Part shown: in pieces, positions 1 to 64,000 of the stretch | Numbering within the stretch: the first letter of the stretch is position 1 | Layout of the letters: each line of letters opens with the position of its first letter | Assembly: GCA_016182105.1 (NCBI GenBank) | Contig: JACOXZ010000011.1 | Span: 1,218 to 65,217, forward strand | DNA from: Candidatus Liptonbacteria bacterium | Lineage (GTDB): Bacteria; Patescibacteriota; Minisyncoccia; UBA6257; 2-01-FULL-56-20 | Length of the DNA: 64,000 nucleotides | Direction of reading: 5' to 3' | The notes under the pieces: model-generated | What the model saw: the letters and a program-made list of their open reading frames with translations, nothing else | What the model was told of the DNA's origin: nothing | Databases searched by the model: none | Position numbers and translations under genes: made by a program

Positions 1-538
1 GCCTGTCGTGCTCGTTTTCCGTGAGGAGTTTTTCTAGGTTGGGTGCTTCACGGAATGCACCCTGATAGGGATTGTTTCCGTGTTTGATGAGATTCACGAG
101 ATTCTTTGGCCGTGAGATATAGGTTAAGACAAGAGATGATGTGCCAGTCTTTGCTTCAAGGGAACCATAGTGAAAAAGTTTGCCTAAGGGGTTCGAGAAG
201 CTCGTAAATGTCGTGGAGTCGTCTATCCGCAGTGTTTTATCTTTCCGTCGGAAAACACCGCGCGTGTATGTAATCGAACCGGAATGGACGACGTAGTATT
301 CATAGTACCAAGAAAGAAACGCATATACGGTTACGGCAAATTGTGCGCCGGAGAGAAATAAAATTTTCGCTGCCTGGTAGGAAAGGAGGCTTGGAAAGGA
401 TAGCTGGACGTAGAGCTCGTATTTTACGTTGCCGAAGCTCACGGCAACAAGGTAGAGCAAGAACACCGCAACTTCAATAACCGCGAATTTCCATATAAGA
501 ACAATAGGGCTCCGCTTGATTATTGTCTCGTCGCTCAT
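1..538 (-). CDS. Membrane protein with probable bacterial PH-like domain, runs off the window edge (partial)
   Basis: Manually translated open frame MSDETIIKRSPIVLIWKF...; two hydrophobic segments, then YVVHSGSITYTRGVFRRK...PLGKLFHYGSLE; ends LLTENEHDR, possibly the start of an AlbA/Schlafen-like domain. Confidence 0.6.
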   Translation of the reverse strand, partial: MSDETIIKRSPIVLIWKFAVIEVAVFLLYLVAVSFGNVKYELYVQLSFPSLLSYQAAKILFLSGAQFAVTVYAFLSWYYEYYVVHSGSITYTRGVFRRKDKTLRIDDSTTFTSFSNPLGKLFHYGSLEAKTGTSSLVLTYISRPKNLVNLIKHGNNPYQGAFREAPNLEKLLTENEHDR

Positions 539-597
539 GGTGTGAGGTATTCTTACTCCGCGCACCTTGAGCGTAACACCGGATTTGGCCGCGTCAA

Positions 598-706
598 ACC
601 CCGTCACCTTAAAACATAAATCTTCTTCCTCAAAAATATGATTTGCGAATGAATAACATTTTCTTGAGAAAGACGGCTGGCGCTCACATCTTTCTAAGGT
701 GCGGGG
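598..706. mobile_element. Family B inverted-repeat miniature element
   Basis: Ends CCCCGTCACCTTA / TAAGGTGCGGGG, flanked by TCAA direct repeats (594-597, 707-710); interior homologous to 35263-35405. Confidence 0.8.
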
Positions 707-766
707 TCAACGCGTCCCAGTCATCCTAGATACCTACTTACCGATAGGTATGTTGCGTTGACTAAT

Positions 767-780
767 GCTGCCGGGCTTGG
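767..780 (-). repeat. 14 bp duplicate of the tRNA-Gln 3' end (att-like)
   Basis: GCTGCCGGGCTTGG at 767-780 is identical to 1111-1124. Confidence 0.8.
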
Positions 781-786
781 TATCCT

Positions 787-1083
787 TCACTTTCGTTTCG
801 GACTACCTTTTCGACCAGACAGAAAATCCTTCTCTAAAGCTACGGCAACTAACCGTTTATATGCAAATGCCTTACCAGAACCTGACTTAAGATATCGCTC
901 GAAGTCGCGTGCCTCTTTCTCCGTGGTAAATGCACTATACCAAATTAATTTCCAGGGCAGATGAGGTTTTGTGGATGGCACACTGCCCTCGCTGTGAAGC
1001 TTGAATCTAGCCCGAAGATCATTAGTGGATCCGAAATAAAATATGTGCGACTTCGAGCTGAGCAAAATGTATGTATAGTGCAT
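787..1083 (-). CDS. Stand-alone GIY-YIG nuclease family protein
   Basis: MHYTYILLS...FYFGSTNDLRARFKLH...EARDFERYLKSGSG matches small GIY-YIG proteins. Confidence 0.9.
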   Translation of the reverse strand: MHYTYILLSSKSHIFYFGSTNDLRARFKLHSEGSVPSTKPHLPWKLIWYSAFTTEKEARDFERYLKSGSGKAFAYKRLVAVALEKDFLSGRKGSPKRK

Positions 1084-1111
1084 GCTATTCCGTAGCTTTA
1101 GCGAAGGATAG

Positions 1112-1182
1112 CTGCCGGGCTTGGATTCGAACCAAGGTGACGTGATTCAGAGTCACGTATCCTACCACTAGATGACCCGGCA
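1112..1182 (-). tRNA. tRNA-Gln(CTG)
   Basis: Cloverleaf: TGCCGGG/CCCGGCA acceptor, CGTGA-CT-CTG-AA-TCACG anticodon arm, GGTTCGAATCC T arm; no encoded CCA. Confidence 0.95.
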
Positions 1183-1215
1183 AAGTCTTAGCGGTTCTTA
1201 TGTTATAATAATTCC

Positions 1216-2466
1216 ATGGCGGAAATCAAATTGCCTGATACGAAAGCGCTCAAAGTGACGATTGAAAAACAGCTCGTAAAATCCATTGATGAGGTCTCGA
1301 TCGTGGACTTGATCGACCTCTTTGTTTCTTATGCCTACGCGAGCAGGGCCTCGGACATCCATATTGAGCCAACAGCTGACACCGTGAGGGTCCGTTTCCG
1401 GATAGACGGCATTCTTCACGATATTTTCGATAAAATCGGCGTAACTAAAAGCCTCCATAACGAACTTATCAGCCGCATCAAGGTACTCTCTGGCTTACGG
1501 ACCGACGAGCACTTTTTGCCCCAGGACGGCCGCTTCAAGGCCAAGACTGATCACGTGGGCAATATTGACGTCCGGGTCTCGATTATGCCCACCCACTACG
1601 GAGAGAACGCGGTTATGCGGATCTTAGCCGAGACCCAAACTTTTGAGATTATAGACCTTGGTTTCTCGAAGCCTGACCTTGAGCGGGTGAGGCGGGCTAT
1701 TGAAAAGCCCTACGGCATGATCTTGGCCAATGGTCCCACAGGATCAGGCAAGACCACCACGCTTTACACGATCTTAAAGAAACTCAATAAACCAGAAGTC
1801 TCGATGATTACGATTGAAGACCCGGTGGAGTATTCGCTTGAAGGTACGACCCAAATTCAGGTCGACCCCAAAGCCGGCCTAAACTTTGCAAACGGTCTCC
1901 GCTCGATTCTGCGTCAGGACCCGAATGTCATCATGGTCGGCGAGATCCGCGACCAGGAGACAGCCGGGATTGCGGTCAATGCCGCCTTAACCGGTCACCT
2001 TCTTTTATCAACCCTTCACACCAACGATTCAGCCACTACTTTTCCGCGTTTGATTGACATGGGTGTGCCGCCGTTTCTTGTGGCTTCCACTTTGAACATT
2101 GCCATGGGCCAGCGCCTTGTTCGAAGGCTCTGCCCTGACTGCAAAAAAGAAAAAATTTTGAGCCCAGCGGAGGTTAAAAGTTTAAGCGAACTTGTTCCGG
2201 GAGTTGAATCTAAACCTAAGAAATATTACGCCGCCCAAGGCTGCAGCAAGTGCGGCCAGAGCGGCTACCAGGGTCGGATCGGCATCCGGGAGGTTTTGGA
2301 AGTGAATGATGAGATAAGAAAGCTCGTGATGAATCGAGCAAGCTCGCAGGAGATTAAACAAGCCTCGATAAAAAACGGCATGGTGACTATGGTCCAGGAC
2401 GGTTTAGAGAAGGCGATAAGCGGCATAACAAGCATTGAAGAGGTTCTCCGAACGGTTCGCGAGTAA
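1216..2466 (+). CDS. pilB: GspE/PilB family type IV pilus assembly ATPase (short, no N-terminal domain)
   Basis: ASDIHIEP, GPTGSGKTTT, TIEDPVE, LRQDPNVIMVGEIRD, CxxC pairs. Confidence 0.92.
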   Translation: MAEIKLPDTKALKVTIEKQLVKSIDEVSIVDLIDLFVSYAYASRASDIHIEPTADTVRVRFRIDGILHDIFDKIGVTKSLHNELISRIKVLSGLRTDEHFLPQDGRFKAKTDHVGNIDVRVSIMPTHYGENAVMRILAETQTFEIIDLGFSKPDLERVRRAIEKPYGMILANGPTGSGKTTTLYTILKKLNKPEVSMITIEDPVEYSLEGTTQIQVDPKAGLNFANGLRSILRQDPNVIMVGEIRDQETAGIAVNAALTGHLLLSTLHTNDSATTFPRLIDMGVPPFLVASTLNIAMGQRLVRRLCPDCKKEKILSPAEVKSLSELVPGVESKPKKYYAAQGCSKCGQSGYQGRIGIREVLEVNDEIRKLVMNRASSQEIKQASIKNGMVTMVQDGLEKAISGITSIEEVLRTVRE

Positions 2467-2478
2467 TTTAAACAAAGG

Positions 2479-3558
2479 ATGGTAGTCAAGCCCCACAAGT
2501 TTACCGAAGGAATTTTTGAGCACGTCGCAACTCAGGAGAAGATAAATTTCGCCCGCCACCTTTCTTTAACCATCAAGGCCGGTCTTCCACTTTTCGAGGG
2601 GCTCAAAATCATCAAAGGCCAGATCGTCTCCAAAACTTTAAAGAAAGTCATTGACGAGTTGATTGATGACGTGAATAAGGGCCAGTTTTTGTCGGACGCT
2701 CTTCAAAGACACCGGCATCTTTTCGGAGAATTTTTTATAAATATCATCAGAATAGGCGAGGCGAGCGGCACTTTGGCCTCGAATCTTCTCTATCTTGCAG
2801 AAGAGATGAAAAAGTCCAAGACTCTTCGAGGCAAAATCCGTTCGTCTATGATCTATCCCGTAATTATTCTTATTGCCACCCTCGCCATCACGTCACTTCT
2901 CATGTTTTTCGTCTTCCCCAAAATCCTTCCGGTTTTCGCAAGTTTGAATATCAAACTGCCGATCACGACCAGAATTATGATTGGCAGCGTGAATTTCCTT
3001 TTGGCAAACTGGCTAAAACTTGTTATTGGAATCGCAGTCGCGGTAATTGGCTTCCGGGCGCTTATCTTTCTTAATGGTTTTCGGTTTATTTTGCATAGGA
3101 TCGCGTTTTTTATACCTGTGCTCGCAAGACTGATCACTCACATTAATATGGCTAATTTCTCGAGGGTCACGGCCGTGCTCCTTAAAAGCGGCGTAAAGAT
3201 CGTGGAGGCAGTGACGATTACAAGCAAAACCTTCAATAACTTAGTCTATCGTCAGGAACTTTTGGCCGCGGCTGAAGAGATAAGGAAAGGCGGGCAACTA
3301 GGCGTCTATCTTTCAAAGAGAAAAAAATTTTTTCCGCCACTGCTCTCCGGTCTCATTACAATAGGGGAGAACACAGGCAATCTCGAAGATAATCTTTTTT
3401 ACCTTGCCGATTACTACGGCGAAGAAGTGGATGCTTCCCTCCGGAACCTCACGGCCTTGATCGAACCGCTTTTGCTTTTAGTTATGGGGCTTGTTGTCGG
3501 CTTCGTGGCGCTCTCGATTGTTACGCCGATCTACTCCATTACCCAAGGCATTAAATGA
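2479..3558 (+). CDS. pilC: GspF/PilC platform protein
   Basis: GEASGTL, SSMIYP, GENTGNL, LIEP motifs; follows the ATPase. Confidence 0.92.
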   Translation: MVVKPHKFTEGIFEHVATQEKINFARHLSLTIKAGLPLFEGLKIIKGQIVSKTLKKVIDELIDDVNKGQFLSDALQRHRHLFGEFFINIIRIGEASGTLASNLLYLAEEMKKSKTLRGKIRSSMIYPVIILIATLAITSLLMFFVFPKILPVFASLNIKLPITTRIMIGSVNFLLANWLKLVIGIAVAVIGFRALIFLNGFRFILHRIAFFIPVLARLITHINMANFSRVTAVLLKSGVKIVEAVTITSKTFNNLVYRQELLAAAEEIRKGGQLGVYLSKRKKFFPPLLSGLITIGENTGNLEDNLFYLADYYGEEVDASLRNLTALIEPLLLLVMGLVVGFVALSIVTPIYSITQGIK

Positions 3559-5315
3559 GGAACCGGCAGGGACTCACTTTTATTGATGTTGTTGTTTCGA
3601 TCGGCATCATTGGTATTCTCTTTGTCGGCATTTTTGCCACCTATTCCTCGATTTTGGACGTTATAAACAATTCCGAGAGACGAGGAGCGGCAGCCTCTAT
3701 CTTAAATAGGCAAATCGAGATTATCCGAAATCTGCCCTATAACCAGGTGGGCACAGTAGGCGGCGTGCCTTCCGGTATTATTCCTCAGGAACAGACTCTT
3801 CAGGCCTCGGGACTTACATTCGTCATAAAAACCACTGTTCGGAACATTGACGATCCATATGATGGCACCTTGGGCGGGAACCCCAATGACACAGCGCCGG
3901 CCGACTATAAGCTCGCGGAGCTCGAAGTCAGCTGCTCAAGCTGCGGGAGTTTCGTGCCATTGATTTTGACTACTACAGTCTCTCCTAAAAATTTGGAAGC
4001 CGCGAGCACGAACGGATCTATCTTCGTGAATGTCTTCGATGCGAGCGGAATCGGCATCTCGGGAGTCACGGTTCATGTGGTAAACGCAAGCATTACCCCG
4101 CCCCTAGACCTTTTTGACACGACAAACGCAAGCGGCGTTCTCCAACTTGTGGGCGTGTCAACAAGCACGCAGTCTTATCGGATTGACGTGAGTAAAACCG
4201 GCTATTCATCCGACAAAACCTACCAGCCGGGCGACCCCTCAAACCCTAATCCTCTGAAACCCCATGCGACGGTCGCGGCTCAAACAGTAACCCAAGTGAG
4301 TTTCGCGATTGACCGGGTGAGCACATTAAACGTTCGGACCTCGGACGTTGTCTGTTCGTCCGTCTCCGGACAAGATTTCACTCTTCAGGGGTCTAAACTT
4401 ATCGGTACTGGTCCGGATGTCTTGAAATTTTCGACGTCCTCGGCCACTGACGGGAGCGGCCTCAAGACTTTCAATAATCTTGAATGGGATACCTACAACA
4501 TCAGTCGTTCGGGAACGACTAATTACCTGGTCGGCACCATGCCTTTCTCTCCGTTAACCATAAACCCCAGTTCAACTCAAGATTTTCGATTTATTCTTGA
4601 GCCGTCTTCACCGGATGGGCTCCTTGTTATTGTTAAAGATTCGGGAAGCGGCGCAGTTATAAACGGCGCTTCAGTGAATCTCTCCAAGACGGGGTTCTCC
4701 CAGACTTTGATTACCGGACGCAATTTTTTGCGGCAAACCGATTGGTCGGCCGGTGAATATTCTAGTCAAGACGGCGGCATTGATGTTTCCTCGCCTGCCG
4801 GCACTTTAAAACTTCTTCTCTCGGCTTCGAGTACTTACAGCACCAGCACTGTGAGTTGGCTCACCTCGAATACTTTCAATGTCGGTTCTTCAACGGCCAC
4901 TTATTATACTTTAAGCTGGAGCCCGACCACCCAACCGCCCCAAACCGGCCCTGACAGCTTGAAATTCCAAATCGCTTCGAACAATGACAACGCCACTTGG
5001 AATTTTGTTGGCCCGGACGGCATGGCCGGGAGTTATTACACGACAAACGGCGCGGGCGTAGCCGGCCACAACAACCGTCGTTTTCTACGATATAAAGTAT
5101 TTATGAAAACGGATGACGAGAACTTTACGCCTTCACTCGATGATCTAAGCATTGAATTCAACTCCATCTGCGTGCCTGGCGGCCAGGTTCTTTTTAGCGG
5201 TCTTACCGCCGACGCTTATAGTATCACAGCCACGGCCGTTGGTTATTCTTTAGCATCAAGTTCTGTTTCGGTCGTAAATGGCTTCAATCAAACCGAGGTT
5301 TTAATGTCGCCTTAA
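3555..5315 (+). CDS. Large pilin-like protein with beta-rich (carboxypeptidase-regulatory-like) domains
   Basis: Class III signal QG-LTFIDVVV, then a Ser/Thr-rich extracellular region. Confidence 0.75.
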   Translation: MRNRQGLTFIDVVVSIGIIGILFVGIFATYSSILDVINNSERRGAAASILNRQIEIIRNLPYNQVGTVGGVPSGIIPQEQTLQASGLTFVIKTTVRNIDDPYDGTLGGNPNDTAPADYKLAELEVSCSSCGSFVPLILTTTVSPKNLEAASTNGSIFVNVFDASGIGISGVTVHVVNASITPPLDLFDTTNASGVLQLVGVSTSTQSYRIDVSKTGYSSDKTYQPGDPSNPNPLKPHATVAAQTVTQVSFAIDRVSTLNVRTSDVVCSSVSGQDFTLQGSKLIGTGPDVLKFSTSSATDGSGLKTFNNLEWDTYNISRSGTTNYLVGTMPFSPLTINPSSTQDFRFILEPSSPDGLLVIVKDSGSGAVINGASVNLSKTGFSQTLITGRNFLRQTDWSAGEYSSQDGGIDVSSPAGTLKLLLSASSTYSTSTVSWLTSNTFNVGSSTATYYTLSWSPTTQPPQTGPDSLKFQIASNNDNATWNFVGPDGMAGSYYTTNGAGVAGHNNRRFLRYKVFMKTDDENFTPSLDDLSIEFNSICVPGGQVLFSGLTADAYSITATAVGYSLASSSVSVVNGFNQTEVLMSP

Positions 5316-5321
5316 AATAAA

Positions 5322-5924
5322 ATGAATATCAAAAAACTAGCTGGGTTTACCTTTATCGAAGTCGTGATCGTGATCGCGATTTTCGTGGTGATTTTCACTG
5401 TGATTGCGAGCTTTGGCGAGAATACCAGTTTGCTTTCGAACCTAATAAACAAAAGCTTGCAAGCGGAACAAGACCTAAGGCAGACTTTCCAGGTTATAGT
5501 AACTGAAATCCGTTCAGCAGGGCCCTCAAGTCTTGGCGCCTATCCGATTGAGTCGGCCGCTACTTCGTCTTTCGCTTTTTTCAGCGACATTGACGAGGAC
5601 GGCGTTTTTGAGCGGGTAAGATACTTCGTGGGGACTAGCACGCTCGAGAAAGGAGTGATTGAGCCTATTGGGAACCCATTGGTTTACGCGACCTCGAGCG
5701 AGTCTGTAAAAATAGCAGTTAATTACCTGCTTATGGCCTCGAGTACTTTTGAGTATTATGACGCTAATTACACCGGGCTAGAGGCGTCGCTTAGCACGCC
5801 TATAGACGTAACCAAGATCAGGATCGTTAAAGTCACGGTTACGGCTGACGTTAACCCAGGAGCGGCCCCGAAGCCAGTGACCTTCACCAACATCATTAAC
5901 GTGAGAAATCTTCGAAGCAACTGA
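5322..5924 (+). CDS. Minor pilin (prepilin N-terminal cleavage motif)
   Basis: AG-FTFIEVVIVIAI. Confidence 0.85.
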   Translation: MNIKKLAGFTFIEVVIVIAIFVVIFTVIASFGENTSLLSNLINKSLQAEQDLRQTFQVIVTEIRSAGPSSLGAYPIESAATSSFAFFSDIDEDGVFERVRYFVGTSTLEKGVIEPIGNPLVYATSSESVKIAVNYLLMASSTFEYYDANYTGLEASLSTPIDVTKIRIVKVTVTADVNPGAAPKPVTFTNIINVRNLRSN

Positions 5925-6025
5925 TCCCGTTAGAAGCCGCGATCGCGTTGCTAAAACTCCAAATATCTATCAATGTACAGTCATTACAATGAACTCGCCT
6001 AGATCGCGATCTGCTTCTAACGGGA
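5925..6025. mobile_element. Family A inverted-repeat miniature element
   Basis: TCCCGTTAGAAGC...GCTTCTAACGGGA flanked by TGA on both sides; last A is the A of the next ATG. Confidence 0.85.
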
Positions 6026-7497
6026 TGAAGAACAAAAAAGGACAACTTTCGCTTCAGGTTTTGATCTTCGGAGCGGTCTCGATAATCGTTATCAGCGGCT
6101 TTGCGCTTTGGGCTTCATCGTTTTTGAAATTCTCTCTTAGGGATTTCAATAAGACATTAGCTTTCTCAATTTCGGAGGCTGGCATTGAGTATTACCGCTG
6201 GCACCTGGCGCACGCGCCACAGGACTTTCAGGACGGCACTGGCGGCCCCGGCCCTTATGTCCACAACTATTACGACAAAAACGGAATTGTCCTCGGCCAG
6301 TTCAGTTTGGAAATCACCCCGCCAGCCACGGGCTCAACGATCGTAAAAATCAAGAGCACTGGCCAGCTTGCGGCCGACTCGAGTATTCAGAAAATAATTC
6401 AGGTTTCGATGGGCATCCCGTCTTTTGCCAAATACGCGGTCGCGGCCAATGACATCATTCGTTTTGGAGACGGCACAATAGTTTACGGACCGATTCATTC
6501 AAACGGCGGCATCCGGTTCGACGGCTACGCTTATAATTTGATAACCAGCGCCGTAGCCGACTATGACGACCCGGATCACGGCGGCGGCAATGAATTCGGA
6601 GTCCATACTCATCGCAATGAAGGAGGCCAAAGCGGAGTGGATAACAGCTACCGACCCAAAGAAGCGCCGCCGCCGCCAGCTCCCGACCGGCCGGATGTTT
6701 TCGGCGCTGGCCGTGAGTTTCCGGTGCCGGCCGTTGATTTCGTTGGCATTACCCAAGATTTGAGCCAAATCAAAGCCGATGCTCAAACAAACGGTTTTTA
6801 TAGGGCGAGCTCAACGGCTTACGGCTATGAAGTGATTCTTAAAACCGATGACACATTTGACCTTTACCGGGTCAATTCTTTAGTGTCTTCGCCTTCTTCA
6901 AATTGCACTAAATCGCAAGATCAAGCCAATAATCAAGGCGGCTGGGGAACCTGGACTATTAATTCCAAAACCTTATTGGGTAATTATGTTTTTCCGGCCA
7001 ATGGTTTGATATTTTTGGAAGACGATGTTTGGGTGAGAGGACAGGTGGACGGCGGCCGTTTGACCATCGCTTCAGCTCGGTTTCCGGATAATCCCTCAAC
7101 AAGAAGCAGCATTACTTTAAACGACAATCTTTTATATACCGATTACAACGGTCTTGATGCCATCGCTTTAATGGCGCAGAAAAATATCAATGTCGGCTGG
7201 CAGAGCCAAGATATCATCAGAATTGATGGGGCTTTGGTCGCCCAAAACGGCTGGGTGGGAAGATATTATTACAATAGTTTCTGTTCGCCGTACGATTTAA
7301 GAGACACCATTACCACTTACGGGTCGCTCGTCTCAAGCCAGCGCTACGGTTTTGCTTACACTACCGGTGTTCAAACTGTTTCCGGCTATCCGACGAGAAA
7401 CCTAATTTACGATTCCAATTTATTATACGGCCCGCCGCCGAGTTTCCCCTTGACCAGCGATCAGTATACACAAATATCCTGGGACGAAGTAAAATAG
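6025..7497 (+). CDS. PilX-like minor pilin/tip protein
   Basis: KKG-QLSLQVLIF, AFSISEAGIEYYRWHL, GPIHSNGGIRFDG; start reassigned to the ATG at the element end. Confidence 0.75.
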   Translation: MKNKKGQLSLQVLIFGAVSIIVISGFALWASSFLKFSLRDFNKTLAFSISEAGIEYYRWHLAHAPQDFQDGTGGPGPYVHNYYDKNGIVLGQFSLEITPPATGSTIVKIKSTGQLAADSSIQKIIQVSMGIPSFAKYAVAANDIIRFGDGTIVYGPIHSNGGIRFDGYAYNLITSAVADYDDPDHGGGNEFGVHTHRNEGGQSGVDNSYRPKEAPPPPAPDRPDVFGAGREFPVPAVDFVGITQDLSQIKADAQTNGFYRASSTAYGYEVILKTDDTFDLYRVNSLVSSPSSNCTKSQDQANNQGGWGTWTINSKTLLGNYVFPANGLIFLEDDVWVRGQVDGGRLTIASARFPDNPSTRSSITLNDNLLYTDYNGLDAIALMAQKNINVGWQSQDIIRIDGALVAQNGWVGRYYYNSFCSPYDLRDTITTYGSLVSSQRYGFAYTTGVQTVSGYPTRNLIYDSNLLYGPPPSFPLTSDQYTQISWDEVK

Positions 7498-7508
7498 TTT
7501 AAATTCAA

Positions 7509-7955
7509 ATGAGAAAAGGACTTACGTTAATCGAAGTTTTGATCACCATCGTTCTCGTCGCCATTTTAGGCAGCTTTGTCATCGTCTCCTTGAATCCGGT
7601 GGGCCAGCTAGCTTCGGCCAGGAACAACCAGCGGCTCTCAAATTTAAACACCATTTTAAATTCCATTAGTCAAAACGCGGCTGACAGCAAAGGCATTTTT
7701 ACCTGTTTAGGGGGGCCCATCCCCACCTCGACTAAAAGGATGGCGATTGGTGCGGGCAATTATGATATAGCTTCTTGCCTTATTCCGATTTATGCTTCGG
7801 TTTTGCCTTTTGATCCCAAAGACCCTTTAGCGCATTTCACGAGCCAAACCGATTATGACACCGGCTACACAATTATAAGAAACGCCTCAAGCGGGGCCCT
7901 CACAGTAAGCGCGCCTTCGGCTGAGTCCGGCAAGGTTATCTCGGTCAGCCGCTAA
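7509..7955 (+). CDS. Type IV pilin
   Basis: KG-LTLIEVLITIVLVAIL...LNPVGQLASARNNQR; paralog of 60084-60557. Confidence 0.88.
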   Translation: MRKGLTLIEVLITIVLVAILGSFVIVSLNPVGQLASARNNQRLSNLNTILNSISQNAADSKGIFTCLGGPIPTSTKRMAIGAGNYDIASCLIPIYASVLPFDPKDPLAHFTSQTDYDTGYTIIRNASSGALTVSAPSAESGKVISVSR

Positions 7956-9067
7956 GGCTTTTCGGTTTTCAAGTTTTCAATTAAAGCGATTTCCAGGGGT
8001 ACCATCTGAAAAGGGCTATAGCGCATTTCGCTGTAGGCCCGAATTAGATCTTTAGTGAGTCTCAAGAGGCGGTCAAGATCTACGGCCTCGCTCAGTTTTT
8101 TAAGCTGGACTATCTCCTCTTTGGTGAGTTCTGATTGAAAAACTTCTTCTAAGGCAGGATTCACCTTGAGCGACATAATTTTACGGGAATAATGGATCAG
8201 GTCTTTCGCTAGCTGGACTAAATTGTGGCCTTCCTCATTCAGTTTCGCGAGATAATCAAGGCTGCTTTTTAAATCACGGGCAATAATTAGGCTCGCAAGT
8301 CCGCTTACCTTTCTGAAACCCACCCGACCCGTGAGGAGCTCCGCGGTTTTAAGGTCAACCTTGTTCTTCAGTGAGGCGAGCTGATCAAGGAGCGATTCCG
8401 CGTCGCGGAGGGAGCCATCGCCCGAGGCCGCCACGAGTTCCAAGGCGGCTTCGTCAATCTCGATTTTTTCGGCTTTGGCAATTGCCTTGAGTTTCTCGAT
8501 AATCTTAGTTTTAGGGAGTTTTTTGAATAAAAATCTTTGGGTTCTTGAGGTGATGGTCGGAGGCATTTTTTCATACTCGGTCGTCGCGAGGATCAAGACA
8601 GCATGTTTCGGAGGCTCCTCTAGGGTCTTTAAGAGGGCGTTAAAAGCCGGGCCGGTTAACATATGAGCCTCGTCGATAATATAAACCTTAAAATCGCTTC
8701 CGGCAGGCGAGGCGTGGATGCTTTCCTTTAAGTTCCTGATTTCGTCAATGCCGCGGTTAGAGGCCGCGTCAATCTCGATCACATCAAAAGAAGTGCCCGC
8801 GTTGATTTCACTGCAAGAACGGCACTCGTTGCATGGCTCGCCTTGTTCTTGGAATTTCGGGTCTTTGGCCCGGAGTTCACAGTTCAAAAGTTTGGCAATG
8901 AGCCTTGCGGTCGTGGTTTTGCCGGTCCCTCGGGGTCCATAGAAAAGATAAGCGTGGCCGATCCGATTTTGACGAGCCGCGTTTTTTAAAATCTCGACAT
9001 TCGTCTCCTGACCGAGGAGGTCTCCTAGTTTCTGCGGACGATATTTGCGGTAGAGAGCCAGAGCCAT
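7952..9067 (-). CDS. dnaX: DNA polymerase III subunit gamma/tau
   Basis: ALYRKYRP, GPRGTGKTT, EIDAASNRG, IIDEAHML, LLKTLEEPP. Confidence 0.95.
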   Translation of the reverse strand: MALALYRKYRPQKLGDLLGQETNVEILKNAARQNRIGHAYLFYGPRGTGKTTTARLIAKLLNCELRAKDPKFQEQGEPCNECRSCSEINAGTSFDVIEIDAASNRGIDEIRNLKESIHASPAGSDFKVYIIDEAHMLTGPAFNALLKTLEEPPKHAVLILATTEYEKMPPTITSRTQRFLFKKLPKTKIIEKLKAIAKAEKIEIDEAALELVAASGDGSLRDAESLLDQLASLKNKVDLKTAELLTGRVGFRKVSGLASLIIARDLKSSLDYLAKLNEEGHNLVQLAKDLIHYSRKIMSLKVNPALEEVFQSELTKEEIVQLKKLSEAVDLDRLLRLTKDLIRAYSEMRYSPFQMVPLEIALIENLKTEKP

Positions 9068-9128
9068 CAGCTGCATTATAAGGAATTTATCCTTCCGTGG
9101 CCAGCGGCTATATCAAATTTTCGACCTA

Positions 9129-9158
9129 TTGACAAAATAGCTAGTTATAGTATATAAT
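9129..9158 (+). promoter_or_regulatory. Sigma70-type promoter
   Basis: TTGACA-18 bp-TATAAT upstream of the 9316 gene. Confidence 0.75.
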
Positions 9159-9315
9159 TAATCTGTTCTTTGATAATTCATATTCTAGTTTTTCAATCGC
9201 ATGAGGCGAGCGTTTAGCGAGTTAGATGAATAGCTCTTTAAGCACTCGCCTTATCACGAGGCGCGTCTCTCTCCGGAGGGAGTCCGGTAAGTTCACAACG
9301 AAAAGGAGAACGACG

Positions 9316-10191
9316 ATGACGACACAGTCGATCACGTCCGTCACAGACGGTCAGAAAAAGCAGTACCTGCGGTTCGTCGAGGACGCCGCCGACAAGGCGC
9401 TCGTGGAGGCCGTTCTCGACAAGGACGGTCTCCAGCGAGTCATCGAGAACGGGGACGACCTGCAGGCGGCCATCGTGGCCAAGCTCAAGGAGCTCTCGGT
9501 CACGAACGAGTACGCTGACGAGGAGGTCGGATCGAACTACGGTTACCTCTCGGGTTATAAGCCCAAGGGTATCGCCGAGCAGATCAAGACCCTCCGCAAG
9601 CTGTTCCCGTCGATCGGTACCGCTGACGAGCAGATCGCCAGCAAGCCGCTTCCCGCCAGTGCCGAGGGATGGTTCGCCATTCCGAGGTACGAGCTGGTCG
9701 CGGCGAGCTACAACGACGCGGTTCTCGCGGTGCTCGAGCTGACCAAGAAGGATCGCAATGGCAAGTTCTACAACTGGTGCGAGGGCCACCTCGGCCCGCA
9801 GTACCTGCACCAGACGGAGCGAGCCGTGCGTTCTCTGAAGAAGATCGGCGAAGAGCAGAAGGGTCACGACATCTTGGTCGTTGCGGCGCAGTTTGGTCTC
9901 CGTCACCGGGGCCGTTCCGTCCGTCGGGCTCGCTCCACTATGAACTCCTCGGAGTTCGGACTCGGCGCGTTCGCGGTCGGGGTCATACTGCTGACCCATC
10001 CCGAGCGTCTGAAGCACTACGATGACCTCTGGATCGACTGCGCAGGAGATGAGTACTCTCCTGACGCCGATGGCCGGTTCGACGAGGCCCCGCTCTTCGA
10101 CTTCGACGACGGCGAGGTGGAGTTCTTCACCCACTGGGTGGGCAATGCCCGCGAGTTCTATGGCTCTGCGTCGGGCTTTCTCCCGCAGTAG
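9316..10191 (+). CDS. Hypothetical protein with atypical codon usage; possible C-type-lectin-fold DGR target
   Basis: Strong RBS AAGGAG before ATG 9316; third positions almost all G/C; own promoter and terminator. Confidence 0.75.
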   Translation: MTTQSITSVTDGQKKQYLRFVEDAADKALVEAVLDKDGLQRVIENGDDLQAAIVAKLKELSVTNEYADEEVGSNYGYLSGYKPKGIAEQIKTLRKLFPSIGTADEQIASKPLPASAEGWFAIPRYELVAASYNDAVLAVLELTKKDRNGKFYNWCEGHLGPQYLHQTERAVRSLKKIGEEQKGHDILVVAAQFGLRHRGRSVRRARSTMNSSEFGLGAFAVGVILLTHPERLKHYDDLWIDCAGDEYSPDADGRFDEAPLFDFDDGEVEFFTHWVGNAREFYGSASGFLPQ

Positions 10192-10264
10192 TCGCTCCTC
10201 GAAACCTCGAACGCTTGGGTCTTTCGATCGTTTATCGCTTGATCCCTTGCGTTCGCTACAACTG

Positions 10265-10310
10265 GGGGTTATCCACACGGCACACGTGGATAACCCCTTT
10301 TTCTTTTTTT
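10265..10310 (+). terminator. Intrinsic terminator
   Basis: GGGGTTATCCAC...GTGGATAACCCC stem followed by a long T tract. Confidence 0.8.
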
Positions 10311-10335
10311 AATTTTTGATTTTAAGAATTTTCAT

Positions 10336-10475
10336 ATACAGCAAATACAATTTCCGCGCGGCTATGAGTCCGAGCGGGCATGGTCTCCGACCGCGATCGG
10401 AGGAGCGCAGGACTCATCGCCAGCGAAGCCGCACGCTGGGCGGCTGAGCGGTAGCGGAAATTATATTTGCTATAT
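10336..10475. repeat. Multi-stem structured element, copy 1
   Basis: About 20 bp terminal stem with nested hairpins; homologous to 11882-12150 with compensatory changes. Confidence 0.75.
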
Positions 10476-10514
10476 TTAAGCAGATTTCGCATAATTTTAA
10501 ATATCTTTTATGAA

Positions 10515-10629
10515 TCCCGTTAGAAGCCGCGATCGCGTTGCAAATAAATTAAATATCAACCAAATGCGTAATCGTTACAATAAAATAAACCTGCAGACTT
10601 GCGCAAATCGCGATCTGCTTCTAACGGGA
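10515..10629. mobile_element. Family A inverted-repeat miniature element
   Basis: TCCCGTTAGAAGC...GCTTCTAACGGGA flanked by TGAA direct repeats within an ATGAA start. Confidence 0.88.
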
Positions 10630-11870
10630 TGAAATTTCTTTTGATTTTAGGGTCGATTTTAGTGGCGGGCGCGGGCCTCTTTTTTATATTCGGAACTTCC
10701 AAAAATTTAATCATCGAACCCAAGGAAAATCCGCAAGGTGATCTTAACCTGACGCTTCTCCGTGTTCCGGAGCCGCCGCTTCCGACCTCAACCCCGCCTT
10801 CACCGCCCACGGCCGTCGATATCACAAACCAGCCGCCGCTTCAAGACCCGCCCCGGGTAGTCAAGGGAATATATGCAACGAGCTGGTCAGCTGGGTCAGA
10901 AAATAAAATTAAATATTTACTTGACCTTATAGATAAAACCGAACTTAACGCTATCGTCATTGATATAAAAGATTATTCCGGCTACGTGGCCTACAGAACC
11001 GGCATTCCCGAAGTTAGAGCCGCAGGCGCCGAAGACCAGATTCGCATCGCAAAACCAAACGCCCTGCTCAAACGTCTTCACGACAAAAATATCTATGTGA
11101 TCGGCAGGATCTCGGTTTTCCAGGACCCGATCTTAGCCAAAGCCCATCCCGAGTGGGCACTCGTTTCTTCAAGCACTGGCAAGCTCTGGGAAGATCGGAA
11201 AGGGCTCCTCTGGATGGATCCGGCCGCAGAACCAGTCTGGGATTATAATTTGAAGATTGCTAGAGACGCCTTGACGCGGGGTTTTGACGAGATTAACTTC
11301 GACTATATTCGTTTTGCTTCTGACGGCGACCTTAAAAATATTAAATATCCGGTTTGGGACGAGAAATCTTTAAAAAGCACAGTGATTAAGAACTTCTTTT
11401 CCTATTTGCGGAAAAATCTTCCCCAAGCCAAGATCTCCGCTGATCTTTTTGGTCTTGCGACCGTGAATCAAGAGGGCTTAGGCATCGGTCAGATTATAGA
11501 AGATGCTTACGAGTATTTTGATTATGTTTCGCCTATGGTTTATCCTTCACATTATGCTCCGGGATTCAATAACTACAAAAATCCCGCCGAGCACCCTTAT
11601 GAAGTGATTCGTTATTCACTTGATGAGGCTCTTAGACGTTTAGAAAACTATTCAAGCTCCACAAATCTTGAGGTTGGTTTAAAATCCAAACTGCGGCCGT
11701 GGCTCCAGGATTTTAACCTCGGCGCGACTTATGGCCCGGAAATGGTGAGGCGTGAGATTCAAGCCGTGGAAGATTCTTTGAATAGCGCCTCGAGTTCCAA
11801 CGCTTTCGCCGGCTGGCTTCTTTGGGATCCAGCGAATGTCTATACGGCAGCGGCCCTTCAAAACCAATGA
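10629..11870 (+). CDS. Putative glycoside hydrolase (DUF4015-like TIM barrel), membrane anchored
   Basis: TELNAIVIDIKD, GFDEINFDYIRF, SPMVYPSHY, LRPWLQDF. Confidence 0.8.
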   Translation: MKFLLILGSILVAGAGLFFIFGTSKNLIIEPKENPQGDLNLTLLRVPEPPLPTSTPPSPPTAVDITNQPPLQDPPRVVKGIYATSWSAGSENKIKYLLDLIDKTELNAIVIDIKDYSGYVAYRTGIPEVRAAGAEDQIRIAKPNALLKRLHDKNIYVIGRISVFQDPILAKAHPEWALVSSSTGKLWEDRKGLLWMDPAAEPVWDYNLKIARDALTRGFDEINFDYIRFASDGDLKNIKYPVWDEKSLKSTVIKNFFSYLRKNLPQAKISADLFGLATVNQEGLGIGQIIEDAYEYFDYVSPMVYPSHYAPGFNNYKNPAEHPYEVIRYSLDEALRRLENYSSSTNLEVGLKSKLRPWLQDFNLGATYGPEMVRREIQAVEDSLNSASSSNAFAGWLLWDPANVYTAAALQNQ

Positions 11871-11881
11871 TAATGATAAAG

Positions 11882-12150
11882 AAAGCAAAGCAATTCTTTT
11901 TTTCCGCGGCTATTCGGCCGAAGCGGGCATGGCGCCCTGACTTTTGGCTTTCGGGAACCGGCGTCGCCTCTGCTCCAGCGGCAGAGTCGCGCCTGCATCT
12001 CGGCACTAAAATCCGCCTAAGGCGGAACCAAGCTTTTAGTGCCTCCGATAGCTTCCCGCAAACCAAAAGTCAGGGCGAGCGAGGCCGAATCGCCAACGAA
12101 AGTCCACGCTGGGGACTTGAGTGGTAGGAAAAAGGGAATTGCTTTGCTTT
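11882..12150. repeat. Multi-stem structured element, copy 2 (expanded)
   Basis: AAAGCAAAGCAATTC / GAATTGCTTTGCTTT termini; inner CGCCCTGACTTTTGG / CCAAAAGTCAGGGCG stem; ends at the scpA ATG. Confidence 0.78.
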
Positions 12151-12876
12151 ATGACCTATGAATTGAGTTTAGAAAAATATAGGGGGCCGCTTGATAAACT
12201 CCTCGAGCTTATTGAGGAGAGAAAGCTTGAAATTACCGAGATCAGCCTAGCCGAGGTAACTCAAGATTTTTTGAAGTATTTGAAGACTTTGAAGAGAGTT
12301 GAGGCTGCAATTTTAGCTGAATTTATCGCTGTTGCGAGCCGCCTGATCCTTATTAAATCCAGAACCCTTCTTCCTAATCTGGTGTTGACAGAAGAAGAGG
12401 AAAACGAAATAAAGGATCTCGAGGCTCGGCTTAGAATTTATAAGGAGTTAAAGCCGGCCATGAAAATCCTTGTCTTGATTTGGCAGAAGAAGAACGTCGC
12501 CTTTGGGAGACCCTATTTTTTGAGCTTGGGAAGCGGGGGCCTGGGAGCTACGAGCGAGTTTTTTTATCCCGGCAAGGAATTAAATTTAGCCGCCCTTTCC
12601 GTGAGTCTCCAAAAGATCTTTGAGACCTTGAAGAACCTAGAGTTTGAGACAGAAACCATCAAAGAGAAAATCGTTTCTGTGGAGGAAAAGATTAAAGAGC
12701 TCATAAGCCGCCTAGTTCGCGAGGTGGAGATCAGTTTCAAAAATTTATCTTCTTCCAAATCAGCAAAGGAGATCATTGCCGTCTTCTTGGCCATTCTTCA
12801 TTTGGCCAACGAGCGGCTGATCTCATTGGAGCAAGAAACCCATTTTTCTGATATACTGATAAAAAAAATAGGATGA
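12151..12876 (+). CDS. scpA: Segregation and condensation protein A
   Basis: GPLDKLLELIE, LILIKSRTLLP, FLAILHL; precedes scpB. Confidence 0.9.
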   Translation: MTYELSLEKYRGPLDKLLELIEERKLEITEISLAEVTQDFLKYLKTLKRVEAAILAEFIAVASRLILIKSRTLLPNLVLTEEEENEIKDLEARLRIYKELKPAMKILVLIWQKKNVAFGRPYFLSLGSGGLGATSEFFYPGKELNLAALSVSLQKIFETLKNLEFETETIKEKIVSVEEKIKELISRLVREVEISFKNLSSSKSAKEIIAVFLAILHLANERLISLEQETHFSDILIKKIG

Positions 12877-12877
12877 T

Positions 12878-12969
12878 GCAAATCTACAAAATCTATGCCA
12901 AGTATGCGAATTGCGAATCCGGAGTTTATTAGCAATTTGTAGATTGGCATTATATTTGCAAATTGGCAT
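12878..12969. repeat. Degenerate short-repeat array with inverted second half
   Basis: GCAAAT/ACAAAAT/GCGAAT units followed by ATTTGT/ATTGGC/ATTTGC units between scpA and scpB. Confidence 0.55.
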
Positions 12970-12972
12970 AAC

Positions 12973-13593
12973 ATGGAAAATGTAGAAGAAAATTTAGCGA
13001 GTTTGGAAGCCCTTCTTTTTATTCAAGGCGAACCGATTGCAAAAAAAAGAATTGGAAAGATTTTGAATCTTCCGCTTGAAGATCTCGAGAAAGTCTTAGG
13101 CGAACTAGAGAAGCGTCTTCACGAGGAGAGCCGCGGACTCTCTTTGGTACTGGACGCGGAAAAAGTCCAGCTTGTTACCAAGTCCAAATTCAGAAATCTT
13201 TTGGAGAGTTTTGCCAAAGAGGAGCTTAGCGAAGAGCTTACGCCGGCTAGCGTTGAAGCTCTCTCAATTATTTCTTATTTAGGACCGATCTCAAGAAGCC
13301 AGCTCGATTTTATTCGAGGTGTGAATTCTACCTTTATTCTAAGAAATCTTTTAATTAGGGGGCTCGTCGAGCGCACACCCCACCCTAAAAGTCCGAATAC
13401 CTATCTCTACAGCCCTAGTTTTCAGCTTCTGCGGCACTTGGGGTTAAAAAATAAAGAAGAACTCCCGGAATACGCAAAGTACCAGGAGCTTTTGAAGAAT
13501 TTCACCCCGTTACACCCAGAAAGCATGGGCTATAAAGATAAGTCGGGTCACGCAGGGGAGGGTGTAACGGGGTTTGGTAGCGATGGTGAGTAA
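12973..13593 (+). CDS. scpB: Segregation and condensation protein B
   Basis: LEALLF, ELTPASVEALSIISY, IRGVNS. Confidence 0.92.
   Translation: MENVEENLASLEALLFIQGEPIAKKRIGKILNLPLEDLEKVLGELEKRLHEESRGLSLVLDAEKVQLVTKSKFRNLLESFAKEELSEELTPASVEALSIISYLGPISRSQLDFIRGVNSTFILRNLLIRGLVERTPHPKSPNTYLYSPSFQLLRHLGLKNKEELPEYAKYQELLKNFTPLHPESMGYKDKSGHAGEGVTGFGSDGE
13504..13573. mobile_element. Inverted-repeat element inside the scpB 3' end
   Basis: Perfect 14 bp TIR ACCCCGTTACACCC / GGGTGTAACGGGGT. Confidence 0.75.
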
Positions 13594-14542
13594 CCTTGAA
13601 AAATTCGTCTTTTTGGGCGTGATGATTTTGGTGACCCTTTTTGGAAGTCGTCATTCGCCAGTGATAAATACACCCCCTGCTTCTATCCTTAGTTATCAAG
13701 AAGGGCCTCAAGTTGCCGAAGTTCCGAGAACCTTAGGCGAGGGGTCCTCTATCTCCGATCTTCCGCGGGTCAAAAACCCGCCGTTTTATCGCGTCGCAGT
13801 GAGCCAGCCGTCAAAGATTCTCTCTGACGCCGCGCTTCTTTCTGACCTTAAAAGCGGAGAAATTTATTTCGACCTTAATTCATTGAAGCGCTGGCCGATT
13901 GCTTCGCTTACTAAACTTATGACCGCGGCAGTGAGTTCTGAAAATCTGAATCCCCAAGCAGTGATTACTTTGACCGGAGCCGATTTTGCAATATCTCCAA
14001 ACCATGGGAATCTTCTGAAAGTCGGCGACCGCTACACCGTCCAAGACCTTATGAAAATAATGATTATTTCTTCCTCGAACGAGGCAGCCGAAGCTTTGGC
14101 TGGATTTTATGGTCGGGTTAATTTCGTTTCTCAAATGAATAGTGAGGCGAGGAAGTGGGGCATGACCCAGACCTATTTCAATGATCCGACCGGACTTTCG
14201 GTTTCAAACCAGTCAACTATCCGCGATATCCAAAAGTTAGTCGAGCGGATTTACGAGAATTTTCCGGATATTTTTCCCCTGACTCGGAATCGAACTATTC
14301 CTGTTAAGGAACTCAACTCTGGAAATTATAGGCTCACTTCAAGCACCAATAACTTTTCCGGCCGGCCGGATTTCTTAGGAGGCAAAACCGGCTATACTGA
14401 CGAGGCTAACGGTAATCTTGTTTCGCTTTTTTCTTACGCTAGCCGGCCGATTTTAGTCGTAGTCCTCGGCTCTCCTGACCGCTTCCTCGAGACCGAAAAA
14501 TTAATCAATTGGTTTAAAAATGATTTTACTCCAAGTCAGTAG
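13583..14542 (+). CDS. D-alanyl-D-alanine carboxypeptidase (peptidase S11)
   Basis: PIASLTKLMT (SxxK), SSN and GGKTGYT motifs. Confidence 0.88.
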   Translation: MVSNLEKFVFLGVMILVTLFGSRHSPVINTPPASILSYQEGPQVAEVPRTLGEGSSISDLPRVKNPPFYRVAVSQPSKILSDAALLSDLKSGEIYFDLNSLKRWPIASLTKLMTAAVSSENLNPQAVITLTGADFAISPNHGNLLKVGDRYTVQDLMKIMIISSSNEAAEALAGFYGRVNFVSQMNSEARKWGMTQTYFNDPTGLSVSNQSTIRDIQKLVERIYENFPDIFPLTRNRTIPVKELNSGNYRLTSSTNNFSGRPDFLGGKTGYTDEANGNLVSLFSYASRPILVVVLGSPDRFLETEKLINWFKNDFTPSQ

Positions 14543-15566
14543 GGTTCTTCTTTTAACAATGATCGGTTTTCTCATGGCCTTGGCAGTGACCCCGATTTGG
14601 TATCGGTTTTTACAGAAATACAGGCTATCCAAACAAATCCGCACTGCGAAAGTTGCCCCGGTTTACAATCAATTTCACGAGAAAAAAACCGGCACGCCCA
14701 CAGCCGGAGGAGTCATTATCTGGGGGACGGTGGTTGGCATCGCCGCGGTCTTCGGGATTTTGGGCTTCGCTTTTAACGGGTTTTGGAAGTATTTGAACTT
14801 TTTGAGCCGAGCCGAGACCTACCTCCCACTGGCTGCCATTTTAATTGCCGGGATTCTAGGGTTTTTGGATGATTGGCTGGGGATTTTGAAGATCGGCGGC
14901 GGAAACGGCGGCGGGCTCAAGGTTCGCTATAAACTCCTGGTCTATCTCTTGATTGCCATAATTGGCGCTTGGTGGTTTTACTTTAAGCTTGATTGGACGG
15001 TTTTGAATATCCCTTTCTACGGCTCGGTTGAGGTCGGCTTTTGGTATATTCCGATTTTTATGTTCATCATTATTGCGAGCGCTTTCTCGGCTAATGAAAC
15101 CGACGGCTTGGACGGGCTTTTAGGAGGAGTGGCTCTTTTTGCTTTCGTGGCATTGACCACGGTGGCATTTGTTTTAGGGAGGTATGACTTAGCGGCCTTT
15201 GGAGGGGTCGTGATAGGAGCGCTTTTGGCGTTCTTATGGTTCAATATCTATCCTGCCAAATTCTTTATGGGCGACACTGGCTCAATGGCTTTGGGAATTA
15301 CTTTGGGCGTGATCGTGATGCTCACAAATACAACCCTACTTCTCCCGTTTTTCGCGATTATCTTAGTCCTTGAATCTTTGTCGGTCTTGATTCAGCTTCT
15401 AAGCAAAAAATTGGCAGGTAAGAAGGTCTTCTTATCCACGCCGATTCACCACCATTTTGAGGCCCTGGGCTGGCACGAGTCGCAGGTTACGATGCGCTTC
15501 TGGATTATCTCCGCGGTCTCCGCGGCCTTTGGACTCGTCGTCTTTTTCCTCACGAGGTTTTTGTAA
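14520..15566 (+). CDS. mraY: Phospho-N-acetylmuramoyl-pentapeptide transferase
   Basis: KTGTPTAGG, NETDGLDGL, PAKFFMGDTGS, PIHHHFE. Confidence 0.95.
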   Translation: MILLQVSRVLLLTMIGFLMALAVTPIWYRFLQKYRLSKQIRTAKVAPVYNQFHEKKTGTPTAGGVIIWGTVVGIAAVFGILGFAFNGFWKYLNFLSRAETYLPLAAILIAGILGFLDDWLGILKIGGGNGGGLKVRYKLLVYLLIAIIGAWWFYFKLDWTVLNIPFYGSVEVGFWYIPIFMFIIIASAFSANETDGLDGLLGGVALFAFVALTTVAFVLGRYDLAAFGGVVIGALLAFLWFNIYPAKFFMGDTGSMALGITLGVIVMLTNTTLLLPFFAIILVLESLSVLIQLLSKKLAGKKVFLSTPIHHHFEALGWHESQVTMRFWIISAVSAAFGLVVFFLTRFL

Positions 15567-15641
15567 GCATTTAAAATTCTATGAGTTTTTCGTTAAGCTT
15601 ACGTTTTGCTAGACTTTGGTTTTCTTGGTATTCTCTGGTTA

Positions 15642-16886
15642 ATGCTTCAATCTAGACTTTTTACTAAGGTCGCCCGTAACTTCCCAAAAGATGAAGAGGC
15701 GATAAACGCCAAGCTTCTTACGCGGGCGGGGTTTGTGGAGAAAGTTTCGGCGGGTGTATATTCGTTTTTGCCGCTCGGACTTCGCGTGATGCGTAAGATT
15801 GAAACAATTATTCGCGAGGAGATGAACGCGCTAGGTGGAATGGAGATCTTGATGCCCGCGTTGCATCCTAAAGAAAACTGGGAGACGACTGGCCGCTGGA
15901 AGACTTTTGACGTGCTCTATAAAATCAAATCGCGGGAAGGCAAAGAATTTGCCTTGGGTCCGACACACGAAGAAATCGTGGTGCCGCTAGTGGCGAAATT
16001 CGTGAATTCCTACAAAGATTTACCTGTTTATCTTTACCAAATACAGGACAAATTCCGAGATGAACTGCGCGCGAAATCAGGCCTTCTCCGAGGTCGGGAA
16101 TTCTTGATGAAGGACTTATACAGTTTTCATACCTCCGAAGGCGATTTAGACTCTTTTTATGAAAAAATGAAAAAAGTTTATACGAAATTATTTTCCCGAG
16201 CCGGACTAAAAACTAGAATAGTGAAGTCATCCGGCGGCACTTTTTCCAAATATTCTCATGAATTCCAGGTATTGACCCCAGTCGGCGAGGATGCGGTTTT
16301 CTACTGCGAAAAGTGCGATTTTGCCGAAAACAAAGAGATTGCAGAGGTAAAAGAAGGGGACAAATGCCCAAATTGTGCGGGGAAAATAAGGGTAAGCCAG
16401 GGAATTGAGGTCGGCAATATCTTCAAATTAGGCACCAAGTTTTCCAAGGATTTTGAGCTTCTCTATAAAGACGAGAAAGGCAAGGAGAATCATATCTCAA
16501 TCGGCTGTTACGGCATAGGCCTTAGCCGGCTTATGGGCGCCATAGTAGAGATTTTTCATGATGAGCAGGGCATAATTTGGCCGGAGACAGTCGCCCCTTT
16601 TGCTGCGCATCTTATAGAGCTTGGGGAAGGCAAATCCAAAAAGCTCTACCACGATTTACAAAAAGCCGGAATAGATGTACTTTATGACGACAGGAATATA
16701 TCACATGGCGAGAAACTGACAGAAGCGGATCTGATTGGCATACCCCTACGTCTGGTTCAGAGCGAAAAAACCGGCGCGAAGATTGAGGTCAAGCGCCGCG
16801 ACGAGAAAGATTCAAAACTGATGACAGTGTCACAAGTTATAAAATTACTACAACCTACAACCTACAACCTACAAACTATAACCTAA
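15642..16886 (+). CDS. proS: Proline--tRNA ligase (short form)
   Basis: LGPTHEE, FRDELRAKSGLLRGREFLMKDLYSF, IEVGNIFKLGTK, GCYGIG. Confidence 0.93.
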   Translation: MLQSRLFTKVARNFPKDEEAINAKLLTRAGFVEKVSAGVYSFLPLGLRVMRKIETIIREEMNALGGMEILMPALHPKENWETTGRWKTFDVLYKIKSREGKEFALGPTHEEIVVPLVAKFVNSYKDLPVYLYQIQDKFRDELRAKSGLLRGREFLMKDLYSFHTSEGDLDSFYEKMKKVYTKLFSRAGLKTRIVKSSGGTFSKYSHEFQVLTPVGEDAVFYCEKCDFAENKEIAEVKEGDKCPNCAGKIRVSQGIEVGNIFKLGTKFSKDFELLYKDEKGKENHISIGCYGIGLSRLMGAIVEIFHDEQGIIWPETVAPFAAHLIELGEGKSKKLYHDLQKAGIDVLYDDRNISHGEKLTEADLIGIPLRLVQSEKTGAKIEVKRRDEKDSKLMTVSQVIKLLQPTTYNLQTIT

Positions 16887-16888
16887 TC

Positions 16889-17932
16889 ATGTCCCTCTTT
16901 GATAATTTTTTTAGAGACATCGGCATTGACCTTGGCACGGCTAATTCGCTCATATATCTCAAAAATCACGGCATTGTCGTGAATGAGCCTTCGGTTGCAG
17001 CCGTGAATACCAAAACCAGTCAGATTTTGTCGGTCGGCGAGGAGGCCAAGAAAATGTTTGGCCGCACGCCGGCTCACATAAACGTGATCCGGCCACTTGT
17101 GGCTGGCGTGATCTCGGATTTCGAGATGACCCAGGAATTGCTCCGCCAGTTTTTAAAAAGAGTGAGCCGTGGAACTTTTGCGAGCTTCAGGCGCGGGGTG
17201 CTTGCGATTCCGAATAGCTTGACCGAAGTCGAACGAAAGTCAGTCGAAGACGTGGCCTTGAATGCCGGCTGCAGCAAAGCCTACCTTGTGGAGTCACCGG
17301 TTGTGGCGGCCTTGGGAGCTGGGTTGCCAATCAACCTTCCGGTCGCGAGCCTCATTGTTGATGTTGGCGGCGGAACCACTGATATTGCGGTCATATCCCT
17401 GGGCGGGGCAGTAGCTTCTAAGACCCTGAAAATTGCCGGCGACCGGATGAATGACGATATTGTACGTTTCGTAAAAGATGAATTTCGGCTGGTAATCGGC
17501 GAGCCCACAGCCGAGCTTGCGAAGATAACGGCGGGCTCGGCAGCGCCGATTGATGAGCGGCTCGAGGTGACTTTACGCGGCCGGGATGCGGGAACCGGCC
17601 TACCCCGCGAGGTGGCGATCAAAAGCAATCAGGTTCGAACCGCCATCTCCAAATCCCTGCGCTCGATTATTGATTCCGTAAAAGAAGTGATTGAAGTCGC
17701 GCCGCCTGAACTTGTGGGCGATATGTTAAAGCAGGGGATTTATCTCTGCGGCGGCGGCGCGCTCCTCCGAGGTTTTGACGAACTTATTGAAAAAGAGACA
17801 TCGGTCATGACAACCATCGCGGAGGACCCCCTCACATGCGTCGCTCGCGGCTTGGGCCAGATTATCGATAATTTTGAACTTCACCGAACTTTACTCGACA
17901 ACCCTTTGAAGCCGCCGACAATTAATCTATAA
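16889..17932 (+). CDS. mreB: Rod shape-determining protein MreB
   Basis: IGIDLGTAN, VDVGGGTTD, GGGALLRG. Confidence 0.95.
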   Translation: MSLFDNFFRDIGIDLGTANSLIYLKNHGIVVNEPSVAAVNTKTSQILSVGEEAKKMFGRTPAHINVIRPLVAGVISDFEMTQELLRQFLKRVSRGTFASFRRGVLAIPNSLTEVERKSVEDVALNAGCSKAYLVESPVVAALGAGLPINLPVASLIVDVGGGTTDIAVISLGGAVASKTLKIAGDRMNDDIVRFVKDEFRLVIGEPTAELAKITAGSAAPIDERLEVTLRGRDAGTGLPREVAIKSNQVRTAISKSLRSIIDSVKEVIEVAPPELVGDMLKQGIYLCGGGALLRGFDELIEKETSVMTTIAEDPLTCVARGLGQIIDNFELHRTLLDNPLKPPTINL

Positions 17933-17934
17933 AA

Positions 17935-18618
17935 ATGGGCCGCGAACGCTGGCTTTTGGGAATTTTGACTTTGCTTCTTGCGGCACTGATTTTTCTGCCG
18001 CTGCCTTCACTTCTCGAGTTTAAGAAATTTTTAGGCTCTGGAGGCGAAGAGGTTATAAATAATCCGATTTTAGAGAACGTCGCTTTGAAATCGGAACTCG
18101 CGAAGCTCGAGGAAATTAAAAGACAGCTTGGAGAATGGTCGCCAAAATACCTAAGCGCCTCGGTTTATTCCCGTTATCCCTTTAATCTCAAAAATGAATT
18201 TTTGGTGAATGCGGGCCTAGACCAGGGTCTTAAAGGGGGGGAGGCGGTTCTCATTGGGAAATTGCTAGTCGGTCAAGTGGATAAAGTTTTTGAAAATACA
18301 GCACTCGTGAGGACTGTTTTTGACGAACGATGGAAAGAGGCTGTGAGGATCGGAGGGGAAGGGATAGACGCGCTTCTCGAAGGCGGTAATACCCCAAAGG
18401 CGACTTTGATCGTGAAGGATGCCAAAATCTCCGAAGGCGATATCGTCTATAACGCAAGCCCGGAATTTCCTTATTCTCTGCCGATTGCCGAAGTAAAAGA
18501 AATAGGGATTTCCAAGGACCAGATTTTTAAAGAAGCGGTTTTGGAGTTTGGATATGACTTGGGCAGGATTAGCGCCGTTTTAATCTTAAAAAACTATGCC
18601 CCGCCGCCTCAAGAGTAA
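17935..18618 (+). CDS. mreC: Rod shape-determining protein MreC
   Basis: N-terminal TM, coiled coil, beta domain (VNAGLDQG...LVGQV); follows mreB. Confidence 0.8.
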   Translation: MGRERWLLGILTLLLAALIFLPLPSLLEFKKFLGSGGEEVINNPILENVALKSELAKLEEIKRQLGEWSPKYLSASVYSRYPFNLKNEFLVNAGLDQGLKGGEAVLIGKLLVGQVDKVFENTALVRTVFDERWKEAVRIGGEGIDALLEGGNTPKATLIVKDAKISEGDIVYNASPEFPYSLPIAEVKEIGISKDQIFKEAVLEFGYDLGRISAVLILKNYAPPPQE

Positions 18619-19054
18619 TTTTCTTGTCGCATTTCTTATCGTTTCTTTTGCAGTAGTCCTTCAGCTGAAGATAGGCTTAATTTCAAGTTTGTATCCGAAT
18701 TTCACTTTGGCTGCTTTAATTGCCTCGGCCCTTTTTCTTGATTTCTCCGAACTGGGCTTTTTAGTTTTTTTTAGCGCCCTCATCTTAAACTGGCGGCCGG
18801 GTTTAAGTCCAGAGATTATGGTTTTAATCAGCCTGCCAATCACAGTTTCTGTTCTTAGAAGATTTTTGCCGGCCCAAGCGTGGATGAACCTCGTTCTTGC
18901 CCTCGTCCTCGGTCTCTTGGTTTTTTATTCCGCAGCCGGCTTTCAGAGTTTGGTCAAAAACTTTAATATTTTCTTAATAGACCTTACTATAAGCACGGTC
19001 GTTGCTGTCCCAACTTTTCTTATCCTTAAAACCCTCAATGCCTCGAAAATATAA
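18596..19054 (+). CDS. Membrane protein, probable divergent MreD
   Basis: About 5 TM segments; lies between mreC and PBP2. Confidence 0.6.
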   Translation: MPRRLKSNFLVAFLIVSFAVVLQLKIGLISSLYPNFTLAALIASALFLDFSELGFLVFFSALILNWRPGLSPEIMVLISLPITVSVLRRFLPAQAWMNLVLALVLGLLVFYSAAGFQSLVKNFNIFLIDLTISTVVAVPTFLILKTLNASKI

Positions 19055-20933
19055 AGCCAAAAATTTTACCGATTTCGAGGAGTCGTTAAATGGCGGCTCA
19101 CGCGAGGAAGTCATAGAGGTGCCCTTGAGCAGCCAGCCGCTTTTTTATACGGGCTTATTAATTTTTCTTTTTGCCGCGCTTGCCGTAGGCCGCGTTCTTT
19201 TCTTGGGTGTAGTCTCCGGCGAAATCTATAAAGCCAGGGCCGAGGCCAATTCTAGCGAGCTCGAGCGGCTTCAAGCGCCGAGGGGTCTCGTCTTCGCGAG
19301 AGGCGGAGAAGTTTTGGCAGAAAACCAGCCGGTTTTCCTGGCCGTCTTGAAGACCAGCGAATTTCTAAAAGACGAGTCTATCCAAGAAAAAACGCTTGCT
19401 TCAATCAAGGAGATTATGGGAATTGATAGAGAACTAGTCTGGAGTCTGATCAAAGAACGAGACCAAGAAAGAATAGGCGACCCAATTGTTCTTAGCGCCG
19501 ACCTAAGCCAAACTGAGCTAATTCAGCTTAAAAGCCTCAATTCCTTGTCCCTGGTCGTAGAGAGCGGTTTCAAGAGGAATTATCCGGACGGCCCAATTTT
19601 TTCTTCCATAATTGGCTATACCGGACTCCCTACCGCCCTAGATCTTAGAGAGAATGCCGAACTTACCGGCGTGGATTTTGTTGGCAAATCCGGCCTAGAG
19701 GCTTTTTACGATAAAGATCTCCGCGGAAAAAACGGATTTTTAGCGTATCTCCGCGATGCCAAAGGTGAAATCTTCGAAGAAAAAAAGGAGAGGCCAGTCG
19801 AGGCAGGAGCGGCTCTCAATTTAACAATTGACGCTGAATTTCAGCGCTATTTTTACCACAGGATGCAAGAGGGACTCACCTCATTAGGGAGAAACTCCGG
19901 CGTTGGTCTGGCGTTAAATCCGAGAAACGGCGAGGTTTTGGCCCTGATTAATTTACCGAGCTACGACCCCAATATTTTCTTGGCTCCAGAGAAAAACGAA
20001 GAGAGGTTGAAACTCTTGAATTCACCGGAGACGCCCCTGTTCAATCGGGCTATAAGCGGCACCTACAGCCCAGGTTCCACAATTAAGCCGCTCGTGGCTC
20101 TCGCGGCTTTGAGCGAAGGCGTGATCAACACCGAAAAACAAATTTATTCCCCAGGCTATCTTGAAATTCCGAATCCTTATGACCCCCAGAAACCCACTCT
20201 TTTCCTCGATTGGCGGCCCCAGGGCTGGGTGAATTTAGAGCGGGCCATTGCTCAGTCCTCGAACGTTTATTTCTACACTGTAGGCGGTGGCTTCGGCGAT
20301 ATTAAGGGGCTGGGGATCAAACGTTTAAACGACTGGTGGCAAAAATTTAATTTAGGAAAGCTCACTGGCATTGATTTACCTTGGGAGGCCAAGGGACTTT
20401 TGCCCACAGTCGAGGAAAAAGAAAAAAGAACCGGCACGCCCTGGCTTTTGGGCGATACTTATAACGTCTCAATTGGCCAGGGAGATCTCTTGCTTACTCC
20501 TCTTCAGATTTTAAACTACGTTGCCGCAATTGGAAACGGCGGGAAAATCTACCGGCCGTTTCTTGTCTCGAATTTCAAACACTCCGAAGTTGCTAGCGAC
20601 CTTTCTAATCTTCAAACTCAAATTTCTGAAGTGGAGAAAGGCATGAAGGCCGCAGTGAATTTTCCCTTAGGCACCGCCTACCTCCTTCACGATCTTCAGG
20701 TCTCGGTCGCTGCAAAAACCGGAACAGCCCAGATTTTGTCGAACACCCAGGCCAACGCCTTCTTTGTCGGTTTTATGCCGGCCGAGGATCCTGAAATTGT
20801 TATCCTGATTTTAGTTGAACGTTCGCGCGAAGGCAGTTTAAACACCGTGCCTATCGCTAAAGACGTGCTTAACTGGTACTACTTAAACCGGATCCCTCAC
20901 CCTTCAGAGATTTTATCTACGTCATCAAAATGA
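19038..20933 (+). CDS. mrdA: Penicillin-binding protein 2
   Basis: PGSTIKP, SSN and KTGTAQ motifs; last 13 or so codons and the stop come from a family C element. Confidence 0.9.
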   Translation: MPRKYKAKNFTDFEESLNGGSREEVIEVPLSSQPLFYTGLLIFLFAALAVGRVLFLGVVSGEIYKARAEANSSELERLQAPRGLVFARGGEVLAENQPVFLAVLKTSEFLKDESIQEKTLASIKEIMGIDRELVWSLIKERDQERIGDPIVLSADLSQTELIQLKSLNSLSLVVESGFKRNYPDGPIFSSIIGYTGLPTALDLRENAELTGVDFVGKSGLEAFYDKDLRGKNGFLAYLRDAKGEIFEEKKERPVEAGAALNLTIDAEFQRYFYHRMQEGLTSLGRNSGVGLALNPRNGEVLALINLPSYDPNIFLAPEKNEERLKLLNSPETPLFNRAISGTYSPGSTIKPLVALAALSEGVINTEKQIYSPGYLEIPNPYDPQKPTLFLDWRPQGWVNLERAIAQSSNVYFYTVGGGFGDIKGLGIKRLNDWWQKFNLGKLTGIDLPWEAKGLLPTVEEKEKRTGTPWLLGDTYNVSIGQGDLLLTPLQILNYVAAIGNGGKIYRPFLVSNFKHSEVASDLSNLQTQISEVEKGMKAAVNFPLGTAYLLHDLQVSVAAKTGTAQILSNTQANAFFVGFMPAEDPEIVILILVERSREGSLNTVPIAKDVLNWYYLNRIPHPSEILSTSSK

Positions 20934-21023
20934 GTACTACAGACAAGACGTTTCCTTTCAAAGTCGCTCGGCAAAAGAGATCACACCATGAAAAATCGTG
21001 CATGATCTCTGAATGGTGAGGGA
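20893..21023. mobile_element. Family C inverted-repeat miniature element
   Basis: TCCCTCACCCTTCAGAGAT...ATCTCTGAATGGTGAGGGA; homologous to the 34724 and 62974 copies; last A begins the next ATG. Confidence 0.85.
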
Positions 21024-21364
21024 TGATTCAAAAATTTATTCGATTTAAAATCACAAGCGCTGCTTTCTTCGCGAGTTTGACACTGGTTTTAAGTGGATGG
21101 CTTTGGGCCTATTTTTCGTTAAGAAATCTCCCGCCACCCTATATTCTTAGGTTTGTGAGCAATCTTGGTGTGACCCAATTAGGCGATCTTCAAGACATTG
21201 CCGCCGCCGGAGCCGTGGCCATGATAAGCGTGCTTTTGAATTTTATACTGGCTTTTGAGCTTGAGACCAAAGCAAAGTTTTTAGCGAAACTCCTGACTTT
21301 TTCAACCCTGACTTTTGCCGCCTTGATTTTCATCGGCTTCGCCGCTATTATTAGCGTCAACTAG
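21023..21364 (+). CDS. Small membrane protein
   Basis: Three hydrophobic segments, 113 aa. Confidence 0.7.
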   Translation: MIQKFIRFKITSAAFFASLTLVLSGWLWAYFSLRNLPPPYILRFVSNLGVTQLGDLQDIAAAGAVAMISVLLNFILAFELETKAKFLAKLLTFSTLTFAALIFIGFAAIISVN

Positions 21365-21438
21365 TGGATAGTGTGCTAGTGACTAGTGACTAGCGCACTA
21401 GCCACCAACGTACTAGTCACTAATGCACTAGTCACTAA
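21361..21438. repeat. Short-repeat array (CTAGTGA units, then inverted CACTAGT/CACTAA units)
   Basis: ctagtgg..ctagtga ctagtga ctagcg cactagc..tactagt cactaatg cactagt cactaa. Confidence 0.65.
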
Positions 21439-21445
21439 CTCTCAT

Positions 21446-21757
21446 ATGTCCACATTTGCAATTATCGAAACCGGCGGCAAGCAATACAAAGTTTCTGCCG
21501 GGGACAAAATCAAGATTGAAAAAATCTCTAGGAAAGTGGGCGAGAGTTTTGATTTCGATAAAGTGCTCCTCAAGGCCGACGGAGCGAGCGTGGAGGTAGG
21601 CGCGCCGTACCTCACGGGCGTGAAGGTGGAGGCGACGGTTTTGCGCCAGGCGCGCGACAAGAAAAAAATCGTCTTTAGGTACCACCCAAAAACTCGTTAC
21701 CGAAAGAAGAAAGGACATAGACAGTTCTTTACCGAAGTACAGATTGGGAAGATTTGA
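21446..21757 (+). CDS. rplU: 50S ribosomal protein L21
   Basis: FAIIETGGKQYKV...KKGHRQ. Confidence 0.96.
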   Translation: MSTFAIIETGGKQYKVSAGDKIKIEKISRKVGESFDFDKVLLKADGASVEVGAPYLTGVKVEATVLRQARDKKKIVFRYHPKTRYRKKKGHRQFFTEVQIGKI

Positions 21758-21760
21758 AAG

Positions 21761-21834
21761 CCCCGCCTTCGTCCGTAAGGACTTCGGCGGGGTGCTCGAT
21801 TTCGTGATCTCGCTTCGCTCGAACGAAATCGGCA
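21761..21834. repeat. GC hairpin plus 45 bp stem-loop repeat shared with 51515-51559
   Basis: CCCCGCC..GGCGGGG then GGGTGCTCGATTTCGTGATCTCGCTTCGCTCGAACGAAATCGGCA. Confidence 0.7.
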
Positions 21835-21880
21835 AAGGGGCATCGGCAACATTTTACGGAAGTTAAGATAGAGAAAATAT

Positions 21881-21909
21881 AAAACCGTCCGCCTCAGGCG
21901 GACGGTTTT
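21881..21909. terminator. Bidirectional intrinsic terminator
   Basis: AAAACCGTCCGCCT-C-AGGCGGACGGTTTT between convergent rplU and pyrG. Confidence 0.85.
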
Positions 21910-21910
21910 T

Positions 21911-23533
21911 TTATTTCTTCGCAATTGCCGCTTTAATGAACGCCACAAAAAGCGGATGCGGCGCCATTGGGCGCGATTTGAGCTCGGGGTGAAATTGGGT
22001 GCCTACGAAGAACGGATGGTTCTTCAGCTCGATGATTTCCACGAGATTTGTTTCAGGGTTCACACCGGAGAAAACTAAGCCTGCCTTCTCTAGCTTTTCT
22101 CGATACTTGTTGTTGAACTCATAGCGATGGCGGTGGCGCTCTCTCACCATATTTGTTCTATACGCTTTTTCGGCGATTGTGCCTTTCGTGATCCGGCACT
22201 TGTATGCGCCAAGCCGCATCGAGCCCCCGTAGTGTTCTTGGGCGATTTTCCGCGCTTGCTCCGGTAAAACAGCAATCACGGGGTGGGGCGTTTTGGGGTC
22301 GATTTCTGTGGTGTACGCGCCTTTGAGCTTGGCAATATGCCGCGCAAATTCGATTGTTGCAAGCTGCATTCCGTAGCAGAGGCCAAAGTAGGGGATTTTA
22401 TGCTCCCGCGCGTAGCCGATTACCTTGATTTTCCCTTCAATACCGCGGCCCCCAAATCCGCCAGGAACGATAATTCCGGCGTAGCTCTCCAAGGTCGTGA
22501 GGGCCCGGGGATTCGTCTCAAAGACCTCCGCGTTAATCCAATCGATCACCGGCTTCCGTCCAAGTTCCCAGGCCGCGTGCTTTATGGCTTCGATCACCGA
22601 GATATAAGAATCACTCAAAGTAAAGTCGCCGGTTGCGAAGTATTTGCCGACGATGCCGATCCTCACTGGTTTTTTAGCGCGCTGAATTTTTCTCTGGAGC
22701 TTACGCCAAGTTGAACCGTCTCTTTTTCGCGGCTTGAGGCTGAATTTTTTCAAAATTCGGTCGGCGAGTTTCTCCTTCTCAAAATTTAGCGGCACCTCGT
22801 AGATGTTTTTGATGTCGGGCGCCGAGATGATGTCTTCAGGCAAGACGTTGCAGAAGATTGAAATTTTTTCTTTGCGAGGTTTGTCAATCGGGATCACCGA
22901 GCGCGCGAGGATGATGTCTGGTTGTAGTCCGGCGGAGTTCAGGGTCCTCACGGCGTACTGGGTCGGTTTTGTTTTCATCTCGCCCAAATTTTGGGGTACG
23001 GGGAGGTAGCTCACGAGGACGAGGATGAGAGAGGCGGGATCTTTAAGCTTCATAATACGAGCGGCTTCAAGGAAAAGGAGGTTCTGGTACTCGCCAGCGG
23101 TGCCGCCTATCTCAACCAGCGCAAACTGCGCTTTGGATTTTTTGGCGGCAAGCTTGATGCGTCGGATGACCTCTTCCGGAATGTGCGGCACGACTTCCAC
23201 GCACTTGCCGCCGTACTCGAGCCGCCGCTCCCGGTCAATCACTGTCTGGTAGACTAATCCGGTCGTCATATAATTCGGCCGAAGGATATTCGTGTCGAGG
23301 AATCGTTCGTAGTTGCCGATATCCTGGTCACACTCGAGTCCGTCCTCGGTCACAAACACCTCCCCGTGCTCAACGGGGTTCATGGTGCCGGCATCAACGT
23401 TTATGTAGGGATCGATTTTGACTGCGGTGACTCGAAAGCCCCGGTCCTTAAGTAGGGCTGCAATGGCGGCAGAGCCGACGCCCTTGCCGATACCCGACAT
23501 TACACCACCCACAACGAAAATGTATCGCGTCAT
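21911..23533 (-). CDS. pyrG: CTP synthase
   Basis: GGVMSGIGKG, KIDPYINVDAGTM, KTKPTQ, GLCYGMQ, ERHRHRYE, QFHPE. Confidence 0.97.
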   Translation of the reverse strand: MTRYIFVVGGVMSGIGKGVGSAAIAALLKDRGFRVTAVKIDPYINVDAGTMNPVEHGEVFVTEDGLECDQDIGNYERFLDTNILRPNYMTTGLVYQTVIDRERRLEYGGKCVEVVPHIPEEVIRRIKLAAKKSKAQFALVEIGGTAGEYQNLLFLEAARIMKLKDPASLILVLVSYLPVPQNLGEMKTKPTQYAVRTLNSAGLQPDIILARSVIPIDKPRKEKISIFCNVLPEDIISAPDIKNIYEVPLNFEKEKLADRILKKFSLKPRKRDGSTWRKLQRKIQRAKKPVRIGIVGKYFATGDFTLSDSYISVIEAIKHAAWELGRKPVIDWINAEVFETNPRALTTLESYAGIIVPGGFGGRGIEGKIKVIGYAREHKIPYFGLCYGMQLATIEFARHIAKLKGAYTTEIDPKTPHPVIAVLPEQARKIAQEHYGGSMRLGAYKCRITKGTIAEKAYRTNMVRERHRHRYEFNNKYREKLEKAGLVFSGVNPETNLVEIIELKNHPFFVGTQFHPELKSRPMAPHPLFVAFIKAAIAKK

Positions 23534-23560
23534 AATTTAGGATGCGGTATAATTATAGCA

Positions 23561-23959
23561 ATGTCAGAAGAATCTTTTCCATCCTCTGATCATGTTGCGC
23601 TCGAGGCAGATTTAAAGCGGCTCACCCTTGAAATTCAGAGACAAGAAAAATTGCCCGAGAATCGGAATTTGGGCGGTGAAGCGCTCTTGAAGAAATCCTT
23701 GGTCTCGATCGCGCCCACTCCCGAAGAGGCGGGGCTGAAGAGCACGCCCTCTAAGGGCCCTCTCCCGGATTACGCGGAGACCTCCGGCGCCAAAACCAAA
23801 TTAGAAATAGAATATTTTCTGGACTTGGCTTTTCACCAAGGCCTTGACAGAGCCGTGAGAGAGGCGAGAAAGTCGAGCCCCTTTGTGCTTGACGCCTTCC
23901 ACGATGCTTTGGCTGGCAAGCTTTATCCTGAACTCAAAAAAAGGGGGATTCTAAAGTAA
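23561..23959 (+). CDS. Hypothetical protein
   Basis: 132 aa ORF coupled to the downstream ATPase; TATAAT 7 nt upstream. Confidence 0.7.
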   Translation: MSEESFPSSDHVALEADLKRLTLEIQRQEKLPENRNLGGEALLKKSLVSIAPTPEEAGLKSTPSKGPLPDYAETSGAKTKLEIEYFLDLAFHQGLDRAVREARKSSPFVLDAFHDALAGKLYPELKKRGILK

Positions 23960-26317
23960 TGACGGGTTTTTATCTCCTTTTAGGGCTTCTTGCAGCAGTA
24001 CTCATAGGCGGCTTTTATTTTTTGCGTCTTATATCAAAAAGCCGCGCTTTACGGGAATCCCTGGACTTAGGCCTCCTTTTTATCAAAATCCCCAAAGAAG
24101 CCCTTCTCGCTGGCGCTCAAGAGAAAGAGGTGAAGCTTAAAGCGGAGCTCGCCAACTTCGAACAGCTACTGGCCAACCTCGCCTCTTTTAAAAAAACTTT
24201 TGTTTTTGAAGTGGCTGTTCCTCATGTGGGCGAGGAAATTCATTTTTATCTCGCCGTGCCCAAAGTCGCAATAGAGGCGGCGCGAAGCCAGGTTCAAAGC
24301 TTGTGGAGCGGAGCAAGCGTGGCTTTGGTTTCAGACGATTACAGCATTTTTAATCCTCAAGGGACAGTAGCATCTGCTTATCTTCTTCTTAAAGAAAATT
24401 ATAGCTTGCCCATTCGAACCTATAGCGAACTTAACGCCGATTCTTTTGCCTCAATTGTCGGCGCTTTCTCGAAGATCAGCGAAGTTGGCGAGGGAGCGGC
24501 CCTGCAGGTGGTCTTGAAGGGTGCTGGTCAGAACCCCAAGAAGAAAGTTCAGGGATTCATTCGGTTTTTGAAGCGAGGCGAAACATTGAAAAAAGTTTTT
24601 GGCCGTGAATCGGCTTTTGGTCTATCCGTAATAGGGGAGGCTCTAAATCCCGAAGAGCCGGCAAAAGAAAAGCAGGAAAAAGTTGTTGACGAAGAAGCTG
24701 TTCGGGCGCTTGAGGCTAAAATTTCTAAGCCTCTTTTTCAAGTAAACGTAAGGGTGGTTACATCCGCGCCCTCACCTTTTCAGGCTGACGGTATCTTAGA
24801 CGGCATCTTGGCCGGCTTTTCGCAGTTTGGGGCGCCCCGTCGGAACTCTTTTAAGATTGTTAAGCCCAAAAACACCGCGGAGATGGTTCGTAAGTTTATT
24901 TACCGGACCTTTGAGTCAGGCGAGACAATGATTTTATCGAGCGAAGAGGTGGCGAGCTTCTGTCATCTGCCAACTGCGGGAACCGAGATCCCGCGCGTGA
25001 TGTGGCTCAAGGCCAAAGAAGCAGCCCCGCCTTCAAATCTTCCGGCAAGCGGTGTTTTGATAGGCGAGAGCGTGTTCCGCGGGGAAGTCAAAAAGATTTA
25101 TCTCGCTGACGAAGACCGCCGGCGCCACGTCTATATGATCGGCCAGACCGGCACAGGCAAATCCACCCTCCTCGCCAATATGATTGCCCACGACATAAAA
25201 AAGGGCAAAGGCGTGGCTATGATTGACCCGCACGGCGATCTCACAGAGCACGTTTTAGGCCATATTCCCCAAAGCCGAAGGGAGGATTTAATCTATTTTA
25301 ACCCCTCGGATATTTTGAAGCCTTTAGGATTAAACATGCTTGACTACAATTTCGATAGGCCAGAGGAAAAAACTTTTATCGTAAACGAGATGCAGGGAAT
25401 TTTTAACAAGCTTTTTCCTCCGGAGACCATGGGCCCGATGTTCGAACAGTATATGAGAAACGCCCTACTGCTCCTTATGGAAGATATGCCTAATGAGAGA
25501 GCGACCCTGATTGAGGTGCCGAGGATTTTTACCGACCAATACTACCGCGAACGAAAACTCAAACGAATCAGAAATCCAGTTGTTATTGATTTTTGGGAAA
25601 AGGAGGCGGTTAAGGCCGGAGGCGAGGCATCGCTCGCCAACATGACTCCCTACGTCACCTCGAAGTTCAATAATTTTATTTCGAACGACTATATGCGGCC
25701 GATAATTGGCCAGATAAAATCAGCCTTTAATTTCCGCGAGGTGATGGATAGCGGCAAGATCCTGCTCGTGAACCTTTCCAAAGGCAGGATCGGCGACATA
25801 AACGCCGGCCTCTTAGGTATGATTTTCTCCGGCAAAATCCTTATGGCCGCCTTATCAAGGGTTGATATTACGGAAGCCGCAAAGCGCCGGGATTTCAATT
25901 TCTATATTGACGAATTCCAGAATTTCACGACGGATTCAATCAGCGTAATCCTCTCTGAGGCCAGAAAATACCGTTTATCAGTTTATTGCCCAGCTTACGG
26001 AAAAAATACGGGACGCGGTTTTCGGGAATGTGGGGTCGCAGGTTGTTTTTCGTGTGGGCGCGACTGACGCAGAGTTTTTAGTGAAGCAATTCGAGCCGAC
26101 CTTTAGCCAAAGCGATCTTTTAAACATTGATAACTTCAATGCCTATGTAAAGATGCTTGTTTCCGGCGAGACCGCGAAGCCATTTAACATAGAGACATAT
26201 CCCTTGGGCGTGGGCAGCCTTGAGGCCGCGGACGAGCTAAAAGTTTATTCACGAGAGAAATACGGAACGGAGCGCCAAGTTGTTGAAGAAGAAATTTATA
26301 AGAGGCTACGAGGCTAG
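23959..26317 (+). pseudogene. VirD4/TraD-like (HerA-FtsK superfamily) ATPase, frameshifted near 25980
   Basis: GQTGTGKST, IDPHGDL, YIDEFQNF, LSEARKYRLS; the conserved continuation QFIAQLTEKIRDAVFGNVGS is in another frame. Confidence 0.8.
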
Positions 26318-26336
26318 ATTATGTTATAATAGCAAT

Positions 26337-26849
26337 ATGAAAAATATGATTTTTAGCCGAAAGGGGATGACGACTTTTATGTCTATTATGATCGCGATCA
26401 TAGTGCTCGAGCTCGTGGGTATTTTCTATTTTGCTGAGAAGAAAGGTTTTTTGGGCGGGAAGCCGATTGTGCCGGTAACCGTGAGCCTGGTTTCCGAATC
26501 CCAGATTATTGATTACCTTAAGAAAAACCTGCTTGCGCCCTCGGTGGGCAGTTGCACCTACCGGACTTTGGGCGAGAGCGAGCTTACGGCGATGCCAGTT
26601 CATACCTATATTTGGGCTTTGTGTATTGATTTTTATTCAGACAAGACCGTTAGCAGTCCCGTTGATCTTATAGCAAGAACAAGGGATGGCGGAATTGAGA
26701 TTGCTTCACATAAAATACCAAACGAAGCAAACTATCGAAGAGATGTGAAAGACATTTTCCCTTCCCAGATTCAGAATCTAATTTTTGGCTATCCCGCAAG
26801 CGACAAGATAAAAGAAATGCAGACCGAACTTCCGAGACCGTACCTTTAA
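26337..26849 (+). CDS. Hypothetical membrane-anchored protein
   Basis: RKG-MTTFMSIMIAII hydrophobic N-terminus (pilin-leader-like). Confidence 0.65.
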   Translation: MKNMIFSRKGMTTFMSIMIAIIVLELVGIFYFAEKKGFLGGKPIVPVTVSLVSESQIIDYLKKNLLAPSVGSCTYRTLGESELTAMPVHTYIWALCIDFYSDKTVSSPVDLIARTRDGGIEIASHKIPNEANYRRDVKDIFPSQIQNLIFGYPASDKIKEMQTELPRPYL

Positions 26850-26874
26850 ATAGTTTCCTTGCGCCTTGATCTTT

Positions 26875-28152
26875 TTATCCGAGGCGGTCGTTCTGGGTGA
26901 AGATCTTTAAACCCTTAAGCCACAGGCGGAGCGCTGTCCATCGCGGCATGATCGAGAAAAGATAGTTCAGCTCAACAAGCCCCTTCAATATCCAGCCCCA
27001 AAATCCCGCGACAACCAGTGGCCCGATTTTAGCGACCGCGTACTTCCCGCCGACCGGAGTTATGTAGGGATACTCCATTGATTTATAAACTTTATGATCC
27101 GCAGTTTTAGTTAGGCCATTTTCCATTTTTATATCCTCGATTATGTTTTCTGAAACGACGTTGGCCTGTGATATCGCGGCTCGAGCCACGCTCGGAATCG
27201 GTTTTTCCGTTCGAGGATCGTAGAAACAGATCGTATCGCCTAACCCGTAGACTTTTGAGCGGAATTTTAAATCGGGAGTCTGCGGCAGGCATTCCATTTT
27301 GCCGCGAACAACCACTCGGCCGCGCGCCTCATTCTTTAAGGGCAGCTTTGAGAGGGCTTCCGCGGCTTTGATGCCTCCTGCCCAAATCAAGATATCAAAT
27401 GGTTCTATACGGCCGCTCGTGAGATATGCCTTCTTTTTCTCAACCCTAGTCAGAGATTCGTGAGCGAAGATCTTAACACCCACCCTTTTTAGCCGTTTCT
27501 CGACCAACTTAATAACCCTTGTGTCAAAACCAGGCAGGATCGTTCTCCCCGCTTCGATTATCGCGACCTCAAGTTCGCACTTCCTAAATTCTTTCTCGAG
27601 TTCGCCGCACCATACCTTGAGCTCTGAGGCGAGTTCAACGCCAGTTGCGCCGCCGCCCACAACGAGGATTTTAATATTCTCCTCACCGGCCATCCCTAAG
27701 TTCCAGACGGAGTCGCGGATACGGATAGCATCAGTAAAGGTTTTAAGCGCGAGAGCCGAAGACGCCAGGCCTGGAATATCGAAATAATTGACCTCCGCGC
27801 CCAAAGCGATAACAAGATAGTCGGCTAGAATTTTTTCTTTGCCCCCGAGAATTACTTCGCCACGGATAAGATCAGCGGCTGTGACTTCTTTCTGGAGGAA
27901 GGTGAGGCTTAGATTTTTAATAAGCGGTTTGATCTTATAGGCCGCGACTTCGTGAAGTTCGGCAATATTGGCCAGTGATTTGGAGGTCGTGGCCACTTCA
28001 TAAAGAAGCGGGGTGTAAGTATGGTGGTCGTTTCTATCAATCAAAACCACTTCATAATCTTTAAGGAGCTGAAGAGATCTTAATTTTTTGGAAATTTTGA
28101 TCGCGGCGCGTAGGCCGCCGAACCCAGCGCCCAAGATCACGATTTTTTTCAT
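26875..28152 (-). CDS. ndh: Type II NADH dehydrogenase-like FAD oxidoreductase
   Basis: ILGAGFGGL, YTPLLYEVA, VVGGGATGVELASE. Confidence 0.85.
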   Translation of the reverse strand: MKKIVILGAGFGGLRAAIKISKKLRSLQLLKDYEVVLIDRNDHHTYTPLLYEVATTSKSLANIAELHEVAAYKIKPLIKNLSLTFLQKEVTAADLIRGEVILGGKEKILADYLVIALGAEVNYFDIPGLASSALALKTFTDAIRIRDSVWNLGMAGEENIKILVVGGGATGVELASELKVWCGELEKEFRKCELEVAIIEAGRTILPGFDTRVIKLVEKRLKRVGVKIFAHESLTRVEKKKAYLTSGRIEPFDILIWAGGIKAAEALSKLPLKNEARGRVVVRGKMECLPQTPDLKFRSKVYGLGDTICFYDPRTEKPIPSVARAAISQANVVSENIIEDIKMENGLTKTADHKVYKSMEYPYITPVGGKYAVAKIGPLVVAGFWGWILKGLVELNYLFSIMPRWTALRLWLKGLKIFTQNDRLG

Positions 28153-28206
28153 TAGTCTTTAGTGTATAATTAAGTTTAATCTACCGGAAATTTTTTAGCT
28201 ATTCTA

Positions 28207-29316
28207 ATGATTCACTTTCTCCGTGGAGCGAGCGCGGAATCTTTGAAAGGAAGAGTACTGCTCCGGCTGGATTTTAACACTGAAGATGAGTGGCGGTTAA
28301 AGTCAGCCCTGCCAACTATTCGATTTCTTCTAAGGTATGCCGAGAAAATCGTGATTGTGAGCCACAAAGGCCGGCCAATTGGCTTTGATAAAAAATTTAG
28401 CTTAAGAGCCAGCGCTAAATTTTTAGAAAAACTGCTTAAAAGGAAAATAATTTTCTTTCCCCATTTTCGATTTGAAAAGATCAAGAAAACAATTGCCGCC
28501 TCTCCGCGGGGTTCGATTTTTCTTTTGGAAAACCTGCGTTTTTTGAAAGGCGAGTGGAAAAATGACTTAAAATTCGCCAAAAAATTGGCTTCCCTTGCTG
28601 ATTATTACGTGAATGAGGCTTTTGCCGTTTGTCATCGGGCAAATGCCTCTGTTTCAGCCATCACCCGCTTTTTGAAAAGCTATGCCGGCTTAGAACTTGA
28701 GAATGAGCTTAAAAATCTCTCCAAAGTAATGAAAAATCCCCAAAAGCCGCTCACAATAGTTCTGGGAGGCGCCAAGGCTGAAGATAGGTTAGGCATTGTC
28801 AAGTTTTTGAAAAACAAAGTAGACTGGTTCTTGCTCGGCGGCGCGCCAGCTAATACTCTTTTTTTGGCTGAGGGTATAGATATTAAAGATTCTGTGGCTC
28901 TTCGCCGCCACCCGGAGAAAGTGAGACCCTTTCTTAAATATCCGAACATTGTCTTGCCGATTGATTTCGTTTTTTCCGGCCGAAAAATTTTAGACGCCAG
29001 TCCCAAAACCGTACAAGTTTTTAAAGAAAAAATCAGCCAAGCAAAGACTATTGTCTGGAACGGGCCGTTTGGCGTGATTGAGAAAAAAAGGTTCGAGAAA
29101 GGAACATTGGAGATTGGAAAAGCGATCGCGAGAAACCGGCGAGCGTTTTCCGTGGCTGGCGGCGGGGAAACCGTGATGTTTTTAAAAAAATACGGTTTGG
29201 ATAAAAAATTCAGCTTTATTTCAACCGGCGGCGGTGCGATGCTCGATTTTTTGTCAGGCAGGAAGCTTCCTGGAATTGCCGCCCTTGAGCGACGAGGAGG
29301 CAAAAAATCAAAATGA
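28207..29316 (+). CDS. pgk: Phosphoglycerate kinase
   Basis: RLDFN, SHKGRP, LLENLRF, WNGPFG, ISTGGGAML. Confidence 0.95.
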   Translation: MIHFLRGASAESLKGRVLLRLDFNTEDEWRLKSALPTIRFLLRYAEKIVIVSHKGRPIGFDKKFSLRASAKFLEKLLKRKIIFFPHFRFEKIKKTIAASPRGSIFLLENLRFLKGEWKNDLKFAKKLASLADYYVNEAFAVCHRANASVSAITRFLKSYAGLELENELKNLSKVMKNPQKPLTIVLGGAKAEDRLGIVKFLKNKVDWFLLGGAPANTLFLAEGIDIKDSVALRRHPEKVRPFLKYPNIVLPIDFVFSGRKILDASPKTVQVFKEKISQAKTIVWNGPFGVIEKKRFEKGTLEIGKAIARNRRAFSVAGGGETVMFLKKYGLDKKFSFISTGGGAMLDFLSGRKLPGIAALERRGGKKSK

Positions 29317-30146
29317 AAAAAATCATTGTTTTATATCACGGAAAGTGCGACGACGGTTTCGGCGCCGCCTGGGCCGCTTGGAAAAAATTCGGCAGCCGGG
29401 CCAGCTACATTCCTTTAGAACACCAAAAACCGCCGCCAGCCGGCCTAAAAGGCAAAGAGTTATATTTTCTTGATTTTACTTACCCAGCTTCCATCACCAA
29501 GAAGCTGATTAGAGAAAATAAAAGGGTAACCGCAGTTGATCACCATATTTCAGCGAAAGAAGCGGTTTTCGCGACCTACAGATATCTTTTTGACATCAAA
29601 CATTCGGCAGCCGTCCTCTCTTGGAAGTATTTCCACCCCAGAAAATCAGCGCCGAAACTTTTAAGACATATTGAGGACATTGATCTCTGGAAATTCAAAC
29701 TGCCTCGGACGCGGGAGATCATCGCATTTCTTGAAACTAACCCTTTTGACTTCAAGGTATGGGACAGGGTTCGGCGGGGATTAGATAAACCAAAGACGAG
29801 AAAACTTTACATCGAAGAAGGGAAAAGAATCCTAATCTACCAGGAAAAACTAATCGAACATCTTACCGAGAGCGCCGATCTGGTTAATTTTGCCGGCCGG
29901 AGAGTCTTCATCGTGAACTCGCCAGTTTTCAATTCCCAGATTGGACATCTTTTGATCAAAAAGCGGCCGCCAATAGGAATTGTCTGGAGTGCCAAAGACG
30001 GAACAATAAGGGTCTCCCTGCGTTCTAATAGCAAAGTGGATGTTTCAAAAATCGCCAAAAAGTTCGGCGGCGGAGGACACAAGAATGCGGCTGGATTCTC
30101 TTTGCGGGAGGGCGCAAAGTTGCCGTGGAAGCGTATCAAGAATTAA
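29313..30146 (+). CDS. DHH/DHHA1 phosphoesterase
   Basis: YHGKCDDG, VDHH, SLRS, GGGGHKNAAG. Confidence 0.9.
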   Translation: MKKIIVLYHGKCDDGFGAAWAAWKKFGSRASYIPLEHQKPPPAGLKGKELYFLDFTYPASITKKLIRENKRVTAVDHHISAKEAVFATYRYLFDIKHSAAVLSWKYFHPRKSAPKLLRHIEDIDLWKFKLPRTREIIAFLETNPFDFKVWDRVRRGLDKPKTRKLYIEEGKRILIYQEKLIEHLTESADLVNFAGRRVFIVNSPVFNSQIGHLLIKKRPPIGIVWSAKDGTIRVSLRSNSKVDVSKIAKKFGGGGHKNAAGFSLREGAKLPWKRIKN

Positions 30147-30147
30147 C

Positions 30148-30287
30148 CTAATGACTAATTGACCTGATTTCTAATCAATGTCTAATGACTTAATTTCCCA
30201 ATTTCTAGCTACGAGTTTTGGATTTGGTCATTAGAAATTGGGGATTGATTAGGTTAATTAGAATAATTAGAGCAATTAGAAATTTTA
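30148..30287. repeat. Degenerate CTAAT-unit array with inverted ATTAG-unit array
   Basis: ctaatgactaattg..ctaatcaatgtctaatgactaatt, then gtcattag..gattag..aattag repeats. Confidence 0.65.
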
Positions 30288-30290
30288 AAC

Positions 30291-30719
30291 ATGAAAACCA
30301 AGCCCCTGTTTGATATCTCAAAAATTATCATCTACACCGACGGCGGCGCTCGCGGAAATCCTGGGCCAGCCGCAATCGGTGTGGTAGTTGCCGACAGAGA
30401 ATATGGCGAATATATCGGCGAAAAGACTAATAACCAGGCCGAATACGAAGCCGTGATTTTTGCCCTGAAGAAAGTGAAACAGCTTATTGGCAAAGTAAAG
30501 GCGAAGAAAGCGGAAATTGAAGTGCGGATGGACTCCGAGCTAATCGTGAAGCAATTAAACGGCGAATATAAAATCAAAGAGCCGGAACTCCAGCCGCTTT
30601 TTGTGAAAGTTTGGAATTTAAGGATGGATTTCGGGAAAATTAATTTTGTACATATCTCACGGGAGCAGAATCGTCGATCTGATAGATTGGTAAATTCGGT
30701 TCTTGACAAGAGGCCGTAG
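30291..30719 (+). CDS. rnhA: Ribonuclease HI family protein
   Basis: YTDGGARGNPGPAA, TNNQAEY, DSELIVKQLNG. Confidence 0.92.
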   Translation: MKTKPLFDISKIIIYTDGGARGNPGPAAIGVVVADREYGEYIGEKTNNQAEYEAVIFALKKVKQLIGKVKAKKAEIEVRMDSELIVKQLNGEYKIKEPELQPLFVKVWNLRMDFGKINFVHISREQNRRSDRLVNSVLDKRP

Positions 30720-30730
30720 GGATGTATAAT
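30703..30730 (+). promoter_or_regulatory. rnpB promoter
   Basis: TTGACA-16 bp-TATAAT just upstream of the RNA. Confidence 0.75.
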
Positions 30731-30736
30731 TATTGT

Positions 30737-31080
30737 GGTAATTCAGACGGTTACCTTACTAGATATTTATCTAGTGGGGAGGAAAGTCGGGACACCTTCT
30801 CGGGTTTTGCCCGAGGAAAAGTAGCGGCTAACAGCCGTCGAGTGAAAACTTAGAGGTGCGAACAGTGACGTCGCAGTTCGAAAGAACTGCGAGGACCCCA
30901 TCCTAACGTAGACTGGTCCAGCTCCGCTATAAGGATAAAAAGGCGGAGGTGAAACGGCTAAATCCTTACTGGGTGCAAGGCCGTGCTCCGACCCATGTCG
31001 GAGAGTGCTGCATGAACCCGAGAGTAATCGAGGGTCCAGAGAAATTGCCGTTAAATACAGAATCCCGCTTATGAATTGCC
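30737..31080 (+). ncRNA. rnpB: RNase P RNA
   Basis: GAGGAAAGTCGGGAC and ACAGAATCCCGCTTA (P4 halves), GTGAAACGG, closing helix GGTAATTCA/TGAATTGCC. Confidence 0.92.
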
Positions 31081-31081
31081 A

Positions 31082-31110
31082 ACCCCGCCCCTCCATTGGA
31101 GGGGCGGGGT
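31082..31110. terminator. Intrinsic terminator hairpin
   Basis: ACCCCGCCCCTCCA-T-TGGAGGGGCGGGGT between rnpB and the convergent MgtC gene. Confidence 0.8.
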
Positions 31111-31115
31111 AGTTT

Positions 31116-31568
31116 TTATTTTTTTAAAATCCGCTTTCTTGTAAGAAGATAAAGCAGTCCGGAAATAATTATTGCCGAGAAGACAGCGAACCTCATGAGC
31201 CCCAAGCCGGCCAAAGTGCCCACAGCCGCGGTTGACCACATCGTGGCCGCGGTTGTGAGGCCTTTCACGTGCTCTTCGGTTTTGATGATGACGCCGGCGC
31301 CCAAGAAACCGATGCCGACCACAATATTAGCAATCACATTCAAAAAACCGCTGTTCCGAGCAATTACTTCTGGCAAATTTTCCGGAGAAGTGGAAACAAG
31401 ATAGGGAAGGTTTATGCCGATAATCGCGAAAATGGCAGCGCCGCCAGCGACAAGCATACTTGTCCGAATGCCGGCTTCTTTGCCGATCATCTCCCGCTCG
31501 AGGCCCATGAAGGCCCCCAAAGCAAGGGCGATCAAAAAATGAAGGATCATTTGCTCAAAGTCCATCAT
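31116..31568 (-). CDS. MgtC/SapB family membrane protein
   Basis: MGLERE, AGIRT, GIGFLGAG, GLTTAATMW. Confidence 0.9.
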   Translation of the reverse strand: MMDFEQMILHFLIALALGAFMGLEREMIGKEAGIRTSMLVAGGAAIFAIIGINLPYLVSTSPENLPEVIARNSGFLNVIANIVVGIGFLGAGVIIKTEEHVKGLTTAATMWSTAAVGTLAGLGLMRFAVFSAIIISGLLYLLTRKRILKK

Positions 31569-31602
31569 TGTCTTACAATTTTCATTATACAACATTTAAT
31601 TT

Positions 31603-32982
31603 ATGCGGATTCTTTCAAATGAAATCGCGAGTCACGAGGGAAAAGAGGTGGTGCTTGCCGGCTGGGTGGGAGCCCGCCGCGACCACGGCAAGCTTATTTT
31701 TATTGACCTCCGCGACAGGCGTGGTTTAGCCCAACTCGTTTTCACACCAGAGAAAAAGACTTACGCTGAGGCCGACAAATTGCGGCCGGAATGGGTGATT
31801 CAAGTTAAAGGAGAAGTCCGGCGCCGGCCAAAAGGAATGGAAAACCCTGCTCTCCCAAGCGGCAATTTTGAAGTGAGTGTCGCGGAAATCGAAGTTTTAA
31901 ATCATGCGATAACCCCACCGTTTCCCTTGGAGAGCGATGGTTATGATATTGATGAAAGTATCCGTCTCAAATACCGCTATCTTGATCTGCGGCGGCCGCG
32001 GCTCAGTCGCAATCTAAAAATTCGTCATCAAGTAAGCCAGTTTATCCGTAAGTACTTAGGTGATCGCGATTTTGTGGAGGTGGAGACGCCGATCTTGACG
32101 AAATCCACTCCCGAGGGCGCTCGGGATTTTATCGTGCCCTCCCGTCTTCAGCCGGGCAAGTTTTACGCTTTACCCCAGTCGCCCCAGCAGTATAAACAAC
32201 TCTTAATGGTCGCTGGTTTTGAGCGGTATTTTCAATTAGCGCGAGCTCTCCGAGACGAAGACCTGCGCGCTGACCGCGGTTTTGAACACACCCAGCTTGA
32301 CCTAGAGATGAGCTTTGTGGGTGAGAAGGACGTGATGGAGTTAATCGAGGGGTTAATGACTGCTCTTTTCGAAGATTTCGGCAAAAAAATTTATAAAAAA
32401 CCTTTTCCAGTTATTGACTATAAAGAAGCTATAAAAAAGTTCGGCGCTGATAAATTCGATTTGCGGGCCAAGAAAAACCTGGAAGAGGTCGCTTTGGCCT
32501 GGGTCATAAATTTTCCGGTTTTCGTCCGCGACGAGAAAACCAAGGAATTGACCTATTCCCATAATCCCTTCACCGCGCCGAGGGGCGAGGATATACCCAA
32601 GCTTTTGGCTCATAAGGATTTAGAAAATCTGGTTTCACTCCAGTATGACTTAGTTTGCAACGGTTTTGAGATTGGCGGCGGCGGCATAAGAATAAACAAA
32701 GCCGAAGTTCTAGAAAAAGTTTTTAAAATCCTTGGTCATTCCAAAGATAAGATCCAAAAGCAATTTGGCCATATGCTTGAGGCATTTCGATTCGGCGCCC
32801 CGCCCCATGGAGGGATTGCTTTGGGTTTGGACCGGATTTTAATGATTTTAGCCGGTGAAGAGTATCTGCGGGAGGTCGTGGCATTCCCCACGACTGGAGG
32901 CGGTGAAACTAGTGTAATGGATGCGCCCTCAGAGGTTGATAAGAGTCAGCTCGATGAGCTACACTTAAAAATTAAAAAATAG
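31603..32982 (+). CDS. aspS: Aspartate--tRNA ligase (compact, lacks the GAD insertion)
   Basis: RRDHGKLIFIDLRD, RLKYRYLDLRR, STPEGARDF, LPQSPQQYKQ, GAPPHGG. Confidence 0.95.
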   Translation: MRILSNEIASHEGKEVVLAGWVGARRDHGKLIFIDLRDRRGLAQLVFTPEKKTYAEADKLRPEWVIQVKGEVRRRPKGMENPALPSGNFEVSVAEIEVLNHAITPPFPLESDGYDIDESIRLKYRYLDLRRPRLSRNLKIRHQVSQFIRKYLGDRDFVEVETPILTKSTPEGARDFIVPSRLQPGKFYALPQSPQQYKQLLMVAGFERYFQLARALRDEDLRADRGFEHTQLDLEMSFVGEKDVMELIEGLMTALFEDFGKKIYKKPFPVIDYKEAIKKFGADKFDLRAKKNLEEVALAWVINFPVFVRDEKTKELTYSHNPFTAPRGEDIPKLLAHKDLENLVSLQYDLVCNGFEIGGGGIRINKAEVLEKVFKILGHSKDKIQKQFGHMLEAFRFGAPPHGGIALGLDRILMILAGEEYLREVVAFPTTGGGETSVMDAPSEVDKSQLDELHLKIKK

Positions 32983-33573
32983 ATGGCCCATCCAAAGGAG
33001 GAAAAAACGGTAATTATCGTAAAGCCCGACGGCGTGAAACGCGGGTTAATCGGCGAGATTATGAAGCGAGTTGAGCAGCGCGGGTTAAAGATTATTGCAG
33101 TAAAGATGATTCAGGCTGACAAGCCTCTGATTGACAAGCACCTGCCCAAGAGCAGGCAGTGGATTATTGATGTCGGAAACAAAAGTTTGGAGGACTATAA
33201 AAAATATAAACTTGACCCTCGAAAGCATATCGGGACCGCTGATCCGTTCAAGATTGGAATGTTGGTGCGAAAGTGGCTTTTTGATTATTGGACGTCAGGT
33301 CCTGTGGTAGCGTTCGCGGTTCAGGGAGTGCACGCGATTGACATGGTGAGGAAGATTGTCGGGAATACCTTGCCGGCCAAGGCCGAGATGGGAACGATTA
33401 GAGGGGACTATTCGGTTGATTCGGCGATTTTAGGAAATTTAGGGAAACGGGCGGTGCACAACATCGTCCACGCCTCGGGGAGTCCGGAAGAAGCAAGGAA
33501 TGAGTTCAAGAAGTGGTTTAAACCAAATGAGCTTCATTCTTACGATCGCGCCGATGACGATATTATGTTCTAG
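32983..33573 (+). CDS. ndk: Nucleoside diphosphate kinase
   Basis: IVKPDGVKRGLIG, GTIRGD, NIVHAS. Confidence 0.95.
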   Translation: MAHPKEEKTVIIVKPDGVKRGLIGEIMKRVEQRGLKIIAVKMIQADKPLIDKHLPKSRQWIIDVGNKSLEDYKKYKLDPRKHIGTADPFKIGMLVRKWLFDYWTSGPVVAFAVQGVHAIDMVRKIVGNTLPAKAEMGTIRGDYSVDSAILGNLGKRAVHNIVHASGSPEEARNEFKKWFKPNELHSYDRADDDIMF

Positions 33574-34294
33574 ATTTTAAGAAAGTTTTGATAATTTGAT
33601 TTAAATCTCCGCCTAAGATTTTTTCAATATTGTGGAATTTTTTGCCGAGGCGGTGGTCGGTGACGCGGTCTTCGGGGAAATTGTAAGTGCGAATTTTCTC
33701 GGCGCGCTCGGCCGAGCCGATCTGTTCTTTCCTGAGGCCGCCGATTTTTTGCTGTTCCTCGATTTTCTTTTGTTCAAAAAGCTTGGCCCTTAAGATCGCG
33801 AGCGCTTTTTCCTTGTTGGCTGATTGAGACCGCTCAACTTGAGAAGAAACCACAAGGCCGGTTGGCTTGTGCAGTATCCTCACAGCCGTTTCCACCTTAT
33901 TAACGTTCTGTCCGCCCGGGCCCGAGGAACGAAAAAAAGAGATTTCCAAATCTTGGCTCATGATTTCTACTTCTTTAGTTTCGACTTCCGGGAGTACCGC
34001 GACCGAGGCTGTGGAGGTATGAACCCGGCCGGACTTTTCGGTTTTTGGTATCCTTTGCACGCGATGCACACCTGATTCATTCTTTAAACTTTGAAAGACG
34101 TCATCGCCCGCGATTTCAGCAACCAGGGTTTTGTAGCCGCTTAAGGTTGTTTGGCTATAGTCTAAAATTTCAAAGCGCCAGAGGCGGCTCGCGGCATAAC
34201 GTTGATACATTCTTGCCAAATCCGCGGCGAAAATAGCGGCCTCATCGCCGCCCGCTCCGGCTCTAATCTCTAATATAACTTTATCCTTGCCCAT
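33563..34294 (-). CDS. prfA: Peptide chain release factor 1, N-terminally short
   Basis: EIRAGAGGDEA, ESGVHRVQRIPKT (PxT), GPGGQNVNK, KIRTYNF. Confidence 0.88.
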   Translation of the reverse strand: MGKDKVILEIRAGAGGDEAAIFAADLARMYQRYAASRLWRFEILDYSQTTLSGYKTLVAEIAGDDVFQSLKNESGVHRVQRIPKTEKSGRVHTSTASVAVLPEVETKEVEIMSQDLEISFFRSSGPGGQNVNKVETAVRILHKPTGLVVSSQVERSQSANKEKALAILRAKLFEQKKIEEQQKIGGLRKEQIGSAERAEKIRTYNFPEDRVTDHRLGKKFHNIEKILGGDLNQIIKTFLKSRT

Positions 34295-34333
34295 AGCTTC
34301 AAATTTGCTTTTGAGTATAGTATTATAAAGGTG

Positions 34334-34723
34334 ATGAATCAACCACCGCTTATTTTACTTGTTGACGACGAAGCCGATTTTCTGGAAATATTTTATACAA
34401 AACTTCGGGCTGCGGGCTTCAGAGTGGAGACAGCCGAGAGCGGCGAGAAAGCGATTGAGGCGGCCAAAAAACTTAAACCCGATCTGATTTTAATGGATAT
34501 GAAGATGCCTAAGATGAACGGCGCCCAAGTTATGATGAAGCTTAAAGAAGATCCTGAAACCAAGGATATAAAAGTGGTATTTCTCACTAATTTTGGCGAC
34601 CCTCGGACCGAGATGGAAGAAATTGATCGCAAATTTTCCAGAGATCTTGGCGCCATGGATTATTTGAGAAAGACGAGCGACCTTGATGAGGTGGTTCAAA
34701 AAATACAAACTTTTTTTAAGTGA
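34334..34723 (+). CDS. Single-domain response regulator
   Basis: LLVDDE, PDLILMDMKMP. Confidence 0.9.
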   Translation: MNQPPLILLVDDEADFLEIFYTKLRAAGFRVETAESGEKAIEAAKKLKPDLILMDMKMPKMNGAQVMMKLKEDPETKDIKVVFLTNFGDPRTEMEEIDRKFSRDLGAMDYLRKTSDLDEVVQKIQTFFK

Positions 34724-34855
34724 CCCCCCCACTCTTCAGAGATTTTCTCTACGTCATCAAAATGAGTACTATAGACAAAATGTTTCATTTCAAGGCCGTT
34801 CGGCAGATGAGATTATGCTACGAAAAATCGTGCATGATCTCTGAAGAGTGAGGGA
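34724..34855. mobile_element. Family C inverted-repeat miniature element
   Basis: CACTCTTCAGAGAT...ATCTCTGAAGAGTG; flanked by TGA on both sides. Confidence 0.88.
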
Positions 34856-35262
34856 TGAGGCCGAAACCTTTAATTTTATTAGTTGACGATGAGGCTGATT
34901 TTCGAGAGATTATCAGCGCGAAGCTCACCGCAGCGGGTTTTGACGTTGCTCTAGCTAAAAATCAGTCCGAAGCCGTCGCTAAAGCCGAGCAACTCTTGCC
35001 TGACCTGATTTTAATGGATATCTATTTGCCGCCCGGGCCAACCGGGACTGATACGGCCTTGAACATCAGGCAAAATCCCAAAACCAAAGATTTAAAAATC
35101 GCATTCCTCACCAATCTTAAAGAACCCTGGCCTGCAATCGGCGGGGATAGAGAAAAAGTTACCCAAGAGCTTGGCATGGAAGGGTTTATAGAAAAGACAG
35201 AAGATTTGAATATGCTCGTCAAAAAAATCCAGGAAATTTTAGAGAAGGCTCCCTCGTCTTGA
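34855..35262 (+). CDS. Single-domain response regulator (tandem paralog)
   Basis: LILLVDDEADF, PDLILMD. Confidence 0.88.
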   Translation: MRPKPLILLVDDEADFREIISAKLTAAGFDVALAKNQSEAVAKAEQLLPDLILMDIYLPPGPTGTDTALNIRQNPKTKDLKIAFLTNLKEPWPAIGGDREKVTQELGMEGFIEKTEDLNMLVKKIQEILEKAPSS

Positions 35263-35405
35263 CCCCGCACCTTAGAAAGATTTCGTTTTCTAGAACGCCT
35301 GTGGATAAATCCTTATTTTTATTACACAAAATCTGATTTGCGAATGACCTACCCTTATTATCAAGAAAAACGGCTAGGCGTTCACATCTTTCTAAGGTGA
35401 CGGGG
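35263..35405. mobile_element. Family B inverted-repeat miniature element
   Basis: CCCCGCACCTTAGAAAGAT...ATCTTTCTAAGGTGACGGGG flanked by TTGA direct repeats. Confidence 0.88.
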
Positions 35406-35440
35406 TTGATTTTTTATCGGCTGGCGCTATAATCTTTCGC

Positions 35441-35767
35441 ATGCTTAGGATGAGGCTTCAGAGGATAGGCAAGAAGCACCAGCCGAGTTTCCGGCTCACG
35501 GTTTCCGAAGCTCGCTCAAAAATGGCTGGGCCGCCGGTTGAGAATTTGGGTTCATATAATTCTTTTACCAAAGTGGCGAATTTTAAAAAAGAGAGGATTG
35601 AATATTGGTTAGGTGTCGGCGCGAAACCTGGAGCGACAGTTCATAATCTTTTGGTAAAGGAGGGGATCTTGAAGGCGAAAAAGCTAGCAGTCAAGATCGG
35701 AAAAGCCAAGGATAAAGGCAAAGCCGAGCCGCAGATAGCCCCGGTTGCTCCGGCAGCCGCGGGTTGA
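35441..35767 (+). CDS. rpsP: 30S ribosomal protein S16
   Basis: MLRMRLQRIGKKHQPSFR...WLGVGAKP. Confidence 0.93.
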   Translation: MLRMRLQRIGKKHQPSFRLTVSEARSKMAGPPVENLGSYNSFTKVANFKKERIEYWLGVGAKPGATVHNLLVKEGILKAKKLAVKIGKAKDKGKAEPQIAPVAPAAAG

Positions 35768-35793
35768 CCCCATTAGATAAATATCTAACGGGG
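35768..35793. mobile_element. 26 bp minimal hairpin element (family A-like ends)
   Basis: CCCCATTAGATA-AA-TATCTAACGGGG flanked by TTGA direct repeats. Confidence 0.75.
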
Positions 35794-35897
35794 TTGACAC
35801 ATTTCTATTTCCGTCTTATATATAATTAATATAAATTAATAAGGTAAAATAGCGGGAAAAGGTCGAAAAGATTTTTTGAAAGAGAAAACAGTCAATA

Positions 35898-36215
35898 ATG
35901 GCTAAAGGAGCTGATCAGGAATTTCTCGAGTTTCTCGTGAAATCTTTAGTTGATCACCCGGATGATGTGCAGGTTCTCCGGAAAGTTGACGAGATGGGCG
36001 TACTTCTCTCCTTAAAAGTTAACCCGCTCGATATGGGACAGGTGGTTGGTAGGCAGGGAGCGACAGCCAAAGCGATTCGGTCGCTTCTCCGGATTGTTGG
36101 GATCAAGAATAATGCGAGAGTGAACTTGAAGATCGAGGAGCCGGAGGGCAGCACGAGGCCTGGGGTGAGAAGGCCTATGGGAGAGCCAGTTGCTCGAGGA
36201 AGAGAAGAATTCTAA
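35898..36215 (+). CDS. khpA: KH-domain RNA-binding protein
   Basis: LVKSLVDHP, DMGQVVGRQG; follows rpsP. Confidence 0.85.
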   Translation: MAKGADQEFLEFLVKSLVDHPDDVQVLRKVDEMGVLLSLKVNPLDMGQVVGRQGATAKAIRSLLRIVGIKNNARVNLKIEEPEGSTRPGVRRPMGEPVARGREEF

Positions 36216-36234
36216 GGATCTAAAGTTAAAATTT

Positions 36235-36268
36235 AAGCTAAAGCCGCCCTTAAGGGCGGCTTTAGCTT
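36235..36268. terminator. Perfect palindrome, probable terminator
   Basis: AAGCTAAAGCCGCCCTTAAGGGCGGCTTTAGCTT. Confidence 0.7.
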
Positions 36269-36325
36269 TCTATTTTATTTGACGTGAGGGACCCGAGCTC
36301 ATATAATATCAATCTGTTTTTAATT

Positions 36326-36895
36326 ATGCTCTCCTACACTGATTTAAAAAAAGGAACTCTTTTTGTTAAAGACGGGGAGCCGTATGAGGTTTTGGAGTCG
36401 AATTTTTTGCGGATGCAGCAGAGGAAAGCAGTAGTTCAAACCAAAATCCGCAATTTAATTTCCGAGAAGATTGTTGACCAGAATTTCCAGGCGAGCGACT
36501 ACTTTGAAGAGGCGGATGTGGAAAAAAAAGAAGCGGTTCTCGTCTACTGCCACCGCGGAGAGTTTTGGTTTACAGAGCCGAATAACCCTAAAAATCGTTT
36601 TTCAGTTTCAAACGAAGTCCTCGGTGAGCGAGCCAAATTCTTAAAGCCAAATACTAAAGTTCAGATTTTGGCTTGGAGCGGCCGGATTATCAGAGTCGAG
36701 TTGCCGATCAAGATGGATTTTAAAGTTATTGAGGCGCCGCCTGCAGTTCGAGGTAATACTGCCCAAGGCGGCACAAAGACAGTAGTTATTGAAGGCGGAG
36801 CCAGGGTGTCCGCGCCCCTTTTTGTGAATGAGGGAGACCTCATTAGAATTAATACTGAAACCGGAGAATACGTGGAGCGGGGGCAAAAAACCTAA
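36326..36895 (+). CDS. efp: Elongation factor P
   Basis: DLKKG, PAVRGNTA, PLFVNEGDLIRINTETGEYVER. Confidence 0.92.
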   Translation: MLSYTDLKKGTLFVKDGEPYEVLESNFLRMQQRKAVVQTKIRNLISEKIVDQNFQASDYFEEADVEKKEAVLVYCHRGEFWFTEPNNPKNRFSVSNEVLGERAKFLKPNTKVQILAWSGRIIRVELPIKMDFKVIEAPPAVRGNTAQGGTKTVVIEGGARVSAPLFVNEGDLIRINTETGEYVERGQKT

Positions 36896-37488
36896 CGGGC
36901 TCGCCGGCCCCTCGCCCTCAAAAAGTAAATCAAATTAGGCAGGATTGAGAGGAGGATTATGAAGCCGATAATCGGCCAGAGATAGAGGTCGATGTTTTCA
37001 ACTATGCTTCCGAGGTAATAGCCTAGGCTCGAAAGGCCAACAGCCCAGAGTACAGCGCCCAAAATATTATAGATGAGAAATACGCGGTAGTTCATTTTGC
37101 CAACTCCAGCTAAGATGGGCGCGAAGGTTCTTATAAAAGGTATAAATCTTGCAAGGACAATGGTTTTCCCACCATGCTTTTCATAGAAAGTTTTTGCTCG
37201 TTCTAGATGGTCTTTGTGAAAAAAAACCGAATCTTCACGTTTGAAGATGGCCGGGCCAACGCGGCGGCCAAAAGCATAACCGAAATTGTCCCCTAAAATA
37301 GCGGCGATGAAGGTAAGGGCGGCAAGGAGCGGCAGATTGAGGTAGCCGCGCGAGGCGAGAAAGCCAGCCGTAAAAAGCAAGCTGTCTCCTGGCAGGAAAA
37401 AACCGATGAAAAGCCCGGACTCGGCAAATACGATCGCAAAAATTCCCAGATAGCCAACGGCTTTGATTAGACTTATAAGGTCAAACAC
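36892..37488 (-). CDS. DedA family membrane protein
   Basis: FAESGL, LPGDSLLF, ARFIPFIRTF. Confidence 0.92.
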   Translation of the reverse strand: MFDLISLIKAVGYLGIFAIVFAESGLFIGFFLPGDSLLFTAGFLASRGYLNLPLLAALTFIAAILGDNFGYAFGRRVGPAIFKREDSVFFHKDHLERAKTFYEKHGGKTIVLARFIPFIRTFAPILAGVGKMNYRVFLIYNILGAVLWAVGLSSLGYYLGSIVENIDLYLWPIIGFIILLSILPNLIYFLRARGRRAR

Positions 37489-37490
37489 TC

Positions 37491-38531
37491 CTAAATTTTT
37501 TGCACTGACTCGCTTTTTAGGACGATGGTCGGGTAAATATCAAAGAGAGCAAAGAGTAAACTTAAAACCAGGGGGCCGATCAAAAAGCCGATCGGGCCAA
37601 AAAAGGCAATGCCGCCGATTACGCTAAGAAGAATAAAGAAAGGATGGATGTGGATCTTGCGCTGAATTAGTTTTGGCCGGAGGAAATTATCAACTGTTCC
37701 CACAATAGCAATTCCCCAGGCGATCATCCCAATTCCTTGAGGCAGGTGACCGGAGAGGAGGAGATAAAATCCGGCCGGAATTGTGATAAGTGCCGTCCCA
37801 ATAGCTGGGAGGAGCGCCGCGATCACGGTCACAGAGCCCCAGAGCGCCGGGTTAGGAAGGCCGAAGATAAAGAAACCAAGACCTGCAAGTGCCCCTTGGA
37901 TCAAGGAGACGATCAGGGTCCCCTTAATGACCGAACTTACGGTTACTCGGAGTTTTTTAATGATCATACGGTTGTGTTCGTCAGTAAGCGGGCTTAAGGA
38001 AATCAAGGAGTTTTTAAAGCTATTGCCGTCTTTGAAAAAATAATAAAGAGCAAAGAAACTTAGAACGAAATTTATGAAAAATTTGGAGAAGGTGGAAAAA
38101 ACCGAGCCGAAGTTTTGGACGAGCGATTCCAAGATTTGGCGGAGATACTGGTCAAAATTGAAAGAGATGCCGGGGACGAATCTTTGGAGTCGATCTTTTA
38201 TTAAAACCGCAATCTCCTTAGGAAGCGCGGTGTTTTTGCCGGTCGTAAGATCGGTATAGAGCCCTCGAGCTTCCTGAATAAGTTGAAAACTGAAAAGAAA
38301 TAAAGGTACAAGAATGACAATAATAACAATCATAGTTGAAAGAAAAGCAGCCAAGCCATCGTTTTGCCGCATGAGTCGGAGGATCTTTTGATGAAGCGGC
38401 TGGAAAATTACGGCAAAGGTGGCTGCTAAGACAAAGACGCTTAAGTAGGGAAGAAAAATAAAAAAGACGAGCGCCAGAATACCGATCAAGAGGGCTAGAA
38501 AAAAATAGATCTGGAGGTCTCGAGTGTTCAT
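37491..38531 (-). CDS. AI-2E family transporter
   Basis: Multi-TM; DNFLRPKLI, GPIGFLIGP. Confidence 0.88.
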   Translation of the reverse strand: MNTRDLQIYFFLALLIGILALVFFIFLPYLSVFVLAATFAVIFQPLHQKILRLMRQNDGLAAFLSTMIVIIVILVPLFLFSFQLIQEARGLYTDLTTGKNTALPKEIAVLIKDRLQRFVPGISFNFDQYLRQILESLVQNFGSVFSTFSKFFINFVLSFFALYYFFKDGNSFKNSLISLSPLTDEHNRMIIKKLRVTVSSVIKGTLIVSLIQGALAGLGFFIFGLPNPALWGSVTVIAALLPAIGTALITIPAGFYLLLSGHLPQGIGMIAWGIAIVGTVDNFLRPKLIQRKIHIHPFFILLSVIGGIAFFGPIGFLIGPLVLSLLFALFDIYPTIVLKSESVQKI

Positions 38532-38568
38532 TGTAGAATTTAAACTCTACATCTATTATATATGAAGA

Positions 38569-39744
38569 ATGAATGGCGTAAAGGCTAAAAAAGTGGTTTT
38601 CGTGGGACTAAGCGGAGGGGTGGATAGCTCGGTCGCAGCCCTGATTTTATCTGGCTACGCCAGATCTCGCGAAGCGAGAAAAGAAAAAGGATACGAAGTA
38701 ATCGGGGTTTTTATGCGCTGTTTCAATTTAGACGGGTGTGCCGAGCGAGATGCCGAGGACGCCAGACGGGTGGCTGGTCACCTTGGGATTCCTTTTTACG
38801 TCTGGGATTTTGAGGAGGAGTATAAGCAACGGGTGGTGGACTACATGGTTCAGGGATACGCCCAAGGGATTACCCCGAATCCGGACGTGATGTGCAATAA
38901 GGAAATCAAGTTTGGGCTCTTTTTAGAGAAGGCGCTTAAGATGGGAGGGACTCACGTGGCCACGGGGCACTATGTTCGGCTGACTGTTTCTCGGGACCGG
39001 CTGTTGACTCGCTCCAGCGGCGAGTCCCAGCCTGCGAGAGCTCCTTCGAAGCAATCAGCCTCACCAGTTTATTCGCTTTCTGTTGCTAAAGATAAAAATA
39101 AGGACCAGTCCTATTTCCTTTGGACTTTGACCCAAAAACAGTTGAAGCATTGCCTTTTTCCGATAGGAAGTTATTTAAAGTCCGAGGTGCGTGAAATTGC
39201 ACGTAAGGCCGGGCTCCCGACGGCTGATAAAAAAGATTCGCAGGGGATTTGTTTTTTAGGGAAAGTGACGCTCGGGGATTTTCTGCGAGAGTATATTCCC
39301 GAGGAGAGGGGGCCGGTTTTAAGCGTGACTGGCGAGCGGCTCGGCGAGCACCAGGGCTCTCATTTTTATACGATCGGCCAGCGCCGCGGGATTGGGATTG
39401 GCGGCGGCACGCCCTACTACGTGGCGGAAAAGGATGTGGCGACAAATACGCTCGTTGTTGCCCCGAGTGAAACTCACGAGTCGCTCTATCGAAAGGAAAT
39501 CGAGCTTACTGATGTAAATTTCATCCGGTCGGATTTACCATCTCTAATTCGCGCGAATAAGGGAATTGAGGTTTTAGCTAGAGTTCGCTACCGCCAGCCG
39601 CTTGCTCTCGCGAAACTCTATAACCTATCACCTAACACCTATCACCTCGAATTTGGCCGGCCTGTCAAATTCGTCACCCCCGGCCAGTCAGCCGTGTTCT
39701 ATCTAAAGGACGGTGAGATGTTTGGCGGGGGGATAATCACATGA
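38569..39744 (+). CDS. mnmA: tRNA 2-thiouridine synthase MnmA with in-frame insertions
   Basis: SGGVDS, TPNPDVMCN, ATGHY, KDQSYFL, DSQGICF, TPGQSAV. Confidence 0.95.
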   Translation: MNGVKAKKVVFVGLSGGVDSSVAALILSGYARSREARKEKGYEVIGVFMRCFNLDGCAERDAEDARRVAGHLGIPFYVWDFEEEYKQRVVDYMVQGYAQGITPNPDVMCNKEIKFGLFLEKALKMGGTHVATGHYVRLTVSRDRLLTRSSGESQPARAPSKQSASPVYSLSVAKDKNKDQSYFLWTLTQKQLKHCLFPIGSYLKSEVREIARKAGLPTADKKDSQGICFLGKVTLGDFLREYIPEERGPVLSVTGERLGEHQGSHFYTIGQRRGIGIGGGTPYYVAEKDVATNTLVVAPSETHESLYRKEIELTDVNFIRSDLPSLIRANKGIEVLARVRYRQPLALAKLYNLSPNTYHLEFGRPVKFVTPGQSAVFYLKDGEMFGGGIIT

Positions 39745-40328
39745 TCATAGTGTTTACAGGTAATGGTAAAGGTAAGACTACCGCGGCTCTGGGACAGGCT
39801 ATGCGGGTTTTGGGGCGCGGTAAGCGGGCGCTAGTGATCCAATTCATTAAGGGTCCGTGGAGAAGCGGCGAGGATGAGTTTGTAACAAAAATCAGAAATC
39901 AAAAAGCAAGAATCAGAGCCAAGGACGCCTCGCTCTTGGACGGCGTCGAAAATATCCACGACTTCGAAATCCGCAAAATGGGCTTAGGTTTTGTGGGGAT
40001 TTTGGGTGACAAATTGCCCCGGGAAGATCATATGAAAGCCGCGGAAAACGCCCTAGAGCATTTTCGAGAAGAGCTTTTTCGAGGCCAGGGCAAAGCCTGG
40101 GATCTGATTGTCTTGGACGAGATTAACGTAGCCACTTCCCTGGGGCTTCTTAAAAAAGAAAATGTTTTGTCTATTTTGAAGCTCGTTCCTCAAGACAAAA
40201 TTGTGATTTTAACCGGCCGCGCTGCGCCCCAAGAATTTCTTGATCACGCTCATCTTGTGACTGAAATGAAAGAAGTGAAGCATCCTTTTAATGACGGCAA
40301 GCTCGCGAAGATCTTTTCAGAATTTTAG
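39741..40328 (+). CDS. Cob(I)yrinic acid diamide adenosyltransferase (CobO/BtuR family)
   Basis: TGNGKGKTTAALG, QFIKG, LDEI, LTGR, VTEMKEVKHP. Confidence 0.88.
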   Translation: MIIVFTGNGKGKTTAALGQAMRVLGRGKRALVIQFIKGPWRSGEDEFVTKIRNQKARIRAKDASLLDGVENIHDFEIRKMGLGFVGILGDKLPREDHMKAAENALEHFREELFRGQGKAWDLIVLDEINVATSLGLLKKENVLSILKLVPQDKIVILTGRAAPQEFLDHAHLVTEMKEVKHPFNDGKLAKIFSEF

Positions 40329-40363
40329 AACCAACCCTGCCGCCAAAAACTGAGCAAAATTTC

Positions 40364-40401
40364 TACTATGATTATACCGCAATTGCGGTATAATCGTAGT
40401 A
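40364..40401. promoter_or_regulatory. 38 bp palindrome carrying outward-facing TATAAT boxes
   Basis: TACTATGATTATACCGCAATTGCGGTATAATCGTAGTA; second copy at 62914. Confidence 0.65.
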
Positions 40402-40448
40402 AGAAGGGCGGTTAGACAAATTGAAGAGGGTCTTATACACTTTTACCT

Positions 40449-41264
40449 ATGTCCGAAGAGTCAATTATAGCGAAAACTAAAGAACTTTTTCCGGATGAGG
40501 CCTTCCGTGAGATGGTCGAAGCCGGAGTTTTTTATGGCCGAAAAAAGAGTCGGGTGAATCCCAAGATGTGGCCATACATTTTAACCAACCGCGGAGGCAT
40601 TGAGATCATCAATTTAACGAAGACTGTTCAAGACTTGGACCGAGCTATGACTTTCCTTCGCGAAAAAGCCAAAGAGAACGCCATGATACTTCTCGTTGCC
40701 ACCCAGCCGCATGCCGAGGAAATTAAAAATTTAGCCATTGAATTCAACTTTCCATATGTTGTGAAGCGTTGGATCGGAGGCACCCTCACTAATTTTAAAA
40801 TTATCTCCCTACAAGTCGAGCACTTTAAGAGACTTAAAAGCGATCTCGCCTCAGGCGCTTTTCAAGAATACACTAAAAAAGAGAGAGCCCGCGTTGAGGC
40901 CGAAATAAAGAAGCTTGAGGAACTAATTGGCGGACTTGAGAACATGAGCCGGCGGCCGGATCTTGTTTTAATAGTTGACTTTTACCCTCACAAAACAGCC
41001 GTAAGAGAGGCAAGACGGCTTCGGATCCCGATCGTGGCTTTCTCGAATATTGACAGCGACCCAGATCAAGTTGATTACCTTGTACCAGGGAACACAAACT
41101 CTAGGAAAAGCGTCAATTGGTTTCTAGGAAAAGTGAGAGAGGCCCTCAAGGAAGGCGAGCAGGCGAGACTCACAAGCGCGCCCTCAGCAGCAGATATTGA
41201 CCCGACTCTTCACGAAACTAAAGAAGACGAGAAGAATATTTTGGAATTCGCTAAAGATGGATAA
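40449..41264 (+). CDS. rpsB: 30S ribosomal protein S2
   Basis: EAGVFYG, NPKM, RWIGGTLTNF, AVREAR, PGN. Confidence 0.92.
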   Translation: MSEESIIAKTKELFPDEAFREMVEAGVFYGRKKSRVNPKMWPYILTNRGGIEIINLTKTVQDLDRAMTFLREKAKENAMILLVATQPHAEEIKNLAIEFNFPYVVKRWIGGTLTNFKIISLQVEHFKRLKSDLASGAFQEYTKKERARVEAEIKKLEELIGGLENMSRRPDLVLIVDFYPHKTAVREARRLRIPIVAFSNIDSDPDQVDYLVPGNTNSRKSVNWFLGKVREALKEGEQARLTSAPSAADIDPTLHETKEDEKNILEFAKDG

Positions 41265-41703
41265 GTTAGGCGATATCCAGAGGCTGCGGGAGGCAACCGG
41301 AGCTGGAGTCATGGAGTGCAAAAAAGCCATAGAAGATGCGGAAGGTGATTTTGACCGAGCAGTAAGTTTGATTCACAAAAGGGGGCTTCTTAAGGTTCAA
41401 AAGCGCAAGGCACGGGAAACCGGAGCCGGACTTATTGAATCCTACGTTCATAATGATAGGATTGGCGTTCTCTTGGATTTGCGGGCTGAGACTGATTTTG
41501 TTGTCCGTTCCGAGCCTTTTCGCCGGCTCTCCCACGAGCTTGCCATGCAGATTGCGGCTCTCGCGCCTCAAAATCTTGAGGAATTATTGAAACAGCCGTA
41601 TATTAAAGATGAATCTAGGACTGTCGAGGATTTAATAAAAGAAGTGATTGCCCTGGTTGGCGAAAACATCCGAGTTAATAAGTTCTATCGTTTAGAACTC
41701 TAA
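41257..41703 (+). CDS. tsf: Elongation factor Ts (short form)
   Basis: LREATGAGVMECKKA, ETDFV, GENI. Confidence 0.92.
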   Translation: MDKLGDIQRLREATGAGVMECKKAIEDAEGDFDRAVSLIHKRGLLKVQKRKARETGAGLIESYVHNDRIGVLLDLRAETDFVVRSEPFRRLSHELAMQIAALAPQNLEELLKQPYIKDESRTVEDLIKEVIALVGENIRVNKFYRLEL

Positions 41704-41735
41704 AACCTAAAACCTATCACCTAAAACCTAGTAAC

Positions 41736-42062
41736 ATGCTTCAATTCATTTTAACCAACATCTTAATGATTTCTTTGGGAACGATCCTTTATCTTGTGGC
41801 GAGAACCTTGCCAAGGATTGACGGCGAGCCCTCGGGAAAGGAGAATATTCTGGATCGCTTGGCTAATTCCGAGATACCGGAAAAGGTAGACGTGGTCCTC
41901 AATAGTTTTTTGGCAAAGTTCTTGAGACGGCTCAAAATTTTCCTTATGAAAATTGACAATTTTGTGAGCGAAAGGCTGAAGAAAATTTCGGTTAATGGCG
42001 GTAGTTCCAAGACTAAAATTGACTTTAAGGGCATAAACGAAGAAAATAAGACTGAAGAATAA
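41736..42062 (+). CDS. Hypothetical membrane-anchored protein
   Basis: N-terminal TM, 108 aa. Confidence 0.65.
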   Translation: MLQFILTNILMISLGTILYLVARTLPRIDGEPSGKENILDRLANSEIPEKVDVVLNSFLAKFLRRLKIFLMKIDNFVSERLKKISVNGGSSKTKIDFKGINEENKTEE

Positions 42063-42065
42063 AGC

Positions 42066-42153
42066 GCGCAGGTAGTCCCGTAGGGGGCGGGAGTGGTCTG
42101 TAAAACCATTGCCCATCTGGGCCCCGTGAGTTCGACTCTCACCCTGCGCACCA
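42066..42153 (+). tRNA. tRNA-Tyr(GTA)
   Basis: GCGCAGG/CCTGCGC acceptor, GTGGT-CT-GTA-AA-ACCAT, long variable arm, GTTCGAC, encoded CCA. Confidence 0.93.
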
Positions 42154-42393
42154 CGTTGGAAAAGTCAATGCCTCGCGGCGCGGAACGCGCCGCTCGGCGA
42201 CCAAATCGTAAGGATTTTTCGGGGCAAAAAGAAATTCCCGATTCCATTAAAAGCAGAAAAGAAAAATTTTTCAAACACTCCCAAGAGGTGGCAAGCCGCC
42301 TCTTGACTTTTGTGACGTAATATGCTATCTTTAGGTGAAATCTGGGCATAGTGCTTAAATGGAATCAAATCGTACCTTGAAAGGAGAAAGACG

Positions 42394-42558
42394 ATGTACA
42401 ATATCACACGGCCGTTGTTCGGAGGAATGGCCATTCCCGCCCCTTTCTTTGCCATGAATGCGGACAGTTCAGAGAAGGCGTTGGCATGGGTCGGGTATGG
42501 CATCATCTTCGCCCTGCTCTCTCTCGTGTCGGCTGTCGCCGCTCGCGACGAGAAGTAA
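42394..42558 (+). CDS. 54 aa small membrane protein (below the ORF-track cutoff)
   Basis: AAGGAG RBS, ATG..TAA open frame MYNITRPLFGG...WVGYGIIFALLSLVSAVAARDEK, followed by a terminator. Confidence 0.6.
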   Translation: MYNITRPLFGGMAIPAPFFAMNADSSEKALAWVGYGIIFALLSLVSAVAARDEK

Positions 42559-42579
42559 GCAGACCTTTCTTCGTGCCAT

Positions 42580-42617
42580 AACGGGGATTCGCGCAACGCG
42601 GTCCCCGTTTCTTTTTT
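42580..42617 (+). terminator. Intrinsic terminator
   Basis: AACGGGGATTCGCG-CAA-CGCGGTCCCCGTT plus T tract. Confidence 0.75.
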
Positions 42618-42974
42618 AATTTTTGATTTAAAAGTTTTCATAAAAGAATTTGCCGCCAAAGAAAAACTTGAAATTGTCAGCGGTGCGGCTCCCCGATACC
42701 ATCCGCCTTCGGCGGAGCTACGGGGCAGGCCGCCGCATTTTCGGATTTTCGCGGGGGGCTTTCCTCGCTCCGACGTTACGTCGGAGCGAAATGCGCTGTG
42801 CCCCGTAGTAAGCTTTGCTTTACTACTGGGGTTCGGATTACTTTAAGAATACTGTATAAGTAGCAAAAGCACTGCCGTAACTGAAGCGGTTTGTAACAAA
42901 ACATACTATTCTATCGTATATTTAAATAAATCTTTCAAAGGTCGTTAAATCCAACCAGACATAACACGAGAGAT

Positions 42975-44459
42975 ATGAAAAAAGTATTGTTAAGTGTAGT
43001 GCTTGCTGGTTTTCTTGGACTATCCATCTTCCCCTTTGGAGTCTTGGCACAGACCAGCCAAAATACCCAGGCGCTCCTTGACCAAATCCAAGCGCTCCTG
43101 AAGAGGGTTCAGGACCTGCAGAATCAGATAAACCAGCTCCAAGTACAGAAGCTGGAGGCCGCGACACAGGTCTCAAACCTCGTTAAATCGCTGAAGCAGG
43201 GTGATTCAGGAGAAAACGTGAAGACCCTTCAAGCCCTTCTTGCGGCTGATTCGGATATCTATCCAGAGGGCCTGATGTCGGGCTACTACGGGAGACTTAC
43301 TGCCGCTGCCGTGAAACGCTTCCAGACGAAGCACAGCATTGAGGCTGTGGGCGTGGTTGGGCCGAAGACGCTAAAGAAGTTGAATGAGGTCCTCCAGAAA
43401 AATCCGGTTGCTATCGAGGTTTCGAGTTCAACTGGGGAAAGACGGCCCTGCGCGATTGTGCCACCCGGGCATTTGATCGCCCCTGGATGGCTCAAAAAGA
43501 ATGCGCCGCCGGTCGTGCCTCCCTGCCAAGTGCTCCCGCCGGGCATATTGACGAAGCTCGGTCAGGCGACCACGACTCCCGACACAACGGCGCCCGTGAT
43601 TTCCGGCATTGCTACGCAAAATGTGACAGTGAATACTGCGACAGTCGCCTGGGCGACCAATGAGCTTGCGACGAGCAAGGTCTATTACGGGACTTCCACT
43701 CCGCTCAGCCTCGGCACGGCGAGCATGGTTACGGACAACACCCTCATTACTAGCCACGCGATTGGCTTGAGCGGTCTTGCCGCGACCACCACTTATTACT
43801 ACGTAGTCGAATCCAAAGATGCGGCCGGAAACACAGCCACCTCCACGGAACGGTCTTTTACCACTACGGCGCAGGCTGACGTAACAGCGCCGAGCATCAC
43901 ATCCTATTCAGTTGTTCCGGCGACCTCGTCAGCTATCATTTCCTGGGTGACGAATGAAACGGCTGATTCGCAGGTTTTCTACGACACCTCGACTAGCTAC
44001 GGCCTCGCGACGCCGCTTGAAACCCCGCTCTTGACAAGTCATTCCCAAACACTAACGGGACTTACGGCTAGCACTACCTATTACTTCCAGATTCGTTCTA
44101 GGGACGCGGCTTTGAATCTCGGGACAGCGACCGGGCAGTTCACGACCCTAGCTCTTCCTGATACAACCGCGCCGGTAATCTCGGCGGTTACCGCGACCGG
44201 CGTCAATAGCTCTTCGGCCACTATCGTTTGGACGACTGACGAACCTTCAACAAGTAAGGTATTTTACGGAACGGTTTTCCCAATAGACACCGCTACAGCC
44301 GCCTTTGTTAGCTCTGCCGCGCTAGTCACAAGCCACTCGATTCCGCTTACGGGTTTGAATGCGAGCACGACTTACTACTATACCGTTCAGTCAGCGGACG
44401 CAAACGCCAATACCGCCACTTCCGCGACTTCGAGCCAGCAGTTCACGACCGGTTTGTAG
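42975..44459 (+). CDS. Secreted protein with peptidoglycan-binding domain and three FN3-like repeats
   Basis: Signal peptide, LKQGDSGENVKTLQ...GYYGRLTAAAVKRFQ, 3x DTTAP..W.T.E..S.V.Y..SH..L.GL..TTYYY. Confidence 0.82.
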   Translation: MKKVLLSVVLAGFLGLSIFPFGVLAQTSQNTQALLDQIQALLKRVQDLQNQINQLQVQKLEAATQVSNLVKSLKQGDSGENVKTLQALLAADSDIYPEGLMSGYYGRLTAAAVKRFQTKHSIEAVGVVGPKTLKKLNEVLQKNPVAIEVSSSTGERRPCAIVPPGHLIAPGWLKKNAPPVVPPCQVLPPGILTKLGQATTTPDTTAPVISGIATQNVTVNTATVAWATNELATSKVYYGTSTPLSLGTASMVTDNTLITSHAIGLSGLAATTTYYYVVESKDAAGNTATSTERSFTTTAQADVTAPSITSYSVVPATSSAIISWVTNETADSQVFYDTSTSYGLATPLETPLLTSHSQTLTGLTASTTYYFQIRSRDAALNLGTATGQFTTLALPDTTAPVISAVTATGVNSSSATIVWTTDEPSTSKVFYGTVFPIDTATAAFVSSAALVTSHSIPLTGLNASTTYYYTVQSADANANTATSATSSQQFTTGL

Positions 44460-44477
44460 AAGAACGAACTTTCTAAG

Positions 44478-44507
44478 CGAGAACCCCCGAAAGTTCGGGG
44501 GTTTTCG
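44478..44507 (+). terminator. Intrinsic terminator
   Basis: CGAGAACCCCCGAA-AG-TTCGGGGGTTTTCG. Confidence 0.7.
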
Positions 44508-44537
44508 TTATGACTTATATGGGATATGATGTTTTAG

Positions 44538-45038
44538 ATGCTCGAATACGTAAGCGATGCTGTTGTTTTGGATCGGGAGGAAAACGGCGACCTGGATGTC
44601 GTTCTACTCATCTTTACTAAAAAATTCGGGAAGCTCCGCGCCAAAGTGAAGAGTGTTAGGAAAATCACCTCCAAGCTTGCTTCACACCTTGAACCAGGGA
44701 ATTTGAGCCAGGTGCGGCTGGTCGAGAAAAATGGTTTTCAAATTACTGACGCTTGAAAGCAAACCCGTCTTGAAGTTACCTTGCCGGACCTCTATTTCTT
44801 AAACCAGCTCATCCCTGAAGCCGAACCGGATTTTCTTCTTTGGGAAGCTTTAGTGGGAAAGAAATTCGACTGGCAGGCGATTTTAAGGATCTTAGGTTGG
44901 GATCCGAGTCTCGGGCGCTGCGAAGTTTGCGTGAGGGGTGCCCCTGAGTTTTTTCATCTTAAAAAGCTGGATTTTGTCTGTGAGCGCTGTAGCGCTTCTT
45001 CCCGAATACCGAAAAGTGAGGTAGTATACTTAAGATAA
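44538..45038 (+). pseudogene. recO: RecO-like protein interrupted by an in-frame TGA at 44754
   Basis: DAVVLDREENGDLD..FTKKFGKL..SKLASHLEP OB fold; the second ORF with CxxC..CxxC is in the same frame. Confidence 0.75.
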
Positions 45039-46757
45039 ATGAGAGGAGCGTCGCTTGTCGGGATTATTTTTTTAGTGGTGCTGATTATAGCTGGGGGCGT
45101 TTATTTTCTCTTGCGAGGCGGGGGCAGTCCCAATGTAAGTTTAGAATTCTCGAAACCTGACCAGGTGCTCTTAGGCCAGCCGTTTAGCGTCACTGTTTCC
45201 TTCTCAAACTATTCGGAAAGCGTCCTCAAGAATACGAAGTTGTCGTTAGCATTGCCGGAAGGCGTTTCCTTCCTAGGGCAGTCGCCGGACCAGAAAGTCA
45301 TGGAACAAACAGTGGGCGACCTGGGCGTTGGGAGTTTAAGTCAGCAGACCTTTAGTTTGATTGTCACATCCGGCAGCCAGAGTTTAAAGCGGCTTATGGC
45401 CAAACTAATCTATGCGACCGAAGAAAATCTTAAAGTCCAGTTTGTGAGCATTGCCAATGCCGATATTCCAGTTGGTCAGCCGGCGATCAGCTTGAATTTA
45501 GGAACGCCAGCGAACGTCTTTAGCGGAGAGAGTTTCGCGGTTAAGGTGAGCTATCAAAACAACACCAACGAAGATTTCAAAAATCTCGGCCTCAAAATCG
45601 ACTACCCGTCCATCTTTCGATATCAGAAAAGCACCTTGGACCCCACCTCCGGCAATAATTTTTGGCGGCTGGGGGCCCTCACCCGCGGCTCGGACGGCTC
45701 ATTTACTATTACAGGGAGCGTCGTAGGCCCAGAGCAGTCTTTTTTTAATGTGGACGCCACCCTCACAGCTGATTTTCTAGGTCAAAACTACACTTTAGGC
45801 ACCCAGACGGCGAGCGTGGCGATCTCTGTTGCTCCGCTTTCTTTGTCAATTAGCGTGAACGAAAGCATGGATTACATCGCGAAGGTCGGCGACACCCTGC
45901 GTTATGTTTTGAGGTACAGAAATAATTCCGACACCGCTCTTCAAAATGTGGTAATCCAAACTAAGCTAACCGGCGAGCTTCTTGACTTCCAAACCGCAAG
46001 GAGCGAGGCATCTTTGAATTCACTGACCAATACTTTTTCCTGGGGAGCGGCGAACACCCCCGAGCTTTTGAGTTTAGCGCCGGGTCAGGAAGGAACGGTG
46101 AATTTGGAGATTAGACTCCTTCACGCTTTTCCCATCCGACGCTTGAGCGACAAAAACTATACTTTGAAGGCCCAAGCCGAGATTCAGTCGCCAACTGTTC
46201 CCCAAAACACCACAGCCGAAAAAACTCTTTCAGTCACGAGTCTCGAGACCAAAGTGGCGGGTCAAATAGCGATTGATTCACGGGCTTTTTTCCGAGACGC
46301 GGCTTCCGGATTTTTGAACTCGGGTCCATATCCCCCCAAAGTGAACGTAGCGACACAGTACACAATTCACTGGCTAATAACTAATTACTCTACGGATGTC
46401 GTGAATATCCAGGTTTCGGCATACCTTCAGTCCGGGAGCCGCTTCACCGGAAAATTTAAATCCAATCTTGAGGGCCAGCCGCCGGTCTTCGATCAGAATA
46501 GCGGCCGGGTTTTGTGGCAGGTCCGAAGCATTCCAGCGACCAAAGGAATCGTTGGGGAACCGGCCGAGGCCATCTTTCAAATCGAGACAACTCCTGCAGT
46601 AAATCAGGTTGGCCAGGAACTCCCGCTACTTAGCGAAACTAGGATTCAAGCCTTGGACAGCTTCACTAATTTAACTTTAGAGTCGTCGGATGGCGCTTTA
46701 AACACTTCTTTGCCTGATGACCCTACTATTCAAGGCGACCGTCGAGTTCAGCCCTAA
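45039..46757 (+). CDS. Membrane-anchored beta-sandwich repeat protein
   Basis: N-terminal TM, repeated Ig-like units, GPYPPKV..TQYTIHW. Confidence 0.7.
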   Translation: MRGASLVGIIFLVVLIIAGGVYFLLRGGGSPNVSLEFSKPDQVLLGQPFSVTVSFSNYSESVLKNTKLSLALPEGVSFLGQSPDQKVMEQTVGDLGVGSLSQQTFSLIVTSGSQSLKRLMAKLIYATEENLKVQFVSIANADIPVGQPAISLNLGTPANVFSGESFAVKVSYQNNTNEDFKNLGLKIDYPSIFRYQKSTLDPTSGNNFWRLGALTRGSDGSFTITGSVVGPEQSFFNVDATLTADFLGQNYTLGTQTASVAISVAPLSLSISVNESMDYIAKVGDTLRYVLRYRNNSDTALQNVVIQTKLTGELLDFQTARSEASLNSLTNTFSWGAANTPELLSLAPGQEGTVNLEIRLLHAFPIRRLSDKNYTLKAQAEIQSPTVPQNTTAEKTLSVTSLETKVAGQIAIDSRAFFRDAASGFLNSGPYPPKVNVATQYTIHWLITNYSTDVVNIQVSAYLQSGSRFTGKFKSNLEGQPPVFDQNSGRVLWQVRSIPATKGIVGEPAEAIFQIETTPAVNQVGQELPLLSETRIQALDSFTNLTLESSDGALNTSLPDDPTIQGDRRVQP

Positions 46758-46767
46758 TCAGGTTTTA

Positions 46768-46786
46768 CCTGCCTGCCGCAGGCAGG
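46768..46786. repeat. CCTGCCTGCC-GCAGGCAGG palindrome
   Basis: Same family as the in-frame insert at 62111-62131. Confidence 0.65.
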
Positions 46787-46814
46787 GGTGTCAGATTATA
46801 GGTTTTAGAAAAAT

Positions 46815-48137
46815 ATGATGGAAAATATGATGGAAAAAATTGTGAGTTTAGCCAAGCGCCGAGGTTTTATTTTTCCCGGCTCCGAGATCTACGGCGGGCT
46901 CGCCAATTCTTGGGATTACGGCCCTTTGGGCGTGGAACTCAAAAATAACGTTAAAAAACTCTGGTGGGAAAGGTTTGTCCATCGTAGGGACGATATTTTG
47001 GGAATTGATTCCTCTATTATAATGAACCCCAAAGTTTGGGAGGCGAGCGGACACCTTAAGGAGTTTAAGGATAAACTTGCCGAGTGCAAGAATTGCAAAA
47101 AGAGGTTTAAAGCAAGCGACACCCGTAACGATACCTGCCCAGCCTGTGGCCATAAGAGCGGGTTTAATATGGAGGTCAAGGATTTCAATTTGATGTTCCA
47201 GACCCATTTGGGGCCGGTGCTCGACAAGAAAGCCCTTGTCTATCTGCGGCCGGAGACAGCCCAAGCTATGTTCGTCGATTTCAAAGCCATCTTGGACTCT
47301 GCGAGCGTGAAGATTCCTTTTGGCATTGCGCAGGTTGGCAAGGCTTTTCGGAATGAAATTACGCCGGGGAACTTCATTTTCCGCACTCGCGAATTTGAAC
47401 AAATGGAGATTGAATATTTCATACGAGAAAAAGAGTGGCAGAAATATTTTGATTACTGGCAGGAGGAGATTTTGAAATGGATTGAGTCCGTCGGGATAAA
47501 CAAAAAAAGAGTCCACCTTGTCGAGGTCAAGGAAAGAGAAAGAGCCCACTATTCCAAGCGCTCTGTAGATTTCGAATACGAGTTTCCTTTTGGTCAGGCC
47601 GAGCTTTACGGTTTGGCTTACCGAGGCGATTTTGACCTCAAGAATCACGAAAAGTATTCAGGCACAAGTCTCAAGTATAGAGATCCGGACACAGGGGAGG
47701 AATTTTTGCCGCACGTGATTGAACCAACTTGGGGAGTTGACCGATCGGTCTTAGCCATTCTTCTCGATTCTTACGAGGAAGAAAGTAAAGGCAAAGAAAA
47801 GAGAACTGTTCTTCGTCTTTTGCCGCAGCTCGCGCCTTACAAGGCCGCAGTTTTTCCGCTTCTGGCGAACAAAGACAAGCTTATAAAATTAGCGAGAAAA
47901 GTTTATGAGGATCTGAGAGGAAATTTTTTTGTCGCCTGGGACGATAGGGGCAATATAGGCAAACGTTACTTTGCCCAAGACGAGATCGGCACGCCATTCT
48001 GCCTTACGGTTGATTTTGAGAGTCTGGAAAATGACGAGGTGACTGTCCGAGATCGCGACTCTATGGGGCAGGAAAGAATTAAAATAGAGAAGCTAGAAAG
48101 TTTTCTGCATGACAAAGTTTATAGTAAAGGGCGGTAA
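46815..48137 (+). CDS. glyQS: Glycine--tRNA ligase, alpha2 type
   Basis: LAKRRGF, DYGPLG, LRPETAQ, FRNEITP, REFEQMEIE, PHVIEP. Confidence 0.95.
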   Translation: MMENMMEKIVSLAKRRGFIFPGSEIYGGLANSWDYGPLGVELKNNVKKLWWERFVHRRDDILGIDSSIIMNPKVWEASGHLKEFKDKLAECKNCKKRFKASDTRNDTCPACGHKSGFNMEVKDFNLMFQTHLGPVLDKKALVYLRPETAQAMFVDFKAILDSASVKIPFGIAQVGKAFRNEITPGNFIFRTREFEQMEIEYFIREKEWQKYFDYWQEEILKWIESVGINKKRVHLVEVKERERAHYSKRSVDFEYEFPFGQAELYGLAYRGDFDLKNHEKYSGTSLKYRDPDTGEEFLPHVIEPTWGVDRSVLAILLDSYEEESKGKEKRTVLRLLPQLAPYKAAVFPLLANKDKLIKLARKVYEDLRGNFFVAWDDRGNIGKRYFAQDEIGTPFCLTVDFESLENDEVTVRDRDSMGQERIKIEKLESFLHDKVYSKGR

Positions 48138-49404
48138 AGAACTTCACGGCGAAATTAGGCTTGCTGGCGCGAAGGCTGAAGCGCCGAAGCTTATGATCGC
48201 TTCGCTCTTAACCGATGAGCCGGTGCGGCTCGATAATTTCCCTAAGATCGGCGACACGGACATCACCCGTGAACTCTGCGAACGTATAGGAAGCAAGTTT
48301 TCAGTAAAAAACGGATCTGCGACGCTCACGACTCCTTCTCTAAAAAACAGCCGCGTTTTGGAGCTAAGCCGACGAAATCGAATCCCAATACTTGCCCTGG
48401 GCCCGCTCCTCGCCCGTACTGGCGAGGCGGAAGTGCCGATTTTGGGGGGGGATAAGATTGGGCCGAGGCCAGTTGACCTCCATCTCCAAGCGCTCCGCGC
48501 TTTGGGCGCAGAGATTGAAATAACCGCTTCAAGTTTCAGGGCAAAGGCACCCAAAGGCCTTCGAGGAGCTTTAATAGAACTTGGTTTTCCAAGTGTTGGT
48601 GCGACAGAAAACACAATCCTTGCCGCAGTGCTTGCTAAAGGCAAAACAGTCTTGAAAAATGCCGCACTTGGGCCGGAAATTATAGGACTTATAAAGATGC
48701 TTCAGAAGATGGGTGCGATAATTGAGCTTGCCCCGCCGCGTACTATTACGATAGAGGGCGTATCCCGTCTCCGCGGCACGAGGCATCGGATTTTGCCCGA
48801 CCGTAACGAGGCCGTTTCATTTGCGTGCTTAGCGATTGCGACGGGAGGCGATATTTTAATCCGCGGCGCCGTTCAGGAACACCTCATCACGTTTTTAAAC
48901 ACACTCCGGCGAATCGGCGCCGACTACGAAGTTTTGCCCGAGGGCATTCGTTTCCGGCGCATGAATAATTTACGAGTGACCGACATTGAAACCGCAACCC
49001 ATCCTGGCTTTATGACCGACTGGCAGCAGCCGTTTGCGGTGCTCTTAACGCAAGCGGACGGTGCCTCGACCATTCATGAAACGATCTACGAGGATCGCTT
49101 CGGTTACGTGGCGGACTTAAACGCGATGGGCGCCTCGATCGAGATATCGGACATGTGCCCCTCCGGCCGCAGCTGCAGATTTTCGGGCGGGCACTCTAAG
49201 CACGTTGCAAAGATTTCAGGCCCCTCGAAACTTCGCGGCGGCAAACTCGCTGTTCGCGACCTCCGCTCGGGGATGGTAGACGTGATCGCCGCGCTTGTTG
49301 CAGAGGGGGAGTCGTTGATCGAAGGCGTCGAAGAAATCGACCGCGGCTACGAGCGCATAGACGAACGGCTGCGGAAGTTAGGAGCCGAGATTAAACGGAT
49401 ATGA
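48109..49404 (+). CDS. murA: UDP-N-acetylglucosamine 1-carboxyvinyltransferase
   Basis: GGDKIGPRPVDLH, SVGATEN, PGFMTD, DLRSG, RGYE. Confidence 0.92.
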   Translation: MTKFIVKGGKELHGEIRLAGAKAEAPKLMIASLLTDEPVRLDNFPKIGDTDITRELCERIGSKFSVKNGSATLTTPSLKNSRVLELSRRNRIPILALGPLLARTGEAEVPILGGDKIGPRPVDLHLQALRALGAEIEITASSFRAKAPKGLRGALIELGFPSVGATENTILAAVLAKGKTVLKNAALGPEIIGLIKMLQKMGAIIELAPPRTITIEGVSRLRGTRHRILPDRNEAVSFACLAIATGGDILIRGAVQEHLITFLNTLRRIGADYEVLPEGIRFRRMNNLRVTDIETATHPGFMTDWQQPFAVLLTQADGASTIHETIYEDRFGYVADLNAMGASIEISDMCPSGRSCRFSGGHSKHVAKISGPSKLRGGKLAVRDLRSGMVDVIAALVAEGESLIEGVEEIDRGYERIDERLRKLGAEIKRI

Positions 49405-49457
49405 AACTCTATTAAATTAGATTGACTTATTAGTATTTTTGAATTTAAATTAATGTA

Positions 49458-50465
49458 ATGTTTACTCGGAAAATCGGCATTGATTTGGGCACGGCGAATA
49501 CGATTGTTTTTGTTCCGGGAAAGGGATTCATTATTAACGAGCCGACGATTGTGGCAATGAATAAACCCGAGAACTCTATCCTCGCTGTAGGCGTTGAGGC
49601 CAAAGAGATGATAGGCCGAACTTCCGAGAACATCTTGGCCTACCGTCCCTTAAAAGACGGCGTGATTGCCGATTACTATATCACGAAGGCCATGCTCACT
49701 TATTTCATCTCCAAAGCCGTGAGCTGGTTTAATTTGTTTAAGCCGGAGGTGGTGATCTCGGTGCCGGCCGGCATAACCCAGACCGAGCGCCGTGCCGTCG
49801 TGAATGCCGCTCGGGAGGCAGGGGCGAGGCGGGCCTATGTTGTCCGCGAGCCGGTACTCGCGGCCCTAGGCGCAGGCATCCCCATTAATGCCCGCTCTGG
49901 CAATATGGTGGTGAATATCGGAGGCGGCACATCCGAGGTGGCTGTGATTGCTTTGGGAAGCATTGTTTCATGGACAAGTTTGAGGGTCGCTGGCAACCGC
50001 TTTGATCAGGCCATTCGTGATTATGTGAAGAAAAAGTACGCCCTCGCGATCGGCGAGCAGACTGCCGAGGCGGTGAAGATTGAGATAGGATCGGCAATGC
50101 CCACCAAAGAAAAGATGGAATACGAAATTCGCGGCCGAGACTTGGTTTCGGGTCTGCCTAAGGATGTGGCCTTGACCTCGAATGAAATTGCCGAAGCCCT
50201 GAACCCATACCTCATAGAAATCGCCGGTTCAGTGCAGAATGTTTTTAACGTGACCCCGCCAGAGCTTGTGGCCGATATTATGGAGAAAGGGATGGTTTTA
50301 TCCGGAGGCAGCGCCCAACTCCACTCACTTCCAGAATTTTTTGAGCGGACCTTAGGTGTTCAGGCTTACGTGGCCGAAGATCCTCTTTTTTGCGTGGCCA
50401 AAGGCACGGGTCTCATCTTGAGCCACCTCGACACTTACAAAAGGACGCTTTCGAATAAACAGTAA
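49458..50465 (+). CDS. mreB: Second MreB/Mbl paralog
   Basis: IGIDLGTAN, RPLKDGVIAD, NIGGGTSE. Confidence 0.92.
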   Translation: MFTRKIGIDLGTANTIVFVPGKGFIINEPTIVAMNKPENSILAVGVEAKEMIGRTSENILAYRPLKDGVIADYYITKAMLTYFISKAVSWFNLFKPEVVISVPAGITQTERRAVVNAAREAGARRAYVVREPVLAALGAGIPINARSGNMVVNIGGGTSEVAVIALGSIVSWTSLRVAGNRFDQAIRDYVKKKYALAIGEQTAEAVKIEIGSAMPTKEKMEYEIRGRDLVSGLPKDVALTSNEIAEALNPYLIEIAGSVQNVFNVTPPELVADIMEKGMVLSGGSAQLHSLPEFFERTLGVQAYVAEDPLFCVAKGTGLILSHLDTYKRTLSNKQ

Positions 50466-51382
50466 TGTTGATAGGCCACGAGCGGATCATTAAGGACTTA
50501 GAATATCTAGCGAAGAGTCGCGACTTCAGTCACGCCTATCTATTTTTCGGAACAGAGCAAGTAGGTAAAAGGAGAGTGGCTTTAGGATTAGCAAATTATT
50601 TTGAAAAAGGAATTTTTGACCCGCCAGCCTCGACTAGCTCGAGTCTAGGCGGGCCAGGCGAGCCGCCCTCCGCTGGGGGCGAGCCTCGCCTCCATGGAGG
50701 CGGGAGACCCCTGAACGACACCCGGCAAATTGAGCCGAGCCCGGAGAAAACAATCGGCATTAATGTCGTCCGGGAGCTAAAGAATTACTTGTCCCAAAAA
50801 CCGAATGTGAGTCCATACCGTCTGGTGATTATAAATGATGCTGAATTTTTGACCCCAGAGGCCCAAAACGCTCTTCTCCGCTTAACTGAAGAGCCGCCGC
50901 CTTCTTCTCTTTTAATCTTAGTTTTACGGGATCCGGAGTCGCTCACGCCTACGCTTACCTCGCGTTTTCAAAAAATTTATTTTGGGACGGTTCAAACCTC
51001 GATCGTGAAAGTCTGGTTAGAGAAAGAGTTAAAGATTTCAGTTAAAAAAGCCGAAGAAGTTGCTAAGATTTCCCGCGGGAAGCCCGGGCTCGCTTACAGC
51101 ATGCTTAAGGATAAAAACTTTGAGGCGCTCACGCGAACGGCGGAAAAATTCTCTAAAGTCCCCAAAAGAGATCGCCGCCTTTTTTTAAAAAAACTTCTCG
51201 AATCCAAAAACTTTAATTTCCCTGCCTTTTTAGATGCTTTAGTCATAAATCTGGAGCCAAAAAAAGTGGATAATTTTCACCTCTGGCACAAAATTTTAGA
51301 ACTCAAGAGGAAAATGACCTATTTCAATTTGAATCCGCGTCTCCAGCTTGAGAATCTTTTGGAGGCTTTTGTATCCCGTTAG
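50465..51382 (+). CDS. holB: DNA polymerase III subunit delta-prime
   Basis: SHAYLFFG, EAQNALLRLTEEPP, TLTSR. Confidence 0.85.
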   Translation: MLIGHERIIKDLEYLAKSRDFSHAYLFFGTEQVGKRRVALGLANYFEKGIFDPPASTSSSLGGPGEPPSAGGEPRLHGGGRPLNDTRQIEPSPEKTIGINVVRELKNYLSQKPNVSPYRLVIINDAEFLTPEAQNALLRLTEEPPPSSLLILVLRDPESLTPTLTSRFQKIYFGTVQTSIVKVWLEKELKISVKKAEEVAKISRGKPGLAYSMLKDKNFEALTRTAEKFSKVPKRDRRLFLKKLLESKNFNFPAFLDALVINLEPKKVDNFHLWHKILELKRKMTYFNLNPRLQLENLLEAFVSR

Positions 51383-51399
51383 ATAACTATCTCACGGGA
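51374..51399. mobile_element. 26 bp minimal hairpin element (family A-like ends) supplying the holB stop
   Basis: TCCCGTTAGATA-AC-TATCTCACGGGA flanked by TA. Confidence 0.7.
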
Positions 51400-51412
51400 T
51401 AAACAAAACCTT

Positions 51413-51519
51413 CACCCAGCACATAAATTTATGATGACGTTCACAAACAACAAATCAATAACTGCCACACAAAACAGCTTAATACTGAAGGTCACCTGGT
51501 TAAATTTATGTGCTGGGTG
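51413..51519. mobile_element. Inverted-repeat element with perfect 19 bp TIR
   Basis: CACCCAGCACATAAATTTA / TAAATTTATGTGCTGGGTG. Confidence 0.75.
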
Positions 51520-51558
51520 CTCAATTTTATCATCTCGCTTCGCTCGAACAAAATTGGC

Positions 51559-52125
51559 ATGACAGCTGAGGTAGCGGGAAGATTTATTAAGGAACTCGAA
51601 GCTGAATTGAAGTCGGTGGTTCAAAGATTCCGTGAAGAGGTGAGAGTCCTCCGCGGCAGCCGTCTTTCGACCGAACCTGTGGAAAATATTAAGGTTAATT
51701 ATTATGATGAATGGCTTACAATAAAAGAGCTTGGGACCCTTACGGTCGTACCGCCACGCGAAATTGATATTAAAGTCTGGGATAAAACTGCGGCACCGCT
51801 TATCTTAAAAGCTTTGGAAGATTCTAAAAGCGGGCTCACAGTTCAAAGTGAAGGGGACTTAATTAGAACCTTTCTTCCGGTTTTAACCAAAGAGCGCCGC
51901 GAGGAGCTTGGAAAACTCGTTAAAAAAATATCCGAGTTGAGCCGTATCCAAGTTAGGAGCCGTAGGGACGAGGCGATAAAAAAAATCAAGTCAGCAAGCG
52001 ACAAAAAAGAGATTAGCGAAGATCAGGTTTTTAAGTCTAAAGAAAAAATCCAAGAATTAGTTGATAATGCGAATAACCAAATCGAAACCATTGTTCAGAA
52101 TAAAATCAAAGAACTAAGCGAATAA
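51559..52125 (+). CDS. frr: Ribosome recycling factor
   Basis: LRGSR, IKVNYY, PVLTKERREEL, VRSRRDE, IQELVD. Confidence 0.85.
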   Translation: MTAEVAGRFIKELEAELKSVVQRFREEVRVLRGSRLSTEPVENIKVNYYDEWLTIKELGTLTVVPPREIDIKVWDKTAAPLILKALEDSKSGLTVQSEGDLIRTFLPVLTKERREELGKLVKKISELSRIQVRSRRDEAIKKIKSASDKKEISEDQVFKSKEKIQELVDNANNQIETIVQNKIKELSE

Positions 52126-52149
52126 TCTCCACCCTTCAAAGATATCAAG

Positions 52150-53211
52150 ATGCTAATTGCTTTATTCGTCATTATTGGACTTTCACTTTTAATTTTAGGC
52201 CACGAGGCCGGGCATTTTTTGGCGGCCAAGTACTTTAAGTTAAAAGTTGATGAGTTCGGTTTTGGTTTTCCGCCTCGGATTTTTGCCTGGAGGCCAAAAG
52301 CCAAAAAAAGTGAAACTGAGTATAGTGTGAACTGGCTGCCTTTCGGCGGTTTTGTGAAGATTGCTGGTGAAAATGCCGAGATAAAGAGCGACACGCAGAA
52401 ACTCGAAGAAATTTCCGAGGAAGAAAAAGAACAGCTTTTTGTTTTTCAATCAGTTTCACGGAGAAGTCTTATAATTTTGGCTGGGGTCACGATGAATTTC
52501 ATTATCGGTTGGTTTTTGATTTCCTCAGTGCTTATGATCGGCACGCCTCCGGTTTTGATTGTAAGCGAAGTCCAAGCCGGTTCGCCGGCGGAGGAGGCTG
52601 GCATACTTCAAGGCGACGTGATTAAAAATTACACTGCGGCTGATTCCTTTATTAAGTTCGTGAGCGGAAATCGAGGCAAAGAAATCGAGGTTCAAGTTGA
52701 GCGCGGCAAAAAAGATTTGGTCTTTAAAGTCACGCCCCGAGCCGAAGTTGACCCTAAACAGGGAGCTCTCGGAGTTTTTTTGGCTGAAGGAGGCGTACCT
52801 CGGCAAGGTTTTTTTAATGCCATCTACACCGGTCTAAAACAGTCAGTTGTGATTGTTGGGCTCACGATCTCCGCCCTTTATGAACTTCTAAAAAATCTCA
52901 TTCTTCACGGATCTCTGATTTCCGGGATAGTGGGGCCGGTTGGAATTTTCGGGGTAGCTCAGCAGGCCGGAGAGATCGGTTTTATCTATTTGCTCCAGCT
53001 GATGAGTTTGATCTCTTTAAACCTCGCGGTTGTCAACCTCATTCCTTTCCCGGCTTTGGACGGCGGCCGATTTTTGATGATTTTAATCGAGAAAATCAAA
53101 GGCTCGCCGATACCAAGACGAGTTGAGGCCTTAGTGAATGGCCTGGGCTTCGCTTTTCTTATCTTTCTTATGGCCATTCTTACCATCCGTGATATCGCGA
53201 GATGGTTTTAG
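52150..53211 (+). CDS. rseP: Site-2 protease RseP with PDZ domain
   Basis: HEAGH, LPFGGFV, NLIPFPALDGG. Confidence 0.92.
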   Translation: MLIALFVIIGLSLLILGHEAGHFLAAKYFKLKVDEFGFGFPPRIFAWRPKAKKSETEYSVNWLPFGGFVKIAGENAEIKSDTQKLEEISEEEKEQLFVFQSVSRRSLIILAGVTMNFIIGWFLISSVLMIGTPPVLIVSEVQAGSPAEEAGILQGDVIKNYTAADSFIKFVSGNRGKEIEVQVERGKKDLVFKVTPRAEVDPKQGALGVFLAEGGVPRQGFFNAIYTGLKQSVVIVGLTISALYELLKNLILHGSLISGIVGPVGIFGVAQQAGEIGFIYLLQLMSLISLNLAVVNLIPFPALDGGRFLMILIEKIKGSPIPRRVEALVNGLGFAFLIFLMAILTIRDIARWF

Positions 53212-53225
53212 GCAACTGAGCGTTG

Positions 53226-53341
53226 TCCCGTTAGAAGCCGCGATCGCTTTGGGTAATGCATAGTTGTTTGCCGTATGGATAGTCATTGTTATACATCGCT
53301 ATAGTCCACATATCACTGATCGCGATCTGTTTCTAACGGGA
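53226..53341. mobile_element. Family A element nested in a family B remnant
   Basis: TCCCGTTAGAAGC...TTCTAACGGGA flanked by CGTTG repeats; followed by ATCTTTCTAAGGTGCGGGG. Confidence 0.85.
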
Positions 53342-53383
53342 CGTTGCTATCTTTCTAAGGTGCGGGGTAAAATAGAGATATAA

Positions 53384-53761
53384 ATGCCTAACGTGAGGCC
53401 CACGAAGAAAATCTTGATTGTTGAGGATGAAAAGCCAGCGGCTAAGGCCTTTGGGCTTAAACTAGGCCGCGCTGGCTTTGAATCCGAAGTTGCTTTTGAC
53501 GGCGTAGACGCGCTCGCGATATTAGCCAAAAAAAACTTCGACCTTATCCTTCTTGACCTTGTGATGCCGCGGATGGATGGCTTTGAGTTCTTGGCTGAGC
53601 TAAAAAACAGGAATATAAAAACACCGGTCATCGTGACAAGTAGTTTGAGTCAGGAAGAAGACGCCAAAAGAGCCAAAGATTTGGGCGCTATAGATTATTT
53701 TGTGAAATCCGATACGCCGATTGCGGATATCGTCGAGCACGTGAAAAAAGTTTTGAACTAA
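53384..53761 (+). CDS. Single-domain response regulator
   Basis: ILIVEDE, DLILLDLVMPRMDG, YFVK. Confidence 0.9.
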   Translation: MPNVRPTKKILIVEDEKPAAKAFGLKLGRAGFESEVAFDGVDALAILAKKNFDLILLDLVMPRMDGFEFLAELKNRNIKTPVIVTSSLSQEEDAKRAKDLGAIDYFVKSDTPIADIVEHVKKVLN

Positions 53762-55446
53762 TGATTGACACCGGAAAAATAGAATCCATCCTTTTGCGGG
53801 AAAATTATGTCACCTCCGATGAGATCAAAAAGGCCGAGGAGTTTGGGAAATCCCGCAATACATCGCCGATTGAGTATCTATTAACCGAGGGACTCATAAC
53901 CAAAGATCTTTTGGGTCAGGCCATTGCCGAATCTTTTGGGGTGCCTTACGCCGATTTGAATTCCAACGCGCCGTCTAAGGAGCAAGTTTTAAAAATCCCC
54001 GAGGAGACTGCCAAAAAATTTCACATCGTCCTTTTCAAAGAAAGCGAGCTCGAAGTCGTAGTTGCAACCGATGATCCAGAGCAGGAAGGGCTAAAAGAGG
54101 CGCTCGATAACATTTTCAATCCCTTTAATGTTTTTGAAAAAGTCAAAAGGACAACGGTTGCTTATTCTCTGCCCGAGGACATTGAGTCGGTTTTTATTTA
54201 TTACCGGAAGCCCCTAGAGACAAGATTCACTAAAATCATCGAAGCCAAGAAACGGGTCGCGCCCGAGATCATTGAAGAAATTTTGGAAGACGCCATTGCC
54301 TTCCGTGCTTCTGACGTCCATTTCGAACCGCAGGAAAAGGAAGTGCTTATCCGCTTCAGGATTGACGGTGTTCTTCACGAGGCCGGCCGGATTCCAAAAG
54401 AACACTATGAAAACATTTTAAACAGGATAAAGGTCCAGTCACATCTTCGGATTGACGAGCACCTCTCCGCTCAAGACGGCGCGATGAGATACGAGAGGTC
54501 TGGAGGAGCTGTTGACTTACGTGTCTCCGTAGTGCCAACTCTTGACGGCGAAAAAGTCGCGATCCGTATACTTGCTCAGTACATTCAGAGTTTTTCCCTT
54601 GGCGATTTGGGGTTCTCACACTCGGATCAGGAAGGTATTTTGGAGGCGGGAAAATTGCCTTTTGGAATGATTTTAGTCACCGGCCCAACTGGGTCGGGAA
54701 AAACCACCACTCTTTACGCCCTGATTAAGATTCTGAACCGTCCAGAGGTAAATATCACAACCATTGAAGACCCAGTGGAATATAAGATAGTTGGGGTAAA
54801 CCAAATCAGAGTGAACCCTGCGACTAATCTCACTTTTGCCGAAGGTCTTCGTTCGATTGTGAGGCAGGACCCCAATATCATCTTGGTTGGAGAGGTCCGC
54901 GACCGCGAAACCGCTGAAATTTCCGTAAATGCCGCCTTAACCGGTCACCTTCTCCTTTCCACTTTCCACGCCAATGACGCCGCAACCGCTATCCCTCGGC
55001 TCTTAGACATGGGCGTTGAGCCATTTCTTCTCGCTTCAACGCTTGAGGTCGTGATCGCCCAACGGCTCACTCGCCGAATTTGCGTAGCCTGCCGTAAGAG
55101 CGTCTCAATGAGTTCCGAGGAGCTCTTGCATCTCCATCCCGCCATAAGTCGATATTTCCCCGGGAAGAGTTTTAACCTTTACAAAGGCAAGGGCTGTAAT
55201 ACTTGCGGCAAGACAGGTTATAAAGGGAGAATAGCCATTTTTGAGATCATCCGGATTACGCCGGAGATGGAAGACTTGATTTTGAAAAACCCGCCGACCT
55301 CCGAGATTTGGAAGCTGGCGAGGCGTCAGGGGTCTCGCTCGCTTTTTGAGGACGGTTTAGAGAAAGTTAAAGCCGGCATCACTACTTTAGAAGAACTTTT
55401 CCGAGTGGCTAATCCGCCAGAGATGACTTTAGGCGGCCTGGAGTAA
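53761..55446 (+). CDS. pilB: GspE/PilB family ATPase (full length)
   Basis: ASDVHFEP, GPTGSGKTTT, TIEDPVE, RQDPNIILVGEVRD. Confidence 0.92.
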   Translation: MIDTGKIESILLRENYVTSDEIKKAEEFGKSRNTSPIEYLLTEGLITKDLLGQAIAESFGVPYADLNSNAPSKEQVLKIPEETAKKFHIVLFKESELEVVVATDDPEQEGLKEALDNIFNPFNVFEKVKRTTVAYSLPEDIESVFIYYRKPLETRFTKIIEAKKRVAPEIIEEILEDAIAFRASDVHFEPQEKEVLIRFRIDGVLHEAGRIPKEHYENILNRIKVQSHLRIDEHLSAQDGAMRYERSGGAVDLRVSVVPTLDGEKVAIRILAQYIQSFSLGDLGFSHSDQEGILEAGKLPFGMILVTGPTGSGKTTTLYALIKILNRPEVNITTIEDPVEYKIVGVNQIRVNPATNLTFAEGLRSIVRQDPNIILVGEVRDRETAEISVNAALTGHLLLSTFHANDAATAIPRLLDMGVEPFLLASTLEVVIAQRLTRRICVACRKSVSMSSEELLHLHPAISRYFPGKSFNLYKGKGCNTCGKTGYKGRIAIFEIIRITPEMEDLILKNPPTSEIWKLARRQGSRSLFEDGLEKVKAGITTLEELFRVANPPEMTLGGLE

Positions 55447-55449
55447 GCG

Positions 55450-56520
55450 ATGATCCCTTTTTTACGCAACTTCGGCCTTGGCCAAGAAAAAGATTATTTA
55501 ATCGAAAATTTATCTCTACTTCTCGCTTCCGGGATTACTATCACCTCGGCGCTTGAGGCCATTAAAGTTGAGGTTAGATCTCAAAGGATCAAGGGGATAG
55601 TGACTGCGCTTGAGGAAGACGTAGAGAGCGGCGTGCCGCTCTGGAAGGCGCTTCAAGGGAGCCGGCTTTTCGCGCCGCATGTGGTCTCACTCGTGAAGAT
55701 CGGCGAGGAGGCTGGCCGTCTTCCCGAAAATCTAAAGGTCATTGCCGAGGAAGAGCAGAAGGATAGGGTATTTCGCTCGAAAATACGTTCGGCCATGATG
55801 TATCCGGTTTTCGTCTTTACCCTGACTGTAATAATCGGCGTCGGCATTGCCTGGTTTATCCTGCCGCGTTTGGCCTCGGTCTTCAGCGAGCTTGATATCA
55901 AACTGCCCCTTGTGACGAGGGCCTTGATCGCTCTCGGCAAATTTTTAGGAGAGTATGGCGCTATCGTGATCCCTCTTATTCTTCTTGCGGCTGTTGCCCT
56001 AATTTACTTTCTTTTTATTTTCCGGCGCACCAAGTTTATCGGCCAATTTATTCTTTTTAAGATCCCGGGCGTCGGGAAACTAATTAAAGAAGTGGAACTA
56101 GCGAGAATGGGTTATATTTTAGGGACGCTCCTCAAGGCCGGGCTTACTGCTCCAGAATCTTTAGGGTCGCTATCCGAGGCCTCAACTTCTTTTACCTACC
56201 GCAACCTATACGCTTTTTTGAAGGACCATGTTGAGGCAGGGGATTCATTCCAAAAGAGCTTTCGTTTTTTTCCAAAGATAAATTCATTTATCCCAACGCC
56301 GATTGAGGAACTTATCGTTACAGGCGAGAAATCCGGCCGTCTCTCGGAGAGTTTTCTTAAAATCGCCGAAATATTTGAGAGTAAAACCGATATTACGACA
56401 AAGAATCTCACGGTTATTTTGGAGCCGATTCTTCTTGTAATTGTCTGGTTGGGGGTTGTGGCTGTGGCCTTAGCTGTCATTTTGCCGATTTACAGTTTGA
56501 TCGGAGGGTTTAATAAGTGA
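55450..56520 (+). CDS. pilC: GspF/PilC platform protein
   Basis: GEEAGRL, SAMMYP, GEKSGRL, ILEP. Confidence 0.92.
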   Translation: MIPFLRNFGLGQEKDYLIENLSLLLASGITITSALEAIKVEVRSQRIKGIVTALEEDVESGVPLWKALQGSRLFAPHVVSLVKIGEEAGRLPENLKVIAEEEQKDRVFRSKIRSAMMYPVFVFTLTVIIGVGIAWFILPRLASVFSELDIKLPLVTRALIALGKFLGEYGAIVIPLILLAAVALIYFLFIFRRTKFIGQFILFKIPGVGKLIKEVELARMGYILGTLLKAGLTAPESLGSLSEASTSFTYRNLYAFLKDHVEAGDSFQKSFRFFPKINSFIPTPIEELIVTGEKSGRLSESFLKIAEIFESKTDITTKNLTVILEPILLVIVWLGVVAVALAVILPIYSLIGGFNK

Positions 56521-56521
56521 G

Positions 56522-56950
56522 ATGCGCGGCTTTATGTTACTAGAGGTCCTGCTTTCAGTAGTTTTGATTGCGGTCTTGGCCGTGATCACTATCCCTATTT
56601 ATCAGTCGTTTCAGGTAAAAAACGATCTCGAGCTTGCGGTAAATACCGTGTCGCAGACTTTGCGGCGGGCCCAAATTTTTGCGGAGTCAGTCGCGAGCGA
56701 TACCGCTTGGGGCGTTTTTGTGGGTTCAAGTAGCATCACCCTTTTTCGGGGCCCAAGTTTTTCAAGCCGGGTTACCTCTTCAGATGAAGTTTTTGATTTG
56801 CCATCCACCATTTCTCCGGGAGGGCTTCGGGAGTTTATTTTTTTGAAATTCTCCGGTGAACCGCAAGCTACTGGAACACTAACCCTAACTTCTTCAGCTA
56901 ATGAGACAAAGTCCGTTAGCGTTAATAGTAAGGGAGTCGTTACTTATTAG
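56522..56950 (+). CDS. Minor pilin (FimT/GspH-like)
   Basis: RG-FMLLEVLL. Confidence 0.8.
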   Translation: MRGFMLLEVLLSVVLIAVLAVITIPIYQSFQVKNDLELAVNTVSQTLRRAQIFAESVASDTAWGVFVGSSSITLFRGPSFSSRVTSSDEVFDLPSTISPGGLREFIFLKFSGEPQATGTLTLTSSANETKSVSVNSKGVVTY

Positions 56951-56952
56951 CG

Positions 56953-58497
56953 ATGAAACTACCGACTACTCACTACTCACTACTCACTCGTCGTGGCTTC
57001 AGTCCGGTTGAGGTGATTTTAGCGGGTTCTATCCTGGCTTTGATCGTGACAGCCATTGTGGGCGCCTTGGTTTACGGAAGAGAGGGGACTCAAGTTTCCG
57101 GGAGTAGGGCGAGGGCGATCTTTTTGGCCGATGAGGGGCTTGAGGCTCTTCGCAATATGCGCGATGAAAGCTTTACTAATCTAACCGACGGTCCGCATGG
57201 TCTTGTAACCTCTGGTAGTCAGTGGGTCTTTTCGGGAGTAGAGGACGTGACCGATATTTTTACGAGGCAAATTCAAATCGGGACGATTGATTCAACGACC
57301 AAACAAATCACTTCAACTGTAACCTGGCAGCAGAATCCCCAGCGCCAGGGATCTGTATCTTTGGGGACACGATTGACAAACTGGAAGATTATAGCCGGTT
57401 TTCAGGCTGATAGTCTTTCTGTGAATACTTCAGCTGCCGATGTGGATTCTACAGACAATACGCATGTCATCGGCGTCACTATCGATAACCTTGGTGTCAC
57501 CGATATCACCATCACCCACATGACAGTTTCTTGGAGCGGTGTCTCCGGCGCGACAAGGCTGAACGGCATCACGATCAACGGCACCCAGGTTTTCTCCGGT
57601 AATTCTAACTCAGGCACACTTCTTGATATTGCTGATTTTACTTTGACTGCGGGGGCGGGGAGTTATCCCATCAATTTTTTTGATTTCAATAGGAATATGA
57701 CCAATAGTACCTTGACAGTTGTCTTTACCATGGCTGATGGTTCAACCAAGGAAGTGACCTTTAGTCCGGGTGCCGTGCCGCCGGACACCACCCCGCCGGC
57801 AGCGATTACCAATCTCGCCGTCTCGAATGTGACCTCCAATTCCACCGACCTTTCTTGGACCGCTCCGGGAGACGATGATAACACCGGCACCGCTACCTCC
57901 TACGACGTTCGCTATTCTACCGCTCCGATTACTGATGCCACCTGGTCATCAGCCACCCAGGTGACCGGAGAACCCGCCCCCGCTCCCGCAGGGACAGCTC
58001 AATCCATGACCGTCACAAGCCTATCGCCGTCTACGACTTATTACTTTGCTATTCGAACCGCCGATGAAGTACCAAATATCTCAAGTCTCTCGAATATACC
58101 GAGCGTCACAACGTTAACACCTGCTCAAGCCGATAGTCTTTTGGTGGATACTTCGGCTGTCAATATTAATCCAAGTGATAATACCCAGGTGATCGGTATA
58201 ACCCTTGAGAATACTGGAACCTCGAATATCACCATTACCCAAATGACAGTTTCCTGGAGCGGTGTATCAGGCGGGACAAGATTGAACGGCATCACGATCG
58301 GCGGCACCCAGGTTTTCTCTGGTAATTCTAACTCCGGTACGCTTCTTGATATTACCGATTTCACTTTGACTGCGGGTGCTGGAATTTATCAACTCAATAA
58401 TCTCGACTTCAACCGGAGAATCACCGGAATAACTTTAAGTATTACCTTCACTATGGCTGACGGGTCCACCAAGACGGTAAGCGGCATCACCCCGTAA
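56953..58497 (+). CDS. Pilin-like protein with duplicated beta domain flanking an FN3 domain
   Basis: RRG-FSPVEVIL; two QADSL...MADGSTK repeats; DTTPPAAITNL..LSWTAPGDD..YYFAIR. Confidence 0.8.
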   Translation: MKLPTTHYSLLTRRGFSPVEVILAGSILALIVTAIVGALVYGREGTQVSGSRARAIFLADEGLEALRNMRDESFTNLTDGPHGLVTSGSQWVFSGVEDVTDIFTRQIQIGTIDSTTKQITSTVTWQQNPQRQGSVSLGTRLTNWKIIAGFQADSLSVNTSAADVDSTDNTHVIGVTIDNLGVTDITITHMTVSWSGVSGATRLNGITINGTQVFSGNSNSGTLLDIADFTLTAGAGSYPINFFDFNRNMTNSTLTVVFTMADGSTKEVTFSPGAVPPDTTPPAAITNLAVSNVTSNSTDLSWTAPGDDDNTGTATSYDVRYSTAPITDATWSSATQVTGEPAPAPAGTAQSMTVTSLSPSTTYYFAIRTADEVPNISSLSNIPSVTTLTPAQADSLLVDTSAVNINPSDNTQVIGITLENTGTSNITITQMTVSWSGVSGGTRLNGITIGGTQVFSGNSNSGTLLDITDFTLTAGAGIYQLNNLDFNRRITGITLSITFTMADGSTKTVSGITP

Positions 58498-58502
58498 CAT
58501 TT

Positions 58503-59018
58503 ATGCGTAGAAAGGATACTAGAAACAGGAGAGGTTTTACTCTGGTCGAGCTTATTCTTTATGTAAGCGTGTCCGCATTAGTGGCGCTTGCGGCAGCCGG
58601 GCTCATAGTTATCATTATTCAAGCTCGCGTTAAAAGCCAAACCGTTGCCGAAGTTGAGCAGGTTGGGAGCCATGTGCTGAATCTTATCACCCAAACCGCG
58701 AGAAACTCTCTTCGAATTAATTCACCCCTTCCCGGCGGCTCGAGCAGTGTTTTGTCCCTGGCTAATCAATCCAGTACCAAAAACCCTACTATTTTTGATG
58801 TTCAAAGCAGCACGATTCGAATTACAGAGGGCGCCTATCAGCCAGTGCCGCTTACCTCTTCCCGGCTTTTAGCTTCAAGTCTTTTGTTTCAAAATCTATC
58901 CCGAACCAACACCTCCGGCACCATAAGAATTCAATTTACTTTAACTCACCAAAATCCCGGCAGTCGAAACGAATATGATTACGTAAAAAATTTTTATGGT
59001 TCAGCAACAGTTAGATAG
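58503..59018 (+). CDS. Minor pilin
   Basis: RRG-FTLVELILY. Confidence 0.85.
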   Translation: MRRKDTRNRRGFTLVELILYVSVSALVALAAAGLIVIIIQARVKSQTVAEVEQVGSHVLNLITQTARNSLRINSPLPGGSSSVLSLANQSSTKNPTIFDVQSSTIRITEGAYQPVPLTSSRLLASSLLFQNLSRTNTSGTIRIQFTLTHQNPGSRNEYDYVKNFYGSATVR

Positions 59019-59087
59019 CTTTTAGCTGATAGCTTTTAGAAGTAAAATAACTAAAAGCTAAAAGCTGTAACCTAAAAGCTAGTAATT

Positions 59088-59456
59088 ATGTATATCGAAT
59101 CATTTAAACAATTGACAGTTTGGCAAAAATCGATCCAATTAGTGAAAGAAATTTATAGGGTGACAGACAAATTTCCTGCCTCGGAGATGTACGGCTTAGT
59201 AAGTCAGATGAGAAGAGCGGCAATATCAATTCCTTCAAATATTGCCGAGGGCAAAAAAAGGAAAACGAAGAAAGATTTTCTGCAATTTCTAAGAATAGCC
59301 GATGGTTCCGCCGCTGAGCTAGAGACCCAAATTATTATTGCAAAAGAATTATTTCCAAAATTAGACTTTTCTAAGACAGTATCATTACTAGAGGAGATCC
59401 AAAAAATGTTAATAACCATAATCAAAAAGTTTGAAGGAAATGGTCATGCTGACTAG
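59088..59456 (+). CDS. Four helix bundle protein (23S rRNA IVS protein-like family)
   Basis: SFKQLTVWQKS, FPASEMYGLVSQMRRAAISIPSNIAEG, FLRIADGSAAELETQ. Confidence 0.92.
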   Translation: MYIESFKQLTVWQKSIQLVKEIYRVTDKFPASEMYGLVSQMRRAAISIPSNIAEGKKRKTKKDFLQFLRIADGSAAELETQIIIAKELFPKLDFSKTVSLLEEIQKMLITIIKKFEGNGHAD

Positions 59457-59874
59457 CGGCCTAAAAGCTAAAAGCTATAAGCTAAAAGCTAAGGGTGGTT
59501 ACATCACGCTTTTAATGGTTATTATTGTGGGCGCGATAGGCGTCGCAACCGGCGTCTCTCTTCTTCTTTTAGGCGTCGGTTCATCTCGAAGCAGCTTATC
59601 GTTTGAGAAGTCGAATCAAGCCAAGGCCTTGTCGAATGCCTGCGCGGAGGCAGCACTTGATCAAATAAGAAATTCATCTGCCTTCTCCGGAAGCGCTGGA
59701 TTAACTTTCGGCCGTGGCAGCTGCAGCTATCAGGTTTTAAACTTAGGCGGCCAGAGTCGTTTAATTAACGCTTCAGGCACGGTGGATGAGGTCGTAAGAA
59801 AAATCAAAATAACCCTAAATCAAATCACGCCTAAGATTAACCTTACTTCCTGGCAAGAAGTTTCTGATTTTTAA
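59440..59874 (+). CDS. PilX-like minor pilin
   Basis: KGG-YITLLMVII, QAKALSNACAEAAL, SWQEV; start uncertain. Confidence 0.75.
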   Translation: MVMLTSGLKAKSYKLKAKGGYITLLMVIIVGAIGVATGVSLLLLGVGSSRSSLSFEKSNQAKALSNACAEAALDQIRNSSAFSGSAGLTFGRGSCSYQVLNLGGQSRLINASGTVDEVVRKIKITLNQITPKINLTSWQEVSDF

Positions 59875-59922
59875 TCCACAGAGAAAAATCAGTGAGTTAT
59901 GATATAATTTTTATAAGCCAGA

Positions 59923-60055
59923 CCCCCACACTAATCAGGACTTTGAGTTATGTTCTATGTGTATGTGTTGCGTAGCATGAAAGACAAGAAATTATATAAT
60001 ATAGGTTATACGAATAATCTTAACCGCAGGTTGATAGAACATATTAGTGTGGGGG
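59923..60055. mobile_element. Inverted-repeat element carrying a GIY-YIG 5' fragment
   Basis: Perfect 13 bp TIR CCCCCACACTAAT / ATTAGTGTGGGGG; 59950 onward reads MFYVYVLRSMKDKKLYNIGYTNNLNRRLIEH. Confidence 0.85.
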
Positions 60056-60083
60056 AAAGGTCGCGAGAATTTCAGATTCTAAA

Positions 60084-60557
60084 ATGATAAGTAATTTTTC
60101 TTCGAGACGCGGTTTTACGCTTTTGGAAATCCTGCTTGTAGTGGCTGCCCTGGGAATCCTGGCTGGCATTGTCATTTTGGCGATCAATCCCGGAAAACAG
60201 CTTGGCGACACAAGAAATGCTGCGAGGAAGGTTGACGTGAACACCATTATTAACGGCGTTTATCAGTATTCTCTTGACAATAACGGCAACCTGCCGTCCG
60301 GGCTTTCGACTTCAACTTGTTCGACAGCCACCAATAATATCTGTAAGACTTCAGTTGCAACCTCGAGCTGCACAGGCTTTGTTGACCTTTCGGTTTTGAC
60401 TCAAAACGAGAAATATCTTGTTTCTATTCCTATTGATCCCTCGATTTCGAGTGCCTCAACCGGCACTGGTTATTTCGTAAGAAAGACGGTGAACGGCCGA
60501 GTGGAGGTTTGCGCGCCAAACGCTGAACAAGGAGCCACTGTGAGCGTAATCCGTTGA
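60084..60557 (+). CDS. Type IV pilin (probable major pilin)
   Basis: RRG-FTLLEILLVVAALGILAGIVILAINP. Confidence 0.9.
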   Translation: MISNFSSRRGFTLLEILLVVAALGILAGIVILAINPGKQLGDTRNAARKVDVNTIINGVYQYSLDNNGNLPSGLSTSTCSTATNNICKTSVATSSCTGFVDLSVLTQNEKYLVSIPIDPSISSASTGTGYFVRKTVNGRVEVCAPNAEQGATVSVIR

Positions 60558-60563
60558 GAGGAG

Positions 60564-60680
60564 TCCCGTTAGAAGCAGATCGCGATCTGGGTAAGTCTGC
60601 AGTTCAATTTTATTCACTGTAATGACTATACACTGATAGATGTTGGATTTTTAGCAACGCGATCGCGGCTTCTAACGGGA
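60564..60680. mobile_element. Family A element, opposite orientation
   Basis: Reverse complement aligns with 5925-6025; last A begins the kinase ATG. Confidence 0.85.
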
Positions 60681-62203
60681 TGAAACTACCAACTAAAATC
60701 GCCCTTATTATTTTCTCCGGCGCGACCATCGGCGCTGTCGCGGCCGGTTTTTTGGTGTTTTCTTTCACCCGCTCGGCGCTTCAAGAAACAATCGGCATCC
60801 AGAATATCATCGTTCCTTCTCCGGACGGTTCTTCAACGATTGTTACCTCGCCCGCGAGAGACACGGCTTTGAATTTGGTTTTTCTTTTGATACCCATTTT
60901 CTTCCTAGCGACGAGTGTGGTGATTTTATTCGTTGTTGTCTTCGTGGTGAGGCCGATTACGGTTCTCACGAGAACCGCGAAGGCTATCGCCGGCGGGGAC
61001 ACCAGTTTACGGGCGAAAGTTACCTCCACCGACGAAGTGGGCGAGCTTACCAAGAGCTTTAACGCCATGGCCGAGCGACTGATTAATTTAAGCGAAGAGA
61101 CCAAGGCAATACTAGAGACCCTGCCCGAGCCGCTTTTCGTTTTGACTGAAGACGGGGTCGTTACTTCCGTGAACCGCGCTGCCTCGGAGATGGTCGGCCA
61201 CAGCGAGAAAGAGATGAGGGGACGGCTTTTAAGGGATGTCTTGGCTGGCATCGCGCTTCTCGAGGAAGCCAAAGATGTGGCCTTAAAAATTGAGGAAGGA
61301 GTAGCCGCGGCCAAGCCTATAAAATTCGAGGAAGTCTCTATAAAAAATAAAGTTTTCGAAGTTTTTATAACTCCAGTCAAGGATTATCGGGGTAGAACCT
61401 CTCACGGCGCTGTTATTTTCCATGATATAACCCACATTAAAGAAGTTGATCGTTTGAAAACCGAATTCGTCTCAGTGGCTTCGCACCAGCTCCGAACACC
61501 GCTTACTGCCATTAATTGGTATATAGAAATGCTTTTCTCCGGAGATGCCGGGAGAATCGCGGGAGCCCAAAAGGATTATCTCCAAGAGATTTATGACGCG
61601 AGTAAACGAATGGTCAGGTTAATCAACGACCTTTTAAATGTTTCGCGACTTGATAGCGGCCGCCTCAAGATCGAACCTACGCCGACCCAGCTTGAAGATT
61701 TTATCGATAATGTTTTATCAGAGCTTAGGCCAGTCGCTAAAGAAAAAAATTGCGAGTTGCTTTTCAAAAAACCAAAAACCAGGCTTCCTAAAGTGGACAT
61801 TGATCAAAGTTTGCTCCGGCAGGTGATTCAAAACCTAGTCACGAATTCGATCCGCTATTCAGAGCCGAAGTTGTGTGACACTGCTTTAACTTTGGAAAAA
61901 AGGGATGGCAAGGATTATTTGATTACAATCAAAGACAGTGGCATTGGGATTCCGAGGGAGGTTCAGGCAAGGATTTTTGAGAAGTTTTTCCGGGCTGACA
62001 ATGCCATAAGAGTAGTGGCTGAAGGAACCGGCTTAGGCCTTTATATCGCTAAAATGGTTATCGAAACTTCCGGAGGCAAGATTTGGTTCGAGTCCGAGCC
62101 GGAAAAAGGCCTGCCTGCCGGTAGGCATGGCACGACTTTTTATTTCACAATTCCTCTTACCGGAATGAAAAAGAAGGGGGGAGAGTTAGGGCTTGCGGGG
62201 TAG
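60680..62203 (+). CDS. Sensor histidine kinase (HAMP-PAS-HisKA-HATPase)
   Basis: DEVGELTKSFNAM, ASHQLRTPL, NLVTNSIRY, DSGIGI, GTGLGL. Confidence 0.93.
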   Translation: MKLPTKIALIIFSGATIGAVAAGFLVFSFTRSALQETIGIQNIIVPSPDGSSTIVTSPARDTALNLVFLLIPIFFLATSVVILFVVVFVVRPITVLTRTAKAIAGGDTSLRAKVTSTDEVGELTKSFNAMAERLINLSEETKAILETLPEPLFVLTEDGVVTSVNRAASEMVGHSEKEMRGRLLRDVLAGIALLEEAKDVALKIEEGVAAAKPIKFEEVSIKNKVFEVFITPVKDYRGRTSHGAVIFHDITHIKEVDRLKTEFVSVASHQLRTPLTAINWYIEMLFSGDAGRIAGAQKDYLQEIYDASKRMVRLINDLLNVSRLDSGRLKIEPTPTQLEDFIDNVLSELRPVAKEKNCELLFKKPKTRLPKVDIDQSLLRQVIQNLVTNSIRYSEPKLCDTALTLEKRDGKDYLITIKDSGIGIPREVQARIFEKFFRADNAIRVVAEGTGLGLYIAKMVIETSGGKIWFESEPEKGLPAGRHGTTFYFTIPLTGMKKKGGELGLAG

Positions 62204-62313
62204 CTATTTGCGAGTATCAAAAATTTTCTCCTTGATTTTTGTGCCTTAGGCATAAAATACTAAATTGCAGTGTTATTGTAATCCCGCAAAATTTACCGCG
62301 CAAATAATAAGTG

Positions 62314-62384
62314 CTGCGGGGGAAGGAGTCGGACCTTCATACCGGGATTCAAAGTCCCGTGTCCTACCGTTAGACGACCCCGCA
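62314..62384 (-). tRNA. tRNA-Gln(TTG)
   Basis: TGCGGGG/CCCCGCA acceptor, CGGGA-CT-TTG-AA-TCCCG; T loop reads TCCGACT. Confidence 0.92.
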
Positions 62385-62409
62385 AGTTAACTGTTATAAT
62401 ATCCCAAAC

Positions 62410-62907
62410 ATGAAAAAAGGCAAAAAATCTTTTCTCGTCATTTTCATTTTGGTCGTGGTGGCAGTTGGCCTTCTGGGCTTCAATAATATTTTCAGGCCAG
62501 CTGGTTCTTCGAATAGTTCCGACGAAGACCCGCTCTCGCGCTGCATCCAGCATTTGAGAGGGGGCATGCATATCCATCCGCACCTGACAATTGTGATTGA
62601 TGGCGAGCGGCAAACAATTTCAGGGAATGTCGGAATGTCAATCATGTGTATGCGTCCGGTGCACACTCACGATGTCACCGGGGAGATCCATATCGAACAT
62701 CCTTCTTTCCAAGATTTTACCCTCGGTGATTTTTTCAGCGTTTGGCAAAAACCGTTTTCGAGAGGCCAAATTTTAGACTATTCGCCTAACCTTGAGTATG
62801 AAATTGTGATGACCGTGGACGGCAAGCCCAGCGACGAATTTGAAAACCTGATTTTCAAAGACAAGCAGCAAATCGTGATAGAATACAAAAAAGTCGTAGG
62901 TAAATGA
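62410..62907 (+). CDS. Exported His-rich hypothetical protein
   Basis: N-terminal TM; MHIHPHL, VHTHDVTGEIHIE, FTLGDFF. Confidence 0.75.
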   Translation: MKKGKKSFLVIFILVVVAVGLLGFNNIFRPAGSSNSSDEDPLSRCIQHLRGGMHIHPHLTIVIDGERQTISGNVGMSIMCMRPVHTHDVTGEIHIEHPSFQDFTLGDFFSVWQKPFSRGQILDYSPNLEYEIVMTVDGKPSDEFENLIFKDKQQIVIEYKKVVGK

Positions 62908-62913
62908 AAAGAG

Positions 62914-62953
62914 TTACTATTATTATACCACAATTGCGGTATAATCGTAGTAA
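62914..62953. promoter_or_regulatory. Second copy of the TATAAT-bearing palindrome
   Basis: TTACTATTATTATACCACAATTGCGGTATAATCGTAGTAA. Confidence 0.65.
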
Positions 62954-62973
62954 GGTTTAATAAAAGAAAATGA

Positions 62974-63103
62974 TCCCCCACCTTTCGGAGATTTCTCCCC
63001 GTCATCAAAACGAAGTTTGGACACAAAGCATTTGTTTTCAAGGTCGCCTTAGACTTGAGACCGTGCTTCAGAAAGAAGCGTATGATCTCTGAAAGGTGAG
63101 GGA
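62974..63103. mobile_element. Family C inverted-repeat miniature element
   Basis: TCCCCCACCTTTCGGAGAT...ATCTCTGAAAGGTGAGGGA flanked by TGA repeats inside the sod start ATGA. Confidence 0.85.
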
Positions 63104-63741
63104 TGAAATTTGAATTACCAGCGCTCCCGTATCCATACGACGCACTAGAGCCATTTATTGACGCTCGGACCATGGAGATTCACCACACCAAGCATCACGC
63201 GACATACGTGGCGAAGCTGAACGAGGCCCTGGAAAAACACCCCGCCGTCGCTCACGCTTCGGCGGGCAAGCCCGAGTTCGAAATACTGGAAGGACTTTTG
63301 AAGAATCTCGAGGCGGTTCCAGAAGATATAAGAACCGCAGTCAGGAACCACGGCGGAGGGCACTGGAACCATTCTTTTTTTTGGTTGGTAATGGCTCCAA
63401 ATGCCGGAGGCGAACCGAGCAGCGTCTTAGCTGAAGCAATAAATAATGCTTTCGGCAGTTTTGAAAAATTCAAAGAAAAATTCACTAGCGCTGGTCTTAA
63501 TAGGTTTGGCTCCGGCTGGGCCTGGCTCGTGGCGAGTAACGGCAAGTTAGAAGTTTACAGCACGCCGAATCAAGACAACCCTTTAATGGAAGGAAAAGTT
63601 CCGGTTTTGGGTATCGATGTGTGGGAACATGCGTACTATGTTAAATTTTTATGGAATAGGGCAGAGTATATTAAGACCTGGTGGAACGTCGTTAATTGGC
63701 GACGAATTGAAGAAAATTACAATAAAATTGTGAAAAAATAG
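63103..63741 (+). CDS. sodA: Fe/Mn superoxide dismutase
   Basis: [45 protein letters not shown]. Confidence 0.95.
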
Positions 63742-63831
63742 TTTCATAGACGCCTCCGATGTGCCTCGGGTCGCCCCGGAATTCACAGCCGGGACGTTTT
63801 TTTGCGTTTAGCGTGTGTTAAAATTATAGTA

Positions 63832-64000
63832 ATGCCGTTCTTTCGGAGGAGAAAACTAAAACGGAGGATTTTAGACGTCCATTTTAGGCCTTTGCATCAG
63901 CCGAAGAAGATATTTTATAGCCTGCGGCAGGTGGTCTCTGGGTTCTTGGGGAGTGAGGAAATTCTTGATCTTCGCCAGAATGCTTGGAGGCAGCCGGAGT
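63832..64000 (+). CDS. Start of a hypothetical protein (partial)
   Basis: ATG 7 nt after TAAAAT; frame open to the window end. Confidence 0.45.
   Translation, partial: MPFFRRRKLKRRILDVHFRPLHQPKKIFYSLRQVVSGFLGSEEILDLRQNAWRQPE

Follow-up and report, generated by a model that had tools for sequence, protein, structure and literature searches.

The systems closest to the elements described here are the Ssn/NTS modules, in which Ssn nucleases occur with NTS/SRM repeats; the authors who describe them liken the NTS-ssnA-NTS arrangement to an insertion sequence and show that single-stranded DNA, when folded, is cut (Chenal et al. 2025, PMC11893778). In both, a small GIY-YIG gene of a single domain is enclosed by hairpin-forming repeats, which are also common as gene-less copies (PMC11893778). 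The two differ, as far as the modules are described in the main text of that paper, in that the published degenerate SRM motif (PMC11893778) occurs in 0/72 of our elements and nowhere in the genome, and in that the elements here have true terminal inverted repeats and target duplications, overlap the 3' end of their gene and sit on start codons. The main text of PMC11893778 does not mention ‘target site’, ‘start codon’, ‘Patescibacteria’ or ‘CPR’.

Terminal inverted repeats, target duplications and dispersed copies with empty orthologous sites all place the elements near MITEs (miniature transposable elements with inverted repeats). Bacterial MITEs, as generally understood, are likewise short and gene-less, with inverted ends, a target duplication, many copies at gene borders and a co-transcribed hairpin. 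They (Correia/CREE, ERIC, RUP) are attributed to DDE transposases with TA-type targets, and we know of none that rebuilds start codons or has a GIY-YIG parent. Folded single-stranded ends, a subterminal hairpin and a small trans-acting enzyme also resemble those of REP/REPIN sequences with RAYT and the IS200/IS605 elements; here, however, no Y1_Tnp was found in the genome and the enzyme is of the GIY-YIG type. The HUH chemistry of IS200/IS605 is not known to leave a regular duplication. Rickettsia palindromic elements, familiar as hairpins tolerated within genes, have a counterpart in a G-ended relative that lies in frame in scpB, whereas the T-ended families occupy start codons rather than the inside of reading frames. 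A literature search, covering mostly open-access journals, returned no description of the element family.

The window (the whole 64-kb stretch of DNA that was analysed) contains seven elements of 101-132 bp in two families, A and C, at the places given in the original prediction, including six that end on the A of an ATG opening a long ORF and four with TGA (5925, 34724, 62974) or TGAA (10515) on both sides. The family-A copy at 5925-6025 (+ strand, 101 bp) lacks 16 nt of the interior found in the other family-A copies; the TGA on its left is the stop of an upstream pilin-like gene, and its final A begins the ATG with which a 490-aa gene opens. This site is without the element in relatives' contigs (among the matches listed), and the element is absent from 7/7 orthologous junctions. 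The family-A copy at 10515-10629 (+, 115 bp) lies at the start of a DUF4015 gene (413 aa) and shares 94-97% identity with six copies from elsewhere in the assembly, on other contigs; homologous DUF4015 starts are empty in 64/66 cases, with other subtypes in the remaining two. Here the old ATG does, as predicted, open an ORF of 40 codons (10510-10632, +) that runs through the element and stops on the TGA overlapping the new ATG. No sigma-70 promoter was found inside this copy; one weak site lies upstream, at chance level.

Two family-C copies with a duplicated TGA lie at 34724-34855 (+, 132 bp, first base C rather than T), where the element separates the TGA that ends one response regulator gene from the ATG that opens the following one (135 aa), and at 62974-63103 (+, 130 bp), at the start of the superoxide dismutase gene (212 aa). 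The third, at 20893-21023 (+, 131 bp), precedes a 113-aa ORF and has no duplication, the left copy having been lost together with ~24 nt of flank that held the end of the upstream gene. The last 13 residues and the stop (ending at 20933) of the penicillin-binding protein encoded upstream are supplied by the element; a relative's contig lacks the element and has 21 other letters instead, giving a stop/start ATGA overlap. A clean TGA duplication is also missing, as had been noticed before, from the family-A copy at 60564-60680 (- strand, 117 bp), whose interior runs the opposite way to that of the other family-A copies; it retains no duplication, and the ATG on which it ends opens a histidine kinase gene (507 aa). 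The only window copy that does not adjoin an ATG is the family-A element at 53226-53341 (+, 116 bp), which lies inside the right end of a different (sister) repeat family and is flanked by a perfect 5-bp duplication, CGTTG; the pentamer is single in two paralogous sister repeats that provide the empty-site comparison. An Rfam scan of the window detected two tRNAs and no match to the elements.

There are 49 TCCC...GGGA insertions in the 588-kb genome, the seven window elements included. The end pattern has 39 matches in the genome against 0 for its reversed control and is not due to chance. The terminal inverted repeats measure 13-20 bp. Of the 49 insertions, 47 have as their last base the A of an ATG that opens a gene (ORFs of at least 67 codons), 48 are directly followed by TG, and 38 have a perfect 3-5-bp duplication, mostly TGAA/TGAG. 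In six other genomes, 31/36 copies end on a start and 25/36 have a duplication. Polarity is variable: the hairpin is on the ATG side in 22 copies and on the opposite side in 5. Together with empty sites in relatives at 5925, at 20893 and in the DUF4015 gene, these data show that the elements are insertions made behind the A of A^TGA(R); TGA(R) is duplicated, and the terminal A of the element restores the ATG. The selfish insertion and restored ATG of the original prediction are thus borne out, while its target, start or stop codons, has to be narrowed to the start codon (A^TGA): the stops that are hit mostly overlap a start as well, and an insertion at a stop codon alone occurs in just 1/49 cases. 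A search of JGI metagenomes with the DUF4015 protein gave a best match of 60% identity, and therefore no near-strain allele. Carriage by phages or plasmids was rejected, as an IMG/VR search with the exact end pattern gave no match and blastn against INPHARED and PLSDB matched the elements to no annotated phage or plasmid.

A longer copy enclosing a gene, the form that the original prediction had proposed to look for, is present on another contig of the same genome: its 277 bp have as their sole gene one encoding an 85-aa GIY-YIG nuclease (PF01541, E 9e-15), whose stop codon is the duplicated TGA and overlaps the host ATG. Nuclease homologues are bounded by the same inverted repeats at 72/80 loci. 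Across these 72 distinct elements the ORF is intact in 70 and the nuclease is under purifying selection (median dN/dS 0.15); Y5, Y15, G17, R25, H29 and E61, which we take to be the catalytic residues of the GIY-YIG fold, are invariant. The nuclease stop consists of the first three bases past the element in 49/61 parsed cases. The old host ATG is open and in frame with the nuclease in only 13/37, and therefore borrowing of the host start is not obligatory; obligate use of the host ATG was rejected. The fold neighbours of the nuclease are UPF0213, HIGLE and Slx1, the closest solved folds being 1zg2 (E 3.5e-5) and the HIGLE catalytic domain and Slx1 (E 0.02-0.25, probability 0.96-1.0); in CDD terms it probably resembles the SLX1-like group more than cd10448, the placement that would mark an Ssn nuclease. 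Although closest in fold, these proteins act in host repair or are uncharacterised, and none is known to belong to a mobile element. Judged by its fold, the element nuclease may cut branched DNA.

GIY-YIG genes also accompany other end types, each of which surrounds its own variant. A 284-bp sister element with different inverted ends (826-1109, - strand) surrounds a 98-aa GIY-YIG ORF (787-1083) that extends beyond the element end and has 41% identity to the nuclease of the 277-bp element. A 133-bp sister miniature with CCCCCACACTAAT ends (59923-60055, +), intergenic and not at a start, retains ~31 codons from the beginning of a GIY-YIG gene and, to judge from this remnant, is a visible deletion derivative. 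The window had been described as free of a recognisable transposase, which is true of classical ones but overlooks the GIY-YIG gene (787-1083, - strand) and this remnant. Family-C-type ends enclose a GIY-YIG gene in 4 elements (3/351 genomes); these parents have only the first ~12 bp in common with the miniatures and no clear inner stem. The long coding copy has ends of the AGAT subtype, with the 10-bp core that is shared, and no full-length element with exact family-A ends was found in 351 genomes of the class at lengths of 264-294. No match was seen between the interiors of the miniatures and the 5' part of the nuclease gene (negative with nhmmer; z >2 in 3/35), so descent by simple deletion can be seen only in the sister element at 59923. 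Taken together, the seven repeats are probably non-autonomous miniatures of ~275-290-bp mobile elements whose only gene encodes an ~85-aa GIY-YIG nuclease, a joint explanation that covers both their mobilisation and their start bias.

All 72 elements of the full form have a second, covarying inverted repeat (the inner stem) within the nuclease gene, with 92% of cells paired over 15 pairs and 105 double changes, against 83.2±0.5% (max 84.4) in shuffles and 23-54% for slid partners. With this repeat inside the gene, a single strand would fold into a three-way junction. Most miniatures have a hairpin at the position matching the inner stem, and family-A copies have an unlooped length of ~101 nt, derived by hand for all copies except one because the hairpin script chose an alternative pairing for most of them.

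All ATGAR-type insertions are at starts (39/39), with 133 starts and 40-93 tolerated non-start sites left free. Against a null of a short ATGAR target plus selection, Fisher p is 1e-4 to 8e-9 on our own gene calls (563 genes, 84% coding), with 27 possible missed starts left out and with element copies that are related to each other; with stop-only sites as the sole comparison, p is 0.016. Such a target and selection together leave part of the start bias unexplained. Full-length elements off starts have an ATG 3-9 nt downstream in 10/23. We lean, if only slightly, towards an additional signal of position besides the pentamer. In the simplest case, insertion would favour the sense (non-template) strand where it is exposed around translation starts, and selection against insertions into coding sequence would sharpen the pattern. 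A weaker but serious contender has the same element and enzyme hit any ATGA(R) with no start targeting, only start-codon copies surviving because coding hits are lethal and because the rebuilt ATG makes the element hard to lose as soon as the old one has decayed. Such survival would fit the location of 1753 of ~2,230 free ATGAR sites within genes, and the loss of the left start in 11/49 insertions compared with retention of the right TG in 48/49. It is harder to reconcile with the occupation of 0 of 40-93 tolerated non-start sites versus 39/172 starts, although the gene calls are rough, and with sister families that persist at intergenic non-start sites of the same genome. Occupied starts have no extended motif or G-10 pause signature relative to free ones (35 vs 208), which agrees with survival alone, and neither an RNA-polymerase pause motif (G at -10/-11) nor Shine-Dalgarno enrichment was seen at them; off-motif insertions (TAA, TGG) nevertheless also cluster at or just before starts, and the same gene starts (DUF4015, ssb) have been hit by different subtypes in different lineages.

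We are fairly confident that the nuclease mobilises the miniatures in trans. It is unlikely, in our judgement, that the nuclease is a passenger or a homing or addiction factor and that the elements owe their movement to a classical transposase (DDE or HUH) or to host repair. Terminal inverted repeats with short duplications are generally regarded as a signature of DDE transposition, yet seven transposase families (PF01797, PF01609, PF00665, PF12762, PF02371, PF13612, PF13701) were not found in the 94%-complete genome, the same families being detected in control genomes, and the 277-bp element has no transposase domain, only GIY-YIG. A transposase outside these seven families, or one missed because the assembly is incomplete and repeats assemble badly, would leave other observations to be explained: the 3' end of the nuclease gene extends through the right repeat, with a stop codon supplied by the target, each end type encloses its own variant, and the nuclease is kept by purifying selection across dispersed sites. 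A group I intron or homing endonuclease was rejected (no Rfam match, dozens of unrelated sites, TIGR01453 far below cut-off).

As to how the nuclease would mobilise the element, we give an even chance to action on a folded single strand, proposed because branched DNA is cut by Slx1 and HIGLE, to which it is related in fold. The enzyme would nick at the foot of the terminal stem or three-way junction and cut the target with a stagger of 3-5 nt, and host polymerase and ligase would seal the joint; staggered cuts and host sealing would produce variable duplications and occasional left-side deletions. GIY-YIG enzymes hydrolyse, and we know of none that joins strands. More tentatively, the elements could form a new transposon class, in which the 85-residue nuclease is the transposase, recognises a self-folded three-way junction (terminal stem, inner stem in the gene, ~100 nt unlooped path) and is actively directed to the starts of translation, where the target would provide a stop and transcription and ribosomes would be passed on via the ATGA overlap. 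If the nuclease does move the element, GIY-YIG would be a transposition chemistry outside the insertion-sequence classes known to us, and the element would exemplify a way of living in a streamlined genome; small IS200-type elements are more than twice its size. The claim is testable in E. coli and in vitro because the enzyme is tiny, its presumed catalytic residues are invariant and the folded substrate is defined. A start-codon-directed integrator would serve as a tool, and for annotators of Patescibacteria the hairpins are to be read as mobile DNA, not riboswitches.

The element-supplied A opens ~8% of called genes (47/563), among them genes for ribosomal proteins, ssb, ftsZ and polA (identified by N-termini). 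The start codon is recreated, and therefore the elements can sit before essential genes of an ultra-small bacterium. Read-through from the old ATG to the ATGA overlap occurs in 12/35 copies versus 0.9 expected, an enrichment of upstream ORFs that points to a cost repaired by selection. The host gene would be read by re-initiation at the ATGA overlap (the read-through ORF, ~1/3 of copies) or after loss of the old ATG. A 14-bp stem has the new ATG at its foot. Insertion at gene boundaries had been called nearly harmless, which is too strong: the ATG is rebuilt, but flank was deleted at 20893, the ATG is at the foot of the stem, and read-through ORFs are enriched. The buried A and U of AUG in the RNA stem (z -3.9), together with these ORFs, might suggest host-domesticated hairpins for translational control before selected genes, a reading that is very improbable: the genes that are hit have no function in common and are not the same from one genome to another, most orthologous sites lack an element, the duplications, the nesting and the existence of a coding parent speak for mobility, and there is no Rfam match.

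The G-ended relative (CCCCGTTAC...GTAACGGGG) lies at 13505-13572 (+), in frame near the end of scpB; the insertion is absent in a relative's contig and amounts to a net 72 nt.

The genome examined comprises 588 kb on 28 contigs (94% complete), of which the window is one part. All seven inverted-repeat elements of the original prediction were recovered in the window as described, and in six copies the terminal A is indeed the A of the ATG of a long ORF. The copy at 53226, flanked by a 5-bp duplication, is inserted into the right end of a repeat from a different family; the pentamer at this site is single in two paralogues of the host repeat. An Rfam search of the window returned two tRNAs and nothing else. 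Scanning the genome for both end types yielded 60 pairings. Excluding four hybrid pairings (two nested composites) and five G-ended or very short pairs left 51 T-ended elements (≥90 bp), two of them nested in other copies, and thus 49 host insertions: 38 with CCCGTTAGA ends (18 of them family A) and 11 of family C. The predicted flank pattern extends genome-wide. TG directly follows the element, and is thus retained on the right, in 48 of 49 insertions, while the start codon of the left copy is lost in 11; an ORF of ≥67 codons opens at the element end in 47/49, and perfect 3-5-bp duplications, mostly TGAA or TGAG, flank 38/49. From their N-termini we take the genes behind elements to include rplX, rpsM, rplW, rplM, rplI, rpsD, rpmC, rpmA, ssb, ftsZ, polA, hisS and fmt.

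The end pattern is present in 15 of 40 relatives. Among the copies listed, 36 from six genomes were examined; 31 end on an ATG that opens ≥60 codons, and 25 have a duplication. Relatives also have the element at the start codon of dnaA-like genes and of ssb (L206, L210); the ssb start is occupied in this genome too, by a different subtype.

The longer, gene-enclosing copy that had been suggested as worth seeking exists: a 277-bp element with an intact GIY-YIG gene (G000:C25:3720-3996 in the host genome; L011:1221-1497) lies at the fmt start with TGAA duplicated. Its product has 85 aa (PF01541, E = 9e-15), and the ORF crosses the right repeat to stop on the duplicated TGA. Scanning GTDB genomes with this nuclease gave at least 397 relatives among at least 604 candidates, and the homologues among the matches listed are mostly Patescibacteria records, which suggests that the host genome is patescibacterial as well. 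The same repeats bound 72 of the best 80 of these ≥397 homologous loci. In a set of 72 distinct elements, this genome's included, 49 terminate on a start codon, ATG or GTG (one is cut by a contig end); in 10 of the remaining 23 an ATG lies 3-9 nt downstream. Duplications of ≥3 bp flank 52/72. In 49 of the 61 elements parsed, the three bases directly outside the right end form the nuclease stop. Nuclease ORFs are intact in 70/72, in a set gathered by protein search, which favours intact copies; dN/dS has a median of 0.15 (over the 824 of 2415 pairs that are unsaturated), and none of the catalytic residues varies. The AlphaFold model (pLDDT 94) is closest in fold to UPF0213, HIGLE and Slx1. Of 351 genomes scanned, 3 contribute four elements in which family-C-type ends flank a GIY-YIG gene for 85-87 aa, and all four terminate on ATG; no long copy with exact family-A ends was found in the 351 genomes. 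None of seven transposase families searched was found in the 94%-complete host genome. We infer a role for the nuclease and, likewise, targeting of starts.

Empty sites were sought in contigs from four runs of one study, possibly the source study. These contigs contain the window and related organisms ~85% alike, and stand for relatives rather than exact ancestral alleles. Among the junctions listed, one or two letters replace the element at 5925 (stop, one base, ATG), and this junction is empty in 7/7 genomes having an orthologue. At 20893, where no clean TGA duplication had been seen, 21 other letters take its place; they complete the penicillin-binding protein, finishing with a stop and a start that overlap as ATGA. 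The copy there is therefore an insertion into such an overlap, and the absence of a duplication is accounted for by the loss of ~24 nt from its left flank. For DUF4015 genes (80 loci), 64 of 66 homologues with a scorable start are empty; in the other two, this start codon is occupied by a full-length 277-bp element and by a C-like one of 130 bp, respectively, which are independent hits on one site. The elements are real and mobile.

For a null expectation we used home-made gene calls (563 genes), in which ATGAR sites free of elements comprise 133 starts, 17 stop-only sites, 326 other intergenic and 1753 coding sites. Filtering for tolerated sites (gaps ≤300 nt; 27 possible missed starts removed) reduced the intergenic class to 76, including 23 sense-strand sites in gaps between co-directional genes. 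All 39 ATGAR-type insertions lie at starts (Fisher's test: p = 8e-9 vs. 93 tolerated sites; p = 1e-4 vs. 40 sense sites; p = 0.016 vs. 17 stop-only sites). We lean slightly towards a real positional cue for starts. That the motif and selection alone produced the bias is a tentative, rather doubtful alternative: no extended motif or pause signature distinguishes occupied ATGA starts from free ones, but most of 24 pairs of C-rich-ended sister elements persist in intergenic DNA off starts, so loss of intergenic copies is no general rule.

Every full-length element contains a second inverted repeat, with one arm ~67-70 nt past the nuclease ATG and the other just within the right end (median score 13.3 vs. 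6.3 in codon-shuffled controls). Its 15-pair stem is paired in 92% of cells, with 105 double changes, as against 83.2 ± 0.5% in shuffles, a comparison that yields no probability since the sequences are related, and 23-54% for slid partners. Several pairs alternate among three or four pair types despite the constrained gene. The computed fold of the full-length single strand is a three-way junction (z = -3.5), and most miniatures have a short hairpin at the position of the parent's inner stem. After subtraction of the looped-out part, length is 103 in the parent, 100-102 in eight AGAT-type miniatures, 97-103 in 12 relatives' copies and 101 in a 219-bp composite; a hairpin-less subfamily is 100-106 bp long. 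This constancy may reflect a mechanistic ruler. It may also be mere descent through deletion across the inner stem. Miniature interiors, which no longer resemble the nuclease gene, speak against simple descent; a sister element at 59923 does retain the first ~31 codons of a GIY-YIG gene. In the composite and its near-identical counterpart (G000:C20:11714-11932 and C20:33676-33862; L012, L013) a second element exactly replaces the inner hairpin; being present at two different start codons, the composite probably moved as a unit.

In the predicted RNA fold, the new AUG has its A and U paired within a stem. The frame of the old ATG crosses the element and terminates at the ATGA overlap in 12 of the 35 miniatures that keep this codon (0.9 expected), or in 12/20 of those in the right frame (2.3 expected), the effective number being smaller because copies are related. 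These miniatures are spread over five subfamilies, and relatives' copies behave likewise in 8/25; most copies lack such coupling. The old ATG is in frame with the nuclease, extending its ORF, in 13/37 full-length elements.

The elements match no insertion-sequence class known to us, and the literature searched yielded no published description of them. The miniatures by themselves are MITEs; what is new is a parent whose sole cargo is a GIY-YIG gene, together with start-codon insertion. The nearest system we found described is Ssn with its NTS/SRM repeats, which cuts folded single-stranded DNA and whose module its authors compare to an insertion sequence (PMC11893778). By analogy the elements may work like Ssn, without necessarily belonging to that system: the SRM motif is absent from the 72 elements and the host genome, and target sites, start codons and Patescibacteria go unmentioned in the main text of that paper (PMC11893778).

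Other repeats occur in the window and elsewhere in the genome. A third end type (CCCCGTAGGAAAT) lies just before ATG with a CATG/CATA flank at G000:C2:21273-21503, a 231-bp copy with a decayed GIY-YIG gene inside, and at C19:35153-35280. At window 826-1109 a GIY-YIG gene enclosed by inverted repeats of its own immediately follows a tRNA 3' end, a short piece of which is repeated beyond the element (around 766-786). A CCCC-ended family with subterminal CACCTTAGAAAGAT (636-710, 35262-35410, 53342-53367) is intergenic, with ~7 copies in the genome, and another has a conserved flanking GCTCAATTTT tail (51415-51517, 21787-21834); stretches 21364-21445 and 21686-21834 are missing from a relative's contig. 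A 38-bp palindrome with TATAAT on each strand, possibly a bidirectional promoter or operator, occurs at 40364-40402 and 62914-62952, with one copy a short distance upstream of the sod element, and also elsewhere on further contigs. An operator-like array lies at G000:C1:13384-13855, where a perfect palindrome of 16-20 bp with a TGTTTAGCGCTAAACA core occurs at least five times within 470 bp. A four-helix-bundle gene (23S rRNA IVP family; window 59051-59491) has 6-7-bp tandem repeats on its flanks. Long GC-rich nested inverted repeats of other families lie at 10336-10475 and 11882-12150, the latter ending where the next gene starts.

Follow-up and report, generated by a model that had tools for sequence, protein, structure and literature searches.

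Rickettsia palindromic elements (RPEs) are described as palindromic repeats of about 150 bp that lie between genes and also in frame within unrelated housekeeping genes of a bacterium with a small genome, their mobilizer being unknown (PMC10969869). The same source characterizes prokaryotic MITEs as gene-less elements with inverted-repeat ends, stable stem-loops, conserved termini, and target duplications. REP and REPIN sequences, which go with RAYT (TnpA-REP), are portrayed as nonautonomous hairpins that form inverted doublets, insert into or next to one another, and are proposed to move as single-stranded DNA (ssDNA) (PMC3116915). Finally, the Ssn proteins are GIY-YIG ssDNA nucleases whose genes are flanked by NTS/SRM hairpin repeats, the SRMs being 20 to 50 nt long; the main text of that paper makes no mention of Patescibacteria or CPR (PMC11893778).

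The window considered here is a stretch of 64,000 nucleotides from a 588-kb Candidatus Liptonbacteria genome (GCA_016182105.1, contig JACOXZ010000011.1). In it, two copies of a multi-stem motif lie on either side of a glycoside hydrolase gene. A first-pass annotation, made from the letters alone, took the motif for either a new class of noncoding RNA (ncRNA) or a mobile ssDNA hairpin. The mobile hairpin has stood, while an ncRNA tied to a gene has not: the motifs are copies of a dispersed, gene-less, Y-shaped repeat that is very probably mobile. That a convincing “new ncRNA” signal can be explained as a mobile repeat matters for motif discovery in the CPR. No published description of the repeat was found in the literature searched, subscription journals being outside its scope, and this Y-shaped repeat family of Patescibacteria (CPR) is apparently undescribed so far. 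The main text of a preprint on prokaryotic intergenic clusters (10.64898/2026.10.21.760802) is without Patescibacteria or CPR, though its supplements could hold such a cluster.

How does the Y family compare with the described systems? Like the RPEs, it is a dispersed palindromic repeat, roughly 100 to 150 bp long, that sits in frame in unrelated genes and gives a conserved peptide there. The likeness is one of description, and the Y family belongs to another phylum; it also has conserved interior loops, a variable, covarying terminal stem, a strand-specific fold, and two subfamilies, here called modules A and B′, nested on opposite strands. Unlike RPEs, it offers many covarying homologs and a defined core of two loops, follows a strand rule, and is biased in where it inserts, and with these features the movement of gene-less palindromic elements becomes testable. 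With REPINs it shares nonautonomy, inverted nesting, and a doublet, the composite of A and B′. However, RAYT/Y1 is absent here and from most carriers, and none is flanked by a Y element; singlets outnumber doublets (5 of the 13 A copies in this genome carry B′), and the Y fold is branched, spans 135 to 270 bp, and is frequent within genes. The family resembles MITEs in being gene-less, bounded by inverted repeats, and rich in stable stem-loops, but its termini are its most variable part, conserved only within subfamilies; the MITE pattern better fits the ATCCC/ACCCC-ended families of this genome. As for the Ssn system, small GIY-YIG genes are common in Y-element carriers, and the ssDNA hairpin recognition proposed below would be the same kind of activity, but no GIY-YIG gene framed by the Y element as its own repeat was found among 64 Y1/GIY-YIG loci, which are only part of the GIY-YIG matches. 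Judged by analogy, the Y family works like an RPE and, as a doublet, like a REPIN, but it falls outside both the REPINs and the MITEs.

The two copies and the fold of module A

Copy 1 (10336-10475, plus strand) is the short form of module A. A terminal stem of about 21 bp leads to a three-way junction with two arms. Arm 1 carries a purine-rich internal loop (GGGCATGGT, 10376-10384), one of two elements conserved phylum-wide, and ends in an exchangeable 18-nt tip hairpin (10385-10402), while arm 2 carries a tandem G-A and a conserved 7-nt loop, ACGCTGG (10433-10439). Copy 2 (11882-12150, plus strand) is a composite. Its module A shell (11882-11932 and 12078-12150) has a terminal stem of 23 bp and the conserved arm 2 loop (12106-12112), and a 145-bp module, B′ (11933-12077, minus strand), sits at the tip of its arm 1 in inverted orientation. 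The linker words and stems that the first-pass annotation claimed for both copies were all found, as were the short tip and the long arm. Both copies also fold into multiple stems as it proposed, at −68.3 kcal/mol for copy 1 (z −5.7) and −145.1 kcal/mol for copy 2 (z −9.3), with none of 200 shuffles as good in either case, and their common 3′ motif has two exact matches in the window, where 100 shuffles give an expectation of 0.00. Copy 1 scores 130.8 bits with model R1, a self-score, since the copies from which the model was built included copy 1. The motif had not been recognized as a known family, and Rfam indeed gave no relevant match to either copy, whether at the gathering threshold or at E values up to 10; only tRNAs reached gathering level in the window, and one weak match (E 4.7) overlaps the edge of copy 2.

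The gene between the copies (10629-11870, plus strand) does encode the expected hydrolase, a DUF4015 putative glycosyl hydrolase (PF13200, E 6e-96). Copy 2 begins 13 nt past its stop codon and ends, as had been noticed, directly before the ATG of scpA (12151-12876, plus strand), whose start thus lies at the base of the terminal stem; ScpA is encoded next. Both genes are bystanders. The window also holds a third family member, a truncated B′ (about 38978-39060, minus strand), in frame within mnmA, which encodes a tRNA methyltransferase. Two other features lie near copy 1. A hairpin of another repeat family (10512-10631; z −5.1 as DNA) separates it from the DUF4015 gene and ends on that gene's ATG; elsewhere in the genome, other copies of this second family likewise end where a gene begins, and one surrounds a small GIY-YIG gene (L199). 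Upstream, a GC-rich open reading frame (ORF) of 291 amino acids (9316-10191) has no Pfam match; similar sequences in the Atlas belong to unnamed clusters, and DUF5701 is a partial lead.

Across the family, the terminal stem of module A closes the three-way junction and measures 19 to 29 bp in most copies that allow ungapped extension. Arm 1 has an 8-bp stem, the purine-rich internal loop, and the exchangeable tip; arm 2 comprises a 2-bp helix, the tandem G-A, a 6-bp stem, and the 7-nt loop. The covariation of the stems, first seen in two copies, extends to 41 homologous module A sequences: pairing is kept in 82.8% of cells, double changes occur at 38 of the 44 pairs, and covariation scores 0.564, compared with 0.185 in shuffled and at most 0.181 in slid controls, the shuffle test being inflated by the relatedness of the copies. 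The only phylum-wide constants are the internal loop and the CGCYGG loop. Terminal stems are common to members of genome-level subfamilies, and nearly every copy has its own, the terminal arms of seven copies in this genome averaging 37% identity; particular stem variants reappear in different combinations. Core identity among seven short copies of this genome is only 77 to 90%, unlike a recent burst. Arm 2 exists in 35 distinct stem variants among 69 copies, in which G-T pairs outnumber A-C pairs by 15 to 1, which identifies the plus strand as the one that folds; the asymmetry is smaller in the terminal stem (G-T 56 versus A-C 34). Several junction positions carry no weight in this comparison, because the search pattern fixed them.

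It had also been suggested that CCAGCG pairs with the CGCTGG loop. This pairing finds no support, as the CCARYG word beside the loop covaries instead with GARYGG, the 3′ strand of the stem to which it belongs: in the same 69 copies, one pair is G-C 56 times, A-T 9 times, G-T 3 times, and A-C once, and the next is C-G 52 times, T-A 12 times, and T-G 5 times. The CCAGCG of the long arm is the same loop on the other strand, which explains its complementarity to CGCTGG. A kissing-loop model was likewise set aside. Its variable position in composites reads as five A-T, one G-C, one G-T, and three mismatches, and the five distinct composites that vary there comprise one compensatory change, one wobble, and three mismatches, so the pair is unsupported. 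Small hairpins, including a 20-bp CCTGCC/GGCAGG-type palindrome, are inserted at recurring spots within module A and tsaD (in A copies at L132, L148, L178, L182, and L421; also L230).

Module B′ and the composite

What is the 145-bp arm of copy 2? It is a second, diverged family member, inserted so that it reads on the opposite strand. On the minus strand, B′ shows the Y layout of A, with an internal loop GCTTGGT (12027-12033) and a loop CGCTGGA (11974-11980). This genome has nine standalone copies of it, and it is also found in frame within iscS, mnmA, and valS. Pair counts over 45 rows, a few of them present by chance, give G-A 70 versus T-C 23 but G-T 21 versus A-C 21. Are the two modules related? 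Model R1 gives the B′ of the window 14.9 bits, on par with plain hairpins, and because this score lacks significance, the case for homology rests on intermediates. Distant matches combine the words of A and B′ (L494, L498, L502, and the second match in L479), and at the level of sequence these make it likely that A and B′ are homologous.

The nesting is regular, B′ being inverted at the tip in 10 of 10 tabulated composites; five further rows scored as nested in the same orientation were set aside as artifacts of the regular expression, one of which (L169) was inspected directly. Over the order, the B pattern occurs in 107 of 401 genomes, an upper bound, because a reversed control also matched many genomes. 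A first census of B tips (206 rows) was dropped owing to false matches, and a repeat census gave too few tips. In two genomes, module B contains yet another structured module, about 200 bp long, nested within it (G000:C7:2674-3013, G000:C22, and L434).

Distribution, mobility, and neighboring genes

This genome contains 13 copies of module A, and G001 contains 12. When one genome per species was scanned for the exact pattern, 58 loci came up, the titles of which name a member of the Patescibacteria group in 49 cases, only a “bacterium” in 8, and Lentzea, a chance match, in 1. Within the order, 30 of 401 genomes have matches, with 1 to 13 copies each and a patchy distribution within genera, and with a covariance model built from 41 short copies, divergent members turned up in 8 of the 150 genomes searched elsewhere in the phylum. 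The search of CPR genomes proposed in the first-pass annotation yields many homologs. The copies are related, so that the counts are not independent, and L153 (the Lentzea match), L174 (a duplicate of L161), and copies at contig edges were left out of them. Four viral scans found no true copy: a strict scan had 0 matches, a first, loose scan gave 120 loci, none with the full motif, a wider pattern gave 71 loci, none confirmed by model R1, and a single match to the B pattern was a chance match within a coding region. BLAST against phages and plasmids gave no match, and in a metagenome scan with an overly loose pattern 0 of 120 loci were real.

Several observations indicate mobility. At six loci examined, orthologous sites in congeners lack the element. 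At L135 it is absent in four of four congeners (two tight junctions and two other inserts), as it is at L181, while L163, L136, and L176 are empty in the one congener examined for each. At tsaD (L160), two congeners have no element, one has a different hairpin, and one has A; a possible 4-bp palindromic target duplication at this gene is the only one resolved, the other empty sites being too diverged. Three shared intergenic sites carry the element in opposite orientations in different genomes, and L402 has the same flanks as L161/L174 with a remnant interior inverted. Related junctions host other elements as well. The tsaD gene of L229 contains a different hairpin element, in frame, where congeners have module A; its terminal stem is similar to that of module A, suggesting exchange of a core within a retained socket. 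At L458 (G124:C30:3200-3620), a junction where a congener has module A, a small gene that by eye is GIY-YIG-like is bounded by terminal inverted repeats of 22 bp.

At four coding sites, a total of six A copies continue the reading frame without a stop, lengthening TsaD, ValRS, an IscS-like enzyme, and a membrane protein by about 40 to 50 residues. Very small genomes thus tolerate insertions of about 45 residues in TsaD, ValRS, and a cysteine desulfurase-like enzyme. Being open in frame, these copies are probably translated rather than spliced. All six are sense oriented, although antisense frames are open more often (77 versus 33 of 41 × 3), and this bias may reflect tolerance of a hydrophilic peptide.

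Is the element tied to the genes that it brackets here? An ncRNA dedicated to the hydrolase or to scpA finds no support, the genes flanking the element being assorted. A list of neighbors (97 ORFs) contains assorted housekeeping genes and no recurring mobile gene. The bracketing itself proves incidental: among the 30 best DUF4015 loci in the family, A lies on both sides only in the window and downstream in two, the window included, and several other DUF4015 loci have a stop-to-start distance of only 0 to 30 bp. The Y repeats are likely to be small selfish elements rather than regulatory RNAs of a neighboring gene, because copies come and go between relatives and sit in housekeeping genes. A cis-regulatory RNA or riboswitch was rejected, since the fixed orientation upstream of one gene class that it calls for was not found.

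The folded strand and the mode of spread

How might a repeat without genes move? On balance, we think that it spreads as folded ssDNA recognized by a nuclease encoded elsewhere, though with little more than even confidence. A strand exposed in replication or DNA uptake would fold into the Y, whose two conserved loops would be read by a hairpin-cutting enzyme supplied in trans, which would nick close by. A copy would then be pasted in through repair or recombination, mostly right beside a stop codon whose gene lies on the opposite strand. In the composite of A and B′, each strand would present one active Y, as in REP doublets, and covariation could arise from selection on the fold in spreading lineages together with template-switch repair of the stems.

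Is the folding molecule DNA or RNA? Energy models separate neither the strands nor DNA from RNA, both strands folding stably. Tips are more telling: 63 distinct A tips include 29 triloops, with 13 C(GNA)G against 1 reverse complement, 1 GNRA, and no UUCG, and hairpins with GNA triloops are reported to be unusually stable in DNA (PMC13037366, PMC3201870). The folded strand is antisense to co-directional neighbors in 27 copies and sense in 15 (p 0.09), both copies of the window belonging to the sense-oriented minority. Together, the GNA triloops, the antisense bias, notably beside stop codons, and the two-strand composite favor folded ssDNA. A local GC-skew test for the replication strand was uninformative.

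The best guess for the enzyme is a small, Ssn-like GIY-YIG nuclease, by analogy to the Ssn system (PMC11893778). The choice is made because GIY-YIG genes are present in every genome checked and Y1 transposases are mostly not. Matches to GIY-YIG, UvrC-type matches included, occur in 20 of 20 genomes (5/5 and 15/15), and matches to Y1 transposases in 10 of 35 (2/5 and 8/30), with none in this genome, which is 94% complete. No cognate enzyme for the element was found in the genomes checked, and a search of 40 genomes for gene-carrying copies by way of separated 5′ halves found none; the inspected matches to the 5′ half alone turned out to be a deletion, a composite, and an insertion-bearing copy. 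Among the 64 Y1/GIY-YIG loci, one (L639) has R1 matches nearby, with copies about 100 and 400 nt away. The nuclease of L639 has its own tRNA-derived repeats, and the proximity is probably coincidence.

Alternatively, the Y could be an RNA fold, loop-receptor or ribozyme-like, of a selfish element that spreads via an RNA intermediate, with the terminal stem of about 20 bp as a processing site. Strong covariation and the G-T bias suit RNA equally well, the two phylum-conserved loops on neighboring arms resemble a tertiary contact, and the in-gene A copies are all sense. Intergenic copies, however, are mostly antisense to their neighbors, the tip loops are of DNA type rather than GNRA or UUCG, the junction itself is not conserved among A, B′, and distant members, and cleavage would presumably destroy tsaD or valS mRNA. 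An RNA element is therefore unlikely, if worth keeping in mind. A long shot is that the repeats are a phylum-wide family of natural ssDNAs that share a conserved tertiary fold and direct their own copying, the opposite-strand doublet of the two subfamilies being the active unit. If so, the two arms would dock through the CGCTGG loop and the GGCATGGT internal loop, host repair enzymes or a generic nuclease would suffice, and the repeat would be a natural mobile element akin to a DNA aptamer or deoxyribozyme; a catalytic RNA version of such a self-copying fold would be equally new.

Where the copies lie relative to stop codons bears on another explanation. An opposite-strand stop lies 22 to 27 nt from the core, that is, 1 to 5 nt from the stem, in 15 of 56 copies, against 2 with a same-strand stop. 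Standalone B′ shows 8 versus 1 (n = 24), and the bias is weak in distant members (9 versus 5 of 23). Could the element be a domesticated 3′-end signal that serves the host as a terminator, mRNA stabilizer, or processing signal and is kept beside stop codons? This tight placement and the stable folding of both strands would suit such a role. We nonetheless consider it quite improbable, given that either orientation occurs at the same site, copies lie within coding sequences, any given site is empty in most relatives, no class of gene is preferred, and it is mostly the other strand, not the structured one, that matches the mRNA. By eye, many genes upstream of stop-adjacent A copies have a GAGG/GGAG word just before the stop (for example, L133, L140, L143, L182, and L411); in this genome, 50 of 485 gene ends have the word.

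Least probable, and by our estimate very unlikely, is that the copies are inert old insertions in which template switching during palindrome repair, together with gene conversion between copies, produced the apparent covariation while selection on the fold was slight; the private terminal stems, the recurrence of stem variants in mixed combinations, and a genome full of other perfect hairpins agree with it, but template switching perfects stems and would not keep unpaired loops, a tandem G-A, and strand asymmetry phylum-wide.

Other repeats were noted in passing. Sequences that by eye are tRNA-like lie within inverted repeats of 19 to 20 bp that extend the acceptor stem (G000:C19:1763-1874, C2:8507-8609, and C8:14126-14237). 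A further region (G000:C1:13376-13855) contains at least five copies of a palindrome of 17 to 21 bp, either operator-like or a repeat array.

Follow-up and report, generated by a model that had tools for sequence, protein, structure and literature searches.

A 133-bp insert with perfect terminal inverted repeats (TIRs) encloses the N-terminus of a small GIY-YIG nuclease next to a pilin-like gene, in the stretch of 64,000 nucleotides analysed here (the window). Either a miniature element took up a piece of a host gene by chance, or the insert is what remains of a longer unit in which the nuclease belongs between the repeats. The preliminary description of this DNA had preferred the second answer and proposed that a stand-alone GIY-YIG protein drives such elements.

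The insert spans positions 59923-60055, with 13-bp arms reading CCCCCACACTAAT from 59923 and its reverse complement up to 60055. The left TIR (59923-59935, forward strand) aligns to the left end of full elements found elsewhere, the element end being its first C. A subterminal spacer between TIR and start codon (59936-59949, forward) is arranged as in these parent elements, by alignment with L133, L136, L137 and L134; its first 7 bases belong to what in the parent is the inner part of a TIR of ~20 bp. The next segment (59950-60042, forward) covers codons 1-31 of the GIY-YIG gene, which were identified by Pfam match and by alignment to the parent, and are joined directly to the right TIR (60043-60055, forward) via a deletion of ~165 bp. 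Translation continues through this TIR as a 45-aa read-through ORF (59950-60087, forward), of which residues 1-36 match the Pfam GIY-YIG model (E 2.6e-6, above cut-off). Its TGA overlaps the start (ATGA) of the host pilin-like gene (60084-60557, forward; N_methyl PF07963, with an N-methylation motif), which begins 28 bases past the element. The arms, the enclosed N-terminus and the overlap with the pilin ATG at 60084 were thus all as first described. Within the window the two-arm pattern is unique, and 100 dinucleotide shuffles did not produce it once.

The YIG motif of the insert reads LYNIG, the extra Asn being due to a polymorphic 3-base insertion (59996-59998, forward) recognised by comparing contig depths. 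In four groundwater runs of one study, possibly including the source sample, the depth on contigs without the insertion was 4.6/9.7, 32/45, 35/56 and 6.7/6.7. Since insertion-free contigs carry much or most of the depth, many cells have the canonical LYIG.

Several observations concern the surroundings of the insert. The word TGATATAAT at 59900-59908 resembles an extended -10 element and lies 14 bases before the insert; if it were the pilin promoter, the remnant would lie within the pilin leader. A promoter scan gave 2 weak sites against 1.2 expected, which is not above chance. Directly abutting the right end is AAAGGTCG (60056-60063), which is also seen at the left end of L133, L136 and L137, occurs 34 times in the host genome against 17.8 in shuffles and often stands 6-33 bases before an ATG in AT-rich leaders, possibly as a lineage-specific leader motif. 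Further upstream, a four-helix-bundle (23S_rRNA_IVP) gene at 59088-59456 is bracketed, within 59016-59491, by inverted arrays of a 7-base repeat (TAGCTTT / CTAAAAG), and similar arrays recur elsewhere in the window and the genome.

Parents of the insert were sought in GTDB contigs as CCCCACACTAA arms 223-283 bp apart, a gap tuned to the expected size. Twelve loci were found, mostly in Patescibacteria, and in eight of them a small GIY-YIG gene fills the space between the arms, as an intact ORF of 84-86 aa in seven and a broken one in the eighth; two of the eight (L009 and L011) represent the same site behind smpB. The other loci comprise three tandem short copies from one genome and one non-coding composite. 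The full-length GIY-YIG ORFs that the preliminary description had asked for between pairs of this TIR therefore exist, and the parent is a TIR-nuclease-TIR unit of 291-297 bp. An earlier scan for exact arms with a gap of 225-255 gave 0 of 301 genomes of the class, this gap being too short for the real parents. Larger cargo (300-1500 bp) between paired arms was not seen in the lists of inverted pairs, and two TIR patterns had no match in viral contigs.

The insert consists of the parent's first 120 bp followed by its last 13 bp, ~165 bp being gone after codon 31, and the first 120 bp align in register with L012 (77% nucleotide identity) and L133 (76%). Because TIR, spacer and gene start are shared in register with full elements, the insert reads as an internal deletion and not as a capture. 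We regard it as almost certainly an internal-deletion copy of a ~295-bp TIR-nuclease-TIR element, judging from these alignments. That a MITE took up a piece of an ordinary host GIY-YIG gene was rejected in view of the intact parents in register and appears very improbable, even though the TIR family can hold unrelated DNA. The preliminary description had named two findings that together would speak for such a capture, and they came out differently: full TIR-flanked genes do exist, while other copies of the TIR do hold unrelated DNA. With its 133 bp, 13-bp TIRs, a gene cut at codon 31 with loss of E62, and ends in common with a longer coding element, the insert has the make-up of a MITE and shows one route to the short copies of 60-190 bp.

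How general this route is can be judged from the host genome (588 kb, 94% complete). It contains 114 inverted pairs of the CCC..GGG type (36-450 bp), compared with 12-18 in shuffled sequence, and all four of its small GIY-YIG sequences lie within inverted arms, namely the remnant at 59923-60055, an intact gene on contig C25 between def and fmt, a pseudogene on C2 and the gene at 787-1083 of the window. A second case of parent and deletion product is provided by eight family-B minis (117-119 bp): their 5' ~105 bp and 3' 25 bp correspond to those of the full C25 element, and an internal inverted repeat marks the position of the break. The earlier view of the miniature elements as deletion derivatives of TIR-nuclease-TIR units is borne out by the eight parental loci out of twelve and by the alignment of the insert; it holds for the 133-bp copy and the eight family-B minis but not as a general rule, as most interiors bear no detectable likeness to the gene. 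Among short copies of this TIR family, gene likeness is clear in 2 of 20 and marginal in another 2, and in a second set it is clear in 0 of 19. Nor is there a GIY-YIG frame in any of the five other exact arm pairs of the host genome.

Seven further short copies lie in the window, with no strand assigned. One has the inverted arms of a sister TIR family, TCCCGTTAGAAG (60564-60680). Three belong to the TCCCGTTAGA family, at 5925-6025 with a TGA duplication, at 10515-10629 with a TGAA duplication and at 53226-53341 with a 5-bp duplication. The TCCCTCAC family is represented at 20893-21023 and 34725-34855, both with inverted arms, and at 62974-63103 with a TGA duplication. Elsewhere in the host genome, one TCCCGTTAGA mini is nested inside another at C20:11715-11931 and C20:33677-33861, and GC-rich composites of ~270 bp, made of inverted repeats with nested arms and lacking a clear gene, occur at C19:44007-44278, C19:46090-46366, C17:5808-6075 and C12:7253-7523. 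In five other genomes (G358, G316, G345, G343 and G357), the short copies L259-L273 have kept a length of 128-139 bp with almost fully diverged interiors, and many of them share subterminal CGAAG/CTTCG words. That TIR ends can carry other cargo is seen at L229:49-145 (in G365:C3), where a complete tRNA-Arg(CCG) gene lies between CCCCACACTAAT TIRs.

Flanking sequences suggest that the element family is mobile. With ends set one base outside CCC, a few of them off by one base and some rows near-duplicates, target duplications of at least 3 bp (3-6 bp) flank 31 of 76 full elements, against a mean of 12.2 and a maximum of 21 when flanks were permuted within families (2000 rounds). The corresponding figure for minis of the host genome with duplications of 3-6 bp is 42 of 82 (permutation mean 20.8, maximum 31). 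Two further sets of minis have duplications in 9 of 20 and 10 of 19 cases, and four of the five other exact copies of this TIR in the host genome are flanked by a TCAA duplication. Duplications in full elements are mostly 4 bp long (23 of 31) and follow a YNNR consensus with varied words, including CACG, GTAG, CTTG, CACA and TGTG; a perfect duplication is missing in 45 of the 76. Unlike flank pairs (TTTA/TGAA or TTCA/TAAA) recur in 9 of the 76 (L010, L017, L063, L151, L154, L160, L195, L204 and L207) and could stem from blunt insertion or from a donor-site 4-mer brought along with the element. The copy at 59923-60055 itself has no target duplication, its flanks being CAGA and AAAG.

Comparison between genomes points in the same direction. 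A single TTCA in G303 corresponds to TTCA-element-TTCA at a start codon in its congener G360, a clean empty site. The genes of L118 and L126 are 95% identical and lie at unrelated sites of one genome (G318), with TGAA repeated at both, and the L104 gene is 89.5% identical to the C25 gene of the host genome, the two being in different genera and having unrelated flanks. Relatives without the element were also seen at the L017 and L126 sites, where the junctions are too diverged for a duplication to be read. For the insert at 59923-60055, no orthologous empty site turned up when the pilin junction was searched at the DNA level in 40 relatives, and none of the matches listed for contigs of the four runs contained a joint skipping the element. 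Many copies are located where a stop and a start codon overlap; there the final A or G of the element, together with the duplicated TG, restores the start codon. This siting may reflect target preference or selection.

The association between TIR and gene is a general one. Metagenome loci were picked by the L012 protein alone, and among 69 distinct complete genes scored from the best 80 of 447 loci, 50 have flanking inverted repeats scoring at least 12, against 1 of 200 random windows; no TIR was detectable in the remaining 19 close relatives. The preliminary description had suggested testing such an association statistically. The best 110 of 228 Pfam-matched loci by E-value, drawn from 50 host-family genomes, yielded 112 complete small GIY-YIG ORFs. 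Of these, 31 reached the inverted-repeat mark; the proportion was 10 of 15 in the group sharing this element's pattern and 3 of 34 in a pattern group consisting mostly of UPF0213-like proteins. CCCC(A/G)CAC, TCCCGTTAGA, TCCCTCAC, CCCCGTAGG and the Ssn-type hairpins each go with their own protein C-terminus. On a quick tree of 187 proteins, built from few columns with weak deep support and rough labels, TIR labels change 40 times against a shuffled mean of 86.7, and none of 200 shuffles was as low. Linked inheritance alone also predicts such clustering.

The protein between the repeats has a conserved active site. All 76 proteins compared carry Y5, Y16, G18, R26, H30, Y48, E50, R61, E62, L65 and K66 without exception. 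Of ten pairs, nine gave dN/dS values of 0.04-0.18 and one was saturated. The parent protein has the residue set of the GIY-YIG superfamily (Tyr, Tyr-x-Gly, Arg, His, Tyr and Glu) in the three-strand/helix fold, and we take its active-site residues to have the roles of their counterparts in I-TevI and Slx1. Its structural model (pLDDT 90.9) has UPF0213 (1ZG2) and Slx1 domains as fold neighbours, and no NCBIfam model scored above cut-off. The parent nuclease is predicted to form a homodimer, with a score of 0.77 against 0.00 for the best of three controls, full (100%) agreement of contacts between runs and pLDDT 90, using its own alignment; among structures already solved, 20 of 30 dimers and 1 of 23 monomers attained this mark. 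The predicted dimer face consists of strand 45-54 and the C-terminal helix 78-84. The remnant keeps Y5, Y16, G18, R26 and H30 (parent numbering) and lacks Y48, E50, R61, E62 and the predicted dimer face. As both this face and E62 are missing, it would be unable to make an active enzyme.

If the remnant cannot supply its own enzyme, another copy would have to. The preliminary description had put forward the full small GIY-YIG gene at 787-1083 (reverse strand; Pfam E 1.2e-15) as a trans-acting enzyme. This gene belongs to another clade and has inverted arms of its own (828-845 / 1090-1107), the second of which (828-845) falls inside the coding sequence, and its arm motif occurs only twice in the genome. 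Of 30 residues compared, its protein shares 13 with the remnant, while cognate proteins share 20-24. With another clade and other repeats, it is a poor candidate for acting in trans and was rejected as the helper. The unit around it (767-1124) has as its boundaries TATCCTTC/GAAGGATA and a 14-bp direct repeat (767 and 1111) matching the tRNA-Gln 3' end, and resembles a tiny tRNA-integrated element. An intact gene cognate to the TIR of the insert was not found in the host genome, which is 94% complete (best match 47%).

Taken together, these features suggest that the insert is a deletion remnant of a ~295-bp element and that the 84-86-residue Slx1-like GIY-YIG protein of that element is likely the mobilising enzyme. 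The nuclease dimer would bind both TIRs, either as paired ends or as an extruded stem, and the predicted pairing via strand 45-54 and the C-terminal helix would provide two active sites. The dimer would introduce nicks at the ends of the element and a cut, staggered by 4 bases, in a YNNR target, after which host polymerase and ligase could fill and seal the gaps, leaving the target duplication. The variable length of the duplications and the recurring unlike flank pairs hint that the strands are cut independently or that a 4-mer is carried from the donor. Since the remnant keeps both ends and has no active enzyme (no E62), it would have moved only in trans, as a MITE. Against such a role, GIY-YIG enzymes are to our knowledge hydrolytic and perform no strand transfer.

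A different division of labour would leave the mobile unit real and make the GIY-YIG protein a passenger, for example with a homing-like or addiction function, while another transposase acts in trans. In favour of this explanation, DDE elements usually have TIRs ending in CC and duplications of 4 bp, and the TIRs here also carry unrelated DNA, both the tRNA gene and unrecognisable interiors. Likewise, the cognate nuclease is absent in four of seven arm-rich genomes, and contigs with insertion sequences are often dropped from MAGs; the cognate gene is nevertheless present in three of these seven against 2 of 44 other genomes (Fisher p 0.015, the genomes being kin and not independent). Against a passenger role, Y1_Tnp, DDE_Tnp_1, DDE_Tnp_1_4 and DDE_Tnp_IS1595, the four profiles searched, were not found in the 94%-complete host genome with its ~100 such elements. 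The only ORF of the parent element is the GIY-YIG gene by Pfam, sequence and fold searches, with no RNase H-fold DDE transposase, and GIY-YIG genes are the sole protein genes seen between these arms. Moreover, several TIR types each have their own nuclease clade, and in one family the TIR encodes the last residues of the protein. A passenger role is therefore considered unlikely, and from the sequence comparisons the GIY-YIG nuclease itself probably moves the element.

The repeats might also have spread without transposition in the strict sense, with the protein acting like Ssn as a sequence-specific ssDNA nuclease that cuts beside the repeat, for example in incoming DNA, and with break-induced copying or recombination multiplying the repeats. 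As far as the consulted part of the Ssn study goes, each Ssn gene lies between copies of its own repeat, and ssDNA is cut at a distance of a few bases on the upstream side of that repeat (PMC11893778). The same set of Patescibacteria-like host-family genomes also contains Ssn-type GIY-YIG genes, with hairpin repeats of the form TGTCAT(T)CCC (L040, L058, L071, L074 and L080). The remnant as ssDNA folds into a long stem (z -4.7), and the duplication length varies (0, 3, 4 or 5) with recurrence of unlike YNNR flank pairs, as from independent nicks. The CCCCCACACTAAT arms, on the other hand, pair only with each other and form no self-hairpin; as a single TIR pair they delimit a unit whose size is fixed. 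Discrete insertions are indicated by the clean empty site and by exact 4-bp duplications that differ in sequence, and on the tree the proteins are placed apart from the SRM-flanked ones. We consider this explanation improbable, more so than a passenger role, and retain the nuclease as the putative mobilising enzyme. More broadly, we lean towards a Patescibacteria class of insertion sequences of <300 bp whose transposase would be a homodimeric GIY-YIG protein of 85 residues, each clade reading its own TIR, producing a 4-bp duplication and giving rise to dozens to hundreds of MITEs per genome.

If this is correct, the elements would represent a new transposase chemistry and be among the smallest autonomous DNA transposons, and the 133-bp copy would capture a step from autonomous element to MITE. 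It would explain the ~100 short inverted-repeat inserts at gene junctions in reduced Patescibacteria genomes without a detected transposase, and provide a function for thousands of 'hypothetical' stand-alone GIY-YIG genes. The 85-residue protein would be a very small candidate for a TIR-specific integrase, and a 300-bp construct would allow the idea of Ssn mobility to be tested directly.

The insertion sequences known from prokaryotes rely on DDE, HUH, DEDD, serine or tyrosine enzymes. Classical DDE-type insertion sequences and their MITEs share with the present elements the TIRs, the target duplication, the intergenic sites and the coexistence of long coding and short non-coding copies, according to the part of a MITE review that was consulted (PMC10969869), in which 'nuclease' does not occur as a word start. 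The elements here differ in having no DDE gene and a long form of 276-388 bp that encodes an 84-86-aa GIY-YIG protein. They have the TIRs, a duplication of mostly 4 bp and one clean empty site as expected of insertion sequences, with 45 of 76 lacking a perfect duplication. REPtrons and TIRtrons (RAYT/TIRYT) and REPINs are similar in that a small enzyme gene lies between dispersed inverted repeats specific to the enzyme, but those enzymes are HUH/Y1 transposases, as far as the consulted part of Di Nocera (2013, PMC3733652) goes, and 'GIY' has no occurrence in that paper. No Y1_Tnp gene, the mark of IS200/IS605, REPIN/RAYT and TIRtron systems, was found in the host genome or between the arms. 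Stand-alone Slx1-like and UPF0213 proteins have the same minimal GIY-YIG fold and are the best sequence and fold matches (PDB 1ZG2, 6SEH and 7WME). The former are predicted repair enzymes in the consulted part of Dunin-Horkawicz (2006, PMC1564403), where 'inverted' has no occurrence, and the UPF0213-like group of the host family differs in that flanking repeats are seen in only 3 of 34.

The closest resemblance is to Ssn/NTS. A single-domain GIY-YIG gene of ~90 aa is there flanked on both sides by its own repeat, many gene-less copies also exist, and the authors noted the insertion-sequence architecture of NTS-ssnA-NTS, by the consulted part of Chenal et al. (2025, PMC11893778). A small GIY-YIG gene between copies of its own repeat and the presence of gene-less copies are thus common to both systems. 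Ssn proteins are of cd10448, their repeats are self-hairpins and they have been shown to restrict transforming ssDNA, with no mobility shown in that part of the study; the main text of PMC11893778 has no occurrence of cd10449, MITE or Patescibacteria. The nucleases here fall in another clade, the TIR-flanked proteins standing apart from SRM-flanked ones on the quick tree with its weak deep support, and their elements have one TIR pair with CCC/GGG ends, such as CCCCCACACTAAT, instead of self-hairpin SRMs of the CGTCATTCCC... type, together with 4-bp duplications and an empty site. The full-text literature, leaving aside subscription papers, ISfinder and supplements, yielded no description of TIR-bounded GIY-YIG elements with target duplications. 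The nuclease-only mobile element family is thus apparently undescribed, and its nearest known counterpart is Ssn/NTS.
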